Shown: positions 1 through 64,000 of the stretch, piece by piece | Layout: every line of letters begins with the position of its first letter | Numbering within the stretch: position 1 is the stretch's first letter | Origin: a virus | Length of the DNA: 64,000 nt | IMG/VR virus record: IMGVR_UViG_3300021077_000115 | Location: 174,064 to 238,063 of that record | Reading direction: 5' to 3' (one strand) | Made by a program: the position numbers and the translations under genes | Notes under the pieces: generated by a model | What the model was told of the DNA's origin: nothing | The model's input: the letters and a program-made list of their open reading frames with translations, nothing else | Database searches by the model: none

Positions 1-167
1 AATATTTGTGTGTAAATTGTAATCACGAATGGGAACAGGAGTCTAAGATAACCGAAGATGCCGAAAAATTTTGCCCCAAGTGTGGCCAAGAAACTGCCAA
101 ACGATTGGTTTCTGGAGGCCTAGGGTTTCAACTCCAGGGAAGTGGATGGTTCAAGGACGGCTATTAA
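1..167 (+). CDS. FmdB-family zinc-ribbon protein, C-terminal part (start lies just outside window)
   Basis: Frame-0 translation YLCVNCNHEWEQ...CPKCGQETAKRLVSGGLGFQLQGSGWFKDGY* matches FmdB zinc-ribbon architecture (CxxC...CPxCG...GSGW); TAA at 165-167. Confidence 0.55.
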   Translation, partial: YLCVNCNHEWEQESKITEDAEKFCPKCGQETAKRLVSGGLGFQLQGSGWFKDGY

Positions 168-181
168 TCTGATAGTAATAT

Positions 182-787
182 ATGGCAATGTTAGCAATTC
201 CAATCCAGCCGGACATATCTAGACTGTTCCAAGAATTTGATCTTGATATTGAACGTGATCCTTCAGATCATATAACTATGTTTTATTTCGGCGATGATTT
301 GCCAATATCTAAGGTATTGAAAATCATACCTGTGATATTTGAAATAACAAATGATCTGAAACCATTTACAGCCTCAGCCTCAAATTATTCATCCTTTGAC
401 TCGGATGAAGAATATCCTATAATATGTCCAGTCAAATCTAAAGGCTTGATTGACCTAAGAGAAAAAATCAAGAAAGCATTCGATAGTAAAAAGATACCAT
501 ACGATAAGAAGTTTCCTGACTATAAACCTCATATCACTTTGGGTTACTCAAAAGAAAAGAAAAAGAATACCAAGTTCCCAAAGGTTGAGTTTACAATATC
601 CCAAATTTCTCTTTATGCAGGTGATAGTTCTGACACAAAGCTATTCGTTAATTTTCCGTTTACAATAAATAAGTTTTCTAAATTAGACTTGATGTCTTCT
701 TTGTATGCAAAACATACCTACGGAGATTATGAACGCTCCATCAATAACAATATCTCAAAGTCAGTTAGAATCTGCTCGCCCAGATGA
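182..787 (+). CDS. 2H phosphoesterase superfamily protein (LigT-like 2'-5' RNA ligase / cyclic phosphodiesterase)
   Basis: Two H-x-T/S-x motifs about 100 aa apart (DHITMFYF and KPHITLGYS), typical of LigT/2H family; stop TGA. Confidence 0.55.
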   Translation: MAMLAIPIQPDISRLFQEFDLDIERDPSDHITMFYFGDDLPISKVLKIIPVIFEITNDLKPFTASASNYSSFDSDEEYPIICPVKSKGLIDLREKIKKAFDSKKIPYDKKFPDYKPHITLGYSKEKKKNTKFPKVEFTISQISLYAGDSSDTKLFVNFPFTINKFSKLDLMSSLYAKHTYGDYERSINNNISKSVRICSPR

Positions 788-896
788 TTTATTGCGCCTT
801 GCTAAATATCTCAAACTCAATAACTTCTATGAACTTGAACACGAACAGTTGGCCTTCGTCATCTCAATGGTACTGTCCGATCAATATTTGAATTCA

Positions 897-1229
897 TTAA
901 AGGATTCTTTCTAACTCTGGATACATGAGCATGAGTCTGAGTGGGCTGCCAACAATTTTGATTGTGGATATTTTGTTGATTTTAACAGAGGATGTAGACC
1001 ATAGTATAGATGGGTCTTTGGAGAAGTAGAGGCTCTCTATCCAAATTGGAAGCCGGCTCTTCAGAACGTTAAGTGATTGTTGTTTAAATCCTTCTTTGGT
1101 AACTACAATCAATTCCGAATTTAGATAATTTATGAAAGCAGCCTTAACAAATCCAAAAGATATAAGATTCTTTACGATTTCTACATTGGCAAAAGTACGA
1201 TTTACAAGATCATCTATTTCTTCTTCCAT
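897..1229 (-). CDS. hypothetical protein
   Basis: 110-aa ORF, no recognisable motif. Confidence 0.35.
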   Translation of the reverse strand: MEEEIDDLVNRTFANVEIVKNLISFGFVKAAFINYLNSELIVVTKEGFKQQSLNVLKSRLPIWIESLYFSKDPSILWSTSSVKINKISTIKIVGSPLRLMLMYPELERIL

Positions 1230-1234
1230 TTTTG

Positions 1235-1305
1235 TGGAGCCGGCGAGATTCGAACTAGCGAATCAACGTTGCGAACGTTGCATGATCCCACTTCATCACG
1301 GTCCC
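1235..1305 (-). tRNA. tRNA-Ala (anticodon CGC), minus strand
   Basis: RC reads GGGACCG..ATGA AGTGGGA TCAT..CAACG TTCGCAA CGTTG..T-arm TTCGAAT..CGGCTCC A; G3.U70 Ala identity pair; one A.C and one T.C mismatch in stems. Confidence 0.55.
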
Positions 1306-1323
1306 GTGTTCCTTGATGCAGAA

Positions 1324-2037
1324 TTATTGCTTGACCAATCTGCAATCCATCAGTGGAACGCAATGCCCATCAGCATCGCATTTATACACTCTACATAATA
1401 CTCTATCTGGAGATTGTCCACAGCCACATCCACCAAAAACAGCAGTGGATTGTACCTGGTTATACCAATGGTTCTCTCTTGGATATTTAGGATCACACCT
1501 GGCTGGATAATAAGGGGATCTTCCGTCTTCAACAATTATTCCACCAGATGAGCCGCAACAATTACATTCTTTATCATAGGGCTTGCATGTTGTATCGCAT
1601 CCACAATTACCATGGCAGCCACAATCTTTCTTAGCCTCTTCTTGTTTGCCACATCCACAACCTTCCTTTTTGCAAGAACGATGCAGATTGGTATCGAAGA
1701 TTCCTAACTGACCCCAATAGATGTTTGATAGATAGAATGCTTGCCCAGTTGGGCCAAAGCAATTCTTCTCAATATACACCATACTCTCGCGAACGAAGAT
1801 GACCACGTCCATCTCTGTTCGATTGGCAGTCTCCCGGAAGTCCCTCATGACCATCACTCGTTGTTGTAGCGCCCGGATGCTCTGCGGATAGCCAGGGTCC
1901 GCAGCGATGCGGAGGTCTAGATCCTGGCCTGTAATCGTTTCATTAATGTGCAACTGAATCTGTAGCCGATTCTGCACACTGGCTGAAAGATCGTTGTTGA
2001 CCATGACAAGTGCCCCTGGCAATGCGATTGATCCCAT
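1324..2037 (-). CDS. hypothetical protein with Cys-rich (CGCG-repeat) C-terminal region
   Basis: 237-aa ORF; C-terminal half has about 25 Cys in CGCG / CxC clusters (metal-binding-like). Confidence 0.4.
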   Translation of the reverse strand: MGSIALPGALVMVNNDLSASVQNRLQIQLHINETITGQDLDLRIAADPGYPQSIRALQQRVMVMRDFRETANRTEMDVVIFVRESMVYIEKNCFGPTGQAFYLSNIYWGQLGIFDTNLHRSCKKEGCGCGKQEEAKKDCGCHGNCGCDTTCKPYDKECNCCGSSGGIIVEDGRSPYYPARCDPKYPRENHWYNQVQSTAVFGGCGCGQSPDRVLCRVYKCDADGHCVPLMDCRLVKQ

Positions 2038-2252
2038 ACCTGTATGCGGTGGTAATAGTCTAGTTGTTCGGCCTGTTTAAATAGGCACTAGAAGTCTTGA
2101 CAGATAAAAATGATTCCGATATTCTGCAATAAGTAATTTGGTTCCAGTATAGCTGCAACGTCTGGAAAACTAAATTCATTTGACATCATCGCATACAGCT
2201 GATATCGTCAGCCATATTTTATTGAATCAAAGTCCGTAACAAGGAGGTTTCC

Positions 2253-2936
2253 GTGCTGGGAAAATTCGGCAGTCTATTTTGGGAAAGCGACACGAAGGGA
2301 TCTCCGGCAGAAAAGCCAGCGCCAGCTGCAAAGCCAGGAAAGCCAGTAGCAATCCCCGCCATTGATCCGGTAGTTGTTCCGGCTCGCGTGGCCCCGAAGC
2401 CCCAAATAACGATTCCTGGCCAAGTGGACGAAGCGATGGCCAAGATTCTGGAAGATGCAATCTTGGAAGCTAACATTCCTGGATTCGACTACGTCGAGTT
2501 CCGCGATGTTTTAGCCAACATGAGCACACTCGGGCTGCCAGAACCAAAGATGTTCCAGGCCGCATTCGCCTCGGCGCAGATTGCCAAGGTAACCAAGACC
2601 CAACTGCTAGAAGCTATTGACTTCTACCTAAAGGTAATCGCTACGAAAGAGAAGGAATTCGAGGACTATGTGGCCGGTTTGAGGGCTACTGAGGTTACCG
2701 GCAAGGATCAGGAAATTGCCGACCTCGAAGCTCAGGTCGAAGCCGATGCCGCCAAGATTCAGGAATTGACTGCTGCAATCGGCGAGCGTAGACAGAAGCA
2801 AGACGCGATTCGCATGGGAAAAGCTCAAGCTGATTTGGACATCAACAACAAGACAGCTGCATTCGAAGCAACGAAGGCCGCTATTGTTGGCAGACTAAAT
2901 TCTGATCGAAGCAAAATTGATACCTACATACAGTGA
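2253..2936 (+). CDS. hypothetical coiled-coil protein (Pro/Ala-rich N-terminus)
   Basis: GTG start 9 nt after AGGAGG; first gene of the GC-rich island; stop TGA overlaps next gene. Confidence 0.5.
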   Translation: MLGKFGSLFWESDTKGSPAEKPAPAAKPGKPVAIPAIDPVVVPARVAPKPQITIPGQVDEAMAKILEDAILEANIPGFDYVEFRDVLANMSTLGLPEPKMFQAAFASAQIAKVTKTQLLEAIDFYLKVIATKEKEFEDYVAGLRATEVTGKDQEIADLEAQVEADAAKIQELTAAIGERRQKQDAIRMGKAQADLDINNKTAAFEATKAAIVGRLNSDRSKIDTYIQ

Positions 2937-3985
2937 GCAAAATGGACACATCAAAAATCAAGAGTTTTTGGGATAAGCCTGAGGGCAATACCGGAATGAT
3001 CGTACTCGGCACTCTTATTGTCGGTGGAGGAATATTTGTATTAAAAAACATAGATTTCCTCATTAGTCTTGCTCAGAATGCCATTTACTTCGGCTTTCTA
3101 TTGGGTGTGATTGGTATTTCTGTTGCTGCTTTGATGAACCCAAGATTCCGGTTCTTGTGCAGTTCGATATTCCAATCAATCATGCGCGGTATCACTAGTA
3201 TCTGGATTGCTGTTGATGCAATTGGGATTCTCAAGAACTACTTGGTCGAAATGGTCAAGAAGCTGAAGATGATCGGTAACTACATAACCCAGCTAGCCGG
3301 TCAAGTTGGTAAGGTCGGACGCGACATCGCGGCCCGCAAGAAAAAGGTTGAAGAATACATGCGCACAGCTGCTGCGGCGAAAAAGCGCAACGACATGGAA
3401 ACCGCCAGCTTGCAGGGCACTTTCGCAGCACGTGAAATTGAATTCATTGAACGACGTCAAGCCAGTCTCGATAAGATGGAAAATACGCTTGAGATTCTCA
3501 AGCGAATGGAGGGCCGACTCAACATTCTGTACCAGGATACCGAGAACCAAGTACAGATGCTAACGGATGAGTACGAAGCCGTGAAGGCCTCTTACAAAGC
3601 CATGAAAGGTGCAGAGGCGCTCATCAATGGCGATGAAGCAAAAGCTCTCTTTGATCAAGCTTGTCAATATGTAACAGACGACATTGGCATGAAACTTGGT
3701 GAGATGGATCGCTTCATGGAACAGGCCAAAGGCTCGTTGACTACCATGGATCTAAAGCAAGACGTGCTCAACGACAAGGGCCTGGAGCTGTTGTCTAACT
3801 GGGAAAAGACCGGCATTCTTAGCTACGAATCTGGCCAGCTTAGTCGGGTTGCCAAGGGCGAAAAGGTTCGAGTAGCTACCGATGGCTCGCCATCAACTGA
3901 TGAGCTCGAAGAGGCCGAAATGGCACAAGCTCGCGCTAATGGTGATCGTCCTAGTTCATTCTCAGCGATCTTCAATAAAAAGTAA
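2933..3985 (+). CDS. membrane-anchored coiled-coil protein (possibly PspA/TelA-like, unconfirmed)
   Basis: Two N-terminal hydrophobic helices followed by about 250 aa of heptad-rich sequence; ATGA start overlap with upstream gene. Confidence 0.45.
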   Translation: MSKMDTSKIKSFWDKPEGNTGMIVLGTLIVGGGIFVLKNIDFLISLAQNAIYFGFLLGVIGISVAALMNPRFRFLCSSIFQSIMRGITSIWIAVDAIGILKNYLVEMVKKLKMIGNYITQLAGQVGKVGRDIAARKKKVEEYMRTAAAAKKRNDMETASLQGTFAAREIEFIERRQASLDKMENTLEILKRMEGRLNILYQDTENQVQMLTDEYEAVKASYKAMKGAEALINGDEAKALFDQACQYVTDDIGMKLGEMDRFMEQAKGSLTTMDLKQDVLNDKGLELLSNWEKTGILSYESGQLSRVAKGEKVRVATDGSPSTDELEEAEMAQARANGDRPSSFSAIFNKK

Positions 3986-4030
3986 ATTCTCACGACCTAA
4001 TGAACAACAAATCGACAGAGGATAATCAAA

Positions 4031-5599
4031 ATGGGCATGAAACCAGCTGGTAAAGCAGTAATTATGTTGGCGGTAGCGGGTGCTCTTATAGCCGCATTTC
4101 ACTATCGAAGCGCAATCATTCCGGAAGGTAAAAAGGCCGAGGATGTAACTGGCCTCATGGCAAAGGGCGACTCAAGCGGCGATATTGAAGGCTCAGGCAG
4201 CGGCATTCCCGCAGCCGCAGGCCCCAACAAATGTATCACGGTCGGTGTTGTAACCTGGCCCGGATACGCCGGTGGTGAATATTGGAACAACGGCTTCGAA
4301 GACAACGAAGGCTCACGTTACCACAAGGACGGCATTTGCGTGAACTTCAAGCTCATGGATGACTTCGCGGCCTCACGCGCGGCGTTCCGTGGCAACAAGG
4401 TGGATCTCATGTGGTCCACTATCGATTCATTCCCAACCGAGTCAGGCGGCTTTGGCGAGAACGTTAGGTTCCTCTTTCAAGCTGACTGGTCACGTGGCGG
4501 TGACGCTATCGTGGTTCGAAAGGGCATCGGTTCAGTAGCTGATCTTTCCGGTAAAAAGATTGCGGTTGCCGAAGGTACGCCGAGCCATACCTTCCTGTTG
4601 TGGATGTTGGACATGGGCGGCCTTAGTATGATGGACGTCACCATCATCAAGCAGAATAGCGCTATTGATGCGGCCACTGCATTCAAGTCTGGCAACGTCG
4701 ATGCAGCCGTCGTCTGGTCTCCTGATGATTCAGACTGCGTCAAATCAGTTGCTGGGTCTTCAATTCTGATCAACACCAAAAAGGCCACTCACATCATTTC
4801 CGATGGCTTCTTCATCAAAGAGTCAACCTATCAACGACGCAAGCCGGAACTTGTCAAGTTGGTGCGTGGTTGGTTGCAGGGTGCAAAAGAAATCAATGAG
4901 TCTGCAGCTGCCAAAGCACAAGCGATCAAGATTCTGCAAACTCCGCCTCTCAAAGGAATTGAGCCCGATGCTATCGACAACGTTCGCCTGACAACTTACG
5001 GCGACAACCTAGAGTTCTTTGGGCTTAACCCAGGCTACACAGGCGTAACCGGCAAGCAACTGTACGAAAAGATGACTACCGTTTATGGCAAGCTCAATCT
5101 CGCAACGAATCCTCTGCCATGGGACAAGATCGTCGATCTTGATTTCATCAAAGGTCTAGGCCTCGATGCGGCACAAGGTGGAGTTGCAGAGAAGAAAGCT
5201 ACCTTCTCGGCCCCCACAGCGGCGATTGCACAGTCAAAGGCGATTGCCAGCAAGCCAGTCAGGGTTTCGTTTGCGAGCGGCAGCTCAGTGCTTGACGAGA
5301 ATGCCAAGAGCCTCATCGAAGATCGCTTCGTTGAAGCGGCCAAAGCCTTCCCAGGCCAACACATTCGCGTCATTGGCAACACGGATAACACCGGCAATGC
5401 AGCGGTCAATACTCGCATCAGCAAGGAGCGCGCACGAGCGGTGGTTGAGTATTTGGTGACTCAGCAAGGATTCGACCGCAATCGATTCTCACCTTCGAAT
5501 GGTGAGGGCGTGGGCCCGAGCAATCCGCTCTGCACCGATGATACACCTGCGTGTTTGGCAAAGAATCGAAGAACGGACTTCCAGATCCTAGAGAACTAA
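4031..5599 (+). CDS. ABC transporter substrate-binding protein (NitT/TauT/SsuA-like) fused to a C-terminal OmpA-like peptidoglycan-binding domain
   Basis: SD GAGGA; signal-anchor N-terminus; C-terminal NTDNTG...LSKERARAVVEYL...NRRTDFQIL is the OmpA_C motif. Confidence 0.65.
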   Translation: MGMKPAGKAVIMLAVAGALIAAFHYRSAIIPEGKKAEDVTGLMAKGDSSGDIEGSGSGIPAAAGPNKCITVGVVTWPGYAGGEYWNNGFEDNEGSRYHKDGICVNFKLMDDFAASRAAFRGNKVDLMWSTIDSFPTESGGFGENVRFLFQADWSRGGDAIVVRKGIGSVADLSGKKIAVAEGTPSHTFLLWMLDMGGLSMMDVTIIKQNSAIDAATAFKSGNVDAAVVWSPDDSDCVKSVAGSSILINTKKATHIISDGFFIKESTYQRRKPELVKLVRGWLQGAKEINESAAAKAQAIKILQTPPLKGIEPDAIDNVRLTTYGDNLEFFGLNPGYTGVTGKQLYEKMTTVYGKLNLATNPLPWDKIVDLDFIKGLGLDAAQGGVAEKKATFSAPTAAIAQSKAIASKPVRVSFASGSSVLDENAKSLIEDRFVEAAKAFPGQHIRVIGNTDNTGNAAVNTRISKERARAVVEYLVTQQGFDRNRFSPSNGEGVGPSNPLCTDDTPACLAKNRRTDFQILEN

Positions 5600-5604
5600 C
5601 CAAA

Positions 5605-6390
5605 ATGTCATCCCTCTTTGAAATACGAGGGACGCCGAGCCAGAGGATGTCAACAGCCTTGCAAGTTGCTGGCATCCTCGCTTTGCTGTCTCTTTGGGCT
5701 GGTATCTGCGCAACCGGCTTAGTCGGTCCGCGCCTCTTACCGTCACCGCTGGCGGTAATTCAGACCATTCCGGATTTGCACTTCAAAGACGCAATGGTTC
5801 GGAACCTACTCTACTCGTGCTTTCTAAATCTCATGGGCTACGCAGAAGCGGTTGCCATCTGTCTGCCGCTCGGGTTCATAATTGGAATGTTCCCGCTAAC
5901 CCATGGAATGTTTAGCAAACCAGTTGATTCGATTCGGTACCTGCCACTGACAGCCTTGACTGGGCTCTTTATGGTTTGGTTCGGAATCGAAAACGCGATG
6001 AAGATCCAGTTCCTTGCGTTCGGGATCAGCGTCTACCTGTTACCTGTGGTTGTTCAACGTGTGCGAGAAGTTCCAACGCTGTATCAACAAACAGCTTTCA
6101 CTTTGGGAGCATCCAAGTTTCAGATGTTCCAAACTGTATTCTGGCCACATGTCAGAAGTCGAATTATTCTAGACATCCAGGTACTAGTTGCTATAAGCTG
6201 GACTTACATCATCGTTGCGGAGATGATGAATAACACAGGCGGCATTGGTGGCATGCTCTACAGTTCTGCGAGAGCCGGACGTACCGATAAGACATTCGCA
6301 CTGCTAGCCGTCATCATCTTGGTTGGCTACATCCAAGACAAGATATTCCTTGGGCTGGACATGCTCGTCAATCCACACAAATACTCGTGA
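5605..6390 (+). CDS. ABC transporter permease (NitT/TauT family type)
   Basis: Six or more hydrophobic segments; BPD-transporter-like EAA-type loop; ATG just after the upstream stop. Confidence 0.65.
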   Translation: MSSLFEIRGTPSQRMSTALQVAGILALLSLWAGICATGLVGPRLLPSPLAVIQTIPDLHFKDAMVRNLLYSCFLNLMGYAEAVAICLPLGFIIGMFPLTHGMFSKPVDSIRYLPLTALTGLFMVWFGIENAMKIQFLAFGISVYLLPVVVQRVREVPTLYQQTAFTLGASKFQMFQTVFWPHVRSRIILDIQVLVAISWTYIIVAEMMNNTGGIGGMLYSSARAGRTDKTFALLAVIILVGYIQDKIFLGLDMLVNPHKYS

Positions 6391-6396
6391 GGTTAT

Positions 6397-7209
6397 ATGG
6401 CAGCTCAAGTTGTACAAATGGTGAATACTGAGCTTCCAGATATTCTGGAGCTGAGAAATATCCAGCAAATCTACAAAGACGCAGATGGAACAGATCACGT
6501 TGTCATCGATGGCTTGAATCTTCTCATTGAAGATTTACCAGGGAAAGGTGAGTTTGTTGTCATTCTCGGATCTTCAGGTTGTGGAAAGAGTCACATCCTT
6601 CGCTACCTGAGCGGGCTACAAACGCCAACATCCGGCGATGTTTTGATTGCTGGTCGTCCTCGATTATCAACAGACTACGTTGGTATGGTATTTCAGGCCT
6701 ACTCTTCATTCGAGCATTACACCGTCTTGGAAAACGTTGCCCTCGGGTTGAAATATCGAGGCGTGCCCAAGAAGGACCGTGAAGCTAAGGCAATGGAGAT
6801 GATCAAGAAAGTTGGTCTAGAAGGGCACGAGCACAAGTTCGCCAAAGCTCCTACACTCTCTGGAGGTCAACTGCAGCGCGTGGCGATTGCGCGCAGCCTC
6901 GCGTACGACAGCCGCATCTTGTTGATGGACGAGCCCTTTGGCGCACTCGATATCGAGACTCGTGGCAAGATGCAAGATCTACTCGCTGCAATTTGGACAA
7001 GCATCGAACCAACAATCATCATGGTAACACATGCGATTGATGAGGCGGTGTATCTTGGTGATCGAATCTATGTTATGGGTGGTTCTCCAAGCAACATCAT
7101 CAAAGAGTTCGTTTCTCCATTGCCGCTCGTGCGCAATCGGCAGATGAAACGCGATCCAGCATTCATTGACATGGTCCAAAAAATCGAAGACTTCATGATG
7201 TCTCTATGA
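6397..7209 (+). CDS. ABC transporter ATP-binding protein
   Basis: Walker A GSSGCGKSH, ABC signature LSGGQLQRVAIARSL, Walker B LLMDEPFGALD, H-loop VTHAIDE. Confidence 0.8.
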   Translation: MAAQVVQMVNTELPDILELRNIQQIYKDADGTDHVVIDGLNLLIEDLPGKGEFVVILGSSGCGKSHILRYLSGLQTPTSGDVLIAGRPRLSTDYVGMVFQAYSSFEHYTVLENVALGLKYRGVPKKDREAKAMEMIKKVGLEGHEHKFAKAPTLSGGQLQRVAIARSLAYDSRILLMDEPFGALDIETRGKMQDLLAAIWTSIEPTIIMVTHAIDEAVYLGDRIYVMGGSPSNIIKEFVSPLPLVRNRQMKRDPAFIDMVQKIEDFMMSL

Positions 7210-7215
7210 GGCTAT

Positions 7216-8898
7216 GTGGGAAACAACGACATTCGTTACTATTTCGAAAATGTGAGAAACATACTCTTAAAAAAAATTGTTGACGACTGGGATCAAAATG
7301 GAGTATCTTTCATCGAAGCTTTAGAGGCAGTAGAACACCAATCGGCAGAAGAATGTCAATGTCCAGATTGCAGTGCTGAAAGGCTGCGGAACGCAAAAGT
7401 AGGCAAGAAAATTACTAAGCAATTGGCAGAAGGCTCGCCTGAAACAACCAACTCACCGACACCGAAATTAACACCAGAAAAACAGAAAGAGACTGAAGAA
7501 ATGGCAATGACGACAGCTGACCGGGAAAAGGCCGAACAAGATTTGGCTAAACTTCGAGATATTTCCATTGTGCGACAAGGCACCAAGCTCGTAGTACCCG
7601 AGGGCATTGGATTGGATGTAGCCATCAAGGCTCTCACCCTCAAACAGCGTGAAGAAGAGCAGGAAGTTGGAATCAATATCACCCTGCCTATCGAAGTGGC
7701 TGAGGGTATGGTTGGGTTCCTTCGCGTGCTTGAGCGCGAATACGGATTCGTCACCAATACTGGGCAGCAGTCGTTCTTTGGCAATCGCCCTCCAGAATAC
7801 CTCGGCATCGAAACCACCCCAGGCCATCGCGAATCAATTCCGGTTGGCCGCCTCATGATCCCCGGTATTTCCGGATATCTCACCCCAACATTCAACGTCC
7901 AAAAGAATCGCGTTGTGTTCCGGGTCGAGGGCGAGGTCAAAGGCAAGGACCGCCACGTCGTAGACAAGATCATGGCCATGGTGGAAGAGGAGTGCAAGAG
8001 AAACTCCATCTACAAGGGCCGAGCCATCATGACGGCCTTCCCCGTTGTCGAGGATTGCAGCTCATTGGAAGATACCTTCCTAACGTTTGCAAAGCTCAAT
8101 CCGGTAAAGACAGAGGAGCTGATCTTCTCCAAGGAGACAGAAGACCAAATTACCGTTTCGCTCTTCGTACCAATCATGCAAACAGAGGCTTGCCGCAAGA
8201 ACAGCATTCCTCTCAAGCGCGGCATCTTGCTTGAAGGCCCCTACGGTACCGGCAAAACTCTAACCGCAGCTGCAACAGCAAACCTGTGCGCACAAAACGG
8301 TTGGACCTTCATCTATCTGAAGGACGTCAAGCGCCTTGCGTATGCTTACGCATTCGCAGCACAGTATCAGCCTGCTGTGATCTTCGCCGAAGACATTGAT
8401 CAGATCATCAACGGCGACGATAGCGAGGATGAGATCAACGACATCCAAAATGCCATGGACGGCATTGATTCCAAGGGTGTTGAGGTCATCACAGTTCTCA
8501 CCACGAACTTCCTCGAAAAGATCACTCGGGCCATGCTGCGCCCGGGTCGCCTTGACACCGTTGTCAGCGTTCGTGCACCTGACCGGGAAGCTGCGGTTCG
8601 TCTTGTTCGCATGTACGCGCGGAGCGAAGGTAGGGATTTGCTGGATCCGAGCTGTGATCTGGAAAACTCCAACGTTGGCGATATTCTTGCTGGCGAGATC
8701 CCTGCCATCATTCGCGAAGTTGTGGAGCGTTCAAAGCTTGCAGCGTTGCGGCGCAACAGTGGAGTGTTGACACTAACACCTGACGACATCGAGGTGACGG
8801 CCAAGAGCATGAAGGCTCACATGAACCTGCTCAAGACCCCAGAACCTGATGCTCGATCTGAGCGCGAGAAGGCAATATCTCTAATGTTAGGACAGTAA
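7216..8898 (+). CDS. AAA+ ATPase (classical AAA clade) with about 330-aa N-terminal domain of unknown function
   Basis: Walker A GPYGTGKTL, Walker B VIFAEDID, second region of homology RPGRLD. Confidence 0.7.
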   Translation: MGNNDIRYYFENVRNILLKKIVDDWDQNGVSFIEALEAVEHQSAEECQCPDCSAERLRNAKVGKKITKQLAEGSPETTNSPTPKLTPEKQKETEEMAMTTADREKAEQDLAKLRDISIVRQGTKLVVPEGIGLDVAIKALTLKQREEEQEVGINITLPIEVAEGMVGFLRVLEREYGFVTNTGQQSFFGNRPPEYLGIETTPGHRESIPVGRLMIPGISGYLTPTFNVQKNRVVFRVEGEVKGKDRHVVDKIMAMVEEECKRNSIYKGRAIMTAFPVVEDCSSLEDTFLTFAKLNPVKTEELIFSKETEDQITVSLFVPIMQTEACRKNSIPLKRGILLEGPYGTGKTLTAAATANLCAQNGWTFIYLKDVKRLAYAYAFAAQYQPAVIFAEDIDQIINGDDSEDEINDIQNAMDGIDSKGVEVITVLTTNFLEKITRAMLRPGRLDTVVSVRAPDREAAVRLVRMYARSEGRDLLDPSCDLENSNVGDILAGEIPAIIREVVERSKLAALRRNSGVLTLTPDDIEVTAKSMKAHMNLLKTPEPDARSEREKAISLMLGQ

Positions 8899-8918
8899 AA
8901 GGATCAGTTTCAAAACTC

Positions 8919-9248
8919 ATGCTTGGTAAGTACAAAGAGCTTACCAATTTTGACTTAGTTTATGCTGCCGGTTTGTATGACTACCTACCAGATAAAATTG
9001 CTACAGACATGACTACCTGGATGGTGGGAGCAACCAAGCCCGGCGGAATCACGCTGTTAACAAACTTCATAACCGGAACCCCAACTGATGGGTACATGGA
9101 AGCGTTCATGAATTGGCCGCTGATCTATCGGAACATAGATCAATTGGGAAATACTGCCAATGCAGTACGAGGCCAAGTATCTGCAACCAAAAGCTACTTT
9201 GACGATGATAATGTGATAGCTTTTATTGAGCTGCATAAACAGATTTAA
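8919..9248 (+). pseudogene. C-terminal fragment of a class I SAM-dependent methyltransferase (motif I missing)
   Basis: FDLVYAAGLYDYLPD...KPGG resembles the post-motif-I region of SAM MTases; no GxGxG motif upstream. Confidence 0.3.
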
Positions 9249-9264
9249 CATTACTGGTGCAATT

Positions 9265-9991
9265 ATGAAAATACAAACCTTTTTGGTAACAACATTCATC
9301 TCATATATCGCCGCTGCAGCTGATCCAACTCCGGCAGCGCCACCAGAAGCGCCAATCCCAAGCTTCTTTCGATTCGATCAAGACTACATGCTTGGTACCC
9401 AAATCTGGGCTGGCGCAACATATCCATTGACGGATAAGCTTGGTATCTCCGCTGATATTTTTGTTCCAGAGAACTACCCAGGAATGAGTGCTGATTCAAC
9501 CGGTGCTCCCAAGATCATCAATTCATGGTGGGGAGAATTTGATCTTGGCCCCGCATTGACGCTTGGCCCGGTTACATTGACTCCGATGGCAGGCATAGCA
9601 TTTGATTGGGCTGCGAAACGAGCGGTGGCCCTCAATGCACCACAGCTCTACACCATAGTCAATCTCGATAAGATCATGGATTTGGGTTATCCTGTACTCC
9701 CCATTCAAGGATGCAGTGCTCAGTGATTTCATTCACACGCGCGATTGGGTTTTGTATAAGGCCACCAAGGTAATGAGCGTTGGTCCCCAATTCGAGTACT
9801 CATACAACCTCAACAACAAATTATTGGGAGCGAAAGGAACAACAGCCGCTCCATTGGGTGGTCACGTTGAGTTGGCATTCGGCTCAGGCAACTCGCTTGG
9901 ACTGTTCCTCGGTTATGATCTATCAAAGACAGTGCGTGACAGAAGTAACGGGGCTGCAGAAGGTCGTTTGACTTTCGTTCACAACTTCTGA
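9265..9991 (+). pseudogene. outer-membrane beta-barrel-type protein interrupted by an apparent +1 frameshift
   Basis: Signal peptide MKIQTFLVTTFISYIAAAA; C-terminus ...RLTFVHNF (terminal Phe typical of OMPs); frame 1 ends at TGA 9724-9726 and frame 2 (open from 9659) continues; frames overlap 9659-9726. Confidence 0.5.
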
Positions 9992-9998
9992 TGGCAGA

Positions 9999-10241
9999 AT
10001 GAAAAACCTACCTCTGAAACGTGGGGATTTGGTGCGCATGTCCCGGGCCCACAAAGAAGCATTGAAGGCCAACCATTGCAGTCCTCACGTGCGCGAGTTC
10101 GGTCGATGCATTGGAGTAGTTCAGGGTCCTGTGGATTGGGGTAATGGATCCTTTGGTCCAGAGGTTGATGTGCGCTGGAAACCATCGCACTTGCGCTACA
10201 TGTACTCTCAGGAAGATTTAGTTGTCGTGAAGAGAAGTTGA
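9999..10241 (+). CDS. hypothetical small protein
   Basis: 80-aa ORF between the OMP and the lipoprotein gene. Confidence 0.3.
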   Translation: MKNLPLKRGDLVRMSRAHKEALKANHCSPHVREFGRCIGVVQGPVDWGNGSFGPEVDVRWKPSHLRYMYSQEDLVVVKRS

Positions 10242-10263
10242 AGTAAACAACAGGAGAAGAAAA

Positions 10264-11103
10264 ATGATATCTAAATGGTTAACAGTTCTGGCACTGTTTG
10301 TAATTTCATGTGGGGCAACACATGAGGGGTCTTCAGAAAACCAAAGTCTAGGTGAAGTCAAGGCAAACATATTGATTGCTGCTGGGGTTGACATCTCTCA
10401 GATTACATACACGCTAGCTTGCACGCCAACTCCAGTACCTAGTCAAGTGGCCACTGGTACCTGGCAAGTAGCTGTGGATGCGAATGGTAGAGCGAAAGTA
10501 AACGGCTCCATTGGCGGTCTTGATCCGAGCAGCACGTGTACCCTTGTGCTTTCAGGTCAGGACACATGGGGGCTCAACAATGGCAATATCCAGAATTGCA
10601 GAGGGGAGGCTGATGGAGTGCAACCCGCTAGTGGGGCAATCCAAATGAACATGGTCTGCACTGACAACAATGTTGTTGGCCCAAATTCAGGGAGCATTAC
10701 GGCTGACATCACGGTACGACAAGGTACCCCTTATCAGTGCAGCGGGATTGCGTGGTATCGCAGTTCAGAGTACATGTCGCCGATCCAATATGTTGGTGAC
10801 GCCTTCGCTCTAGATATGGCGGTTACTGTCCCAACCTCGCCACAGACTGTAACGTGGACCAGCAACGATGGTGCCGCCTACTGGTATCAAGGATCCATTT
10901 ACTCAAATGTATTCACCTTGACCGGCAACCCTGCGACGGACCCAGCTACATCTGGGAATCCAGCTCAGGTAATGTACTGCTACACGAGTGGTCAATTTAC
11001 GATTACCTTGACAGTGCAGGATCTAACTCCTGGGCTGTTGATCAACGGGCAGCCTGGACTTTGCCCAGCTTTCAGCAACACATTCCAAATTGGGTGCTAC
11101 TGA
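10264..11103 (+). CDS. secreted lipoprotein, hypothetical
   Basis: SD AGGAGA; lipobox-like signal MISKWLTVLALFVISCG; Thr/Ser/Gly-rich. Confidence 0.5.
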   Translation: MISKWLTVLALFVISCGATHEGSSENQSLGEVKANILIAAGVDISQITYTLACTPTPVPSQVATGTWQVAVDANGRAKVNGSIGGLDPSSTCTLVLSGQDTWGLNNGNIQNCRGEADGVQPASGAIQMNMVCTDNNVVGPNSGSITADITVRQGTPYQCSGIAWYRSSEYMSPIQYVGDAFALDMAVTVPTSPQTVTWTSNDGAAYWYQGSIYSNVFTLTGNPATDPATSGNPAQVMYCYTSGQFTITLTVQDLTPGLLINGQPGLCPAFSNTFQIGCY

Positions 11104-11204
11104 TTGTAATTCAACTGTCACTGTAATTCAAATTAGTGGGTTGACTCGCGTTGACGAAGCGCTAGGATAGCGCTCTCACACTGAGGATTCGGTTCCCACC
11201 TCGA

Positions 11205-11238
11205 AGGGCCTGGACTTGTTTCAGGCCCTTTCTTTTTC
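11205..11238 (+). terminator. rho-independent terminator
   Basis: GGGCCTG gacttgttt CAGGCCC followed by TTTCTTTTT. Confidence 0.7.
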
Positions 11239-11662
11239 CCCTTGACATTCTTGGAAGCTTAGTGCACCTTTACAACCTTCGAGCACAGCAGATTCATGGC
11301 TGGCATCTGTGTCTGTTTGTGCTCAATTAATTTATCCTGACTAATTTCATCAGCCTTAATAATTCCAGGTCGAGAAACGTAAGCGTCAGGGCATAATTCA
11401 GCAGATAGATAACGCGGCAACAAAAACCGATAAATAGGATAATCCAGTGACTACTCTCAAGCAGCATAAAAACCACTTACATATTAGCCTGATTCAGGTT
11501 GATATAGTGGTATGCGTCCGCCCAGAGTGGTTGCAAGATCGCTTTTATAATCTACCTGAAAAGGATCTCTGCCGCAGTACTAAGACTTAATGTTCTAACA
11601 CATAGAAGTCAAAGGAAGCCGGCAGAGCGAAAGCAACGCCGGCTTCGGTCGTTTAATAGTTC

Positions 11663-11710
11663 ATGGGTTCTGGTGAGTGATTAAGGGTTCGAATCCCTTT
11701 GGCCCAACCA
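11663..11710 (+). ncRNA. armless tRNA-like minihelix (acceptor + T-arm only), encoded CCA
   Basis: TGGGTTC..AAGGG TTCGAAT CCCTT TGGCCCA A CCA; no D or anticodon arm; preceded by a 9-bp hairpin GAAGCCGGC/GCCGGCTTC. Confidence 0.35.
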
Positions 11711-11761
11711 ATAATGAAGATGGTTATCATTTTCATTGTTCATTGACAATTGAGTACTTCT

Positions 11762-11846
11762 GGTGGCGCTAGCCTATTGGCGAGGGCAAGAGTTTGTAAA
11801 ACTCCCGGTTAATCCTGTGTTGGTTCAATTCCAACCGCCACCACCA
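11762..11846 (+). tRNA. tRNA-Tyr (GTA), type II, CCA encoded
   Basis: GGTGGCG/CGCCACC acceptor, anticodon loop TTGTAAA, long variable arm, T-arm GTTGG TTCAATT CCAAC, A73. Confidence 0.75.
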
Positions 11847-11892
11847 CCCTGCGCGGGCCCATCGTTAAAACGGATGAGCGCGGGGTTCTTAT

Positions 11893-11975
11893 GGAGTATC
11901 GCCGAAGTTGGAGGGTCGGAGCTGTCTGTAAAACAGTCGTCAAAAGCCTAATAGGTTCGAATCCTATATACTCCA
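11893..11975 (+). tRNA. tRNA-Tyr (GTA), second copy, type II
   Basis: GGAGTAT/ATACTCC acceptor, D CCGA/TCGG, anticodon loop CTGTAAA, T-arm ATAGG TTCGAAT CCTAT. Confidence 0.65.
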
Positions 11976-11996
11976 CGAATTGATATATGCCTTTGC

Positions 11997-12362
11997 ATGG
12001 CAAGAAGGATGAGTGAATATCGAAGGGCATATCTAAAATTTCAGGTATCTGAAACAAGACGCAAATTGAAGATAAAAGCCATTGAATACAAAGGCGGGAA
12101 ATGTGAAAATTGTGGCTATGATAAGTGCGTAAATTCCATGGCATTCCATCATATAGATCCTAGCCAAAAAGAATTTACAATATCTGGTGATTACAAATCG
12201 TTTGAGCGTATAAAACCAGAACTAGACAAAACAAAACTATTGTGTCATAATTGCCATGGGGAGTTGCACGACGCAGAAAATCAAAAGAAACTCGAAGTTG
12301 ATAGAGTCGCTTTTGAGCAGATGGTTCGAGAACACAGATCAACAAAATCCATTCCAGGATAG
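11997..12362 (+). CDS. HNH homing endonuclease
   Basis: CENCGY...AFHHIDP...LLCHNCH HNH motif; ends TAG 12360-12362, overlapping the 5' end of tRNA-Asn. Confidence 0.7.
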   Translation: MARRMSEYRRAYLKFQVSETRRKLKIKAIEYKGGKCENCGYDKCVNSMAFHHIDPSQKEFTISGDYKSFERIKPELDKTKLLCHNCHGELHDAENQKKLEVDRVAFEQMVREHRSTKSIPG

Positions 12363-12426
12363 CTCAGTTGGTAGTAGCGCTTGTCTGTTAAACAAGGGGT
12401 CGCAAGTTCGAGCCTTGCTCCTGGAG
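12353..12426 (+). tRNA. tRNA-Asn (GTT)
   Basis: TCCAGGA/TCCTGGA acceptor, anticodon stem CTTGT/ACAAG, loop CTGTTAA, T-arm GCAAG TTCGAGC CTTGC. Confidence 0.75.
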
Positions 12427-12434
12427 CCTGGCGA

Positions 12435-12520
12435 CGAATGATCGATCAATACAATTGAGATACGCCGTGAAGCCTTAAGTTGGCTTACGTAACGGTCTTT
12501 GTTGACCGATCGATCATTCG
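12435..12520. repeat. long inverted repeat (13-bp perfect arms CGAATGATCGATC, about 60-nt loop containing a second hairpin) between tRNA-Asn and tRNA-Pro
   Basis: cgaatgatcgatc at 12435-12447 and its reverse complement gatcgatcattcg at 12508-12520; contains tandem GATC. Confidence 0.6.
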
Positions 12521-12528
12521 AGGCCTAT

Positions 12529-12602
12529 CAGAATGTGGGAAAGCCTGGTAATCCGCCTCATTTGGGATGAGGAGATCGTGAGTTCAACTCTCACCATTTT
12601 GA
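12529..12602 (+). tRNA. tRNA-Pro (TGG)
   Basis: CAGAATG/CATTTTG acceptor (one G.U), anticodon stem CCTCA/TGAGG, loop TTTGGGA, T-arm GTGAG TTCAACT CTCAC. Confidence 0.7.
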
Positions 12603-12603
12603 C

Positions 12604-12678
12604 CGGAGTGTAGCTCAGTTTGTTTAGAGCATCTGGCCTGGGACCAGAGGGTCAGAGGTTAAAATCCTCTCACTCCGA
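12604..12678 (+). tRNA. tRNA-Pro (TGG)-like with C33
   Basis: CGGAGTG/CACTCCG acceptor, canonical D-arm GCTC/GAGC, anticodon stem TCTGG/CCAGA, loop CCTGGGA (C at position 33), T-loop TTAAAAT. Confidence 0.55.
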
Positions 12679-12989
12679 CTAATTTACTAAATGGAATATT
12701 TCACTACGAGCCAATTTATGGACAGGATAAACTTGATTCAATTCAAAATAACGATCATAGAAAGTTCCAGGCATGCTTAGAACGCGGAATAGAGCTTGTT
12801 ATAGTTGACTCCAGTTCACTGAAATACTTTAAACCACAAAATGCAGAAAAATATTTCACAATAATCAAAAGCATATTATTTACTAAAACTATCTAGGTGT
12901 ACGATAGTGATAATCGGCCTGTTTCGGGAACAGGAAATCGTCTGTTTGATTCAGATCACCTAGACCAATGGTTATCATAGCATCATATT

Positions 12990-13679
12990 ATGGCCCCTCA
13001 AAACAAACTTCCGCCAAGGCCAATAAAGCCAAACTCTAAGAGCTATGATGACTTAGCTGCGGTTTCTGCTATGGACGCTGCCGAAGCTAGGCTACGCGCA
13101 GCAATGCATCTTGCGGAAGATGAGGCCAAGAGAGCGAATGAAGAGGAAAGAAAAAACGAAGAATTGAGAAGTGTATTGGACACGATGACAATGAAAGCGG
13201 TGCAGCCACCGGCTCCAATCCAAGTTACAGCTTCAATCATTCCGGCAGCTCCCGATGGAAAACCAATTTCTGTATCGCCGCAAGCTCTCACATTTCGTGG
13301 AAAGCATTGGAAATTTACAATCCCATTTACTTTGATAATATCATTACTTCCTTTAATTTGGGCTTTAGTATCTGACTACATGCAAATGAAAAGAGATTTC
13401 AAAACTCAGACAGATACTTTCGCTAGAATTACGGCCAGAGTCGAGGAAGTTAATGCTTACGCCCATGATGTTGGCAAATCAAATTATGAATTACGTGAAA
13501 CGGTAGCTCAACTTTCTGGATATTTATCTGGCGTTCTTCCGAAAGCTGGTGTAAAGGTTCCTGCTGTTGAACCTGGAGCGGCATATATAAATGTAGTTTC
13601 GGATCCGTTGCCTCTTGCAGAAATGAAGAAAAGACAGAAATCAATTATAGTTCATACGCCCGTGCCGGCACCTAAGTGA
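12990..13679 (+). CDS. hypothetical membrane protein with coiled coil
   Basis: 229 aa; one hydrophobic helix (FTLIISLLPLIWALV); stop TGA; T-run downstream. Confidence 0.45.
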   Translation: MAPQNKLPPRPIKPNSKSYDDLAAVSAMDAAEARLRAAMHLAEDEAKRANEEERKNEELRSVLDTMTMKAVQPPAPIQVTASIIPAAPDGKPISVSPQALTFRGKHWKFTIPFTLIISLLPLIWALVSDYMQMKRDFKTQTDTFARITARVEEVNAYAHDVGKSNYELRETVAQLSGYLSGVLPKAGVKVPAVEPGAAYINVVSDPLPLAEMKKRQKSIIVHTPVPAPK

Positions 13680-13754
13680 TACGCTATCGTGAACGAGCTT
13701 TTTGTTTTTTTTGGCGGCCAAAAGGTTATATATCAACAAATTCGTTATTTTTAT

Positions 13755-13839
13755 GCTGCTATGGTGGAACTGGTTTACACTTTCGATTTAAAATCGAACA
13801 TCTAGAAATAGATTGGGGGTTCGAATCCCTCTAGCAGCA
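13755..13839 (+). tRNA. tRNA-Leu (TAA), type II
   Basis: GCTGCTA/TAGCAGC acceptor, anticodon stem TTCGA/TCGAA, loop TTTAAAA, variable hairpin ATCTA-GAAA-TAGAT, T-arm GGGGG TTCGAAT CCCTC. Confidence 0.75.
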
Positions 13840-13879
13840 CTTGCGCACCTATCAAACAAACCTTACACGCAAAATATAT

Positions 13880-13970
13880 ACAGGTTCGAGTCCTGTCATC
13901 CCCACCGCGCTTTGGCGCAAATTCATGGGGATGTAGCCGAAATGGAACAGGCATTGGTATAAGGAACCAA
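13880..13970 (+). tRNA. candidate circularly permuted tRNA (unit A)
   Basis: 3' half 13880-13906: ACAGG TTCGAGT CCTGT CATCCCC A CC. Linker hairpin GCGCTTTGGCGC. 5' half 13927-13970: GGGGATG TA GCC..GGC A TTGGT ATAAGGA ACCAA. Acceptor strands co-vary perfectly. Leader TGCGCACCT (13842-13850) is complementary to trailer AGGTGCGCA (14002-14010). Confidence 0.4.
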
Positions 13971-14092
13971 GTTGAAAAACTGCAATTCACGGTTTATTAC
14001 TCAGGTGCGCAAAACCTTTATAGTGTTGAATTGGTTGAAAGCTAATTCATCACACCAAGTACATCTATCAAATCAACCTTACAAGCAATAAC

Positions 14093-14181
14093 GGTGGTTC
14101 GATTCCATCATTCCCCACCAGCGCTTCGGCGCAAACAATGGGGAATTAGCCTAATGGTAAGGCAAGTGACAGTAAATCACT
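14093..14181 (+). tRNA. candidate circularly permuted tRNA (unit B)
   Basis: 3' half 14093-14120: GGTGG TTCGATT CCATC ATTCCCC A CCA (full CCA encoded). Linker hairpin GCGCTTCGGCGC. 5' half 14140-14181: GGGGAAT TA GCC TAATGGTAA GGC A AGTGA CAGTAAA TCACT. Acceptor strands pair perfectly. Leader AAGTACATCT (14058-14067) pairs with trailer AGGTGTACTT (14203-14212), 10 bp with one G.U. Confidence 0.4.
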
Positions 14182-14217
14182 CGATAAATAGGTTAATTAC
14201 TCAGGTGTACTTACTAT

Positions 14218-14290
14218 GGTGGCGGAACACAAATGGCCAGTGGACACGTTGTGATCGTGTTATTTGCGGGTTCGAATCCCGTCCGTTACC
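14218..14290 (+). tRNA. tRNA-His (GTG) with G-1
   Basis: G-1 + GTGGCGG/CCGTTAC acceptor (two G.U), anticodon stem ACACG/CGTGT, loop TTGTGAT, T-arm GCGGG TTCGAAT CCCGT, C73. Confidence 0.7.
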
Positions 14291-14477
14291 CCGGCTCGAA
14301 GACATGCTCCAAACATGTTACCTTTGATCGAGCCTTGCATTTGATCAGCGATGACAAAGGAACCTGATTGAATGAATCCGATAGGCAGCCGGAGAGTAGT
14401 TATCGAAACAAAAAGCCGGTACGGAAGGGCCTGATAGATGGCAATTTATCAGACCCTGCTACTAACTAAGGATATTT

Positions 14478-14720
14478 ATGGAAGTAATTGAAACTGGTTT
14501 TAGTCATGCTCATGAAGCGGTAGCCTTTAAGATGGATAGTGGTCATGTTCTATTTTTTGGACCCAATGTCGTTCCCGGAACAGATGTACCAACATTTCGT
14601 TTTACATATGGTGGAAGTATACCAAAGGAAGAACGTGCCCAGATGATTAAATCAATCAAAAAATATTGTAAGGAAAAAGGATTCAGTGCTCCACTTGATT
14701 TCTTCAATTCCAAAGCATAA
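14478..14720 (+). CDS. hypothetical protein
   Basis: 80-aa ORF after the tRNA block. Confidence 0.35.
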   Translation: MEVIETGFSHAHEAVAFKMDSGHVLFFGPNVVPGTDVPTFRFTYGGSIPKEERAQMIKSIKKYCKEKGFSAPLDFFNSKA

Positions 14721-14878
14721 TAAAAGAGGAGTTATGAAATCTAAACCTAGAAATTACGTCATGGCACTCATTGCCAAGAATGACCCAACGCGATACCATA
14801 CTCGCTCGGTTGAAGCCGAGCATATAAAGCTACAACGTAACAGAGCACGCCGACGCGCTAAGGAGCGCAAGGAAATAT

Positions 14879-14949
14879 GTGAAGGTAGCTCAATGGTAGA
14901 GCAATCGGTTGGCCCGATCTATGGGAGTTCGATTCCCCCCTGCACACCA
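14879..14949 (+). tRNA. tRNA-like gene with canonical D-arm and T-arm but a 5-nt anticodon loop (probable pseudo-tRNA), CCA encoded
   Basis: GTGAAGG TA GCTC AATGGTA GAGC A ATCGG TTGGC CCGAT .. GGGAG TTCGATT CCCCC CTGCAC A CCA; lies inside the spurious ORF 14686-15069. Confidence 0.4.
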
Positions 14950-15079
14950 GGAGTTATTCCTCCGCCAAGAACTCTTCAAGACTCAGATCGTGATATAATA
15001 ATAGCGGAAGCAATTGCTTGGGATAGAGAATTTTCTAAGAGAGTTGCGAATATCGAGATATATAGATAATAGAGTATTT

Positions 15080-15153
15080 TGGGACATAGTACAAAGGTAG
15101 TACAACTGGCTCTGACCCAGCACATGGGAGTTCGATTCTCTCTGTCCCAACCA
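15080..15153 (+). tRNA. tRNA-Gln (CTG), CCA encoded
   Basis: TGGGACA/TGTCCCA acceptor, D GTAC/GTAC, anticodon loop CTCTGAC, T-arm GGGAG TTCGATT CTCTC. Confidence 0.7.
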
Positions 15154-15246
15154 TCTGGTTTATAGTGAGCCATATTGCGCAATATGGTCTGGTAAAATCC
15201 CGAGGGTATTGTGCGTTCGATTCGCACCACTGTAGATCAGTCTTAT

Positions 15247-15317
15247 TGGGGTATAGTACAATGGTAGTACAGCTGGCTTTGACCCAGTATACGGGAGTTC
15301 GATCCTCTCTACCCCAA
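15247..15317 (+). tRNA. tRNA-Gln (TTG)
   Basis: Paralog of the preceding gene: TGGGGTA/TACCCCA acceptor, anticodon loop CTTTGAC. Confidence 0.7.
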
Positions 15318-15330
15318 CTTCAAAATATAT

Positions 15331-15412
15331 GTCCAGCTGGTGGATTTGGTATACACAACAGTTTAAGAAGCTGTCGCCGTAAGGCATGCGAGTTCGACTC
15401 TCGCGCTGGACA
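15331..15412 (+). tRNA. tRNA-Leu, type II, anticodon read as AAG (A34, unusual)
   Basis: GTCCAGC/GCTGGAC acceptor, anticodon stem ACAGT/GCTGT, loop TTAAGAA, variable CGCCGTAAGGCAT, T-arm GCGAG TTCGACT CTCGC, A73. Confidence 0.55.
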
Positions 15413-15413
15413 C

Positions 15414-15470
15414 AAGATCCTTTCCCTGGCGGGGAGACGTCACAGTGGTTCGAATCCACAACTGGATCGA
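15414..15470 (+). ncRNA. tRNA-like minihelix (about 57 nt; acceptor-like stem + internal hairpin + T-arm)
   Basis: GATCC ... TCCC TGGC GGGGA ... GTGG TTCGAAT CCAC A ACTGGATC; no D or anticodon arms. Confidence 0.3.
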
Positions 15471-15501
15471 GATTTGTAATTGATAACTACTGATCATGGT
15501 A

Positions 15502-15553
15502 ATTCAATTTCAAATCGTTATGCTCAATTGGTTAATTACCGCTAGTTCAATTC
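15502..15553 (+). ncRNA. armless tRNA-like minihelix (7-bp acceptor + GGTTAATTACC hairpin + T-arm)
   Basis: TGCTCAA TT GGTTAATTACC GCTAG TTCAATT CTAGC G TTGAGCA; perfect 7-bp acceptor and 5-bp T-stem. Confidence 0.35.
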
Positions 15554-15648
15554 TAGCGTTGAGCACGAATTCACTTTCTACACAGATTAGGAATGTCCTA
15601 GTAAGCAAACCACCGAAAGGATGTTAGGCTTGGGAGTGCGTATGTTAT

Positions 15649-15721
15649 GCAGCAGTAGCTCAGTTGGTAGAGCAGTAGCCTGAAGAGTTACGTGTCGTCC
15701 GTTCGACCCGGACCTGCTGCA
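15649..15721 (+). tRNA. tRNA-Phe (GAA)
   Basis: GCAGCAG/CTGCTGC acceptor, D GCTC AGTTGGTA GAGC, anticodon loop CTGAAGA, T-arm GTCCG TTCGACC CGGAC. Confidence 0.8.
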
Positions 15722-15850
15722 CTAGAGGTTGGTTCTTGGTTCGATCCCAAGATAGATATGCAGTGCCGATAGGCCATTTCCCGCTCAATTAGTGTACAAT
15801 AATTCGAAGGAAAGTAATACTATTAGCTCATTGGTAGAGCAGCCTCGCAA

Positions 15851-15931
15851 TGGACTCTAAACTAATCTGGTGAAAGTGCTTGTCTGAAAAGCAAGAAAGC
15901 CCGGATCGTAACCGGGAGAGTCCACTTACAG
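15851..15931 (+). tRNA. tRNA-like gene with 9-nt anticodon loop and variant T-loop ATCGTAA (identity unresolved)
   Basis: GGACTCT/AGAGTCC perfect acceptor; T-arm CCCGG ATCGTAA CCGGG; internal stem CTTG/CAAG closes loop TCTGAAAAG; an orphan canonical D-arm TAGCTCATTGGTAGAGC and an orphan T-arm CTTGG TTCGATC CCAAG lie just upstream (15728-15843). Confidence 0.3.
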
Positions 15932-16096
15932 ATATGAATCCTAGAATAGCCAAACACCAAGTTGGCGTTTACAATTAGGATAACGGTTTCGTCTCTTCCG
16001 GACATACGGGAGACGGCAAACTCGTAGCGAGGCGAGGGCGATAATTCTGAGGTCGCAAAGTCTCAGAAACAACATCTAGATAATAAAACTTAATAT

Positions 16097-16170
16097 TGTA
16101 GAGTAGGCAAACAGGTAAGCCGGCGGATTGTTACTCCGTTGATTTGGGGGTTCGATGCCCTCCTCTACAG
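16097..16170 (+). tRNA. tRNA-Asn (GTT), second copy
   Basis: TGTAGAG/CTCTACA acceptor, anticodon stem GCGGA/TCCGT, loop TTGTTAC, T-arm GGGGG TTCGATG CCCTC. Confidence 0.65.
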
Positions 16171-16175
16171 CTAAT

Positions 16176-16247
16176 GGCCCCATACACTAATGGCTAGGTG
16201 GGCAGTCTTTCTAACTGCAGGTCCGAGTTCGAATCTCGGTGGGGTCA
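16176..16247 (+). tRNA. tRNA-Glu (TTC)-like with U37
   Basis: GGCCCCA/TGGGGTC acceptor, anticodon stem GCAGT/ACTGC, loop CTTTCTA, T-arm CCGAG TTCGAAT CTCGG. Confidence 0.5.
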
Positions 16248-16261
16248 CTGATAGAAAATAC

Positions 16262-16335
16262 GCCTCCATCGTCTAACGGTTTAGGATCGCTGTTTTTCAC
16301 ACAGCAAATGAGGAGTTCGATTCTCCCTGGAGGTA
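16262..16335 (+). tRNA. tRNA-Glu (TTC)
   Basis: GCCTCCA/TGGAGGT acceptor, Glu-type D region TCGTCTAACGG..., anticodon stem GCTGT/ACAGC, loop TTTTCAC. Confidence 0.7.
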
Positions 16336-16352
16336 CTGATATATAAGCCAAT

Positions 16353-16529
16353 ATGTGTATTGCAACAGAACAAATATGCGAAGCTTGTGGAGAGAAATAT
16401 TGGCAAGGAGATCTTCGGTTCGATGAATTACTGAAATGTGATGAGTGCCGAGGAATCAAACTACTTCCAGAGGAATATCCTCTAACAAGAGAACAATGGT
16501 TTGAAACTATAACCAAATTACAACGCTAA
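16353..16529 (+). CDS. small zinc-ribbon-like protein (58 aa), hypothetical
   Basis: MCIATEQICEACGEKYWQGDLRFDELLKCDECRGIKLL...; two CxxC pairs; below the 60-aa ORF-track cutoff; 3' end overlaps tRNA-Leu by 5 nt. Confidence 0.3.
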   Translation: MCIATEQICEACGEKYWQGDLRFDELLKCDECRGIKLLPEEYPLTREQWFETITKLQR

Positions 16530-16608
16530 CGTGGCGGAACTGGTATACGCAGCAGCTTCAGAGACTGCCGTCGATTTAGACATAAGGGTTCGATTCCCTT
16601 CGTTAGCA
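16525..16608 (+). tRNA. tRNA-Leu (CAG), type II
   Basis: GCTAACG/CGTTAGC acceptor, anticodon loop TTCAGAG, variable GTC-GATTTA-GAC, T-arm AAGGG TTCGATT CCCTT, A73. Confidence 0.7.
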
Positions 16609-16611
16609 CCT

Positions 16612-16684
16612 GAAGTAGCTTGAGCCTAATGGCAGAGCTAGAGTAACAACTCTGGTTGAGAGTTTGAATCTCTCAGTTACTTCA
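16612..16684 (+). tRNA. atypical tRNA-like gene (6-nt anticodon loop TAACAA; acceptor can extend to 9 bp)
   Basis: GAAGTAG(CT)/(AG)TTACTTC acceptor, palindromic AGCT/AGCT D-stem, T-arm GAGAG TTTGAAT CTCTC; probable pseudo-tRNA or unconventional decoder. Confidence 0.35.
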
Positions 16685-16733
16685 ATACTATTAAATACTG
16701 AATATTGTGATATAGGCTATGTTAGTTGCTTTT

Positions 16734-16804
16734 GCCCTCATCGTTCATTGGAAGGATGCTAGCTTGTCACGCTAGAGAGAGGAGATCGATACTCCTTGGG
16801 GGCG
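16734..16804 (+). tRNA. tRNA-Asp (GTC) with variant T-loop ATCGATA
   Basis: GCCCTCA/TGGGGGC acceptor (one G.U), anticodon stem CTAGC/GCTAG, loop TTGTCAC, T-arm AGGAG ATCGATA CTCCT, G73. Confidence 0.5.
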
Positions 16805-16876
16805 CAAAATTGTCAGGCTATATTCTGACATGGGAAATAAGGTATATGGAATAATTATTATCATAGAGGTGTTCTA

Positions 16877-17197
16877 ATGTCACAAAGTCTTAGGGAATCT
16901 CCACAACATTCAATTGCTCCCAGTGATGCAGAACACCATCCTAAAACCTTGGAACAGGCAGTCATTGCGCTAGATAATATGCTCAATGAAGAAACTAAAT
17001 TGTTCCTTTCCGCTCTTAAAACAGAAGCTGCAATTATAGAACTTCATCATACGCTTGGACGCTATCTTAGAAATAAGTGGTGTCTGTGGAGTGGCTCAGA
17101 TCTTGCTAGGCATATGAAGGAAGTTCACGGAATAGACCACCCAGATGATATGTCACATGCAATTCTGGTTGCATATTGTAACAGTATTGTGAAATAG
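16877..17197 (+). CDS. hypothetical protein; in frame with the downstream FGE-family gene across a single TAG
   Basis: SD AGAGGTG; ends TAG 17195-17197; the 18 codons to ATG 17252 contain no stop and the same frame is used. Confidence 0.45.
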   Translation: MSQSLRESPQHSIAPSDAEHHPKTLEQAVIALDNMLNEETKLFLSALKTEAAIIELHHTLGRYLRNKWCLWSGSDLARHMKEVHGIDHPDDMSHAILVAYCNSIVK

Positions 17198-17251
17198 TCT
17201 CGGTCGAGAAAGCTACATTCTGGGTATTTACTAATAAACCAAGAATACGAT

Positions 17252-18115
17252 ATGAAATCTACAAAGTGGATTTTGATAGTCACCGCTTTACTCGCGTGTA
17301 TATCTGCAAAGAACATTCATCACGGCTCAATAGCCACTGCGCAAGAGCCGGCCTTAATTACCAAAGAACAAGATTTTGAACTTGACTTCTTGACAGAAAC
17401 TTACGACGAAAGTAAGTTCTCTTCACCAGCCGAATATCCGCCACCAATTTGCCCAGATGATATGATTGAAATATCTGGAGAGTATTGTCTCTTTGTAAAA
17501 GAAACATGTTTGAAGTGGATAGATGCGGATAATAAATATCCATATATGTGCGAGAGGTTTGAATACCCAACAAAGTGTTTATCAAAAACCGTACATATGA
17601 ATTTCTGTATCGATAAATTCGAAGCGCAAACTTCAAAAGATGAAATTCCAGAAGTCTTTATTGATTGGTTCACTGCAAAAACTAGATGTGAATCTTCTGG
17701 TAAAAGATTGTGCGATGTACGTGAGCTTACCTTGGCCTGTGAAGGGCCAGAATTGAAACCATATCCATATGGTTATATAAGAGATATTACAAAATGTAAT
17801 ACTGGAAACTCATGGATTGATCCTGATAAAACTCCATTTGAAAAACTAGATCGAAGAGTTACTAGTGGCAAATATGAAACTTGCAAATCAGATTTTGGAG
17901 TGTATAATGGCATTGGGAATGTTGATGAGTGGTCAATTAATTCTGAAGGATCAATGACAAAGGCTCCATATAAGAGCGCGCTGTTCGGTGGGCATTATGT
18001 AAATGGAATCAGAAATAGATGTAGAGATCAGGGAGTTCCATCTGTTACAACATCCCATGGCCCTGGCGCAAAGAACTACGAAATCTCATATCGGTGTTGC
18101 TCAGATGTGAATTAA
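17252..18115 (+). CDS. formylglycine-generating enzyme (FGE-sulfatase / SUMF1) family protein with N-terminal signal or TM segment
   Basis: MKSTKWILIVTALLACISA hydrophobic N-terminus; FGE-like motifs FCIDKFEAQ, WFTAKTRC..GKRLCDVRELTLACEG, GNVDEWS; no SD upstream of the ATG. Confidence 0.6.
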   Translation: MKSTKWILIVTALLACISAKNIHHGSIATAQEPALITKEQDFELDFLTETYDESKFSSPAEYPPPICPDDMIEISGEYCLFVKETCLKWIDADNKYPYMCERFEYPTKCLSKTVHMNFCIDKFEAQTSKDEIPEVFIDWFTAKTRCESSGKRLCDVRELTLACEGPELKPYPYGYIRDITKCNTGNSWIDPDKTPFEKLDRRVTSGKYETCKSDFGVYNGIGNVDEWSINSEGSMTKAPYKSALFGGHYVNGIRNRCRDQGVPSVTTSHGPGAKNYEISYRCCSDVN

Positions 18116-18122
18116 TATTTAT

Positions 18123-18201
18123 ACCTCCATAACTCAATTGGAATCAGAGTGTCTCTCTTCTAAAGAGAATGTTGTGGGTTCAACTCCCTCTGGAGGTACC
18201 A
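18123..18201 (+). tRNA. tRNA-Arg (TCT), CCA encoded
   Basis: ACCTCCA/TGGAGGT acceptor, D ACTC/GAGT, anticodon stem TCTCT/AGAGA, loop CTTCTAA, T-loop TTCAACT. Confidence 0.7.
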
Positions 18202-18238
18202 AGATATATGCAGTACAAACCGGAAGTACTAAATATAC

Positions 18239-18311
18239 GCCCCTTTAACTTAACGGATTAGAGTTCCTGCCTTCGAAGCAGGGAGTGGGAGTTCGATTCT
18301 CTCAAGGGGTA
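18239..18311 (+). tRNA. tRNA-Arg (TCG)
   Basis: GCCCCTT/AAGGGGT acceptor, anticodon stem CCTGC/GCAGG, loop CTTCGAA, T-arm GGGAG TTCGATT CTCTC. Confidence 0.7.
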
Positions 18312-18567
18312 CTAAAGGAAATATATGTCAGCAAATATGTTTATCAGACAAGCAGAACGAAACTCTTGTAGTGTAGGAAGTCTCAATAGAGGCTGGGACT
18401 GGCAAAATGGACACTGTAAATCTTTTGGGTTTAAGAAAGGTTTGCGTCGAGCAAGGCGCAGAGTCTCCAAGAAGATCATCGAAAGAGAATTAGCGGAGGC
18501 ATGATGGCAGAGAAAGCAAGAATGCAAGAAGCTGAAATGAATATCGGTAATAGAGGAAGTCTTCTAG

Positions 18568-18613
18568 AATGCGGTAATCGTAAGGGCTTGAATGCGGTAA
18601 TCGTAAGGGCTTG
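18568..18613 (+). repeat. perfect 23-bp tandem duplication (AATGCGGTAATCGTAAGGGCTTG x2) that frameshifts a small gene
   Basis: Without the duplication, the 18511-18721 ORF reads ...ECGNRKGLVENLKRGLRRARRRFSKKLIEIE..., paralogous to the upstream small ORF 18325-18504 (...KKGLRRARRRVSKKIIERE...). Confidence 0.75.
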
Positions 18614-18735
18614 GTTGAGAATCTGAAGCGCGGCTTGCGAAGGGCACGGCGCAGGTTTTCAAAGAAGCTGATTGAGATAGAGTTGAAAGATGTGGCACCA
18701 AAAGCACATCATAGATAATGGCCGCGTAACTCAAT

Positions 18736-18811
18736 GTTCCTGTAGCACAATGAATGGTGCAGTTTCCTCCTAAGAAAACGGTTGTGAGTTTAAATCTCAC
18801 CAGGAACGCCA
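18736..18811 (+). tRNA. tRNA-Arg (CCT), CCA encoded
   Basis: GTTCCTG/CAGGAAC acceptor, D GCAC/GTGC, anticodon loop CTCCTAA, T-arm GTGAG TTTAAAT CTCAC. Confidence 0.65.
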
Positions 18812-18865
18812 ATATAGTCGAGAAACTTAATTCGCAGTTCAATATGAGTGAATCATAGGAGAGCT

Positions 18866-19552
18866 GTGAATAAATGGACAAAAGAAGAATTCGAAGACGC
18901 AGTAGTAAAAAGCAAAAGCATCAAAGAAGTATTTCTACGTTTAGGAAATTCTACCACTGGATATAATACTTTCCACAGATACAAAAAGCTATATAAAATT
19001 GATACATCTCATTTATGTGGACAAATACTTGCTGGGAAAAACCAAAAGGGGCGAGTCCATCAACGGCCACTAAGCGAGATTTTAATCAAAGATGGCACTT
19101 CCCTAAAGATCAGATTGATTAAAGAAGGTCTGTTAGAAAACAAATGCAAAATCTGCGGTATAGACAGCTGGGATGGTAAACCATTGACTCTGCAATTAGA
19201 TCATATCAATGGAGATCACTGGGACCACAGAATAGAAAACCTTAGGATACTGTGTCCAAATTGTCATACTCAAACAGACACATATGCAAATAAAAAAGGA
19301 AGTAATAAGAAACCTCTAAGACGTGTAAATGCGGTTGTGATATAACATATCACTCAAGCACATGCAGAAAATGCCGGCAAGGAAATAAAAAGATCATTTG
19401 GCCAAGTTTAGAGTTCCTGGAAAAGTCCATACAAAACAGTAACTATTCATTTGTAGCCAAACAGCTTGGAGTGTCTGATAATGCTATAAGAAAACACCTA
19501 CAAAAATTAGGTGTTGAAGTTGTGAGCCCCTATAGTATAACGGAATAGAACA
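18866..19552 (+). pseudogene. HNH homing endonuclease with an apparent -1 frameshift at an A-run (about 19306-19312); zinc-ribbon and HTH tail continue in another frame into tRNA-Arg
   Basis: LDHINGDHWDHRIENLRILCPNCHTQTDTY in frame A ending TAA 19343-19345; frame B encodes CKCGCDITYHSSTCRKC ... SFVAKQLGVSDNAIRKHLQKLGV, matching the C-terminus of paralogs 21768-22391 and 22743-23519; one extra A in aataagaaacc would restore the frame. Confidence 0.55.
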
Positions 19553-19598
19553 AGACCCTACGAAGGTTGAGATACAGGTTCAAATCCTGTTGGGGGTA
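19526..19598 (+). tRNA. tRNA-Arg (ACG)
   Basis: GCCCCTA/TGGGGGT acceptor (two G.U), anticodon loop CTACGAA, T-arm ACAGG TTCAAAT CCTGT. Confidence 0.7.
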
Positions 19599-19599
19599 C

Positions 19600-19671
19600 T
19601 ATCCTGTAGCTCAATGGTAGAGTGCCTCCCCGACTAGGAGGAAGTCGTCAGTTCGAACCTGACCAGGATAA
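19600..19671 (+). tRNA. tRNA-Val (GAC)-like with C33 and U37
   Basis: TATCCTG/CAGGATA acceptor, D GCTC/GAGT, anticodon stem CCTCC/GGAGG, loop CCGACTA, T-arm GTCAG TTCGAAC CTGAC. Confidence 0.55.
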
Positions 19672-19678
19672 CTAACAT

Positions 19679-19749
19679 GGGCACTTAGTTAAATGGTAGA
19701 ACGCCTCTTTTACACGGAGAAGATAACAGTTCGATTCTGTTAGAGCCTA
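19679..19749 (+). tRNA. tRNA-Val (TAC)
   Basis: GGGCACT/AGAGCCT acceptor (one A.A mismatch), anticodon loop TTTACAC, T-arm AACAG TTCGATT CTGTT. Confidence 0.6.
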
Positions 19750-19761
19750 CAAAGATTTCAT

Positions 19762-19832
19762 GGGCCATTAAGTCAATGGAAGACTCGCAGACTTTTAATC
19801 TGTAAACATCAGTTCGATCCTGATATGGCCTA
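19762..19832 (+). tRNA. tRNA-Lys (TTT)
   Basis: GGGCCAT/ATGGCCT acceptor, D AGTC/GACT, anticodon stem GCAGA/TCTGT, loop CTTTTAA, T-arm ATCAG TTCGATC CTGAT. Confidence 0.75.
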
Positions 19833-19836
19833 CTAT

Positions 19837-19907
19837 AGAGGTATAAGTCAACGGTAGACTAGCGGTCTCTTAAACCGTCTATGAGAGTTCGATTCTCTCT
19901 ACCTCTA
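19837..19907 (+). tRNA. tRNA-Lys (CTT)
   Basis: AGAGGTA/TACCTCT acceptor, anticodon stem GCGGT/ACCGT, loop CTCTTAA, T-arm GAGAG TTCGATT CTCTC. Confidence 0.75.
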
Positions 19908-19926
19908 CTCATAAAAATGGTCGAGA

Positions 19927-19960
19927 AGTATCCATATATTATACTTAATATATGGATACT
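19927..19960. repeat. perfect 15-bp inverted repeat hairpin (AGTATCCATATATTA / TAATATATGGATACT) at the end of the tRNA block
   Basis: Seen directly; AT-rich stem; possible terminator or processing or protein-binding site. Confidence 0.6.
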
Positions 19961-20210
19961 AAATAGCAAATTACACAAATTAGGAATTGATTGGAGTCAT
20001 TATTCATTACCAACTCAATTGGTAAAATGACGGTAGTTCGTAAAGGAGATAGAATAATCAAAATAGGAGCGTCGGTCCGGTTAAGGCTCGTGAGGGTTTC
20101 CCTCCACACTCACGAAGTATCATCGTCCAATAACAACCCTGGATTCGTCCTGGACTTGTAGGATCAGGTTAAGTGCCGAGATGGAAGACAATCTCCCTAA
20201 TACTTCTTAT

Positions 20211-20282
20211 AGACCATTGGTGTAACGGTAACACAGCTGCCTCCAAAACAGTTAGATGCGGGTTCGAATCCTGTGTGGTCTG
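20211..20282 (+). tRNA. tRNA-Trp (CCA)
   Basis: AGACCAT/GTGGTCT acceptor, D GTGT/ACAC, anticodon loop CTCCAAA, T-arm GCGGG TTCGAAT CCTGT. Confidence 0.65.
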
Positions 20283-20579
20283 CAAGATAAATATGTAACC
20301 AAATACTCTTTGGTAAAACATAGATATATAACTAAACATGCTTACTAAAGAAGAACGCAAAGCAGAATTCTTAAGATTGATGGAAGTTACATCTGATTTA
20401 GAATGTACTTTCTTAGCTGGCAATCCAGATGGTATTAGTATATGCGCTTATTGTGATTGTTGGTGGCATGTTGGTGACATACCAAAACATACTTCAGGTT
20501 GTAATAGACCAAATCAGGATACGTGAGGTAACATGAATAACATACAAAAACTACAGTAAATCACAAAAGCAGAGATTGG

Positions 20580-20768
20580 TTGGATGATAGTAAAGAGAAT
20601 CTTGAGTTCTTGTGTCCAAATTGCCACAGTCAAACAGATGGATGGTGTGGTAGTAAATATGAAATTGAACTTTTTAGTGAAGTAGAACACTCAAGAAGAG
20701 CACGTGTAAGAAGACAATGTCAGCGTGGCGTAACGGCAGCCGCAGCAAGCTTAGAACTTGCTGAGTAA
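20580..20768 (+). pseudogene. HNH endonuclease remnant (C-terminal portion only) running into tRNA-Leu
   Basis: ENLEFLCPNCHSQTDGWCGS retains only the distal HNH motif; upstream half absent. Confidence 0.4.
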
Positions 20769-20800
20769 TACTCGTGGGGGTTCGACTCCCTCCGCTGACA
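20719..20800 (+). tRNA. tRNA-Leu (TAG), type II
   Basis: GTCAGCG/CGCTGAC acceptor, anticodon stem GCAAG/CTTGC, loop CTTAGAA, variable GAGTA-A-TACTC, T-arm GGGGG TTCGACT CCCTC. Confidence 0.75.
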
Positions 20801-20993
20801 CTATGATAACTTATCTATTAACAAAGATGTTTTATTTTCTATTCAGTGTTTGTGGACCTTTGCGTACAGCCGCTGGAACAGCAGAACGCAGATTGTATAA
20901 TGAACATCTTGGTGATATATGGGTATCAAAATATGATGTACAGATGCCAATAATATCGGAAGATGTTACTGAACCTGAATTAGATATAAAGTC

Positions 20994-21287
20994 ATGATGA
21001 CAGATTGTCCACTTTGTAGTCGAGAAGTTCCCCACCGGAGCGATCATCATTTGACTCCTCGCTCTCGTGGAGGGAAGGTTACACTTCCAATATGTTTAGA
21101 CTGTCATAAGTCAGTACATGCATTTTTCACAAACAAAGAATTGGAAGATAGATATAATACAGTTGATGCGCTTTTAGGGGACGAGAAGTTCGCCAAGCAC
21201 ATCAAATGGTTGAGTAAGCAAGACCCGAACAGGAGATATAGAACTGTAAGGGTTTCCGAAAAGAAACATCGAGGAAGAAGCGGATGA
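20994..21287 (+). CDS. small HNH-family endonuclease
   Basis: CPLCSREV...HHLTPRSRGG...CLDCHKSVH motif; ATGA overlap with downstream small ORF. Confidence 0.5.
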   Translation: MMTDCPLCSREVPHRSDHHLTPRSRGGKVTLPICLDCHKSVHAFFTNKELEDRYNTVDALLGDEKFAKHIKWLSKQDPNRRYRTVRVSEKKHRGRSG

Positions 21288-21466
21288 AAGTATACGAGTT
21301 AATTGAAAAGCTTTCGGAAATGCCGCAATTAGCAAATGTAAATATTGTGTTCGATACTGGTTTTGCGAGTAGAGATATTGAAAGCGTTTATATAGATTGG
21401 GAGAATGAATATCCTACTATATGTATAGATGAAGGTAAAATGTCTCGGATCGTCTCGGAGTGATAT

Positions 21467-21538
21467 GGGCCTGTCATATACGGGTTAGTATGCAATTCTT
21501 ATAAATTTGACAAGATGGTTCGACTCCATCCAGGCCTA
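21467..21538 (+). tRNA. tRNA-Ile (TAT) (AUA decoder) with shifted D-stem
   Basis: GGGCCTG/CAGGCCT acceptor, D CATA/TATG, anticodon stem CAATT/ATTTG (one mismatch), loop CTTATAA, T-arm GATGG TTCGACT CCATC. Confidence 0.55.
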
Positions 21539-21572
21539 CGCAATCTATCAATAACTTAGCAGATACATATTA

Positions 21573-21644
21573 CGGTCTATCATATAATGGTTAGTATGCA
21601 AGTCTGATACACTTGTCACGATGGTTCGAGTCCATCTAGACCGA
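21573..21644 (+). tRNA. tRNA-Ile (GAT)
   Basis: CGGTCTA/TAGACCG acceptor, same D-arm as preceding gene, anticodon stem CAAGT/ACTTG, loop CTGATAC, T-arm GATGG TTCGAGT CCATC. Confidence 0.7.
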
Positions 21645-21646
21645 CT

Positions 21647-21741
21647 GGGTAACGCGAAAAATAGTTCGGTTCTTGTCTTGTTCATGTGTGTTTCTTTCGT
21701 TTCTGGGTTCGTGACTTGTTGATTTGGTTTTCGCGTTACCC
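21647..21741. terminator. long hairpin (14-bp arms GGGTAACGCGAAAA / TTTTCGCGTTACCC, about 67-nt loop) followed by a T-run; probable bidirectional terminator
   Basis: Lies between the plus-strand tRNA-Ile pair and the 3' end of the minus-strand HNH gene. Confidence 0.5.
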
Positions 21742-21767
21742 TTTTCTTTGCCCCCATCTTCTAACGG

Positions 21768-22391
21768 CTAGGAGTGATTTAGAGTAGCTAAGTGACACTT
21801 TTTGCATCTATTAGCATCTGGAGATATTTTTCGGTTACACTGCTCGCAGCGATGGTGATTTACTTTACCCTTCCTACCAGAAAACGTAGGCGTCTGAGTA
21901 TGGCAATTGGGACATAATATCCTTAGATTTTCTAATCTGTTATCATCATGATCTCCGCTTATATGGTCTAGTTGCAACACTAACGGCTCTCCATTCCATT
22001 CATTACCTTGGCCGCATTTGAAGCATTTATCATCAAAAATATTGGAACTGATGAGCCGATCTTTCAATACTTGAGAATTTACCTTAATTCCATTTTGCAA
22101 ATACTCTGATATATCTTTTTTAGGACCAAACTTTCGGTTTCTGTTCGAGGCCAATCCCAACGTTATATGACCATAGCTGATTTCATCTTCAATCAATCTT
22201 CTCTTGAGGGTTTTGTAGTTTCCGCTTCCAATCCCGAAATGTTCTAGAATCTCAGCTAAACTCTTGCAGGCATTGACAATTTCTTGAAATTTTTCAGTAG
22301 TAGGTTTATATATTACACTAGTCTTTTTTCGGTTTACCATATAAGGACATATATCAATATACATAGATGTCCTTAGATAATTCGGCTCCAT
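21768..22391 (-). CDS. HNH homing endonuclease with C-terminal zinc ribbon
   Basis: LDHISGDHDDNRLENLRILCPNCHTQTPTF...RCEQCNRKISPDANRCKKCH. Confidence 0.7.
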   Translation of the reverse strand: MEPNYLRTSMYIDICPYMVNRKKTSVIYKPTTEKFQEIVNACKSLAEILEHFGIGSGNYKTLKRRLIEDEISYGHITLGLASNRNRKFGPKKDISEYLQNGIKVNSQVLKDRLISSNIFDDKCFKCGQGNEWNGEPLVLQLDHISGDHDDNRLENLRILCPNCHTQTPTFSGRKGKVNHHRCEQCNRKISPDANRCKKCHLATLNHS

Positions 22392-22454
22392 CTTCTAATG
22401 GCAGGATGACGCTCTCTCTAAGCGCCAATGCGAGTTCAAATCTCGCTGGAGTCA
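22383..22454 (+). tRNA. tRNA-like gene, anticodon read as CTC (Glu) with U37 and an 8-nt T-loop
   Basis: GGCTCCA/TGGAGTC acceptor, anticodon stem CGCT/AGCG, loop CTCTCTA, T-arm GCGAG TTCAAATT CTCGC (8-nt loop). Confidence 0.4.
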
Positions 22455-22455
22455 C

Positions 22456-22541
22456 TGCGGGAATGTAGTGCAAAGGCGGCACACGAGGCTCATAACCTCG
22501 TCCGAAAGGCGCGATAGGTTCGATTCCATCTCCCGCTACCA
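22456..22541 (+). tRNA. atypical tRNA with CAT anticodon (Met or Ile2-type), GNRA-hairpin insertion in the variable region, CCA encoded
   Basis: TGCGGGA/TCCCGCT acceptor (1-72 mismatch), anticodon stem CGAGG/CCTCG, loop CTCATAA, variable TCCGAAAGGCGC, imperfect T-stem. Confidence 0.4.
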
Positions 22542-22742
22542 AATGGAAACGTTCAGACCAGGCGTATATAGTTGGTCAAAGAAGTGTGCAACCAAAACAA
22601 GTAACCGAAAACGCGCTGAATGGTACTTGTATAAGAAGGAACATAAGTCGCATTACCATCAACGTATTCGGCAAATAGGAGATTCAGATTACCACTACGA
22701 TTTTGATGGAGACTACGATCTCTTTGGTTGGTATGATATTCA

Positions 22743-23519
22743 GTGTGGAGATCATTAGTATGTCGTGGAACCCAAAAGGCTAGGGGCCTGTCTGCAAAAC
22801 AGGTATTTGTGAGTTCGACACTCACCCACGACTCCAATATGGCAGCTAATTTAGGCACTAGAAAATCATGGACTGACGAGCAAATGTCAAAGGCAGTAGC
22901 TCAAGCACTTTCAATAGCCAGCACACTTAGGTTATTGAATATGTCACAAACTGGAGCTAATTATATAACAGTAAAAGATGCTATAAATCGACTAAGCCTA
23001 AACACTTCACATTGGACAGGGATTCATCATAGGAAGGGAAAGGCGTTAATTAATCCAAAGAAATCACTATCTGAATTATTGACTGAAAACTCACGAACAC
23101 AAACATCGCGTCTAAAACATCGACTCATAAAAGAAGGTCTGCTTACCAATCAATGCTCCGTATGTTGTCAAGAGCCTAGTTGGAAAGACAAGCCTCTGGT
23201 AATGGTGTTAGATCATATAAACGGAATAAATAATGATTTTAGATTTGAAAACCTAAGATTACTTTGCCCTAATTGCAACAGCCAGCAATCAACATTCGCT
23301 GGTAGGAACAATAAAAGTAAAAGAGGGCCAGGTCATTTTTGCAATAACTGCAATAGAAAATTAACAGCACTTAGAAAATCTGGTATGTGTAATGTTTGTA
23401 ACAATAAATCCAGATCAAAATCAAGCCAAGGTGATGGAATGGCAGACATGGTAGCCCCAAACACTACTGCCGCAAGGCGTGAGGGTTCGACTCCCTCTCT
23501 TGGCACTTATGATAATTAG
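22743..23519 (+). CDS. HNH homing endonuclease; 3' end reads through a tRNA-like element and stops at TAG in frame with the next ORF
   Basis: LDHINGINNDFRFENLRLLCPNCNSQQSTF + CNNCNRK...CNVCNN zinc ribbon; TAG 23517-23519, then gaa gta ATG 23526 in the same frame. Confidence 0.6.
   Translation: MWRSLVCRGTQKARGLSAKQVFVSSTLTHDSNMAANLGTRKSWTDEQMSKAVAQALSIASTLRLLNMSQTGANYITVKDAINRLSLNTSHWTGIHHRKGKALINPKKSLSELLTENSRTQTSRLKHRLIKEGLLTNQCSVCCQEPSWKDKPLVMVLDHINGINNDFRFENLRLLCPNCNSQQSTFAGRNNKSKRGPGHFCNNCNRKLTALRKSGMCNVCNNKSRSKSSQGDGMADMVAPNTTAARREGSTPSLGTYDN
23425..23505 (+). tRNA. tRNA-like element (type II shape, 9-nt anticodon loop CCCCAAACA) embedded in the 3' end of the HNH ORF
   Basis: GCCAAGG/TCTTGGC acceptor, D ATG/CAT, stem GGTAG/CTACT, variable hairpin GCC-GCAA-GGC, T-arm GAGGG TTCGACT CCCTC. 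Confidence 0.35.
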
Positions 23520-23525
23520 GAAGTA

Positions 23526-23792
23526 ATGGGATATAGAATTTGGCGAAAAGATAAACCAGGAATCTGGAGTTTGGCATTTGATACAATCTACGAAACTCAA
23601 GATAAAGTAAATACTGCGATTGAAGAACTCAAAGCAAGATATCATGACTTGATAAGATATGGAGAACTTGAATTCCTACCATATCTCGAACACATCAAAC
23701 TTGCTCGGGACGGCAGCATCATTGACAGCACGCCCTATAAGCGGCAAAGTCGGCCGGTTGAACGAAGAAGTCCTAATGGCCGCAAGAAGTAA
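23526..23792 (+). CDS. hypothetical protein
   Basis: 88-aa ORF; AGGAAG only 2 nt upstream of ATG. Confidence 0.35.
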   Translation: MGYRIWRKDKPGIWSLAFDTIYETQDKVNTAIEELKARYHDLIRYGELEFLPYLEHIKLARDGSIIDSTPYKRQSRPVERRSPNGRKK

Positions 23793-23891
23793 GCTTCAAT
23801 TTTTCTTGCAATCGCTACCGAGATTTGTTAGGGTGGCAAAGTCATCCGGCCGCTTCGCGGTTGGAACCCTACTATCAATCGGGTGAAGCTG

Positions 23892-23990
23892 ACGCCCAGC
23901 CAACCAATCAGTGGTGCTTACACGGCCCCATATAGATCCCATAGTTACGCGCTCCTTTCACAGCCCCATTAACTCGGTTGGCTGGGCGTT
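23892..23990. repeat. 14-bp inverted repeat (ACGCCCAGCCAACC / GGTTGGCTGGGCGT) separated by 71 nt
   Basis: Seen directly in the 270-bp intergenic region upstream of the Nudix gene. Confidence 0.55.
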
Positions 23991-24052
23991 ATTTACGAAG
24001 TACTCAATTGAATACATGAACAAAATCGAATAGTTGCTTCATGTCAAACAAC

Positions 24053-24087
24053 ATCTAGACAAGAGATGTTGTTTTGGGGTATAATGA
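24053..24087 (+). promoter_or_regulatory. sigma70-like promoter (TAGACA-17 nt-TATAAT) overlapping an operator-like palindrome
   Basis: TAGACA 24053-24058, spacer agagatgttgttttggg, TATAAT 24076-24081; palindrome AACATCT agacaag AGATGTT. Confidence 0.4.
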
Positions 24088-24095
24088 CCTACATG

Positions 24096-24608
24096 GATCC
24101 GAAGCTATTCTCAGTTGCCGCCCTGATTCCAATCGGCAATCAGGTTGTTGCCGTTTCTCGTAAGACCAACCACAATGACTTCGGTCTGCCGGGAGGTAAA
24201 ATCGATCCTGGCGAGACTCCGGAAGAAGCTCTCGTGCGCGAGCTTCACGAAGAAACCGGTATCACCGCAACCAAATTCAGTGTTGTCTACGAAGATTGGG
24301 ACCGCGTAGAAGGTGGTGAACCGCGCCCATGCCGAACGTATCTGATCGAAAAATGGGAAGGCACTCCGCAAGCCACTAAAGAGAGCGCAGTAGTGACGTT
24401 GCTTTACCCAAAGCAATTGATGAATCCAAGCAATACTTTCTGCAACTACAATTACAATCTGTTCAATCATCTGTCAAAAGAAGCAAGCTTTCGTAAAAAG
24501 CTAATTGAAATAGCGAGTCTATATGACGATGATGAAACAGATCCTAATATAGAAATTACTCGCGTTGATATACCAAGATCAAATCCATCTTGGCCAGTTC
24601 CAACATAA
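24096..24608 (+). CDS. Nudix hydrolase (ORF track start 24066 probably too early)
   Basis: Nudix box GGKIDPGETPEEALVRELHEETGI. Confidence 0.7.
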   Translation, partial: DPKLFSVAALIPIGNQVVAVSRKTNHNDFGLPGGKIDPGETPEEALVRELHEETGITATKFSVVYEDWDRVEGGEPRPCRTYLIEKWEGTPQATKESAVVTLLYPKQLMNPSNTFCNYNYNLFNHLSKEASFRKKLIEIASLYDDDETDPNIEITRVDIPRSNPSWPVPT

Positions 24609-24626
24609 ATATGCTAGGGGAATTAA

Positions 24627-36251: not shown

Positions 36252-36268
36252 CACTTACAGCTTACAAT

Positions 36269-36358
36269 GTGCCCGTCGCTCAGTGGTCGAGAGCAACAGA
36301 TTCTAAAACTGTCGCAGCCGAGAGGCTGCCATCGTGGGTTCGACCCCCACCGGGCACA
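36269..36358 (+). tRNA. amber suppressor tRNA (anticodon CTA), type II, A73
   Basis: GTGCCCG/CGGGCAC perfect acceptor, D GCTC AGTGGTCGA GAGC, anticodon stem ACAG/CTGT, loop TTCTAAA (U33, C34 U35 A36, A37), variable arm GCAGCC-GAGA-GGCTGC, T-arm GTGGG TTCGACC CCCAC; 18 nt downstream of PTH2. Confidence 0.7.
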
Positions 36359-36363
36359 CTATT

Positions 36364-36495
36364 ATGGAACAAGAACCAGAAGAGCCGGTCCACGAACCTC
36401 CACCAAAAGAGCACCCAGATATCGAGCTTGATGGTGGTGGCAAACTTACTTGGTGCGAAATATGTGAATCATATTGGCAATGCGGGTGTGGGTAA
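36364..36495 (+). CDS. small Cys-containing protein (43 aa), hypothetical
   Basis: MEQEPEEPVHEPPPKEHPDIELDGGGKLTWCEICESYWQCGCG*; TAATG overlap with nadK start. Confidence 0.25.
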   Translation: MEQEPEEPVHEPPPKEHPDIELDGGGKLTWCEICESYWQCGCG

Positions 36496-37448
36496 TGCCA
36501 AAAAAGATAATTGTAGTTACCAAGAAAACATCTTATTCAAAATACATCCAAGACCAAGATGATGTCGGTTCAAAGGAGTTATTGCTAAGTGCAAATCCAG
36601 CTGTTGCGTTTTGGAAATCATCTCACAACAGTCATATGAAGACTCTTGATATTGTTGTGTCGGAGATTCAAAAACAGAATTTTGTCTGCCACGTAATTGA
36701 TTCTAAATCATTTGTTGCCGAGCCAGATGATGTTGAAATGGTTGTTACTGTTGGAGGAGATGGGACATTACTATCAGCTTCTCACAACGTAAATAGTGCA
36801 CTGCCAATTCTTGCAGTCAACTCCGATCCATCAACTAGTGTTGGGTTCTTCTGCTATACAACATCAAATACTTTTCAAAATCATTTATCATTAGCATTAG
36901 ATGGTAAATGTCCCAATACAATTCTAACAAGAATGAGTGTTAGAAAGAATAATAAGATAGTTGCGAATAGAATATTGAATGACGTATTGTTCTGTCATAC
37001 AAATCCAGCGGCAACATCTAACTACATCATTCAATTAATGAGTCGCCGCTCCCTAACTCCAGCGGCTGGAATGTCTGTTGGATCGCGCGTTTCTCCGATG
37101 TCGCTGCAGGAAACTCAAAGATCAAGCGGAATATGGGTTGGACCTGCAGCGGGTAGTACGGCGGCTAGGCGTTCTGCCGGGCTTTCGCCGATGGATCTTG
37201 AATCTAAAGACTTGCAATTGGGGGTCAGGGAGTTGTACTATAAGCCATCCTCGAAGCCAGGCACACGATTTATGATGGCTGCCCCAGGGCAATTCATCAA
37301 AGTAATTAGCAAGATGGATAGTTCTGCTATGTATCTTGATGGAGATTACAGTGTAATTCCTGTTGGTCTTGGAGATGAAATAAACTTCGAGAAATCCGAT
37401 GACTCTCTGCAACTCTTAGGAAAACCAAATGTATTTTGTGGTAAATAG
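36495..37448 (+). CDS. nadK: NAD kinase
   Basis: GGDGT motif (VVTVGGDGTLLSASH) and downstream NxG/DG region typical of NadK/PpnK; ORF-track start 36474 (TTG) probably too early. Confidence 0.7.
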   Translation: MPKKIIVVTKKTSYSKYIQDQDDVGSKELLLSANPAVAFWKSSHNSHMKTLDIVVSEIQKQNFVCHVIDSKSFVAEPDDVEMVVTVGGDGTLLSASHNVNSALPILAVNSDPSTSVGFFCYTTSNTFQNHLSLALDGKCPNTILTRMSVRKNNKIVANRILNDVLFCHTNPAATSNYIIQLMSRRSLTPAAGMSVGSRVSPMSLQETQRSSGIWVGPAAGSTAARRSAGLSPMDLESKDLQLGVRELYYKPSSKPGTRFMMAAPGQFIKVISKMDSSAMYLDGDYSVIPVGLGDEINFEKSDDSLQLLGKPNVFCGK

Positions 37449-37632
37449 ATCTTTTTCTGATATGTCAGACGCAATAAAGGCCTGTAGTTCTGGATCTATT
37501 AGTGACATGATTACTGATAAATATGGCACCATTTTGATGAAGCACGAAGAGGTGCCAATTGAAGATATCTACGGAATGATGATTGCTAAGCAGCTTCTTA
37601 CTCGTTCACACTTATTGATGATAGAGGGTTAA

Positions 37633-38109
37633 ATGATTCTTGGAATAACTGGGCACAGACCCAGTGTCTTAGGCTGTGGTTACGATATACCAAATCCAAC
37701 TTATGACCGTATCTGTCAACAGATAAAAGGTGAATTCATCGAGCTAAAACCAGAGAAGATAATTTCTGGTATGGCCCTTGGGGTAGATCAGTGGGCCGTG
37801 AGTATTGCAATGGAACTTGGAATACCTTTCATTGCAGCTGTGCCTTTCAAGGGACAAGACTCACGGTGGCCAGTTAAGAGTAAAAAGATCTACGAGGATA
37901 TGTTGGGCTCGGCAGATCGAATAGTCATCATTGGAGAACTTACCTCAAATAACTTTGCCGAACTAATGTTCTTGCGCAATAGATGGATTGTTGACAACTC
38001 ATCAGAACTGTTAGCGGTATGGAATGGAGATCGTAAGGGCGGTACATTCTCTGCTATCAATTATGCTGAGAAGAAATCAAATTACCATATTCGCGTCATA
38101 AAACCATGA
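37633..38109 (+). CDS. SLOG-family protein (YpsA/YoqJ-like, DUF1273)
   Basis: GITGHRP...GMALGVDQWA...IPFIAAVPF...LAVWNG..GGT pattern. Confidence 0.45.
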   Translation: MILGITGHRPSVLGCGYDIPNPTYDRICQQIKGEFIELKPEKIISGMALGVDQWAVSIAMELGIPFIAAVPFKGQDSRWPVKSKKIYEDMLGSADRIVIIGELTSNNFAELMFLRNRWIVDNSSELLAVWNGDRKGGTFSAINYAEKKSNYHIRVIKP

Positions 38110-38539
38110 CTGATACAATACCAATCGCAAATAGAAAAGTTTTACTTGGTAAGTATACCAGCCGCCTAAACAAAATTCACCTAGTAATTGGGTGGACTCA
38201 TTTCCATCATTGGTATATTGATTGGAAGTGGGCTGGTGAAGAGTATAAATCTAGAATGCTTTTCAGATTCGGATCCGATGAGGCGTGGGTTCAAGCAGAA
38301 TCATTTGAAGATGATTTGCTAACCACATATAAATTCGGAAAAGAAAAATGATTTGGCGCATATGGGCAAAGGCAATAGGCCAAAAAGACGGTAAGAGTGA
38401 TAGAGAATCTGATGTCATTGCAATTATAAGAACATTCTTTGTTCTACTTGCAATCGTTACCAATATAATGATTATTATTGGTATAATTAGGCATTGGTAA
38501 TATTCTTGTCGAGGGAGCTTCGGCATCCAGATCCATTTC

Positions 38540-39037
38540 ATGGATCCTACAACTGTAGAGTTGATAAAAACTCTAGCCAAGGCTAGATATCTTAGTAAGC
38601 GTGCTGTTGGAATTTCCAGTCAAAGATATGATGGAAGTGAATGCTCTATAGATAACGATATTAACGCTACTGCTGCCGAGTATTTCGCCGCCCAACAATA
38701 CAACCAGCCATTCGATGCAACTGTAGGTAAACGCGGCGATGGCGGTAGTGATTTTTCTTTGTCACTATCGATTGAAGTGGTATGGTTAGGGGTCCAGAAG
38801 GACGGGTCGCCGCGTGATAAGGGGCACCTAATCGTAAATCCAGATGAGCCACAACGGTGGGCTGATATATACATTGTAGTAAAGGGATCGGTTGATACTG
38901 ACTTTGAAGAGGTTGGTTGGATTCCTCATAAGGCATTAATTAAGTTACCAAAGAAGGATTTTGGGTTTGGTGATAAATTCGCTTGCGATATCTCCCAGCT
39001 CAAGAGTCCTGAACTTCTAAAGGCTCTGGTTAAATAA
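38540..39037 (+). CDS. hypothetical protein
   Basis: 165-aa ORF. Confidence 0.4.
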   Translation: MDPTTVELIKTLAKARYLSKRAVGISSQRYDGSECSIDNDINATAAEYFAAQQYNQPFDATVGKRGDGGSDFSLSLSIEVVWLGVQKDGSPRDKGHLIVNPDEPQRWADIYIVVKGSVDTDFEEVGWIPHKALIKLPKKDFGFGDKFACDISQLKSPELLKALVK

Positions 39038-39204
39038 TATGGACAATATTGAATGCCAAGATTGTAACAATGGCGGGCAATGCTGGGAACATAGTTCTGA
39101 TGCAGCGTGCGAATATTGTAACACAATCCCCTGTGAATACCTGCATTGGAATTTGCCATTTTGTTCTACGCAGTGCATTAATTTGTATCTAAAGAGGTTT
39201 TACG

Positions 39205-39594
39205 ATGAGCAGGCTGCCAAAAACAAAATCTAGACCAATTGTTATCGATGGACGTAAGTTCCGATGGTTATTGAGTGGTAGAAATAGATATAGTGGTAAA
39301 GCACCGGTTGCCACCACTATTTCAATCCAAGAAGATTTGGAACATCCAGGTCAAACGCTTCAGTGTACAGCTGTATCAAATGAATTACTAGAAGCCCCAT
39401 ACCAGTCAGAGGTCGAGCGATACGGAGTGTGCAAAACCTCAATCGTACCCTCTGATATAGAAAAGATCATTCGAGCTGGGCTTGCGCGCGGCTGGAACCC
39501 AGCGGAAGGTAATGGTACTTTTCATCCTGGTAACTTGAAACTTGCACAATATACAGTAACAGAAAAAGAACCTGTTCATTATTACTTTGGGTGA
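39205..39594 (+). CDS. hypothetical protein
   Basis: 129-aa ORF; overlapping starts with neighbours. Confidence 0.4.
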   Translation: MSRLPKTKSRPIVIDGRKFRWLLSGRNRYSGKAPVATTISIQEDLEHPGQTLQCTAVSNELLEAPYQSEVERYGVCKTSIVPSDIEKIIRAGLARGWNPAEGNGTFHPGNLKLAQYTVTEKEPVHYYFG

Positions 39595-40107
39595 AACTTA
39601 TGAATTATATACAAAATACTCAAACTGAAGAATCACCAAACGTTGGTGATTTAGCTCTCAATGAAGACGGCGCTCTTGGTATAGTCACTGCTGTACGTAG
39701 ATACGGTTCTTACATGTCCTGCTCTGGTGTACATGTATCAAATGATTATGCGCCAAAAGGATCTGTTTGGGAAAGTAAGAATCCCAGAGTAATTGGTTGT
39801 GTGGATGATGCTAAGGCTTTTGTAGAAAGCCGTGAACTACCCTTGCCTAAAGGCAAGGGCTTCTTGGATCGTCATTGATCCAACATAAGTAGATGTTAAT
39901 TTCTTGCTTGATTTCGCTGCAAAGTCAAAGTCTTCAAGAAAGAAAAAGGTTATAAACGAAGTGATCGTTGAGAGAATATCTCAAGAGAAAGTTCGTAATT
40001 TCGTATTGAATCAGCCAGCTGAAGTTCTAAGAGATTTGATGGTCTGATCGCCCGGTTCACTGTGTTCATTGACAGCACATTGACATTTCTGGTATAAGCG
40101 CCCACAC

Positions 40108-41832
40108 ATGAAAATAGCATCAAGATGGGCGATTGCCGGCCTTGGGCTGGTAGCAGTCTGGTTCTCCATACCGCTTGGGCTGACAGCCTACGTGAACAGC
40201 AAGTATGGCCCTGAGATACGGGCCGGTCATATCAGCATAGTGCCACTGCCGGCTAAACTGCCGTGGGGTTTAGATTGTGCTCGGCTGCGTAATGTTCAAA
40301 TTGCCAACAAACAATGGTATGTTGATGGATATACAGCTACAATATCTGGAACAGTAAATTCGGCAGTTGCTTGTTATAGAACAAAAACAATACACGCTGA
40401 TGGCGGCAAGCTTAATGTTGTTTTAGATAAATCTTCTGGTAATAAATCTGCTAGTGGTACGGGGCCACATGGATTTTACATTACAGCAAAGAACATTGAA
40501 TTACACTTAGCAAGTGGTAATATATCAGTAGACGCATTTAATGCATCACTAAGCTCACAAACAATATGTGCTGACAAGGTTATTGCGTCACATCCAAAAG
40601 CAGACGCGGTAATATTCAATACTTGCATTTATACAAAAGAAAAATACGCCAAAGCGTATAAGGGATCTATCGCTCCTAAGTTAGAAGTAAAGGGACATAA
40701 GATTGAGGAGATATCTTTCACAGGACTGTCAAGAATCTCAAGGAGCGAATTTAGTGTTGGAACGATCAAATACGAAGAAAACATAGCTACAGGTGTTCAT
40801 GCTGAAATTAAGGATGGCCTTGTTTCAATAGACATCGGATACTTCTCAGCTTCTCATAGAAGATTATTCACTTCACCATTAGGTGTACGAAAAATAAACA
40901 TCTCAAACATCTCAAAAGACGATCCTCTCTCAAGCAATATTACTATAGGTATTGATGATAAGGTAACTGTTTTGGTAGATGTCGAGAATCGTCGTGTCTC
41001 TGGAAAAGACACCTGTAATAATTGGCTTGGAGTAGTCCCAGAAGAATTAAAGTCAGGACCAATAGGCCAGATGAGCGTAAAGGGAAACTTTGGTTTCGAC
41101 ATAAAATTAGAAAAGCCAATATCCCTGAAGATAAATAGCACATGCAGTATCGATGGACCAACTCCACAATTCATTACAGAACTTGGGAAGCCATTCAAAT
41201 ATACTGCATACCATCCGGATGGCACTCCATTTGAGCGCACGGCTGGGCCTGGAACTAATGACTGGATTCCTCTGGATTTTGTTGACAACATGGCCACTGC
41301 CCTGACAATCACAGAAGATCCTGGATTTTGGCACCATCGTGGTATAATCCCTCAAGCTCTGGAAAATTCACTCAAGGACGATATGCGCCTCGGAAAGTTC
41401 TTTCGAGGCGGCAGCACCATCACGATGCAGCTTGCCAAGAACCTCTGGTTGAACCGTACCAGAACGCTAGGACGCAAATTACAAGAAGGCATTCTCACGA
41501 TTGCATTAGAGAGCTGTCTTAGCAAAGAAAAGATACTTGAGTTATATTTGAATGTGGTTGAATTTGGTCCAAACATTTATGGCATAGGACCTGGATGTGC
41601 CAAGTTCCTAAAGAAGTATCCTGGAGAGATTAATATCTCTGAGGCCCTGTATATGGCAACTAGATTGCCATCTCCAAACAAAGCTCATTCATATGAAGCT
41701 AATAAAGGATTCATTAATAAGCTAATAGCCATTGGCGTTGCCTCTGGAAAGATCTCTGAAGAAGAGTTGGCTAACGAGCTTCAGGCTGAACAGGCCAAAG
41801 AAGCTGAGTCAGAAAATGAAGAGGACGACTGA
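40108..41832 (+). CDS. membrane protein with C-terminal peptidoglycan glycosyltransferase (GT51, PBP1-type transglycosylase) domain
   Basis: N-terminal TM; EDPGFWHHRG, RGGSTITMQLAKN, RKLQEGILTIALE...KEKILELYLN = GT51 motifs; Glu/Asp-rich tail. Confidence 0.65.
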   Translation: MKIASRWAIAGLGLVAVWFSIPLGLTAYVNSKYGPEIRAGHISIVPLPAKLPWGLDCARLRNVQIANKQWYVDGYTATISGTVNSAVACYRTKTIHADGGKLNVVLDKSSGNKSASGTGPHGFYITAKNIELHLASGNISVDAFNASLSSQTICADKVIASHPKADAVIFNTCIYTKEKYAKAYKGSIAPKLEVKGHKIEEISFTGLSRISRSEFSVGTIKYEENIATGVHAEIKDGLVSIDIGYFSASHRRLFTSPLGVRKINISNISKDDPLSSNITIGIDDKVTVLVDVENRRVSGKDTCNNWLGVVPEELKSGPIGQMSVKGNFGFDIKLEKPISLKINSTCSIDGPTPQFITELGKPFKYTAYHPDGTPFERTAGPGTNDWIPLDFVDNMATALTITEDPGFWHHRGIIPQALENSLKDDMRLGKFFRGGSTITMQLAKNLWLNRTRTLGRKLQEGILTIALESCLSKEKILELYLNVVEFGPNIYGIGPGCAKFLKKYPGEINISEALYMATRLPSPNKAHSYEANKGFINKLIAIGVASGKISEEELANELQAEQAKEAESENEEDD

Positions 41833-41876
41833 TGTCTGCTAGGCAGATAAAGACCGCACGCTAAACTGGAGATAAT

Positions 41877-42050
41877 ATGTCAATCAGAAAAGTAAAAGAT
41901 AATACTTGGTTGAAGCCAAAACAATGCAAACACCTAGAACATAATCCACCTGGGTACATAGATCTACGGCCAGGTACATATATTCATAAATGTCCTGGTT
42001 GTGGTAAAGAACAAACATTGACGATTCAAGATTACGAATGTGCTTGATAT
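41877..42050 (+). CDS. small zinc-ribbon protein (57 aa), hypothetical
   Basis: ...KCPGCGKEQTLTIQDYEC; below ORF-track cutoff. Confidence 0.3.
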
Positions 42051-42080
42051 ATAATGGGGTGAAGGGAAATATATAACCAG

Positions 42081-42572
42081 ATGTCTTCTGTATTGTTTGA
42101 GTTCAATATACAAGGAACACTTGAGCATGCATTTGCAATAGCAGCATTCTATCACTCTGGTATAAAAGACAAAGGCGGACAACCATACTTCAAACATCCC
42201 CTTTGGATTGCCTCTGAGCTTCTTTACAGAGGATCAACTGATACAGAGATTTCTGTCGGAATACTGCATGATGTAGTTGAAGACACATCAGTAACGTTTG
42301 ATATGTTACGAGAGTGGAGGTTCTCTGAAGAAATTATTGACGCCGTAAATGCTTTGACTAAGCGCGACGGAGAAGAAAGATGGGACTACATTGCAAGGGT
42401 AGCTCAAAATAGAATAGCTAAGAAGATTAAGCTTCTTGATCTACGTCACAATATGGACATAACAAGATTGAAGAATAGAGGAAATCTTCAAGATAAAGAT
42501 CTTCAAAGAATAAAGAGCTATGCCAGAGAATATGAGTTTCTTTCTGGTGGTTGTATAGGACCTATTTTCTAA
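42081..42572 (+). CDS. HD-domain protein resembling small (p)ppGpp hydrolases (SpoT/Mesh1-type)
   Basis: H..HPLWIA ... ILHDVVEDT motif pair. Confidence 0.5.
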   Translation: MSSVLFEFNIQGTLEHAFAIAAFYHSGIKDKGGQPYFKHPLWIASELLYRGSTDTEISVGILHDVVEDTSVTFDMLREWRFSEEIIDAVNALTKRDGEERWDYIARVAQNRIAKKIKLLDLRHNMDITRLKNRGNLQDKDLQRIKSYAREYEFLSGGCIGPIF

Positions 42573-42800
42573 TGTCTATGAACTTAGTAGTGCATACCAA
42601 AGGAGAGATAACAACTCCAAATGGATTTAAGCGAGAGCTTGGAGAGTATGGCCCGATAAGGCATACTACAACAGAAGACTCTTACAAAATAATTAATAGC
42701 GGATTAGACAGCAAAGGTAAATACAATCTCTATAGAAAGAAGTATGGAGATCCTGGAAATAATTTGAGATTGTGGATGGAGATTAGAGAGGCTGAAGGAT

Positions 42801-43349
42801 TTGAAATTGTCTGGGAGGTTAGGTAGCATACGAAGTATCTACGAGAGCATTGGAGTTGAGGCCTTCTACTCCAGCGAAATGAGGTACGAGAATCCGCACG
42901 CCCTCGAAGTCGAAGCGCTGCTCCGGAATAATAGCGCGATCTTGCCGCTTGAGAATGTCCTGGACCTGGCCTGCGGAACCGGCCTAGTTACCAGTTTCCT
43001 CAAGAAGCTTGGGTATTGCGCAACGGGACTTGACCCGTTTCGTAACGTTGAGTACACTACTCTCACTGGATGTCCGTGCTATCGGATGTCTTTCAAGGAC
43101 ATTGTAAATGACGGCCTGCCTCAAGAGTTCTCCTGTATAATTTGCAGCTTCGCATTGCATCTGTGCAAACACAGTATGTTGCCAGATTTACTTTGGCGAT
43201 TATCAGAGAGATCAAATACCCTTGTGGTAATATCACCTACTAAATTTCCTATCATTGGAAATCCCGAGGTCGAGAACTTCTGCTTGACCTCCGCTAATAA
43301 GCGGATACAGTTCCGCTCATATAATCTACCAATATTTCAGAATATCTAA
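42801..43349 (+). CDS. class I SAM-dependent methyltransferase
   Basis: Motif I VLDLACGTG; true start may be an internal Met near 42876. Confidence 0.55.
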   Translation: MKLSGRLGSIRSIYESIGVEAFYSSEMRYENPHALEVEALLRNNSAILPLENVLDLACGTGLVTSFLKKLGYCATGLDPFRNVEYTTLTGCPCYRMSFKDIVNDGLPQEFSCIICSFALHLCKHSMLPDLLWRLSERSNTLVVISPTKFPIIGNPEVENFCLTSANKRIQFRSYNLPIFQNI

Positions 43350-43350
43350 T

Positions 43351-43421
43351 GGGACCGTGGTGAAGAGGGATCACGCAACACTGGCAGTGTTGACTCGCGA
43401 GTTCGATTCTCGCCGGCTCCA
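43351..43421 (+). tRNA. tRNA-Ala (GGC)
   Basis: GGGACCG/CGGCTCC acceptor with G3.U70, D GTGA/TCAC, anticodon stem CAACA/TGTTG, loop CTGGCAG, T-arm GCGAG TTCGATT CTCGC. Confidence 0.65.
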
Positions 43422-43621
43422 CAAGGTGCAATATGCATCCTCTTGGAAGTAGAAAAGATCATAGTTTTGATTCTGATGGTCAAATCAAGGCAACTCGTGG
43501 CCGTGCCGCCAATGAAGAGGAAGCCTTGATTCGTGAGCAATTCAATGAATGCCTCGCTTGTGGAAGGCACGAACAACTAGCATGCGCTGATTGCCCAGCT
43601 CGGCAGATCAAGTAATATTTT

Positions 43622-43693
43622 GCCCCCATAGCTCAATGGAAGAGTGTCTGCCTTCTAAGCAGGTTGTTGAAAGTTCGAATCTTTCTGGGGGTA
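43622..43693 (+). tRNA. tRNA-Arg (TCT), second copy
   Basis: GCCCCCA/TGGGGGT acceptor, D GCTC/GAGT, anticodon loop CTTCTAA, T-arm GAAAG TTCGAAT CTTTC. Confidence 0.65.
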
Positions 43694-43705
43694 CTAAGAG
43701 GACTA

Positions 43706-44227
43706 ATGATTAGTTACGAAAAAGCAGTCGATATTCAAACTAAAGCCGAGAAGGCGTATGCAAAAGCATCAGCGCAATTGCAAGAAGCCAATAGTACATT
43801 GGAAGCTTTGAAGCGTGAACTTGAAATTGAATGCAGTACTTGTCACAAGACAACAAAGGTTAAGGATATCGAACTAATCGCTAGAAAGTCAGGAGGATAT
43901 CAAAGTTACGATCATGGAGAGTGGCAATATAACACTAGGGTATGTTGGGTTTGCAAACATTGCACAACTCCGCAATCACTACCCAGTGAAACAGAAGGCC
44001 CGTTCGCAAAGAAGCCACCATTTAAATATGGCTTTGATCATTATGTCAAAGCTGTTCATGAGTGGTATTCTGATAACGAACGTTGTCACGGGAGAGTTCT
44101 GCAATTATTAGGGCCACATCTACAAAGAGAAGAGGATCTTCTGCGCAAGAAAGAAAAGGAAAGAAAAATTGAAGAAGCTAAAAAATTACTTGCAGACGAG
44201 GGTATATTAGGTAATACTGAAGCATAA
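43706..44227 (+). CDS. hypothetical protein with zinc-ribbon and coiled-coil segments
   Basis: ORF-track start 43664 overlaps the tRNA; ATG 43706 is in the same frame. Confidence 0.4.
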   Translation: MISYEKAVDIQTKAEKAYAKASAQLQEANSTLEALKRELEIECSTCHKTTKVKDIELIARKSGGYQSYDHGEWQYNTRVCWVCKHCTTPQSLPSETEGPFAKKPPFKYGFDHYVKAVHEWYSDNERCHGRVLQLLGPHLQREEDLLRKKEKERKIEEAKKLLADEGILGNTEA

Positions 44228-44235
44228 TTTAGAAC

Positions 44236-44313
44236 GCCGATGTAGTTCAATTGGTAGAACGCCAGTTTCATAAGCTGGGTCTTGTGTGGGTTCGACTCCC
44301 TCTATCGGCACCA
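44236..44313 (+). tRNA. tRNA-Met (CAT), elongator type, CCA encoded
   Basis: GCCGATG/TATCGGC acceptor, D GTTC/GAAC, anticodon stem CCAGT/GCTGG, loop TTCATAA. Confidence 0.65.
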
Positions 44314-44805
44314 AATGTTTGACGATCTACTATATAGCCTGACCACCACACGCGAGCCGCTAGCGGCGGCGTGTAGGAATAGTTATGGCAAATCACAAGC
44401 GGCGAAAGCCTAAGAATAGTAGATCTGGATGTTTGATGTGTAAGTATTGGAAGATTAATGGCTTCTCCCCAAAAGAGAAGATGAAGTTTTCCGAATACCG
44501 AAGATACTCTGATGCTGCGGAACAGATGAAGGACGTCTGATTCTAGCAGAAGGATAGGTAATATGTTTGATACTAGTTAGGTAACCTTCTCTTCAAAAAG
44601 GAGGTGCCTATGCAATATTGCAAATGGTGTGCTCTCGTTCGCGAGCTGAGTAAAGACGAAACTGGCCACAGTAAGGTGGGCATGTGCCGTCAATGCTACA
44701 GAAAAGAGCACAAGACGGATACGATAGTCGATAGAAAAAGACTAAGAAAATCCAGAAAGTAAGTAAACTGGAACCGAGACGTTTGTCAACTCAAGCGTCT
44801 CGTCA

Positions 44806-44878
44806 CGGGGCTGTAGCTCAACTGGGAGAGCGCTAGACCTGCAATCTAGAGGTTGTCGGTTCGATTCCGATCAGCTCC
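44806..44878 (+). tRNA. tRNA-Ala (TGC) with C33
   Basis: GGGGCTG/CAGCTCC acceptor with G3.U70, D GCTC AACTGGGA GAGC, anticodon stem CTAGA/TCTAG, loop CCTGCAA; preceded by hairpin CGAGACG/CGTCTCG. Confidence 0.65.
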
Positions 44879-44884
44879 ACTTAC

Positions 44885-44956
44885 GGGGTCGTGTATAGGG
44901 ATACAGATTTCCTTTGCAAGGAAATTTTGCGAGTTCAATTCTCGACGGCTCCACCA
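44885..44956 (+). tRNA. tRNA-Ala (TGC), second copy, short D-loop, CCA encoded
   Basis: GGGGTCG/CGGCTCC acceptor with G3.U70, 6-bp anticodon stem ATTTCC/GGAAAT, loop TTTGCAA. Confidence 0.55.
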
Positions 44957-44958
44957 AC

Positions 44959-45030
44959 GCTAGCTTTGCGCAATGGTAACGCACTTGTCTTGTAAACAAG
45001 TCCATATCAGTTCGAATCTGATAGCTAGCT
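44959..45030 (+). tRNA. tRNA-Thr (TGT)
   Basis: GCTAGCT/AGCTAGC acceptor, anticodon stem CTTGT/ACAAG, loop CTTGTAA, T-arm ATCAG TTCGAAT CTGAT. Confidence 0.7.
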
Positions 45031-45036
45031 CTACTT

Positions 45037-45108
45037 GCTGACTTGGTGCTAACGGAAGCATGTCTGTTTCGTAATCAGAAGGTATCAGTTCAATTCTGAT
45101 AGTCAGCT
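45037..45108 (+). tRNA. tRNA-Thr (CGT)
   Basis: GCTGACT/AGTCAGC acceptor, anticodon loop TTCGTAA, T-arm ATCAG TTCAATT CTGAT. Confidence 0.65.
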
Positions 45109-45435
45109 CAACGGATAATTTTGTATTTATATAGGAGTAATAGTTAAGTAATCAAGTCGCTCCAAAGAGGTGATAAATGGTTACGGTAAAAGAAGCAATC
45201 ATAAGAGTGGTAGCTGAAAAGCTTCGAGAATATTACCTTCGTGGTATTAGAGATGCCCGCATTGAAGTATCTGAAAACTCAATGCCAAGTATTCTTGAAA
45301 CATTTGATGCTGGAGATTTTGATAATGCATATGATCAACATGTCTGGCTAAAAATAGCAGAGAACATCATAGATATGTAACATGCCCATGTAGTATAATG
45401 ACATTACATTTCCTTGGTAAGGAAAAAAATCTGGT

Positions 45436-46143
45436 TTGATTCCAGCCTTGGGCTCTAATAGTAGTTCGATTCAGAATTCAGCTGATATATGCCAACGCAT
45501 GAGAGCTGGATTAACATACGAAGAAGCCGGTAAACTTGGGGCAATTGCTTACGCCAAAACAGCAGCTACTCTAAAGCAACAAAGAGTAGATAATTGGAAC
45601 AATAATCCTAAGCTTTGTAAGGCATGTAGTAGCGCAATTCCATACGAGAAGCGTCAGAATAATTTCTGCAGCCACAAATGTTCGGCAGCATTTAATAACA
45701 AGGGAATTAGAAGAAATGGTAACGCACCAATAAGCTGCCTCAACTGCGCAACTGAAACTCACAACCCAAAGTTTTGCTCTTCTAATTGTGCGCTTGAATG
45801 GAATTGGAAAGAGGCAAAGCAGCATTTGATAGACACTGGAGTCGATGAATCTTGTGCTAATAAAATTGGTAAAAGATATCTGATAGAATTGCACGGTAGA
45901 TGCCAGCAGTGCTTGTCATCTGAGTGGCAAGGAAAAGCAATCCCGTTAGTTCTAGATCATATCAACGGAAACCCATATGATAACTCATTACCAAATCTCA
46001 GGGTAATATGTCCTAATTGCGACGCTCAAACCCCAACCTTTGCAGGAAGGAATAGAGGCAATGGTAGGTTTGAGAGAGCGAAGCGTTATAAGTTTGAGAA
46101 AGATACATTTTGTGATCTAAACAGATCACAATGGAAACATTAA
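45436..46143 (+). CDS. HNH homing endonuclease
   Basis: LDHINGNPYDNSLPNLRVICPNCDAQTPTF plus upstream CxxC pairs. Confidence 0.65.
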   Translation: MIPALGSNSSSIQNSADICQRMRAGLTYEEAGKLGAIAYAKTAATLKQQRVDNWNNNPKLCKACSSAIPYEKRQNNFCSHKCSAAFNNKGIRRNGNAPISCLNCATETHNPKFCSSNCALEWNWKEAKQHLIDTGVDESCANKIGKRYLIELHGRCQQCLSSEWQGKAIPLVLDHINGNPYDNSLPNLRVICPNCDAQTPTFAGRNRGNGRFERAKRYKFEKDTFCDLNRSQWKH

Positions 46144-46808
46144 TTTGCATAAACCCGCATAGAAGTATGGTTTCCAAAATTTCTATCGTCGGGGTTGATG
46201 ATAGTGTATGTCCCGCAGATCTAGTTGATATTTCACAGACCTTTCAGTTTGTTGAGTGGGGCGTTAATCTATGCCCTGAACAAGAACAGAGGCCTGGACA
46301 CCCCTCATCCGAATGGCTTGAAGAACTACTACCTTGCGCTGAAGATCTCCGATTGCGCGGAATCCTGCACGGCCGCTGGGAAAATGATGTGCTTGAAGGT
46401 GCTCCATCGCTAAAGGAGGAACGTCCAGATATCTGGGCAGCTTTTAGATGGTTGCAAGTTGACATCAGGAAAGATCCAAAGAAGATATTAACATCACTGC
46501 AACATTACCCAGATAAGATTATTCTATATACAAATCTAGAGCCAACATTTTCATCTAGGATTCTATTACCAAGAAATAAGATATTTACATGTCTTGATTA
46601 TTGTGGATACGATTTACTTGAGTCTGACCTTGATTGGTTGTGCCAAGAAACGAAGAAGTCATTTTGGGTAAGCATCGAGGGATTTAGATCTGATGACGAG
46701 ATTACCATGGACCTCTCTAGGGTAGTGAAGTTTTTGAATAGGGCAGAAGATTTTGTCACCCATGATAGTTTGGTGAAATCTCTGCGTCATAAGGGTTATC
46801 GAATATGA
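46131..46808 (+). CDS. hypothetical protein
   Basis: 225-aa ORF overlapping neighbours at both ends. Confidence 0.4.
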   Translation: METLICINPHRSMVSKISIVGVDDSVCPADLVDISQTFQFVEWGVNLCPEQEQRPGHPSSEWLEELLPCAEDLRLRGILHGRWENDVLEGAPSLKEERPDIWAAFRWLQVDIRKDPKKILTSLQHYPDKIILYTNLEPTFSSRILLPRNKIFTCLDYCGYDLLESDLDWLCQETKKSFWVSIEGFRSDDEITMDLSRVVKFLNRAEDFVTHDSLVKSLRHKGYRI

Positions 46809-47680
46809 TCCTGAACCACATCAAGCAAATCGCACATTCCAACTACTCCGAAGAGATTCGGCATGTAACGAAGGAAGAGGTAGCCGCCCTAAGTTCACTT
46901 GACCTATCAATGCTTCACTCAATCATGATTGGGCCGCATGTAAGTTTGGCGTTAGCGGTACTTCAGCGTATTGGTTTCTTTGAAGATCTCATCCCGGAGA
47001 TTCAGGAAGGGCTTGACCTCAAGAGTTCGAAGCACTTCAAAGAAATCTGGCCGCATACGATTCAGGTAGTTGGACAAACTCCGCCGGTTATCAACATTCG
47101 CTGGGCGGCACTGTTTCACGATCTGGGTAAGGCTAAGGCATTCGATATCAAGAACAACAAGGTTACATTCCATAACCACGAACATATCAGCGCATACATC
47201 TTCGATCAGTTTGCAAAGCGTACTGGGATTTTCAGTAACGGACAGCGAAGATCTATCCGATTCCTTGTAGCCAATTTGGGTTATGTTGAAGCGTATGATA
47301 GCTCTTGGACTGATACCGCCGTACGTAGGTTTGATAAGGAAGTTAGTATTTTTATTGATGACCTCTTGACTTTATCCGAGGCTGATATTACAACTAGCAA
47401 ACCGGAAAACAGAAGGAGGATCCTTCGCAGGATTCAAGAGCTGAGAGACCGTATTGCAGATATACGAGAAAAAGACTCCAAGCAACGCCCGCTTCCAAAG
47501 GGATTGGGAAATGCTATCTCTGACAACCTAGGAATTCCGTTAGGGCCTAGAATTGGGCAGCTGATGAAAGAATTAGAGGGAAAGGTTGAGATAGGAGAAA
47601 TATCGGCAAATGAAGATATCACATACTATATTGAACACCTAAGAAAGTCCCAAGTCGAGATTGCTAATACGCCAGCATAA
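46805..47680 (+). CDS. HD-domain protein resembling the C-terminal HD domain of bacterial CCA-adding enzymes (no nucleotidyltransferase head)
   Basis: AALFHDLGKAKAF motif and downstream helical region. Confidence 0.45.
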   Translation: MILNHIKQIAHSNYSEEIRHVTKEEVAALSSLDLSMLHSIMIGPHVSLALAVLQRIGFFEDLIPEIQEGLDLKSSKHFKEIWPHTIQVVGQTPPVINIRWAALFHDLGKAKAFDIKNNKVTFHNHEHISAYIFDQFAKRTGIFSNGQRRSIRFLVANLGYVEAYDSSWTDTAVRRFDKEVSIFIDDLLTLSEADITTSKPENRRRILRRIQELRDRIADIREKDSKQRPLPKGLGNAISDNLGIPLGPRIGQLMKELEGKVEIGEISANEDITYYIEHLRKSQVEIANTPA

Positions 47681-48219
47681 GGTGTATGTCAGAAACAATC
47701 ATTATCGACAATAGCTTCTTCACTTTGTCATATAACCCAGATACCAAGATCGTTCATCACGAAATAAAAGTTGCCCTCACTCACCAGGCGTTCATTAACT
47801 TGCTCACTGGTGGAGAGGCGGCTTTGAAAAGCAACCAGGCTATCAAGTGGTTGTCAGATGACCGTAAGTACAGCTCTCTAACTGCCGAAAATATGGATTG
47901 GTCTGGCCAGTGGTTACCTGGGGCCATGGCAGAGACCGGCTGGAAATATTGGGCGAGGGTTGTTGATAAGATGCCACCAAAGCCAATTCAGGATCAATTC
48001 GTTTCCGGTTATGGCAGTTACGGTCTTGTGGCAAAGATATTCACAGATATGTCTGCGGCAATGAAGTGGCTAGAAGATCAGGTGTAAGCTACTAATACTT
48101 TGGAATAATTATCTAACCTGTCTCTTGAACACAACGATGATAGTTGGTTGGAACAGGACAAACCACTAACCATGGTTTGTGGCCATACCATAGCAGAATA
48201 ATTCAGGGTGGTCATTTTT

Positions 48220-48291
48220 GCGGGCGTAGTTCAGCGGTAGAACGCGATCCTTCCAAGTTCGATGTCAGGAGTTCGATCCTCCTCGCCCGCT
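48220..48291 (+). tRNA. tRNA-Gly (TCC)
   Basis: GCGGGCG/CGCCCGC acceptor, anticodon loop CTTCCAA, T-arm AGGAG TTCGATC CTCCT. Confidence 0.7.
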
Positions 48292-48314
48292 CTACCAATA
48301 ATCTGGAGTTCTAA

Positions 48315-48410
48315 CATGGGTATTAAGAAACATAGAAGTATTAAGACGCATCGTGTTCCTGGTGGTGCTGGTAGTGGATCAAAAGTGATTCCAATCAAGA
48401 GAACTAGTTA
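48315..48410 (+). CDS. very small basic protein (31 aa) between Gly tRNAs, hypothetical
   Basis: MGIKKHRSIKTHRVPGGAGSGSKVIPIKRTS*; GGAG 8 nt upstream. Confidence 0.2.
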
Positions 48411-48416
48411 ATATTT

Positions 48417-48489
48417 GCGGGCGTAACTCAATTGGCAGAGTACCAGCTTCCCAAGCTGGAGGTTGAGGGTCCGATGCCCTTCGCCCGCT
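48417..48489 (+). tRNA. tRNA-Gly (CCC) with variant T-loop TCCGATG
   Basis: Same acceptor GCGGGCG/CGCCCGC, anticodon stem CCAGC/GCTGG, loop TTCCCAA. Confidence 0.6.
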
Positions 48490-48574
48490 CTCCCACCGGC
48501 GGTGGGAACAAATGGTTCTTAAGTGAACTGTTTCTGACTGTCACGATGTGAAAGCAGCGATTGATGGTCATTTC

Positions 48575-48655
48575 GCGGGCGTAGTCTAATGGTATGACAA
48601 CAGCCTTCCAAGCTGTCTCCGAAAGGAATTGAGAGTTCGAGTCTCTTCGCCCGCT
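48575..48655 (+). tRNA. tRNA-Gly (TCC)-like with 13-nt GNRA-hairpin insertion (CTCCGAAAGGAAT) in the variable region
   Basis: Same acceptor, anticodon stem ACAGC/GCTGT, loop CTTCCAA, T-arm GAGAG TTCGAGT CTCTT. Confidence 0.5.
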
Positions 48656-48665
48656 CTCAACCCAC

Positions 48666-48738
48666 GCGGGTAACTCCTCAATGGTGAGGTGCCTCGTTGC
48701 CAACGAGGAAGCGGCCAGTTCGATCCTGGTTACCCGCT
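48666..48738 (+). tRNA. tRNA-Gly (GCC)
   Basis: GCGGGTA/TACCCGC acceptor, anticodon stem CCTCG/CGAGG, loop TTGCCAA. Confidence 0.6.
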
Positions 48739-48771
48739 CAAACAACACAACGCATATCCTGGAATTATACC

Positions 48772-49686
48772 ATGGATTCCAATAAGCTCCTTAAACGCTG
48801 GGCATCTTCAAATAGAGATATCAATTCTCAATTGGTAGTTTCTGAAAATCTATTAGATGGTTTCTTTGGTACCAAAGTTGCTGCTGAATCTATGGATGAT
48901 GAAGCCTGTAAGATTCTATCAGCCTACGTGGCGTTCACCAGAGCGCTCTACTTAGTACATCAACAGAATCATTGGGACGCCCAAGCATATGGAGATCACT
49001 TACTCTTTCAACGACTATACGAAGGGGCACAAGAACTAGCAGACGACGCGGCTGAGCGTGTAAAGGGTCTGTGTGGTGACGTTATTTTTGAAGGTGAAGA
49101 GGCCATCACAAAGAAGTTTGAACCAAGTATCAAGACACTAAGCTCACTTCTAGAATCCTCGTTGGAGATTGAACGCGCATTCCAGGATGTATGTCAAAAC
49201 ACCTATGATGCCATGAAGAAAAAAGATATGATGACTCTTGGGCTTGATGATCTTCTTATGTCACAAGCCAGTCAAGGTGAAGTACATATTTACCTTCTGC
49301 AGCAGGCTTTAAAGGGACTAGGAGAAGATATGAGTAGTGTAGCTGATAATGCTAAAGAGATTCTTGAAAAGACCGAGAGTTTTAGGGATATTTTGGTGGT
49401 GGCCGGCAGGAAGCGCAAGCCAGAATATAAGCCAAAGGACATCATCGAGTATATCGAAGCTGCCCTCAAGGTTCGTCCACATGAAGAAGTTTTCGCTTAT
49501 ATCAAGGGATTGGAAGAAGCCCTGCTAGATCAGGTCATCAACATCTTGATGAAAACTAACCCTGCTTTGTTGAAGAAGATCTTTGTTAGCAGCATCGCAA
49601 AGCCTGAAGTTGAAATTGAAGAAAAGATTGAATCTCCTGAGCTGCCAGGCTTGGAAGATGCGCAGAAGAGTGTTGTCCTGTTGTAA
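48772..49686 (+). CDS. Dps/ferritin-like domain protein with long acidic C-terminal extension
   Basis: HQQNHWDAQAYGDHLLFQRLYEGAQELADDAAERV matches the Dps motif NfHWnVkG..f..lHe.fee.y.el.e..DeiAERi; ORF-track start 48697 overlaps tRNA-Gly. Confidence 0.5.
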   Translation: MDSNKLLKRWASSNRDINSQLVVSENLLDGFFGTKVAAESMDDEACKILSAYVAFTRALYLVHQQNHWDAQAYGDHLLFQRLYEGAQELADDAAERVKGLCGDVIFEGEEAITKKFEPSIKTLSSLLESSLEIERAFQDVCQNTYDAMKKKDMMTLGLDDLLMSQASQGEVHIYLLQQALKGLGEDMSSVADNAKEILEKTESFRDILVVAGRKRKPEYKPKDIIEYIEAALKVRPHEEVFAYIKGLEEALLDQVINILMKTNPALLKKIFVSSIAKPEVEIEEKIESPELPGLEDAQKSVVLL

Positions 49687-50040
49687 TAGAAAAGAGGTAG
49701 TTGTTATGCTTTAGTTATGCAAACAACCAACAATTACGTTCCGACAATTATAGAACGCAGCGCCCGTCGAGCTACCCGCCGTATCTGCGGGGGTGATAGA
49801 GCTTTGCGTTACTTTAAAAAATCATCACATCGTTCTTATCGAAGAATGATGAACCAACAACTCAGCGACATTACGTCTGGTTACATCGACGTGGAAGATT
49901 ACAACGATGAACCCGGTCATTGCAAATGCACCAGCTGGGATATTTGGTAGTTGATTGTATTACCTATTAATTGGCAACAGGTGATATTTCCCTATTATTT
50001 ATAGGGTTTCAATAAAATTCAAAAATTACAGGGAGGTTAT

Positions 50041-51126
50041 ATGTCCACATCATTTTCTAGACTTATCACAAGTGTAGTTGTATTCATGGCGCTTTCCTGT
50101 GGCAGCAAAGGGCAAGAGAGCGGCAATGGAAATACTGGAGGATCTGGTTACGTAATTCAAACTGGCGGAACCGGATCTGATATTGATGGAGGCTCTAATG
50201 GAGGTGGAACAACCTGTGCTCAGCAACAAGTCCCACTAAAAGTATTGCCTCCAGACATCTTGATAATTCAAGACAGATCTCAGTCGATGACTGATAACTC
50301 CAACGATAAAACCTGTACTGGTGGGTGCGGAGCGGCATCAAAATGGGCACAGGTAACCACCGCTATCGAGGATGTAGTTAACTCTACCCAAAATTCTGTA
50401 AATTGGGGACTGTTCTATTTCAGCAATGGAGTTACCGAATGTGGAGTTAATACAACACCAGCTGTGTCTGTATCTCTAGGCAATGCCAGTCAGATTGTTA
50501 CTTCTCTAACGGCAAATTCTCCAAGTGGCGCAACCCCAACAACTGCAACTGTAAATAATGCAGTTGCCTATATGCAGACACTTACAGATCCTAATCCAAA
50601 GTATCTTTTGCTCGCAACAGATGGAGAACCAAACTGCCTTGGTGGAAATGCAAACAACAAAGACATTGCTGGGGCTACCGCAGCAATTGATAATGCAAAG
50701 TCTCTGGGCTTCCCCGTATTCGTTGTGGGTATTGGTAATGTCACTACAGCAACCTCAACACTAAATGGAATGGCTAACGCTGGTGGAAAAGCTCAAGCGG
50801 GCACCACAGCTTATTATGCGGTTACTGATACTGCGAGTCTTGAAACGGCCTTGACCAATATTGTAGGTATGGTATCTTCATGTACCATCTCATTGCAAAA
50901 TGTACCAAGTGGTCAATGGACAATTGCTATTTGGGCAACCGATTCTTCTGGTAAAACAATTCAGATCCAAAATAGCGCATCAGATGGTTGGGCCTATACT
51001 GACACAAACAAGTCGAGCATTGCACTGGTTGGACCAATATGTGATAACCTAAAGAATGGTACATATTCAAATATTCAGTTTGTTTATACTTGCCAAGATC
51101 AGGTTATTAATCCACCAGTGAACTAA
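50041..51126 (+). CDS. secreted lipoprotein with vWA domain
   Basis: SD GGGAGG; lipobox LSCG; MIDAS IQDRSQSMTD; ...LLATDGEPN. Confidence 0.6.
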   Translation: MSTSFSRLITSVVVFMALSCGSKGQESGNGNTGGSGYVIQTGGTGSDIDGGSNGGGTTCAQQQVPLKVLPPDILIIQDRSQSMTDNSNDKTCTGGCGAASKWAQVTTAIEDVVNSTQNSVNWGLFYFSNGVTECGVNTTPAVSVSLGNASQIVTSLTANSPSGATPTTATVNNAVAYMQTLTDPNPKYLLLATDGEPNCLGGNANNKDIAGATAAIDNAKSLGFPVFVVGIGNVTTATSTLNGMANAGGKAQAGTTAYYAVTDTASLETALTNIVGMVSSCTISLQNVPSGQWTIAIWATDSSGKTIQIQNSASDGWAYTDTNKSSIALVGPICDNLKNGTYSNIQFVYTCQDQVINPPVN

Positions 51127-51296
51127 AGTGCCCAGACATATTCAAGAAAATCAATTATTATTAGCTAAAGAGAAAGATGTAGATAGGTTAGCTCAATATT
51201 TAGGTATTGATACAACAGGTTTATCAAAAGAAGATATAGCAAGTATTGTTGCTAGAAAAATTCAATTCTATACTGAGCCTGTTAATTACTATTGAT

Positions 51297-51379
51297 GGAA
51301 AGACAAGCCAATTGGCGATGGCATCAATTTCGAAAATTGACGAGCGCAAGCCTTGGGGATTCGAATTCCTCTCTTTCCG
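51297..51379 (+). tRNA. tRNA-Ser (CGA), type II
   Basis: GGAAAGA/TCTTTCC acceptor, G73, anticodon stem CAAT/ATTG, loop TTCGAAA, T-arm GGGGA TTCGAAT TCCTC. Confidence 0.6.
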
Positions 51380-51392
51380 CAAAAATTATTAT

Positions 51393-51475
51393 GGTAGGAC
51401 AATCCAATTGGTGATGGAACCTGTTTTGAAAACAGTCGAGCGCAAGCCTTGGGGATTCGAATTCCTCTCCTACCG
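51393..51475 (+). tRNA. tRNA-Ser (TGA), type II
   Basis: GGTAGGA/TCCTACC acceptor, G73, anticodon stem CTGT/ACAG, loop TTTGAAA, same T-arm. Confidence 0.6.
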
Positions 51476-51479
51476 CAGA

Positions 51480-51782
51480 ATGAGTAGATACACAGAAATT
51501 GCTAAGCGTCTCCAAAGCGGAGAAACTGTCACGTATAAAGAGTTCGGTAATTCAATGTTACCAAAGATGAAAAGTGGCGTGAAGGTAAGTGTCCGCCCCT
51601 GTAAATTAGAAGATTGTAATGTTGGTGATATTGTCCTATCTAAAGTACATGGAGCCCATTATTTGCACTATGTCAAGGCTGTAGCCTCTGATGGTAAGGT
51701 TCAGATTGGAAATGCCCATGGACATATTAATGGATGGACAAGAACTGTCTTTGGTAAATTAGACTCCTTTGAAAATCCATAG
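51480..51782 (+). CDS. S24-family (LexA/UmuD-like) peptidase domain protein
   Basis: GNSMLP (G-D/N-SM-P) and GDIVL motifs; the upstream part of ORF 51246-51782 is read-through of two tRNA-Ser genes. Confidence 0.45.
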   Translation: MSRYTEIAKRLQSGETVTYKEFGNSMLPKMKSGVKVSVRPCKLEDCNVGDIVLSKVHGAHYLHYVKAVASDGKVQIGNAHGHINGWTRTVFGKLDSFENP

Positions 51783-51989
51783 TCGAGAAACGCGAAGTTC
51801 ACGGCTATAAATTCAGCTAATAATTAAGAATAGATTTAATACCAAGATGCTTTACATAGGTAAAGTAAACCACATCGGTTCAGCCCCGCCGCCTTAGTTG
51901 GCCGTGGGGCTTTTGGGGTAGGTGCTCAATACTCAGATGGTACGAGAGCCACACCTGGATCCATTAGGCAGCGGTGACCATGACGCAGG

Positions 51990-52300
51990 GATAGACCGAA
52001 TTCGATGACAAGCGGATATTACAGCTAGTCTGGCATTGGAAAGACAATTGACAGCTCTGAGAAAGATCAGAGATCGAAGGTAAGCGGATTGCAGCTCCCT
52101 GGAATCTGGGAAGACAGATGACGGCCGGAAAGACAGCAAAGTCGATGAGTAAAGCGGACATGTATAAGCAGCTTCCCGACAATTCGGATAGACGATTGAC
52201 AGCTGGAATTAGACAGCAAATCTCGATGATAAGCGGAGCAAATTTATACAGCTACAGACAGCGGGAAAGACAGCTGACGGCGGGAACAGACCGCATTATG
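51990..52300. repeat. degenerate tandem array (about four units of 70-80 bp) sharing GAT-GA-N-AAGCGGA ... CAGCT ... GAAAGACAG submotifs, immediately upstream of tRNA-Ser(GGA)
   Basis: Recurring caagcggatatt / taagcggattgc / aaagcggacatg / taagcggagcaa and agacagNNgacNgc elements; not CRISPR-like. Confidence 0.5.
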
Positions 52301-52384
52301 GAGAGTCAATCCGATTGGCGACGGAACCTGCTTGGAAAGTAGACGAGCGTAACAGCCTTGTGAGTTCGAATCTCACACTCTCCG
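52300..52384 (+). tRNA. tRNA-Ser (GGA), type II
   Basis: GGAGAGT/ACTCTCC acceptor, G73, long D-loop with GG, anticodon stem CTGC/GTAG, loop TTGGAAA, T-arm GTGAG TTCGAAT CTCAC. Confidence 0.6.
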
Positions 52385-52389
52385 CAAAG

Positions 52390-52836
52390 ATGAATGTTAA
52401 CCAAAAAGGCGTGGTTGGTTTGGTTAAGGTAATATCCGATTTAGTAAGTAGAGGATATGAAGTATTCACGCCAATTTCTGATTTTTGCCCAGTTGATATT
52501 ATTGTGGCAGATAGTAAAATGAACCTTAGGAGGATACAGGTAAAATACCGTGAACATGACAACAGGAATAAGAATGCAATAGTTGTACAACTTGACTCAA
52601 TAGTAAATGGGAAAAGAGTTCCAGTTGATGTTTCGCTAATTGATGGGTGGGCAATATATTTCCCTGAAACTAATGAAATTTACTACGTTCCCAAAAGTGA
52701 AGTGCAGGGCAGGAGTATTTGGCTATGCATTAGGGAGTATAAATTAAGAAGAAACAAATTAGCAAGTAAGTTTCTTGATCCTGATAGAATTTTTGGAGAG
52801 GCAATCCAACAGCTGGCGATGGAATCTGGTTGCTAA
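52390..52836 (+). CDS. hypothetical protein, possibly PD-(D/E)XK nuclease fold (Hjc/endonuclease-like); 3' end overlaps tRNA-Ser(GCT)
   Basis: RGYEVFTPISDFCPVDIIVADSK...IQVKY resembles a D...(D/E)xK core. Confidence 0.3.
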   Translation: MNVNQKGVVGLVKVISDLVSRGYEVFTPISDFCPVDIIVADSKMNLRRIQVKYREHDNRNKNAIVVQLDSIVNGKRVPVDVSLIDGWAIYFPETNEIYYVPKSEVQGRSIWLCIREYKLRRNKLASKFLDPDRIFGEAIQQLAMESGC

Positions 52837-52884
52837 CCAGACGAGTTCGAAAGGGCCTTGCGAGTTCGACCCTCGCCCTCTCCG
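52795..52884 (+). tRNA. tRNA-Ser (GCT), type II
   Basis: GGAGAGG/CCTCTCC acceptor, G73, anticodon stem TCTGG/CCAGA, loop TTGCTAA, T-arm GCGAG TTCGACC CTCGC. Confidence 0.6.
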
Positions 52885-52898
52885 CAATATGAGTACCT

Positions 52899-53399
52899 AT
52901 GAAAAAAGATACCTTCTACGATCAATATCCACTTGTATTTCCCACACGAGAACCTGAACAAGGTTTTCATTGTGGCAAGGGATGGTATCAACTTCTGGAT
53001 TGCCTATTCGAAGTAATCCAAAAACACCTTGAGAAGCTTGCAGAGCCGCCTCCGTTCCGCATTACTTACATCAAAGAGAAGTATGGCACGGTGCGCATCG
53101 GCTACGAGCACGCCACAGACTACATCAAGGAAACCCTCATCCAAGCCGAAGAGATGAGCGGACACATTTGCGAAACATGCGGCGAGTATGGCAAGCTTCG
53201 TGACTCCGCGCTTTGGATCAAGGTTCGCTGCGATGATTGCGAAGAGAAACATTTCGCATATCAAAACGCACCATTGTCTCCAGAGTCTCAAGCGGCGCTG
53301 GATGAGGGGCTACGTAGCGCCAAGGCTGACATCGAAGCTGGGAAGCCCCCGATTGATCTCGGGAGCTTCGCTCAGTACGCTGATGACGATGAAGAGTAG
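52899..53399 (+). CDS. hypothetical protein (Cys-cluster, GC-rich central region, acidic tail)
   Basis: 166-aa ORF. Confidence 0.4.
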   Translation: MKKDTFYDQYPLVFPTREPEQGFHCGKGWYQLLDCLFEVIQKHLEKLAEPPPFRITYIKEKYGTVRIGYEHATDYIKETLIQAEEMSGHICETCGEYGKLRDSALWIKVRCDDCEEKHFAYQNAPLSPESQAALDEGLRSAKADIEAGKPPIDLGSFAQYADDDEE

Positions 53400-53408
53400 G
53401 TGTTACTC

Positions 53409-53999
53409 TTATAGTATCACCATAGTCTCTCCGCTCGGTGCAACAAACCAATCTTTCGTCAGCTTGTCTCGAAAGATTAACCAATCAGTAGATAAGATCT
53501 TATCATCTACAATTTCGCACCTAAGCCTTTCTTGAATTCGCTTTAAGTTCTTATAATATCTCTGCTGATTGTTTCCGTAAAAATTACCTAGCACATATGC
53601 GTGCTTATCTGTCCATAGGTGCCATGACCCAAAACAAGCGGCCACGTCACCCTTTTCTTTTCGGAATTTTCTTGTCGGAATTGGATCGCCTTCTTTGACC
53701 GTTTTGCGAAATTCTTCTAGAAAGCTAGGATAACGATCTAGAATTTGTTCATTTGTCAGGTTTATAGATGGGAATCCTGTGAATAAACAAGACATCAAGC
53801 TGCCATCTTCCCATATAGCCCTATCATGCTTGAAAATCTCAACGTCATACTTACCACTTGAGAACATAGGATAGACCCGAATATGGGCGCTTCTTCTGCT
53901 CTTCCACTTACCCTTCGGCTTGATATCAGGAATATCAATTCCGGCAAAAATATCAAAGTCATCATCGCTTCGGACTTCTCCAAAAATATCTAGTTCCAT
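53409..53999 (-). CDS. hypothetical protein
   Basis: 196-aa ORF. Confidence 0.4.
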   Translation of the reverse strand: MELDIFGEVRSDDDFDIFAGIDIPDIKPKGKWKSRRSAHIRVYPMFSSGKYDVEIFKHDRAIWEDGSLMSCLFTGFPSINLTNEQILDRYPSFLEEFRKTVKEGDPIPTRKFRKEKGDVAACFGSWHLWTDKHAYVLGNFYGNNQQRYYKNLKRIQERLRCEIVDDKILSTDWLIFRDKLTKDWFVAPSGETMVIL

Positions 54000-54032
54000 A
54001 ACATTAAACTTTCTATCTTTAGGCGATGATGC

Positions 54033-54638
54033 TTATGATGCCAATGGTAATGGATAAAGATCCGGATTGATTGTATTGGTGGTTACAATACGATTCCTAT
54101 TACTCCGCTTGAACCTGCGAAGAGTACCATCATTTTTGCGCAGAGACATTTCGGTTCCATCTGGTCCAGCATACACACCCATACCTGGATAGATCCAATG
54201 ATTAAATGGAGAAACCAATACATTGCCAACGAGTAATGGTATGTACTCGTCACAATTGAATATATTGATATCAACTCCAAAGAATTCACTCATGGCGATG
54301 AGAAGCTGGTCCACGAATGGAGCTTGGATTTGAGTGCCATGACCAGTTATAATGTTGCCAAGAATAAACAGAATAGTAAACCTACCAGTTCTATAGCTGA
54401 TTGCCTTTGGATCTTCGTAGTGCATCTTATGAATCGCCCCAGAACCTTCCAATTCTTCATCTTTGAATCCATCCAACCCACGTGTAGTGGAGAATGGATA
54501 TCTATCTCCAGCCACATCAAAAATAGGATTTGACTCAATATCCAAATACAAGCCAACAGAGCGATGCTCTGTTACTCTAGATTCAGCACCAACAATGAGG
54601 GTTTCATAGTAGTCTAGCGGTATATATCTAAGTGCCAT
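54033..54638 (-). CDS. hypothetical protein
   Basis: 201-aa ORF; TAA stop 33 nt before the next start. Confidence 0.4.
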   Translation of the reverse strand: MALRYIPLDYYETLIVGAESRVTEHRSVGLYLDIESNPIFDVAGDRYPFSTTRGLDGFKDEELEGSGAIHKMHYEDPKAISYRTGRFTILFILGNIITGHGTQIQAPFVDQLLIAMSEFFGVDINIFNCDEYIPLLVGNVLVSPFNHWIYPGMGVYAGPDGTEMSLRKNDGTLRRFKRSNRNRIVTTNTINPDLYPLPLAS

Positions 54639-55402
54639 GTTTTTCCTTTATCCTTTATCCTTTATCCTTTTTGGAGGATATGAAAAGGAAGTGCATCTAG
54701 GCGGGATCCTCGACGGGGAAAATAGCTACTTCTCATTCTTACAAGCAAACTCAACGATAGCCGATTCCAAATCACAATCCTCGATGTAGAACAGCGGAAC
54801 CTTAGGTGCTGTTTCCGAGGCACGGATAGCATTCACAATCAATTGACCAAGGCGCAAATCTGGACACTTGATCCACGATTGAAAGATAGCCTCGATCATC
54901 ATACTTTTCTGGGCCACAGTAATTGATCGCCCCTCTATCGGCTTAGTCATTGACTAATGCGCTCTTATTAGCTCAACGTAGTAGGTTTCATCTTGGTCTG
55001 CCACACGTTGAAATACCTTACGGCAATCATGACACTCTACCACTGACGTCACCCTAAGGCCAATTAGAGTACCATTGCACTTTGGGCAATTGGCTTCTGA
55101 AATCAATTCCTGTGTATTTCAAGCATTATCATATTGTACTCATCATTCCGTCAGGAAACGAAGTCTGCTCGACCCAATCTTGACCGAATACATCCAAGCA
55201 ATACCTCTGATACTGGACATCCATCTTTTCTCTCAATTGTAAGAGGGTACGGATTGAGAATGTAATCTTCTCTTGCATATCCGAGGAAATCAATAATAGT
55301 AAAAACTTCGTGTTGAATTACTTGAAATAGACCAGCTATAGAGTTCTTGAAAGTTGGTTTATATTCTAATTCATTGTTGAGAATTGTTACTGCACCCATA
55401 CT

Positions 55403-55903
55403 TCACCCCTGATCGTATACAGTAACATTGATACCTCTTTTCAATAACTCATTCTCAATAAGTGGCTCAATTTCTTCCCAGTTACCCTGAGCGAGCCCAC
55501 ACCCAATCCTGGGCATGTGTACTGCTGCGTTATACTTACTGATTTCGTCACCAGCCTTATCCAAACACTTTTGTAGGGCGCTGTAGTCAATTGGCTTAGG
55601 ATTTTTTGGACCCACGATACCTTTTTGGGCGACCATATTGATCACCACAAGGTCGCTGAGAATTTGTATAATCTGGATGTCTCCGAGAAGCAATTTTCCG
55701 TAACGTTCACGCCACCACTTGCGATATTCAATCTCGACTTTTGGCCATCGCCTTGCAAGCGCTCCAGAGAAGCCCGCTCCGTATTTACCCTCATCATTGA
55801 CAATCTGAATTACGTAACGGGTGTTACTTCCAAGAGGATTGGTAGCATCGCCATTCACGAACTTGAGCAGACCTTTTGGATTATGATCACTTGGTTTTAC
55901 CAT
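55403..55903 (-). CDS. Macro-domain protein (ADP-ribose binding/hydrolysing)
   Basis: KFVNGDATNPLGS...IVNDEGKYGAGFSGAL and PRIGCGLAQG resemble macro-domain motifs (VNAAN..GGGV..AI; P.IGTG..G). Confidence 0.55.
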   Translation of the reverse strand: MVKPSDHNPKGLLKFVNGDATNPLGSNTRYVIQIVNDEGKYGAGFSGALARRWPKVEIEYRKWWRERYGKLLLGDIQIIQILSDLVVINMVAQKGIVGPKNPKPIDYSALQKCLDKAGDEISKYNAAVHMPRIGCGLAQGNWEEIEPLIENELLKRGINVTVYDQG

Positions 55904-56000
55904 ATTTTTCCTACTTAAAAGAGGTAGTTTTTTGATTCTGAAACTACCAAAACAGCCGCACCACCGATCACCACTGCGCCGCCGACCAAGCGGAAAGACA

Positions 56001-56228
56001 TTATTTTTTTCTATAGATTATTCTACATTTGGTCATGTCGAATGTATCCAGCTCAACATCAACCTTATCGCCCTCAACAACTTTTATATTATTGGTGCGC
56101 ATCTTACCGGAAAGTTGTCCCATCACTTTTTTTGTATTACCGTTTTCAAGATCTATGCTAACGGCGAAGAATCCGTTACCGCAAGCTCTATCAATTATTC
56201 CGTTGAATCTTGGTTTTTCAGAAGGCAT
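56001..56228 (-). CDS. infA: translation initiation factor IF-1
   Basis: GKMRTNNIKVVEGDKVDVELDTFDMTKCRIIYR aligns with E. coli IF1 [33 protein letters not shown]. Confidence 0.75.
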   Translation of the reverse strand: MPSEKPRFNGIIDRACGNGFFAVSIDLENGNTKKVMGQLSGKMRTNNIKVVEGDKVDVELDTFDMTKCRIIYRKK

Positions 56229-56730
56229 CTAACTCTTTCCTTAAGATTTTTTTCTTCAATTGGAATTCCTGAAACCCAAGCTTCCTCGATTTCGAAATCT
56301 TTAGGATATGAAATATTGGTTGGCTTAATTAATCTTGTATTTGTTTCAAGATATCCATTTACTATATATCGAAGAGTATTGATTCCTAACAATAAAGGAC
56401 TGATATTATTCTTCCAAATACCACCCTCAAAATAACAACTGCGAAGTTTACCGTCATTACCAAGAAATGTAATGATGTCTTTTTCTTTTGCAGAATATAG
56501 AATAAACCAATAACTATTCTTTCCGATCAGGGCTGGCCTTGCCTTGCGGAAGATGTCCTTGGTCTTTGTGGCTGGGACAAGCGCCGGATAAACCTGTACT
56601 GCTCGGTTCTTAAAGATACGCAACCGATTACCTTCCGAATCGAGCCAAAAGTGCCAGTCACCCTTTGGCTCAAGCATTAGCATGTCAGCCAGGATATCAA
56701 ATGGGCAGTTGATTGCCGCCCGCGCCGAAG

Positions 56731-57462
56731 CTATTGCCCTATCCTTTTGCATAACTGTGGTTTATCAGAAACTATTGGATATGGCTTTGTAATCATCTTA
56801 TGGCGAGTTAGTTTTTCCCTCTGCCATACTAAGGCAATAATAGCCTTCTGATTTGAGATGAAATACGGCCACCTTGGATGTTTATTTGGAGCCTCGGTGC
56901 TCGTAACGATTCCGTACAACGCTTCTGCCTCATTAGCGAATTCAATATCAGCTATTGGAGGCTGCTTATTGTATGTACTGAATCTGCAATCGCCCCAAGA
57001 GAACTCACCTATGTTTGGCCAAAGGTTTCCGACTACATTATGTATATCAGAGTATTCAAGATCAAACAACGGAAAGATATCTGCATTGCCATCTGATCTC
57101 TTTCCATAACTTCGATGGTAAAGGCCAAACGTTCTATCTACTGAACCCACTACTAGACCATTGTCCCCGGCAATTTCGGCGCAAGTCAAATAGAAATTTT
57201 CATCTGATAAAAACGGACGATCATAGTATGTTATCTTTCCGTTGAATACGTTTTGTGTTCCAATCCTTTCTCCTCTACATAAAGCATGAGTAGATAACCA
57301 TCCCCCATACATCTCAGTAGCTTTTGAACAAATACTAAGTAGAAGGGCATCGGAGCGGCAACCTCGAAAACCTACAACAAATACACTTCGTCCAGCAGCC
57401 TTGGCGTACTCCGCTAGCCACGTTGCTAAATGTTTAATAAGTAGATCTTGATTGATAATCAT
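56731..57462 (-). CDS. NAD+ synthetase (NadE)-like protein with divergent PP-loop
   Basis: LVVGSVDRTFGLYHRSYGKRSDGNADIFPLFDLEYSDIHNVVGNL aligns with NadE [44 protein letters not shown]; the SGGxDS position reads RGCRSDA. Confidence 0.5.
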   Translation of the reverse strand: MIINQDLLIKHLATWLAEYAKAAGRSVFVVGFRGCRSDALLLSICSKATEMYGGWLSTHALCRGERIGTQNVFNGKITYYDRPFLSDENFYLTCAEIAGDNGLVVGSVDRTFGLYHRSYGKRSDGNADIFPLFDLEYSDIHNVVGNLWPNIGEFSWGDCRFSTYNKQPPIADIEFANEAEALYGIVTSTEAPNKHPRWPYFISNQKAIIALVWQREKLTRHKMITKPYPIVSDKPQLCKRIGQ

Positions 57463-57980
57463 TTCTTCTTTGAATCTTTTACTACCCTATCAACCAAACC
57501 CTGAATATCTAGGTTTGGCATTGTTGGGGTATCATCAACTGATTTAAATCTATCCAATGCGTAATCTGCAATTTTGCCAGCCCTATGAATAACATCATCA
57601 GCAGAGTAATTTGAACATTTCATCATAGCTGTAGTTATACGAGTATATACATGATACCAAACTTGATACTCTGAATATTTCATGATGGTATTACTTCCTT
57701 CTTCTTTCGTGATTTCTTAACTCTAACAGGTGATGTTGGGCTATGATAATTGGAAATTATCTGCTTGATCTCAAGTGTCTCTTCGGGAGTGCAAGCATTG
57801 CCAAGAGAATTCATAACTTCCAGACCATAATTGTTTGTCTGTTGGTTTTTGTGAATTATTACCCATGCTCTTGGAAGGCTATCCATAATTGCCTTCCTGT
57901 AGCTTATCATAAGATTGAGATCTGTACTTATCTCAAACAAGTCTTTTCGCTGTTCAATAGGCGTTGTCATATTATTCTTT

Positions 57981-58550
57981 CTATAGCAAACCAAGCAACA
58001 TCATTGCTAGCACACATCCATGTCCGAATTTGATATTCTCGTTCTCAATAAGTTTAAAAATATCATATCCAATCACATTGATATTGTGAGCATCAAAGTC
58101 TTGAAGTACCAATATATCAGATGAGTCAAATGCGTCCTGAAGCTTGGAAAATGCTATTGTATTTCTTACAGCTTCAGAATATATAGGAAGATATATCTTC
58201 TTCCTTGCCTCAATATATCCAAATTTTTGGCCATCCCACAAAGAATACAGTGGCCTAGCTCCTCGACCTTTGGGATAACGATCGGCCATGCGCTTATCCC
58301 AACCCTTCTGAGCCCAATCGAAATAGGATTGGTTGGGTTCGTTGTTCTCGTCCGTATACTCAACATACACCTTAGAATACTGCCAAGCATTCTCTACGTT
58401 CTGCGATGTATAATCTCCATATAGCTTGACTGGTCCAAGGAAGAATGGAGATAGTCCTCTGCCCCAATCTCCAGAGCGTGATGTTGTATTGACAACAGTT
58501 GCCCCCTCTGGGGCCGCATATGAATGCATGGCTACAATTAGTTGTTTCAT
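57981..58550 (-). CDS. NADAR (YbiA-like, DUF1768) domain protein
   Basis: LSPFFLGPVKLYGDYTSQNVENAWQYSKV matches the NADAR core (FS..YP.P....G..Y.S.EH..QA.K). Confidence 0.45.
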   Translation of the reverse strand: MKQLIVAMHSYAAPEGATVVNTTSRSGDWGRGLSPFFLGPVKLYGDYTSQNVENAWQYSKVYVEYTDENNEPNQSYFDWAQKGWDKRMADRYPKGRGARPLYSLWDGQKFGYIEARKKIYLPIYSEAVRNTIAFSKLQDAFDSSDILVLQDFDAHNINVIGYDIFKLIENENIKFGHGCVLAMMLLGLL

Positions 58551-59139
58551 TTGTATACTAAAGAAATTCCACTAGCCGGGTCTTCTGCCAAGATAGTAAG
58601 TCGTTGCTTGAAATCGAATTCTAAGTCTTTTTGCAGACTAACATACTCTTGTTTTCTTTCTGTTGACTTACTAATAAGTCTAGAAAGAGATCCTTTAGGA
58701 TCAAGATACGCCCCATACAGATATTGCATCCTGATTTTAGAAGTGGCCTCTCGAACTTCTTTAGCAGCAAGTTCTTTGAACTTTTCTACATTACTTTCTA
58801 TTCTGGTGCTCTTGAGAATTCCACAGTCAATATCAAAGAACATATCCTCTTCATACATTGAGCCATACCCGGCGTGAACATAATGAAGTTCATGACCTTT
58901 CCAAACATGAAGTTCTTGAGAAACCCAATCGGCAAAAAATGGGCCTTTCCCCTTCATAACTCCGCCAACCACTCGATTGAGATATAGCTTATTATCTACA
59001 ATCTCCCACTCCCCAACGTACCCTCGATAGTTGGCTGTGTGAAATGGATGACTTGGATTAGCCTTACCATTTAGGCTTGGATTAGAGATCATATCCAGCT
59101 TCTCATCTTCATAGATAAGAATTTCAGGTTCTTGCGCAG

Positions 59140-59436
59140 TCATACTGTATCATCTTCTTCTGGTCCAATGAAAATTCTAGCCCTATCTATTGCGCCAGAT
59201 AGATCTTCCAATTCTCTCAAGATCCAATCGCGATTAGTTTCGCGTTGTTCAGGTGGAATATCGGGGTTGGTACTTTCCAATCCCCAGCGTTGAGTTTTAC
59301 CAACTGCTGCAAGAACTTCACCACACTCTTCTACGAGATATCCAAGTGCCTGTTTGGTTGTTTTTGGTTCGTATTGTGGTTTCATGTTACCATCATTCTT
59401 TAATACTAAGAGATTTGTATAGAGAATCTTTGTCAA
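59140..59436 (-). CDS. MazG-like nucleotide pyrophosphohydrolase (low confidence)
   Basis: LVEECGEVLAAV...RELEDL resembles the EExGE MazG motif. Confidence 0.35.
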   Translation of the reverse strand: MTKILYTNLLVLKNDGNMKPQYEPKTTKQALGYLVEECGEVLAAVGKTQRWGLESTNPDIPPEQRETNRDWILRELEDLSGAIDRARIFIGPEEDDTV

Positions 59437-59720
59437 CTGGTGATGGTTCTGGTCTGCGGAATATCATTGGATTCGGTGGCAACGAAAGATATTCTGTATA
59501 CAGATGTCCCCATTCAGGAACCTTAGGATGGCATTGATCATTCATTTCCTTGACTAAATCCAAAGCCGCTACAGCTGTTATCTTAATATTCTCGGGATCA
59601 TTAGATTCAATAATGATATGTAGAGCCTCTATCAAGTTAGCAATCAAAACACCACGACCATCATAGTATCTAGCCAGAGCATTCAACCTATCATAAGATA
59701 CCATTTCTTCTCTATACTTT

Positions 59721-60554
59721 TCAATGGTCATAATAACCATCACTTTCGAGAGCTATCTTCAAATTGCTATATAATACATCAGGATCGTTATCAGAAAGTC
59801 CCGACATTTGACCATCATTCAATTCGATAAGAATCCATTCACCAGCGGCTGTCTTTGCCACATCAATCACATAGTAATCTGGCGGCTCGCTCAGCTCTGT
59901 GTTTTGAACTTTATCGATAATAGCATTTAGGAAAGAGCGTGGTACCTCGTCCGGATTTACGTTGACACCTTCGGCTTTGATATCTTCAGAATGAGATGCC
60001 CAGTAGAAGCCGCCGCTGAGTATCTTATGTTTATAAATAAAGAAGCGATACTCTCTGGTAATTGGGAGTCCTTGAAGTCCTTCTGAAAGTGTCTCTAATG
60101 GCACATATTGTCGAATATATATCTTTTGGTATTGCAGCATCGAATCAGCTGTGAGGCGTCCATGAACTTCGATAGCCTCCCTCTTGTCCTTCGCGAACAT
60201 ATGGGTATTCCATAAGAATTTCTTCGAGTTTGTCTCGCCCTTCAGAACGAATGTCCCTTGCTCTGGAATGGTATGAAGCTCATTCCAAGTTCGCGGCGTG
60301 AATTCTGCAAGGTCCATATACCAATTACCCAAGTCAGCAATGTATAGATGCTGCTCGTAGGTATTGATCATCTTACATCCCACATACCCAAGATCTTTTT
60401 CTTGTTCCTTGTAGAATGGCAGAGCGGAGAATCTAGCAATCACCAAATTGTCTTTAAGTAGCATTCGGCTATCTATACAAGTGAAGTGCTTCTTTGCTAC
60501 TTCTGCTTCTTGACGCCAATCTACATCATTGCGAAAGAGAATAACAGGCTTCAT
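59721..60554 (-). CDS. ATP-grasp domain protein
   Basis: C-terminal EWILIELNDGQMSG (ATP-grasp E-x-N motif) and upstream K-rich ATP-binding region. Confidence 0.45.
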   Translation of the reverse strand: MKPVILFRNDVDWRQEAEVAKKHFTCIDSRMLLKDNLVIARFSALPFYKEQEKDLGYVGCKMINTYEQHLYIADLGNWYMDLAEFTPRTWNELHTIPEQGTFVLKGETNSKKFLWNTHMFAKDKREAIEVHGRLTADSMLQYQKIYIRQYVPLETLSEGLQGLPITREYRFFIYKHKILSGGFYWASHSEDIKAEGVNVNPDEVPRSFLNAIIDKVQNTELSEPPDYYVIDVAKTAAGEWILIELNDGQMSGLSDNDPDVLYSNLKIALESDGYYDH

Positions 60555-60808
60555 TTATTGCACCAAAAGCTATAAGATCCTCAGCAGCCATTATATCCTC
60601 AATGGCTCGTCTTTGAACTAATTGAAAAACATCATCCTCTGCATGGTTCATCATTTCTATAAATAGAAGATGCCTTCCCAATATTGCTCTTCTAACATCG
60701 GCTTTAGAGACTTTTCGGACAAGTTCTCCAAACTCATTCTCGCGCCAACCACGAGGCAACATGGACTTGATGATCTTGCGCTTTTCACGATGTTTCTTTC
60801 CCATTTTG

Positions 60809-60882
60809 TCGGAGTGGTCAGATTTGAACTGACAACCTTTCGGACCCAAACCGAACGCGCTACCAAGTTACGCTACACTCCG
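60809..60882 (-). tRNA. tRNA-Pro (TGG), minus strand
   Basis: RC reads CGGAGTG TA GCGT AACTTGGTA GCGC G TTCGG TTTGGGT CCGAA AGGTT GTCAG TTCAAAT CTGAC CACTCCG A; perfect stems. Confidence 0.7.
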
Positions 60883-61442
60883 ATTTTTAAGCTAAGCTAT
60901 TCTAGTATATATCAGTAATCAATCGTCGTAATCACTATTGCTATAACTCATATCAAGCATTTCAGCCAACTCTTCTAGAACCGCCTTTACCTCAGCCCTT
61001 CTTTTTGCTTCTGGCATATTGGCTTCCATCTTCTTTATGATCTTGGAAACTTCATTTGCTTCCTCGATTGATTCTAGTGTTTGCGTCCTGACCTTGACTG
61101 ATACAACTTCTCCGAGCATTGTTGCTCTAATATATCTAAAAGCCAGATCTTCTTTATCATTGTAAGATCCAACCACTACAGCACCATCTAGTTGACTCAT
61201 GCCACCTGCGACTTCAGTCACTTCAGCTGCTATATATGTCTTCTTGGATGTCTCTATAATCTTCATGATATACCCTTCTTATACTTTCCAGAAAAGTATA
61301 AATACTTTTCTTTTATTTTCAATACCAACTTCAATTTCATTAAATTCAGCTAGTTCATAAGATCCTTGATCGCTATGAACAACAGGTAAATCTCCGTGAA
61401 TCAAAATAAGCTCTTCAAGTTTAGTGCTAAGTTCTTTTGCAT

Positions 61443-62222
61443 TCATATTGAAATCTTTGCCTGTAGTATTTGGGCTTTACCATCTAGAACATCACGAATC
61501 CAAGCTTTAGTATCTCCAGGATCTCTTACCGGTACATTATTGAGACCCATCTCAACTGCGGCATAATCGCTGCCGCCTTTGAAAATCGAATCTCCCACAT
61601 ATACTACATCATCTTTGCTTACATGAAGTCTCTTCATCAGCTCATCAATACCATACTTCTTATTGATACCCTTCATAGATACATCAATTGAATTCATACC
61701 GGCAATGCGGACATCATAGCTTTGAAGCTTTTTACGCAACGACTCCACCAAGACTCGACGCTTATTGCCATCGACATCCCACTTCTCTTTGACTTCAAAC
61801 GGAACTTTTTGTCCGAGTGCCGCAAAGGTTATTTTAGAATCACAGTTTTCGAATTGCTTACCCCAGAGCTTTTGAGGTGTCTCAAAAGAAGACTCTGCAA
61901 TTGCCTCTTCAAAGGCATTATTGATTCGATCAATATCTCGTGTAGCCAGCTTGTGTTGATACGCTGCCACCCAGCCATACCTTGGCCAGGACTGATATAG
62001 GCTTCCACCAGATGCTGGCAGCAAATACAGGTTATTGAGTAATCCCTGATCAAGACTTAGGAGTCCATTGATCTGTTTGCAAACTTGCTTCCATGGAGCC
62101 CCAGAGATTATAGCTACATTATAAGATGGTAAAATCTTACTAATCAACGTTACCATTTCATCGTCTAAGGGGTCTTTGGATACAGTAAGAGTACCGCCAA
62201 GATCTAAAACAATTGTCTTCAT
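61443..62222 (-). CDS. HAD-superfamily hydrolase (Cof-like)
   Basis: Motif I-like LDLGGTLT, motif IV VYVGDSIFKGGSDY. Confidence 0.5.
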   Translation of the reverse strand: MKTIVLDLGGTLTVSKDPLDDEMVTLISKILPSYNVAIISGAPWKQVCKQINGLLSLDQGLLNNLYLLPASGGSLYQSWPRYGWVAAYQHKLATRDIDRINNAFEEAIAESSFETPQKLWGKQFENCDSKITFAALGQKVPFEVKEKWDVDGNKRRVLVESLRKKLQSYDVRIAGMNSIDVSMKGINKKYGIDELMKRLHVSKDDVVYVGDSIFKGGSDYAAVEMGLNNVPVRDPGDTKAWIRDVLDGKAQILQAKISI

Positions 62223-62943
62223 ACTATTCTCTGCTACAGAAGTTATAAACTACTCGCCGCTCTCGACTTTTAATAATTCAATCCATCCATATCTAATTGC
62301 CTTCTTAGCCAAGGACCAATCTAACGTCTGGATTATCGCATTTAGTTTCTGCTCTAAATAGAAATTGTTGTCTCCAACATTAGTGTATACAATATCATTT
62401 GTTCCAATTATTACACTTGGATGTTCAGAACAAAATCCACTTATAATCTTGTAACTTCTATTCCTAATTTGTGACATATAATAATGCCTAATTAGACCAA
62501 TGCCGTATCACTATCTCTCCAAATTCGAATGCTTTCTTTTATTTCACGAGGCAACGAATCAAGCCGGACATACTGTGATATAACCGGCTTGGAATTATCA
62601 CTCTTCAATACAAAAATGGTATCTGGAAGATTTGAATCTTCCACAATTAATACCGTATTGAGTGTTGGAATGTTGGTAGCCGCAGCCATTACTTAACCCG
62701 CTTCTTTACCCGCACCTTTCTCCTGGCAGCCTTGCGCTTGTTGCGAGCCTTTCTCTTTTCTTCCAGTTCTTTTCCCAAAGACTGAGAAGCTTCCCTAATT
62801 AGTTGTTCTTTTAAATATTCCATATTATTTACTCCACTCTTTATATAACCATTCCTTAATGCACGGACTAAGATTTTCGTAAAACGAATCATCTGGTAAT
62901 TTACCAAAGAGATTTACTAAATATAGAAGAAATCTATATTCCA

Positions 62944-63636
62944 TTAAATATCATCCATATCTGGAGAATCATCTCCAACAACAACTTCTTTATGTGGAAC
63001 TCTTCCTATCAAAGATACATGTTCAGTATGTGAATTAATTAGCCAATTATATAGTTCGACAGTGTTTTGGACATCTACCTCTGCGCTGTGAGCCCCAAGC
63101 TTTGGTACTAACCCAATCCCGAGCATGAAGTTGTTCAGACCGAACTTGGGCTTGAGGGCACCGTACTTGTCCCGCTTGATCTCGACGCCGGCATCAACTT
63201 GAGCCTGGGCAATCTTCTCGCCGTTGCGGTGCTTGGCCACGTGCCTCTTAGCGAAGCTCTGAGTGCAAAGCCAAAGATCGGCTAGGAACTCCTTGCCAGC
63301 CTTATCCCAGGCCCGGTGGATGAATTTTCGGTCAAAGGGAGCGTTATGTGCTATGATGCAGCGGCTAGCTTGGGTTTGGCCGTCCTCCTTGAGGAACATG
63401 TCAATGGACTCAATCGCCTCCTCAATCGGAATCCCTTTCTTCAGGTCATCTGGCGTAATCCCTTGAACTTCAAGGGCTTGCGCGCTATAAACGTGAGGTC
63501 GTTTCACCCTAATTTGAAGACTCAATTGTTCTCTATCGATAACTCTAAGTACTGAGATTTGGTTAATCTCATGCACGTCGCAACTAAGTCCGCTAGTTTC
63601 CGTATCTATGATATAATAATGTATTCCGTTTGACAT
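62944..63636 (-). CDS. DEDD-family 3'-5' exonuclease (DnaQ/RNase T/oligoribonuclease-like)
   Basis: Exo I YIIDTETSGL, Exo II IIAHNAPFD, Exo III HSAEVDV. Confidence 0.65.
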   Translation of the reverse strand: MSNGIHYYIIDTETSGLSCDVHEINQISVLRVIDREQLSLQIRVKRPHVYSAQALEVQGITPDDLKKGIPIEEAIESIDMFLKEDGQTQASRCIIAHNAPFDRKFIHRAWDKAGKEFLADLWLCTQSFAKRHVAKHRNGEKIAQAQVDAGVEIKRDKYGALKPKFGLNNFMLGIGLVPKLGAHSAEVDVQNTVELYNWLINSHTEHVSLIGRVPHKEVVVGDDSPDMDDI

Positions 63637-63756
63637 GTATCTTCATGTCAAGATGTCACCAGCTCTCGACGTTTGCTTTTAAATTTTGGATATCTTGCTG
63701 GAAATTTAATTGTTCCATGATAAGGAATCCAAGATGACTCGATATAGAGATATGCG

Positions 63757-64000
63757 TACATTGCAGTTGATTATCTTGCCTTTATAACTATCTTGGATTC
63801 ATATTCTTTAATCATAAGGCAAATCTTAGTCCCAATTAATTTTGATGCATACACCAAGGCATCATCTGGGCTGCTTTTGTTTGGATTATCTCCAATGAAC
63901 GCATCAACTCCAGCGTCATATTCAATTGGAAGTATAACAGAGTCATGCACATAAAAACCATCTTTTTTAAGATCTATATTTGCCTCTATAACATTACCAG
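63757..64000 (-). CDS. hypothetical protein, C-terminal part (start beyond window end)
   Basis: Open minus-strand frame ...GFYVHDSVILPIEYDAGVDAFIGDNPNKSS...KIVIKAR* running off the window. Confidence 0.3.

Follow-up and report, generated by a model that had tools for sequence, protein, structure and literature searches.

A phage tRNA island with interleaved HNH genes, mostly conserved atypical tRNAs and predicted circularly permuted tRNA-like RNAs

Gene content of the tRNA island

The locus is the main part of a tRNA island of a large uncultured phage or phage-like element, contained in a 64-kb window (the whole stretch of DNA analyzed here). No capsid or terminase gene was found within the 64-kb window; the phage affinity is suggested by the IMG/VR relatives and a few PHROG matches. 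Based on ARAGORN with default settings, 36 tRNA genes, all on the plus strand, form the main array (11762-23506), and 50 were called in the whole window, where the Rfam tRNA model (RF00005) gave 48 matches. When four Ser genes found only with relaxed settings were added (51297 CGA, 51393 TGA, 52300 GGA and 52797 GCT), the window total was 54, close to the approximately 55 genes of the very dense array noted in the preliminary description. The main array comprises tRNAs for Tyr (2), Asn (2), Pro (4), Leu (5), His, Gln (2), Phe (2), Glu (3), Asp, Arg (4), Val (2), Lys (2), Trp, Ile (2), Met and Cys, as well as one decayed His copy, which ARAGORN called Pro. The Cys tRNA, previously reported as absent, is tRNA-Cys(GCA) at 22762-22836 (plus strand; ARAGORN; Rfam, 50.3 bits). 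The tRNAs of the window (at least 54) cover all 20 amino acids, and an amber-reading tRNA is encoded beside them.

Further plus-strand clusters of the same island were located at 43351-52883, namely an Ala/Arg/Met/Ala (2)/Thr (3) cluster (43351-45455), four Gly genes (48220-48739) and four Ser genes (51297-52883). An HD-domain protein similar to the C-terminal portion of a CCA-adding enzyme is encoded among them (46805-47680). Three conserved non-HNH ORFs lie inside the main array on the plus strand: one of 229 aa with no family match (12990-13679), a DUF6794 ORF (16877-17197) and an FGE-sulfatase-like ORF (17252-18115). With the FGE-sulfatase-like protein as the synteny anchor, the gene order of the array was found to be common to six relatives, all metagenomic IMG/VR viral contigs (L001, L009, L010, L011, L012 and L014).

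Just upstream of the island, a strong hairpin similar to an intrinsic terminator, with a stem of 12 bp and a T run behind it, is present on the plus strand at 11203-11231, and no comparable plus-strand terminator was found within 11.3-23.9 kb. The head of the array carries a conserved plus-strand hairpin at 11615-11646 (GAAGCCGGC..GCCGGCUUC, inner GCGAAAGC; MFE -20.9 kcal/mol, z = -2.9), which shows hardly any variation in L001, in L011 and in two relatives further removed, L006 and L007. The island genes lie on one strand and would probably be transcribed as long precursors, which may be cut by RNase P and trimmed at the 3' end; CCA would be added afterwards, since it is encoded by only 8 of the 50 tRNA genes.

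HNH genes and the mosaic structure of the array

Six HNH ORFs are interleaved with the tRNAs of the region. Four of them, and a seventh (45436-46143) among the later tRNA clusters, matched PHROG families with E values of 1e-21 to 1e-43, and the two short ORFs were identified by Pfam matches. The first ORF (11997-12362, plus strand, 121 aa; PHROG HNH, E = 8e-25) has homologs with 46-48% identity in the same slot of L001 and L011. The second (18848-19345, plus strand, 165 aa; PHROG, E = 3e-42; Pfam HNH) occupies the Arg-CCT/Arg-ACG spacer, which is 714 nt long in the window but 26 nt long and empty in L011; conversely, the Val-GAC/Val-TAC spacer is 6 nt in the window, compared with 860 nt including an HNH gene in L001. 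A 62-aa fragment with only the C-terminal motif (20580-20768, plus strand; Pfam HNH) overlaps tRNA-Leu(UAG). The small HNH-like ORF at 20994-21287 (plus strand, 97 aa), with HNH and HNH_5 matches below the Pfam cut-offs, showed amino-acid identities of 99% in L001 and 89% in L012. On the minus strand, an ORF of 207 aa (21768-22391; PHROG, E = 3e-35), the start of which overlaps tRNA-Glu(CUC) by 8 nt, is 99.5% identical at the amino-acid level in L001, and its site is empty in L012 (spacer of 105 nt). The last ORF (22851-23519, plus strand, 222 aa from the ATG; PHROG, E = 5e-43) reads through tRNA-Leu(CAA) to its stop, and the PHROG family match stops at residue 190. HNH genes had been described as ending inside the 5' ends of tRNAs at 12353, 19526 and 23425. 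At 12353 this was borne out, as the last 10 nt of the first ORF overlap tRNA-Asn; the ORF assigned to 19526 stops at 19345, 180 nt upstream, and at 23425 there is an overlap, but the ORF runs right through the tRNA.

The presence of sites filled in one genome and empty in a relative shows that the HNH genes are mobile. Slot by slot, the window tRNAs were 58-100% identical to their counterparts, with the nearest relative differing from slot to slot, and blocks of 92-94% identity were found around the shared HNH genes within a backbone of 72-80% identity. These patterns show that the array is a recombinational mosaic, with tRNA alleles reshuffled slot by slot among the relatives. The free-standing HNH homing-endonuclease genes would be selfish passengers repeatedly inserted into tRNA spacers, and we infer that they drive the shuffling, with cutting and repair most likely promoting the exchange of tRNA alleles among related phages. 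The shuffling by homing endonucleases put forward earlier is consistent with the HNH mobility and the allele mosaic; its other part does not fit, given that the odd features are not mainly decay products (see below).

Atypical tRNAs and their conservation

C33 was present in all three tRNAs for which it had been claimed, namely tRNA-Pro(UGG) at 12604-12679 (CCUGGGA; Rfam, 63 bits), tRNA-Val(GAC) at 19600-19672 (CCGACUA; 73 nt) and tRNA-Ala at 44807 (CCUGCAA), and also in tRNA-Leu(CAA) at 23425-23506 (CCCAAAC; C31-A39 mismatch), which lies inside the 3' end of the last HNH ORF. U37 was seen in both Glu tRNAs said to carry it, tRNA-Glu(UUC) at 16176-16248 (CUUUCUA), adjoining a canonical tRNA-Glu(UUC) at 16262-16336, and tRNA-Glu(CUC) at 22384-22455 (CUCUCUA), as well as in tRNA-Val(GAC). 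The reported A34 in a Leu-type tRNA was recovered in tRNA-Leu(AAG) at 15331-15413, the variant T-loops in tRNA-Asp(GUC) at 16734-16805 (AUCGAUA, with A54) and tRNA-Phe at 15852 (ATCGTAA), and the GNRA hairpin UCCGAAAGG of the variable region in tRNA-Met(CAU) at 22456-22541 (31.4 bits, the weakest canonical call) and tRNA-Gly at 48575. Three other loops were reinterpreted: the supposed 8-nt T-loop at 22383 has 7 nt (UUCAAAU) and is closed by a stem of 5 bp, and the 9-nt anticodon loops at 15851 and 23425 have 7 nt, the former if a U-G closing pair is counted and the latter closed by a C-A mismatch.

As had been proposed as a check, related contigs were compared, and the odd features were kept in the six syntenic relatives, in some genes with 100% identity and in others through compensatory changes. 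The Val-GAC gene is identical in the window, L001, L011 and L014, with one D-loop base different in L012, although the compared proteins of the genomes that share it are only about 62-76% identical. The Leu(CAA) and Glu(CUC) genes are identical in L001, likewise across genomes with a 72-80% identical backbone; the L012 ortholog of Glu(CUC) is 73% identical, with different stems and the same loop. The CUCUCUA loop recurs in L331, the CCUGGGA loop of tRNA-Pro(UGG) recurs in the unrelated locus L236, and L001, L009, L011 and L012 all retain the AAG anticodon of tRNA-Leu. For tRNA-Asp, the T-loop reads either AUCGAUA or AUCGUUA in 8/8 orthologs, and their T-stems show compensatory changes. T-loops without C56 are accompanied by a corresponding substitution at position 19: the T-loop UUAAAAU (A56) of tRNA-Pro(UGG) is matched by U19 in the D-loop, and tRNA-Pro(CGG) at 12893 has A19-U56 compared with G19-C56 in its L001 ortholog. 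In the L012 ortholog of the Glu gene at 16176, the loop reads CCUUCAA (C33), whereas UUUUCAC is retained by the canonical neighbor, and the Met slot holds a different 79-nt allele in L001 and L012. C33 occurred in 58 of 1829 distinct tRNAs (3.2%), and the same tRNA species bear it in unrelated phage loci.

Only three loci resemble genuine decay products or one-off variants. The decayed gene at 14878-14948 (plus strand) lies where L001, L009 and L011 have their second His(GUG) copy, and its loop (UUGGC instead of UUGUGGC) has a 2-nt deletion, leaving the effective 5-nt loop described earlier (G32-C38 can pair). The plus-strand sequence at 15160-15236 is degenerate: its T-arm is good, but its anticodon arm is poor. 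It was called by ARAGORN only at -ps80 and had no BLAST match in the relatives. The third (16614-16683, plus strand) is well folded (MFE z = -4.5), has the 6-nt anticodon loop claimed for it (UAACAA) and was not found in the relatives. For the remainder, decay is not supported: Val-GAC, with both C33 and U37, stayed identical in four genomes despite their protein divergence, the U37 loop of Glu and the A54 T-loop of Asp survived compensatory stem changes, position 19 changed along with the T-loop, and the supposed tRNA fragments are conserved, covarying permuted RNAs. The odd-looking tRNAs are mostly conserved and apparently functional, and C33, U37, A34 in Leu, the A54 and non-C56 T-loops and the GNRA variable hairpins would be maintained by selection; unconventional decoding by these tRNAs is possible.

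By analogy with published work, the most likely benefit would be that functional phage tRNAs differ from those of the host at positions read by tRNA-targeting defence nucleases. In published work, the anticodon loops of phage tRNAs are altered at sites recognized by nucleases (PMC10264068), and tRNA-Glu was no longer cleaved by gamma-toxin whichever base replaced the original one at position 37 (PMC2275089). C33 could simply be tolerated, because it left gamma-toxin cleavage unaffected (PMC2275089) and a natural C33 tRNA functions normally in yeast, where C33 is nearly neutral (PMC13492127); its strong conservation points to function, though not specifically to nuclease evasion.

Minihelices and permuted tRNA-like RNAs

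The three armless minihelices of the preliminary description (11664-11710, 15416-15468 and 15521-15565, plus strand) folded as claimed in MFE predictions. The first consists of an acceptor stem and a T-arm (UUCGAAU loop) with an encoded ACCA end, and its T-stem shows a compensatory change (AAGGG/CCCUU in the window, GUGGG/CCCGC in L001 and L011); this CCA-ended minihelix is one of the conserved tRNA mimics embedded in the island. The other two, each with a closing stem and a T-arm-like hairpin, had no match in the relatives and are window-specific.

Two plus-strand genes overlooked earlier, B1 (13841-14011; R1 score, 99 bits) and B2 (14055-14213; 96 bits), together spanning 13841-14213, are predicted to encode circularly permuted tRNA-like RNAs of class-II type, the two ends of which pair. 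B1 begins with the 5' strand of the outer helix, the T-arm, the 3' acceptor strand (CAUCCCC-A-CC) and a linker hairpin (GCGC-UUUG-GCGC), followed by the 5' acceptor strand (GGGGAUG), the D-arm, an anticodon-like arm (loop AUAAGGA), a GAAA hairpin and the 3' strand of the outer helix. RNAalifold predicted this fold unprompted, and the only Rfam match was tmRNA_permuted (24 bits, compared with a gathering score of 47). B2, with orthologs in L006 and L331, follows the same order from the T-arm to the anticodon arm and has the acceptor strands AUUCCCC-A-CCA (3') and GGGGAAU (5') and the loop CAGUAAA (GUA triplet, A33). With a covariance model, some 25 members were recovered from the tRNA islands of further large phages. 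In an alignment of 27 members, which was fitted to the model and thus leans towards the structure, 98.7% of cells paired, compensatory changes were seen in 20 of 24 pairs, and all seven acceptor pairs covaried across the linker; none of 500 shuffles matched this covariation, and slid controls paired at 31-47%. The outcome was the same with a MAFFT alignment of 8 sequences. In 22 of the 27 members, the terminal helix was found with z < -2. Some of the linkers are very short (6-10 nt) and may stay uncut.

Element C (15723-15851, plus strand), a second permuted type, lies between two Phe tRNAs and consists of a T-arm, a long closed acceptor-like arm and a D-arm, with its ends pairing (GAGGU/GCCUC) in place of an anticodon stem. 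It is conserved in L001, L009, L011 and L012, and its RNAalifold fold includes five compensatory pairs; the orphan T-arm and D-arm fragments reported at 15728-15843 are parts of this one conserved permuted RNA. Neither B1, B2 nor element C belongs to an Rfam family, and no published description was found among the literature searched. The island holds an apparently undescribed kind of permuted tRNA look-alike, which is also seen in other big phages. Taken together, it is probable that the locus is a phage tRNA island carrying HNH passengers, atypical tRNAs under selection and permuted tRNA mimics.

The hallmarks of the B-type RNAs, U-1 (17/26), G+1 (24/26), A73 (20/26), U8 (26/26) and a 3' strand ending in NCC (17/26) or NCCA (8/26), suggest maturation by RNase P and CCA formation into two-piece RNAs. 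The transcript would fold into a complete tRNA shape with the linker bridging the acceptor stem; RNase P would cut before G+1, and trimming of the 3' strand to N73-CC(A) would yield a tRNA mimic in two pieces with a CCA end, joined through the acceptor stem and through a terminal helix of roughly 20 bp with conserved internal loops. These RNAs most likely do not decode, as a base other than U is the rule at position 33 (12 members with A, 5 with U, 2 with G and 1 with C) and the 'anticodon' lacks conservation; they are more likely to engage tRNA-binding proteins, as a Y-RNA-like scaffold or a decoy. The nearest known RNAs are the YrlA Y RNAs and two-piece tmRNA, and the permuted tRNA-like YrlA RNA of M. 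smegmatis was cut by RNase P and received CCA in vivo (PMC4201824).

tRNA complement, HNH genes and mosaicism of the array

With default settings, ARAGORN found 50 tRNA genes in the 64-kb window (G+C content, 43%), 36 of them on the + strand between 11762 and 23506, and Rfam RF00005 gave 48 matches at 29–68 bits. Canonical tRNA membership was defined as the RF00005 gathering score of 29 bits combined with an independent ARAGORN call. Four tRNA-Ser genes on the + strand, 51297 (CGA), 51393 (TGA), 52300 (GGA) and 52797 (GCT), were missed in the whole-window runs (ARAGORN default; Rfam gathering thresholds) and were called by ARAGORN under relaxed settings only. Three of them scored 39, 36 and 33.6 bits in a small Rfam search, and Ser-GCT 52797 reached 30.4 bits with the tRNA-Sec model only, under the cut-off of that model. 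In all four, C8 replaces the near-universal U8 and a 3-nt connector joins the acceptor stem to the D-stem; the ORFs at 51246–51782 and 52315–52836, which overlap these genes, are probably spurious. The total of 54 tRNAs (36 + 18) covers all 20 amino acids, and the genes were identified as canonical by the two-part definition, apart from Ser-GCT and Pro-CGG 12893, the latter being an ARAGORN call only. tRNA-Cys, which the preliminary description had listed as not found, sits at 22762–22836 with the anticodon GCA (ARAGORN; 50.3 bits in a permissive Rfam run), and Leu-CAA 23425 scored 39.1 bits in a permissive run. Standard tools thus under-count such an array, given that ARAGORN default and the Rfam gathering thresholds missed every one of the tRNA mimics described below as well as the four Ser tRNAs.

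CCA is encoded by only 8 of the 50 genes, and an HD-domain ORF at 46805–47680 resembles the C-terminal part of a CCA-adding enzyme. Two genes on the − strand, tRNA Ala-CGC (1234–1305) and Pro-UGG (60808–60882), lie near the two ends of the window, distant from the main clusters; no tmRNA was found in the window by ARAGORN. A 91-nt class II tRNA(CUA) at 36269–36359 (+), an amber reader that ARAGORN labels "Pyl", scored 53 bits with Rfam. Amber recoding was considered and rejected: of 45 confident ORFs, 6 still terminate at TAG, so no recoding is indicated within the window, and TAG read-through merges ORFs no more than that of other stops. This tRNA could serve genes elsewhere in the genome. 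A 69-nt tRNA with the anticodon UUA (an ochre reader) was called by ARAGORN at 869–937 of L012, a syntenic metagenomic relative, between Asn and Glu and without a counterpart in the window.

HNH ORFs were located on the + strand at 11997–12362, 18848–19345 (between Arg-CCU and Arg-ACG), 20994–21287 (a Pfam-level match) and 22851–23519, together with an HNH fragment at 20580–20768 (+; Pfam HNH), an ORF on the opposite strand at 21768–22391 (−) and a seventh ORF outside the region at 45436–46143. PHROG HNH families matched five of the ORFs (four in the region and 45436) with E-values of 1e-21 to 1e-43, matches to Pfam HNH and HNH_3 were near or just below the cut-offs, and the translations show the motif LDHINGDH..N..LCPNCH, which identified them as HNH endonucleases on the basis of a beta-beta-alpha metal motif flanked by Cys pairs and of profile matches. 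These genes had been described as repeatedly ending inside the 5' end of a tRNA. At 12353 this was borne out, ORF 11997 overlapping tRNA-Asn by 10 nt. At 23425 the overlap stands, but the ORF does not end inside tRNA-Leu(CAA) and runs through the whole of it; since the HNH-family match covers nothing beyond residue 190 of its 222 residues, what follows is probably an incidental tail. No such ending exists at 19526, where ORF 18848 stops 180 nt upstream.

Synteny was anchored on an FGE-sulfatase-like ORF inside the array (17252–18115). Six metagenomic contigs share the tRNA order, namely L001 (= L008, 62.7 kb), L009, L010, L011 (27 tRNAs in 9 kb), L012 and L014, with 62–76% identity in the anchor protein; L006 and L007 stand further apart. 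Still more remote homologs of this protein (L002–L004, L015–L087) have no tRNA arrays and therefore give no comparative information. No close relative of the window was found among 50,697 deposited phage genomes, and megablast and blastn searches with the region and the permuted B elements gave short tRNA matches only; the closest relatives are IMG/VR viral contigs, and the window proteins match a few PHROG families.

Between the window and L001 the nucleotide backbone is 72–80% identical, and two blocks stand above it, 20717–22460 at 94% and 23178–23763 at 92%. Per-slot tRNA identity between the window and its counterparts ranges from 58 to 100%, and the closest relative differs between slots: Arg-CCU is 66% identical to L001 and 95–97% to L011/L012, whereas Arg-UCU is 95% identical to L001 and 62% to L011. 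As the nearest relative shifts from slot to slot, the tRNA alleles have been swapped like cassettes. The HNH genes are polymorphic in presence, with at least six slots filled in one genome and empty in another, and thus behave as mobile elements. The Val-GAC/Val-UAC spacer comprises 860 nt with an HNH gene in L001 and 6 nt in the window, and the Lys/Lys spacer 651 nt with an HNH gene in L001 and 3 nt in the window; conversely, the Arg-CCU/Arg-ACG spacer is filled in the window (714 nt with an HNH gene) and empty in L011 (26 nt), and the Ile-GAU/Glu-CUC spacer is filled in both the window and L001, with proteins 99.5% identical, and empty in L012 (105 nt). The tRNAs beside shared HNH genes are identical, and the high-identity blocks around these genes are compatible with co-conversion. 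From such comparisons, HNH cleavage may reasonably be taken to drive the allele exchange. Dense tRNA arrays invaded by HNH genes are already familiar from phages.

Other genes of the window were also recorded. A 712-aa ORF at 31104–33242 (+) carries Pfam MVP_shoulder (E = 9e-28) and a vault repeat, which is unusual for a phage-like element, and VWA-domain ORFs lie at 50041–51126 and 27368–28039 (−). A substrate-binding/OmpA-like protein, an ABC permease and an ABC ATPase are encoded consecutively at 4031–7209 (+), transporter genes on a phage-like contig. The ORF at 182–787 (+) encodes a 2H phosphoesterase/2'-5' RNA ligase (LigT-like; weak Pfam Acb1; PHROG "RNA ligase") that could act in tRNA repair or anti-CBASS. 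A promoter scan, with 40 sites against 30 expected, was uninformative.

Atypical tRNA features and their conservation

The loops were read from the ARAGORN structures. C33, described earlier for Pro 12604, Val 19600 and Ala 44807, was confirmed in all three and was also seen in Leu-CAA 23425; U37 was recovered in Glu 16176 and Glu 22384 and occurs in Val 19600 as well, and Leu-AAG does carry A34. The variant T-loops AUCGAUA (Asp) and AUCGUAA (Phe 15852) and the UCCGAAAGG hairpins in the variable region of Met 22456 and Gly 48575 were likewise reproduced, whereas the supposed 8-nt T-loop of 22384 and 9-nt loop of 15852 both proved to have 7 nt. T-loops without C56 were found in Pro 12604, Pro-CGG 12893, Arg-CCU 18736 and Thr-GGU 45384. 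When U33, a purine at position 37 and a 7-nt loop were taken as the marks of a decoder, 6 of the 54 tRNAs departed from them (four with C33 and three with U37, Val 19600 having both), and the remaining tRNAs conformed. A natural C33 tRNA functions normally in yeast (PMC13492127); since such decoders are known, the loss of U33 lowers the claim that a tRNA is typical, not the claim that it is functional.

Comparison with the related contigs showed that the odd loops are kept across relatives, in some cases through compensatory stem changes. Identical copies of the Val-GAC gene (CCGACUA) occur in L001, L011 and L014, and that of L012 has one D-loop base changed; the L001 copies of Leu-CAA and Glu-CUC are identical to those of the window, and Glu-CUC of L012 differs in its stems with the U37 loop unchanged. 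The A54 T-loop is kept in eight of eight Asp orthologs despite compensatory T-stem changes, A34 is retained in the Leu-AAG of five arrays, and the Asn tRNAs of L001 and L011 also have extended variable regions bearing GNRA-type hairpins. Positions 19 and 56 covary: Pro-CGG (12893–12967) has A19-U56 in the window versus the usual G19-C56 in L001, Pro 12604 (12604–12679) has U19-A56, and Thr-GGU (45384–45455) has A19-U56. Taken together, the conserved odd loops, the compensatory stems and the 19/56 covariation reveal selection on folded, L-shaped molecules, and conservation is highest in the most deviant tRNAs. Variation was seen in the non-canonical Glu-UUC loop (CUUUCUA in the window, CCUUCAA in L012), whereas the adjoining canonical copy is constant (UUUUCAC), and in Leu-UAA, with C33 in L009 versus U33 in L011. 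Three loci look like decay or one-off variants: 14878, which occupies the second His slot of the relatives with a loop short by 2 nt, and 15160 and 16614, which have no counterpart in the relatives, the loop of 16614 being one base short.

A background set of 1829 distinct tRNAs from unrelated phage-like loci gave rates of 3.2% for C33, 0.9% for U37, 1.0% for A54 and 1.1% for non-C56. C33 recurs there in the same species (Pro-UGG, Ala-UGC, Val-GAC/UAC, Leu-CAA and Met), and the 4 of 54 in the window is about twice the background; C33 is a general trait of environmental phage tRNAs. Loop changes have been proposed to let phage tRNAs escape anticodon nucleases (PMC10264068), which offers the best frame at hand for the atypical loops, and cleavage of tRNA-Glu by gamma-toxin needs position 37, not C33 (PMC2275089).

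Permuted tRNA-like genes

Non-coding stretches of the array are more conserved than its coding backbone. What had been taken for tRNA fragments and debris proved instead to be conserved, covarying, permuted tRNA mimics of undescribed families that are also found in distant phages. B1 (13841–14011, +), between tRNA-Leu(UAA) and tRNA-His, is 94% identical in L001, L009 and L011. Its order starts with the 5' strand of a long helix, the T-arm ACAGG UUCGAGU CCUGU and the 3' acceptor strand CAUCCCC-A-CC, continues through a linker hairpin (GCGC UUUG GCGC), the 5' acceptor strand GGGGAUG, UA and a 3-bp D-arm, and ends with a 5-bp stem carrying a 7-nt loop, a GAAA hairpin and the 3' strand of the long helix; this fold was predicted unprompted by RNAalifold. 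B2 (14055–14213, +) is a second copy after B1, and further copies were found in the distant relatives L006 (two) and L007 (one). In an 8-sequence MAFFT alignment, 99.5% of the cells pair, with compensatory changes in 15 of 24 pairs, including six of the seven acceptor pairs that bridge the linker.

A covariance model, R1, gave these elements 94–104 bits versus at most 46 bits for ordinary tRNA–tRNA junctions. Applied to loci supplied by pattern scans, R1 then identified further members. The first DNA pattern mostly caught canonical tRNA-Val(UAC) genes, and the second was too loose, with none of its 77 new loci a true member; the third, specific pattern was the sole useful one. The family comprises at least the members listed here, which lie on viral contigs of 78–437 kb (L122, three; L158 and L300, two each; L101, L164, L161, L130, L091, L324 and L325) and on contigs assigned to MAGs of Lentisphaeria, Gemmatimonadota, Myxococcales and Methylobacter; tRNA arrays surround nearly all of them. 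A match in the Burkholderia phage HN02 (50% coverage) was rejected as two adjacent canonical tRNAs with mismatched acceptor pairs; because it reached 47.6 bits, R1 scores below about 50 bits need inspection. This locus (L340 2447–2620; vB_BpP_HN02, PP079243.1 ~70736–70909) holds a class-II Tyr-GUA and a second tRNA where no feature is annotated. The tRNA island of L101, an unrelated 436-kb viral contig (1948–2178, 5359–6663 and 7850–7924), also contains a group I intron that scored 77 bits, an EF-Tu homolog matched by Pfam at E = 1e-50 and a weak tmRNA match of 30 bits, under the gathering score.

In an alignment of 27 sequences, which was fitted to the model and is therefore biased towards the structure, 98.7% of the cells pair, 20 of 24 pairs covary, all seven acceptor pairs among them, and slid controls pair at 31–47%. 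In 22 of the 27 (z < −2), the flanks pair into a terminal helix of two parts, with the conserved motifs YUACA(A/C)GCA ahead of the T-arm and ACUCGG on the 3' side. The hallmarks of tRNA ends are frequent: U-1 in 17 of 26 sequences, G+1 in 24, A73 in 20 and U8 in all 26, together with N73-CC in 17 and N73-CCA in 8 of 26, versus 8 of 50 canonical genes of the window. The mode of maturation proposed for the mimics derives from these hallmarks. Of 20 loops, 12 have A at position 33, five U, two G and one C, and the loop triplets differ even among close relatives, with GUA enriched (6 of 20); the B-type loop does not seem to be that of a decoder.

Element C (15723–15851, +), between two Phe genes, represents a second permuted type and is conserved in four relatives. 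Its ends pair where the anticodon stem would be, and it further comprises a T-arm, a D-arm and, resembling an acceptor stem, a long closed arm; five of its pairs show compensatory changes, and the layout is that of YrlA. At the head of the array a conserved hairpin (11615–11646, +) is followed by a CCA-ended acceptor/T-arm minihelix (11664–11710, +), which shows a compensatory T-stem change in relatives. A 171-nt non-coding spacer at 15926–16096 (+) has an MFE of −44.8 kcal/mol (z = −3.1) and no match in relatives. Rfam 15 holds no family for these permuted RNAs, and in a literature search of incomplete coverage, YrlA and tmRNA were the only permuted genes of tRNA or tRNA-like type described from phages or bacteria.

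Alternative explanations and comparison with known systems

Tentatively, B1 and B2 with their at least about 25 relatives may be regarded as an undescribed class of permuted class-II tRNAs that would yield two-piece, CCA-ended, possibly aminoacylated and nuclease-proof surrogates of tRNA-Tyr/Leu, or decoys for tRNA-targeting immunity. Maturation in this class would proceed by RNase P, 3' trimming and CCA addition, without splicing, and for the mimics in general the favoured role is to engage proteins without decoding, as a decoy or a Y-RNA-like scaffold. A rather unlikely alternative is that B1, B2 and C are YrlA-type Y RNAs, in which the terminal helix binds a phage or host Ro60/Rsr and the tRNA-like part recruits or blocks exoribonucleases. 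The module order (V, T-arm, acceptor stem, D-arm) with paired ends is that of YrlA, a YUAY-like motif (YUAC) directly precedes the T-arm, the conserved internal-loop motifs of the terminal helix would suit protein binding, and YrlA itself occurs in phages, one such RNA being cut by RNase P and CCA-tailed (PMC4201824). Against this, the YrlA model (gathering score, 69 bits) did not match B1, B2 or C up to E = 10, one of these searches covering 383 nt, nor the elements in seven other loci, its only matches being tRNA–tRNA junctions at 23–35 bits. The 5' strand does not carry the Ro-binding motif GNCGAA(N)G, and the B elements have an anticodon-like arm and a GNRA variable hairpin that YrlA lacks. 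No TROVE/Ro60 domain was detected by Pfam in about 50 window ORFs of 58–712 aa or in ten large ORFs beside other members, though a more distant Ro60 gene may exist in these genomes. For a 637-aa VWA protein beside the L158 member, neither a PDB relative nor a homolog close to other members was found. It is unlikely that B1 and B2 are genuine two-piece decoding tRNAs (Leu-like, Tyr-like), which would perhaps evade nucleases recognising intact tRNA-Tyr/Leu. The tertiary-contact nucleotides are all present (U8, A14, G18, G19, T54, Psi55, C56, A58), G1-C72, A73 and the CCA end are typical, and 10 of 20 seven-nt loops carry class-II triplets versus 22% by chance, six of them GUA; retron Eco7, as outlined in PMC11555353, targets tRNA-Tyr, and a phage tRNA-Tyr rescues infection. 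Only 5 of 20 loops have U33, however, and some members have 6- or 8-nt loops. The B1 triplet is AAG in the window, UCG in L001/L009/L011 and UAG and UGU in L006 and L007, so that a Leu-charged molecule would miscode, and canonical Tyr (two genes) and Leu-AAG are already encoded in the window.

The list of anomalies in the preliminary description was mostly accurate, but its reading of them as debris fails for most, since they are conserved. An origin of the atypical tRNAs, the minihelices and the orphan arms as chimeras or pseudogenes, through HNH cutting and shuffling, is accordingly held to be improbable. HNH mobility, the mosaic array and the HNH fragment at 20580–20768 would agree with it, as would the 2-nt loop deletion in the His copy 14878 and the lack of counterparts for 15160 and 16614; however, the most deviant tRNAs are the best conserved, with odd loops that outlast compensatory stem changes and with covarying 19/56 pairs, the "fragments" are covarying structures kept in distant phages, and none of the decayed loci in the window adjoins an HNH gene. 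Very unlikely is a cellular origin, with the island being part of a bacterial chromosome or plasmid (a "tRNA array unit"). The ABC-transporter, OmpA-like, transglycosylase and NAD-kinase-like genes, the occurrence of several family members on bacterial-MAG contigs and the absence of a capsid or terminase gene within the window are in its favour, but the nearest relatives are viral contigs of IMG/VR, several PHROG families are matched, members reside on viral contigs of 78–437 kb, and phage contigs are commonly binned into MAGs. The density of small unknown ORFs, the HNH load and the CCA-less tRNAs are, moreover, typical of large phages. Sequencing or assembly errors, with indels producing the odd loops and mis-joins the permuted genes, are extremely improbable as a general cause: they could apply to the deletion in 14878 and the loop of 16614, but independent metagenomes from different samples show these odd loops and this permuted order again, with compensatory substitutions.

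Phage tRNAs have recently been recognised as countering bacterial immune systems that destroy tRNAs. Here, a phage lineage keeps tRNAs that break the U33, purine-37, T54 and C56 rules under clear purifying selection, and the same rule breaks recur in unrelated phages, which makes the atypical tRNAs concrete candidates for finding the positions read by defence nucleases. The permuted RNAs carry a rare gene architecture into bacterial viruses. If the class reading is correct, bacterial viruses would for the first time be known to encode permuted tRNAs, and if the two-piece, CCA-ended maturation is true, the permuted RNAs would represent a splicing-free route for permuted tRNAs and a new player in the phage–host tRNA conflict; were B1 and B2 real decoders, permuted tRNA genes would for the first time be known from beyond the algae and archaea.

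Al-Shayeb et al. (2020) are said to have described very large tRNA sets in huge phages. Free-standing homing endonuclease genes are known in phage tRNA regions, such as the HNH genes of T5 and segB of T4, and these, like the genes in the window, are small nuclease ORFs among tRNAs that are present or absent between relatives; the window differs in that one ORF crosses a whole tRNA and another lies on the opposite strand, homing here being predicted. The islands of huge or jumbo phages and of cluster C1 mycobacteriophages likewise hold dozens of one-strand clustered tRNAs for most or all amino acids, with anticodon-loop differences proposed to defeat host anticodon nucleases (PMC10264068). Unlike them, the window combines a complete 20-amino-acid set with systematic C33, U37, A54, non-C56 and C8-in-Ser departures, slot-wise allele shuffling and permuted mimics, which are unreported in the descriptions of those islands.

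Permuted tRNA genes have been described in red and green algae and in the archaeon Thermofilum pendens (PMC3978253, PMC3218864), where class-II tRNAs (Leu, Ser, Tyr) are over-represented among them and where, as in B1 and B2, the 3' half precedes the 5' half. Those tRNAs mature through a circular intermediate, a bulge-helix-bulge and a splicing endonuclease and ligase, and this splicing machinery is absent from bacteria (PMC3978253). The B junction has no bulge-helix-bulge and is a 15–25-bp open helix with internal loops; the algal and archaeal genes give one-piece tRNAs with U33, whereas the B elements are mostly without U33. Two-piece tmRNA, as outlined in PMC3978253 (citing Keiler et al. 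2000), runs from the T-arm to the 3' acceptor with CCA, an excised spacer and the 5' acceptor, and its pieces remain unligated. The gene order of B1 and B2 is the same, and tmRNA_permuted (RF04321) was the only Rfam model touching B1, at model positions 36–95 with 24 bits versus a gathering score of 47, a match covering the portion with the T-arm, the acceptor and the spacer. Unlike tmRNA, the B elements have no pseudoknots and no tag reading frame, carry G-C at acceptor pair 3-70 instead of the alanine identity G3-U70, and possess a D-stem and an anticodon-like arm within ~170 nt. Nearest in design is YrlA (RF02553), a Y RNA that occurs in bacteria and phages and contains a tRNA-like domain in permuted order; in M. 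smegmatis, RNase P cleaves this RNA and CCA is added to it (PMC4201824). The succession of T-arm, acceptor stem and D-arm with paired ends, the tRNA tertiary nucleotides and the presence in tRNA-rich phages are shared with B1, B2 and C, element C fitting best; the B elements differ by a full 5-bp/7-nt anticodon-like arm and the GNRA variable hairpin, which places their break in the variable region, not in the anticodon arm.

Follow-up and report, generated by a model that had tools for sequence, protein, structure and literature searches.

A huge-phage operon combining two predicted ADP-ribosyl glycohydrolases with a putative non-synthetase descendant of NadE and a translation initiation factor

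Phage-encoded ADP-ribose erasers have been shown to defeat DarTG systems only recently: AdfN in 2025 and AdfM in 2026. T4 gp30.3 (AdfN) and other orphan phage NADARs from several lineages neutralize DarTG1 (PMC11825919), and AdfM, the PhiKZ macrodomain protein gp104, counters DarTG2 (PMC13309987). Pairs of a NADAR and an ADP-ribosyltransferase (ART) with toxins other than DarT exist (PMC11125620), and NADARs also de-modify guanosine in RNA (PMC11833690). SCO6735 is an ALC1-like macrodomain protein of Streptomyces coelicolor that cleaves thymidine-linked ADP-ribose from DNA and neutralizes DarT; its residues N27, Q85, and G128 are essential to activity, the lysines concluded to position DNA include K34 and K89, and H24 was also mutagenized (PMC9411070). 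In PMC11833690, SCO6735 is reported to act neither on RNA or DNA ADP-ribosylated through a 5'-phosphate nor on RNA ADP-ribosylated at the 2'-OH, whereas the Discussion of that article credits it with activity on RNA phosphate ends. Large phages also carry clusters of NAD-related genes, such as NAPRTase/NMNAT, the pncB-nadD-nadE clusters reported in jumbo phages (PMC11662467), and NadV-NatV of KVP40. N-type ATP pyrophosphatases are recognized by the signature motif SGGXDST (PMC3376133).

The window analyzed here is a 64,000-nucleotide stretch of viral DNA (positions 174,064 to 238,063 of IMG/VR record IMGVR_UViG_3300021077_000115). It contains 50 tRNAs and belongs to a huge tRNA-rich phage, and identical proteins were found on contigs of 216 and 392 kb. 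A long operon of tightly abutting or overlapping ORFs (overlaps of 4 to 34 nt) runs on the minus strand from ~60.55 to ~55.15 kb, with an R2K ATP-grasp gene at its head (Pfam scan). In its distal part, a macrodomain gene and a NADAR gene, together in one operon, accompany a NadE-like gene and a gene for translation initiation factor IF-1, and all genes of this cluster that the original prediction had named lie on the minus strand at the positions it gave. On balance, we consider it probable that the operon encodes two anti-ADP-ribosylation glycohydrolases and a non-synthetase NadE relic, the latter in an ancient cassette with a conserved protein designated unk185, IF-1, and the macrodomain protein. 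The two glycohydrolases would most likely shield phage nucleic acid against host toxins that ADP-ribosylate bases.

The macrodomain protein (166 amino acids; 55,403 to 55,903, minus strand) exceeds the Pfam Macro cutoff (24.3 versus 22 bits) and matches phrog_335 (1.3e-26). It belongs to the SCO6735/BT1257 subclass of ALC1-like macrodomains, with full-length matches to PDB entries 5e3b (SCO6735; 1.1e-36, 45% identity over the whole domain) and 2fg1 (9.4e-35). In the 5e3b alignment, SCO6735 residues N27, Q85, G128, and V25 correspond to N36, Q93, G136, and I34. As in SCO6735, glutamine replaces the catalytic lysine of DarG and TARG1, and the asparagine, glycine, and valine or isoleucine positions are conserved. 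Unlike SCO6735, the window protein lacks the DNA-positioning residues K34 and K89 and also H24, having A43, V97, and Q33, respectively, in their places. The PADLOC DarG model was matched in its macro part only (1.1e-8, 33 bits), and the protein does not qualify as DarG, the DarTG2 antitoxin: glutamine occupies the position of catalytic Lys80, a C-terminal DarT-binding domain is absent, and the NCBIfam antitoxin_DarG score is 23.4 bits against a cutoff of 250. The protein resembles AdfM in being a single-domain protein of a large phage; unlike AdfM, it falls outside the DarG2-like subclass and sits with IF-1 and the NadE relic. The catalytic residues are intact, and the proposal that this macrodomain reverses ADP-ribosylation is credible. 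Its predicted substrate would be thymine-linked ADP-ribose of the DarT2 type and possibly Glu/Asp-linked ADP-ribose on proteins. Homologues in Streptomyces phages adjoin Sir2 or ART genes, which speaks for a writer-eraser role and against counter-defense. Downstream lies unk82 (55,151 to 55,399, minus strand), a short conserved ORF; among the loci analyzed, 12 have it after the macrodomain gene. It had no Pfam match and was assigned to no family.

The second putative hydrolase (189 amino acids; 57,981 to 58,550, minus strand) had been predicted to contain a YbiA-like NADAR domain. It has the NADAR fold, as in PDB entries 8bat, 8bau, and 2b3w, and its significant Pfam match is to PF22075 (DUF6939). 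Among the curated NADAR models, only PF22397 (NADAR-DarT1) gave any signal (E value of 0.05; 13.5 bits against a cutoff of 27). Residues E53, Q57, and K60 are invariant among 35 homologues; the E-x3-Q-x2-K spacing is common to the window protein, T4 gp30.3, and YbiA, and E53 and K60 correspond to the AdfN-T4 catalytic pair E36/K43. With fold and catalytic motif intact, the protein is a credible ADP-ribosyl hydrolase, predicted to remove guanine-linked ADP-ribose of the DarT1 type from DNA or RNA. It differs from AdfN and from the DarG1 NADAR antitoxin (8bat) in belonging to DUF6939 and not to the NADAR or NADAR-DarT1 models, and from AdfN-T4 in being about 35 residues longer with the additional conserved motifs RYPxG, DFDAH, and GH. 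Comparison of DUF6939 with T4 AdfN and YbiA by hhalign detected no sequence relation (probability of about 1%), and substrate specificity may thus differ. We found no adjacent DarT1 (DUF4433) toxin gene, and the neighboring unk198 and unk104 matched no DarT or ART in Pfam or PADLOC; the window NADAR thus appears to be an orphan, as is AdfN. By analogy with AdfM and AdfN, we infer that the macrodomain and NADAR proteins may act as anti-DarT2 and anti-DarT1 hydrolases, respectively. DUF6939, with over 1,200 members, including proteins of cultured Erwinia, Klebsiella, and Ralstonia phages annotated as hypothetical, thereby gains a testable function.

The NADAR gene is flanked by unk198 (58,547 to 59,143, minus strand), whose last 4 nt overlap the start of the NADAR gene, and by unk104 (57,680 to 57,994, minus strand), whose probable true start is an ATG at 57,970. 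The former was present only where NADAR is present (the window and loci L001, L017, L021, and L025) and had no match in Pfam, PADLOC, the PDB profile search, or GenBank phages. The latter travels with the NADAR gene in a close subclade, with 93-amino-acid homologues in L001 and L017. The three genes are a lineage-specific insertion beside the conserved cassette.

The NadE-like protein (243 amino acids; 56,731 to 57,462, minus strand) did not reach the PF02540 threshold and had no Pfam match; 2 of 23 close homologues gave 0.016 at best against this model, and a distant relative in L013 passed it (29.5 against 21). The family profile retrieved only NH3-dependent NAD synthetases as real matches in PDB (3fiu, 4.9e-4). 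An AlphaFold model (pLDDT of 80.6) gave NAD synthetases as all of the top 43 Foldseek PDB matches, with TM scores of 0.44 to 0.58. The protein shares with NadE and Francisella NMN synthetase (3fiu) its fold, length, K-x6-D-I-x-P-L motif, C-terminal T-x-H-K motif, and helix 1 tyrosine. Residues 33 to 39 read RGCRSDA, as originally noted, so that RGCRSD stands where NadE has SGGxDS, and substrate adenylation is not predicted. The protein had been called an atypical NadE of possibly altered activity; it is indeed atypical, and loss of the loop is a property of the family and not of the window protein alone. Among 146 family representatives, SGG is kept in 12 and SGGxDS in only 2, the rest being scrambled, and the first five loop columns rank 121st to 147th of 243 in conservation. 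Within the close clade, G34, R36, and D38 of the degenerate loop are themselves conserved, and the loop site may thus still bind something.

Other parts of the ancestral active site fared differently. In E. coli NadE numbering, K173 (99%), D180 (100%), H260 (95%), and K261 (97%), which we take from B. subtilis NadE structures to line the dinucleotide pocket, are conserved among the 146 representatives. The positions of E165, K189, and T211, presumably Mg2+/PPi ligands on the basis of the same structures, are Phe/Gly, Tyr, and Phe (Phe175) in the window protein; across the family, the E165 and K189 equivalents are lost (variable) and T211 has become Trp or Phe. Newly invariant are R117, E174, W198, Q205, E216, and K217. 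One member (P0292) keeps SGGxDS together with E165, K189, and D176. The family comprises 227 representative clusters, with no member in GenBank phages. Loss of the ATP-pyrophosphatase loop would make adenylation of nicotinate adenine dinucleotide impossible, and the window protein is probably not a synthetase. It would descend from an NH3-dependent NAD synthetase that lost the ATP loop and gained conserved residues of its own, and we infer that it may bind or process a dinucleotide or ADP-ribose-type ligand instead of making NAD. With few canonical loops, a large majority scrambled, and other residues invariant, the family looks like a core metabolic enzyme becoming something else.

Directly upstream of the NadE-like gene, overlapping its start by 4 nt, lies the small ORF unk74 (57,459 to 57,683, minus strand), which holds this position in the majority of loci, among them the distant L004, L007, L008, L019, L020, and L027. 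Downstream follows unk185 (56,195 to 56,752, minus strand), a conserved protein of unassigned fold always located between the NadE-like gene and IF-1. It had no match in Pfam, PHROG, PADLOC, NCBIfam, or the PDB profile search; its 38 clusters in 5.8 billion proteins include none that are annotated, and its homologue in L013 was confirmed by hhalign (1.3e-26). IF-1 (75 amino acids; 56,001 to 56,228, minus strand) starts 34 nt inside unk185 and follows it in nearly every related locus. It exceeds the TIGR00008 infA equivalog cutoff (64.8 versus 61.15 bits) and matches Pfam eIF-1a (1.1e-16). The IF-1 described originally as an adjacent gene is thus genuine; however, it is no bystander but belongs integrally to the cassette, with translational coupling.

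The unit of unk74, NadE-like gene, unk185, IF-1, macrodomain gene, and unk82 is conserved in about 17 huge-phage loci. The clustering of the NadE-like, IF-1, and macrodomain genes is beyond chance: about 17 distinct related loci share their order. The order is kept down to about 25% NadE-like identity, and the spacing from the cassette to flanking genes varies by kilobases. As a single huge-phage clade supplied all of these loci, the conserved order could reflect inheritance and not functional coupling; flanking genes for RNase T, a PMM-like hydrolase, and R2K are also syntenic across them. In L013 and L014, a gene for an ARH-family ADP-ribosylglycohydrolase (6.4e-40) overlaps the NadE-like start, preceded by a NAPRTase gene, which in L013 lies two genes upstream of the NadE-like gene. 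Three ADP-ribose-removing superfamilies (Macro, NADAR, and ARH) have thus been placed beside the NadE-like gene in different lineages. L009, L010, and L013 have DEAD-box helicase genes as insertions in the cassette, thioredoxin and ankyrin genes also insert within it in relatives, and RF-1-like, RtcB, and Ro60-vWA genes occur nearby in relatives.

The locus had been read as a counter-defense or NAD-reconstitution module. The counter-defense part stands insofar as the closest characterized relatives of the predicted hydrolases reverse DarT modification (SCO6735, PMC9411070; DarG1/AdfN, PMC11825919; AdfM, PMC13309987). NAD reconstitution gained no support, the PP-loop being lost family-wide and no pathway enzymes having turned up among about 50 ORFs. 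A role in which the NadE-like protein would amidate NaAD or NaMN and work with NadK and salvage genes to restore NAD(P) depleted by host NADases is very doubtful, even though the NadE fold, the best sequence match to Francisella NMN synthetase, the NAPRTase gene in L013, the few members retaining SGGxDS (P0292 also with the other residues named above), the pncB-nadD-nadE clusters of jumbo phages, and the presence of NadK in the window all point that way. In the window protein, the serine, second glycine, and aspartate of SGGxDS are missing, as are counterparts of Glu165 and Lys189; family-wide, the loop shows no constraint, and the NadK gene is 19 kb away on the opposite strand. In the Pfam scan of about 50 window ORFs, which covered the larger ORFs of one part of a genome of at least 392 kb, no NMNAT, NAMPT, NadD, Adps, or Namat was detected, nor was an adenylyltransferase or phosphoribosyltransferase found in the window. 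The locus is like the jumbo-phage NAD clusters in that a large phage groups NAD-related genes, to which the L013 NAPRTase also conforms; unlike there, the NadE-like gene is partnered by genes for ADP-ribose hydrolases and IF-1 in place of pathway enzymes. Less probable still is a phage-borne toxin-antitoxin or superinfection-exclusion pair resembling DarT1-NADAR or YarT-YbiA, with unk198 as an ADP-ribosyltransferase toxin that escaped recognition and the NADAR protein as the cognate type IV antitoxin. The 4-nt overlap of these genes, their consistent gain or loss together, and the precedent of ART-NADAR pairs with non-DarT toxins (PMC11125620) would fit, but unk198 matches no DarT or ART by Pfam, PADLOC, or PDB profile search, and its alignment shows no obvious ART-like motif.

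We regard as unlikely, but as the best of the alternatives, a cassette for translation or RNA protection, in which the NadE relic, unk185, IF-1, and the macrodomain protein free RNA or translation factors of ADP-ribose, or use it to regulate them, and supply IF-1, with DNA and DarT not the main target. A bona fide IF-1 embedded with overlapping frames, the helicase insertions, the R2K gene at the operon head, the 50 tRNAs, the RF-1-like, RtcB, and Ro60-vWA neighbors, and the reversal of guanosine ADP-ribosylation on RNA by NADARs (PMC11833690) are consistent with it. However, the SCO6735 RNA results of PMC11833690 appear internally inconsistent, no ADP-ribosyltransferase was identified in the operon, and only gene position connects IF-1 with ADP-ribose. 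Somewhat less likely is the absence of any functional module, the genes being independent accessories whose order was inherited within one huge-phage lineage. The parallel synteny of RNase T, PMM-like hydrolase, and R2K, whose functions are unrelated, the coming and going of NADAR, unk198, and MazG among loci, and the insertion of helicase, thioredoxin, and ankyrin genes within the cassette agree with this, whereas the survival of the core order at about 25% identity while flank spacing shifts, the ORF overlaps of 4 to 34 nt, and the independent recruitment of ARH, a third hydrolase family, and NAPRTase right beside the NadE-like gene argue against it. We thus favor two glycohydrolases alongside an ancient cassette with a non-synthetase NadE relic. 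As a tentative extension, for which we hold more doubt than confidence, this virus-specific family may have been repurposed after dropping ATP chemistry, either as a sponge or binder for NAD-derived molecules (ADP-ribose or cyclic ADPR immune signals) or as a new enzyme using the family-specific Arg, Glu, Trp, Gln, and Lys residues; with unk185, phage IF-1, and the macrodomain protein, it would form a previously unrecognized cassette linking ADP-ribose metabolism to translation initiation in huge-phage infection. The ligand of the relic could reveal a new counter-defense or regulatory principle, and its fixed linkage to IF-1 gives a starting point for asking why huge phages encode an initiation factor of their own.

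The remaining genes of the original prediction were also recovered. A MazG-like NTP pyrophosphohydrolase is encoded by a fragment-sized ORF (59,140 to 59,436, minus strand); its Pfam MazG match is below cutoff (0.0063), with support from phrog_4856 (1.6e-11). Among the loci examined, it occurs in the window only and is an accessory gene outside the conserved cassette. The NAD kinase homologue, placed originally at 36,495 to 37,448, is an ORF of 36,474 to 37,448 on the plus strand, unlinked to the cassette, for which the ATG at 36,495 is a plausible start. It passes Pfam NAD_kinase PF01513 (32.9 versus 25.5 bits; 9.1e-8) and has the GGDG motif (VTVGGDGTLL), but it misses all NCBIfam equivalog cutoffs (at best 41.9 versus 493). 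Directly downstream is a gene for a YpsA-type SLOG domain protein (37,633 to 38,109, plus strand; Pfam YpsA, 8.4e-16; DNA_processg_A, 2.8e-11; PADLOC ShosA, 1.1e-7), and the two possibly form a second nucleotide- or NAD-related pair.

The genes of interest lie in a minus-strand run of ORFs (60.55 to 55.15 kb) whose members abut or overlap their neighbors by 4 to 34 nt, and a tRNA-Pro gene is located just upstream of the run. In order, the run comprises an R2K ATP-grasp gene, unk116, a MazG-like ORF (59140 to 59436), unk198, the gene for a DUF6939 protein (189 amino acids; 57981 to 58550), unk104, unk74, the gene for a NadE-like protein (243 amino acids; 56731 to 57462), unk185, the IF-1 gene (75 amino acids; 56001 to 56228), a 97-nt gap, the macrodomain gene (166 amino acids; 55403 to 55903), and unk82, where unk designates ORFs without a family. 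The R2K-clade ATP-grasp at the head of the operon (59721 to 60554; PF14243, 6.1e-18) is conserved in relatives, and in L001, one of the related loci fetched for comparison, the called product is 439 amino acids long and matches SNF2/ResIII helicases as well. As predicted, the IF-1 passes the NCBI infA equivalog cut-off. The predicted MazG-like gene has a match in PHROGs alone and, among the loci compared, occurs in the window only.

Two metagenome contigs, of 215,808 and 391,957 bp, carry proteins identical to those of the window, relatives are found on IMG/VR viral contigs of 131 to 336 kb, and the window contains 50 (ARAGORN) or 48 (Rfam) tRNA genes covering nearly all amino acids (11762 to 23506 and 43351 to 48739; also 1234 to 1305, 36269 to 36359, and 60808 to 60882). 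On the basis of these contig sizes and the 50 tRNA genes, the source is a huge phage. Megablast of the region against 50,697 GenBank phages gave no match, and no close relative is present there. Promoter matches were fewer than in shuffled sequence when promoters and terminators were scanned for, and the Rfam scan yielded tRNAs only, with no NAD riboswitch. The tRNA at 36269 to 36359, just upstream of the NAD kinase (NadK) gene, has a CTA anticodon (amber-suppressor type, labelled tRNA-Pyl). As for TAG recoding, the window ORFs and their homologues stop at the same points, so the analysis retained the standard code.

The NadE-like protein had no match in Pfam and only a weak "NAD synthetase" match over 45 residues in PHROG. 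When its family was aligned with Escherichia coli NadE by hhalign, the K..D.xPL block alone was aligned (probability, 10%), and a fold search was therefore needed. The 43 best Foldseek matches of the AlphaFold model (pLDDT 80.6) were NAD synthetases. Likewise, nearly all PDB matches of a profile built from the 23 closest homologues were NH3-dependent NAD synthetases, the best being the Francisella NMN synthetase 3fiu (4.9e-4). The NadE-like assignment is thus upheld, and residues 33 to 39 do read RGCRSDA, as claimed, at the position of the SGGXDST signature of N-type ATP pyrophosphatases (PMC3376133).

When 1.84 billion representatives were searched in full with the family profile (HMMER), 227 matched at E <= 1e-3; of these, 146 were aligned with E. 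coli NadE to obtain residue statistics. SGG was kept in 12 of the 146 (SGGxDS in 2 and SGGxNS in 9), the remaining sequences being essentially random at the loop, and the first five loop columns ranked 121st to 147th of 243 in conservation. E. coli NadE residues K173 (99%), D180 (100%), H260 (95%), and K261 (97%) were conserved, and T258, P183, and Y33 were largely retained. The equivalents of E165 and K189 were lost, and T211 was replaced by Trp in most members and by Phe in the window protein. The family also has near-invariant residues of its own (R117, E174, W198, Q205, and K217 in query numbering, with E216 in 84%). In Bacillus subtilis NadE, D50, E162, K186, and T208 presumably hold Mg-ATP/PPi, and we take K170, D177, H257, K258, and Y32 to form the NaAD pocket at the dimer interface. 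If these roles are right, the residue pattern suggests that, of the two halves of the active site, the family dropped the one for ATP and kept the one for the dinucleotide. In one member (P0292), SGGIDS, E165, K189, and D176 are all present and the gene context is the same as in other members; the family therefore spans a few near-canonical to many loop-less members, which we read as a progressive loss of the ATP site. A NadE family lacking the PP-loop and associated with an unk185/IF-1 cassette was not found in the literature searched or in Pfam, and tblastn with the window protein against the 50,697 GenBank phages found nothing.

The original prediction of an NAD synthesis or reconstitution module is not supported in this window, as the catalytic loop is lost in this NadE relic, pathway enzymes were not found among the ORFs scanned, and NadK is remote. 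No NMNAT, NAMPT, Adps, or Namat turned up among the ~50 window ORFs scanned against Pfam. The NadK itself (36474 to 37448, plus strand) is real at the domain level, with a GGDG motif, and is located 19 kb from the relic on the opposite strand. Directly downstream of it is a YpsA-type SLOG/DprA-like protein (37633 to 38109, plus strand; Pfam YpsA, 8.4e-16; PADLOC ShosA, 1.1e-7), and the two may be a further pair of genes linked to nucleotides or NAD.

In the harvest of loci for comparison, IMG/VR yielded 3 distinct contigs and the metagenome scan 8 loci; two broad alignments (A4 and A5) were so diverse that pattern scans could not use them. With local HMMs run over every locus fetched, we identified the order unk74, NadE-like, unk185, IF-1, Macro, and unk82 in about 17 distinct loci, across which NadE-like identity falls to about 25% and the flanking syntenic genes shift by kilobases. 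The genes unk198, DUF6939, and unk104 occur together only in a close subclade (the window, L001, L017, L021, and L025). Insertions inside the cassette encode a DEAD-box helicase (L009, L010, and L013), a thioredoxin (L009), and an ankyrin-repeat protein (L005). In L013 and L014, the NadE-like gene is directly preceded by genes for a NAPRTase and an ARH-family ADP-ribosylglycohydrolase (6.4e-40), and the ARH gene overlaps it. Three unrelated ADP-ribose-removing folds (Macro, NADAR, and ARH) are thus found beside the NadE-like gene, each in a different lineage, and from this we infer the function of the relic: the association argues that it may still handle an NAD/ADP-ribose-type molecule.

It is also possible that the arrangement is inherited synteny without functional coupling, since every locus comes from one phage clade. 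A cassette role centred on translation or RNA is a serious alternative, favored by the presence of IF-1 within the cassette, by the helicases inserted there, by the R2K ATP-grasp, and by the tRNA arrays. Within a few kilobases of the cassette, relatives encode a short RF-1-like protein (L007, 5622 to 6146), an RtcB RNA ligase (L008, 12180 to 13583), and a Ro60-type vWA protein (L004, 1062 to 2666), which lend the neighborhood a translation/RNA-repair flavor. Against this role, the Results of PMC11833690 report the Streptomyces coelicolor macrodomain SCO6735 as inactive both on phosphate-linked ADP-ribose and on RNA ADP-ribosylated at the 2'-OH; the Discussion of that paper is inconsistent with those Results. 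A toxin-antitoxin pair with unk198 as the toxin finds no positive evidence: unk198 has no DarT/ART match in Pfam, PADLOC, or the PDB profile search. Profile and sequence searches with unk185 and unk198 against PDB sequences gave noise only, and tblastn with unk198 against the 50,697 GenBank phages found nothing.

The predicted macrodomain passes the Pfam Macro threshold, matches phrog_335 (1.3e-26), and aligns over its full length with SCO6735 (PDB 5e3b; 1.1e-36, ~45% identity), as well as with BT1257. SCO6735 takes thymidine-linked ADP-ribose off DNA and Glu/Asp-linked ADP-ribose off protein and neutralizes DarT; N27 and Q85 are essential, G128 is important, and V25 is the proposed positioner of the catalytic water (PMC9411070). 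In the alignment to 5e3b, N27, Q85, G128, and V25 correspond to N36, Q93, G136, and I34; three further active-site residues studied by mutagenesis are not conserved, namely H24 and two lysines that position the DNA, K34 and K89. The phage macrodomain AdfM defeats DarTG2 (PMC13309987). In Streptomyces phages, macrodomain homologues adjoin Sir2 or ART genes, by analogy with which a writer-eraser role is conceivable; no ADP-ribosylation writer was found here. The homologue in L013, a distant relative (11525 to 12004; 39% identity), keeps its place in the cassette, reads NKAGTAR in place of the conserved PRIGCGLAxG loop, and may be catalytically inactive.

Pfam assigns the predicted NADAR protein to DUF6939 (4.9e-10), with NADAR-DarT1 at 0.05 only, searches with the single sequence and the profile against PDB sequences gave noise only, and hhalign to YbiA and T4 gp30.3 was not significant. 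In T4 gp30.3 and YbiA, E-x3-Q-x2-K is placed 18 residues past an LSNF/FSNF motif. The DUF6939 protein has LSPF and, 19 residues on, E53-N-A-W-Q57-Y-S-K60, all invariant in 35 homologues. In gp30.3, also known as AdfN, catalysis depends on E36 and K43, and AdfN and other orphan phage NADARs defeat DarTG1 (PMC11825919). NADARs remove guanine-linked ADP-ribose from DNA (PMC11825919) and from RNA (PMC11833690). One phage would then carry one eraser per chemistry, the macrodomain for thymine-linked and the NADAR for guanine-linked ADP-ribose; by analogy with these systems, this is the most economical reading. That jumbo phages encode macro and NADAR domains was predicted in 2021 (PMC7824862), and that prediction is now partly validated.

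As a NADAR, DUF6939 is a new addition to the known group, and a full-text literature search for "DUF6939" found no paper. Homologues (37 to 48% identity) are present in 66 GenBank phage records, including Erwinia jumbo phages, Klebsiella Stephanstirmvirinae, Ralstonia phiRSL1, and the 460- to 735-kb megaphages LR7565xx. They are "hypothetical proteins" wherever annotated, the megaphage records having no annotation, and the NADAR assignment would extend to them.

Elsewhere in the window, a 712-amino-acid ORF (31104 to 33242, plus strand) contains a Major Vault Protein shoulder (8.7e-28) and a Vault_3 repeat (1.6e-9), which is unusual in a phage. Other ORFs encode an OmpA/NMT1-like protein (4031 to 5599), an AAA/STAND-like ATPase (7216 to 8898), a 574-amino-acid transglycosylase-domain protein (40108 to 41832), an HD_4 (RelA/SpoT-type HD) domain (42081 to 42572), and a PD-(D/E)XK nuclease (52315 to 52836).
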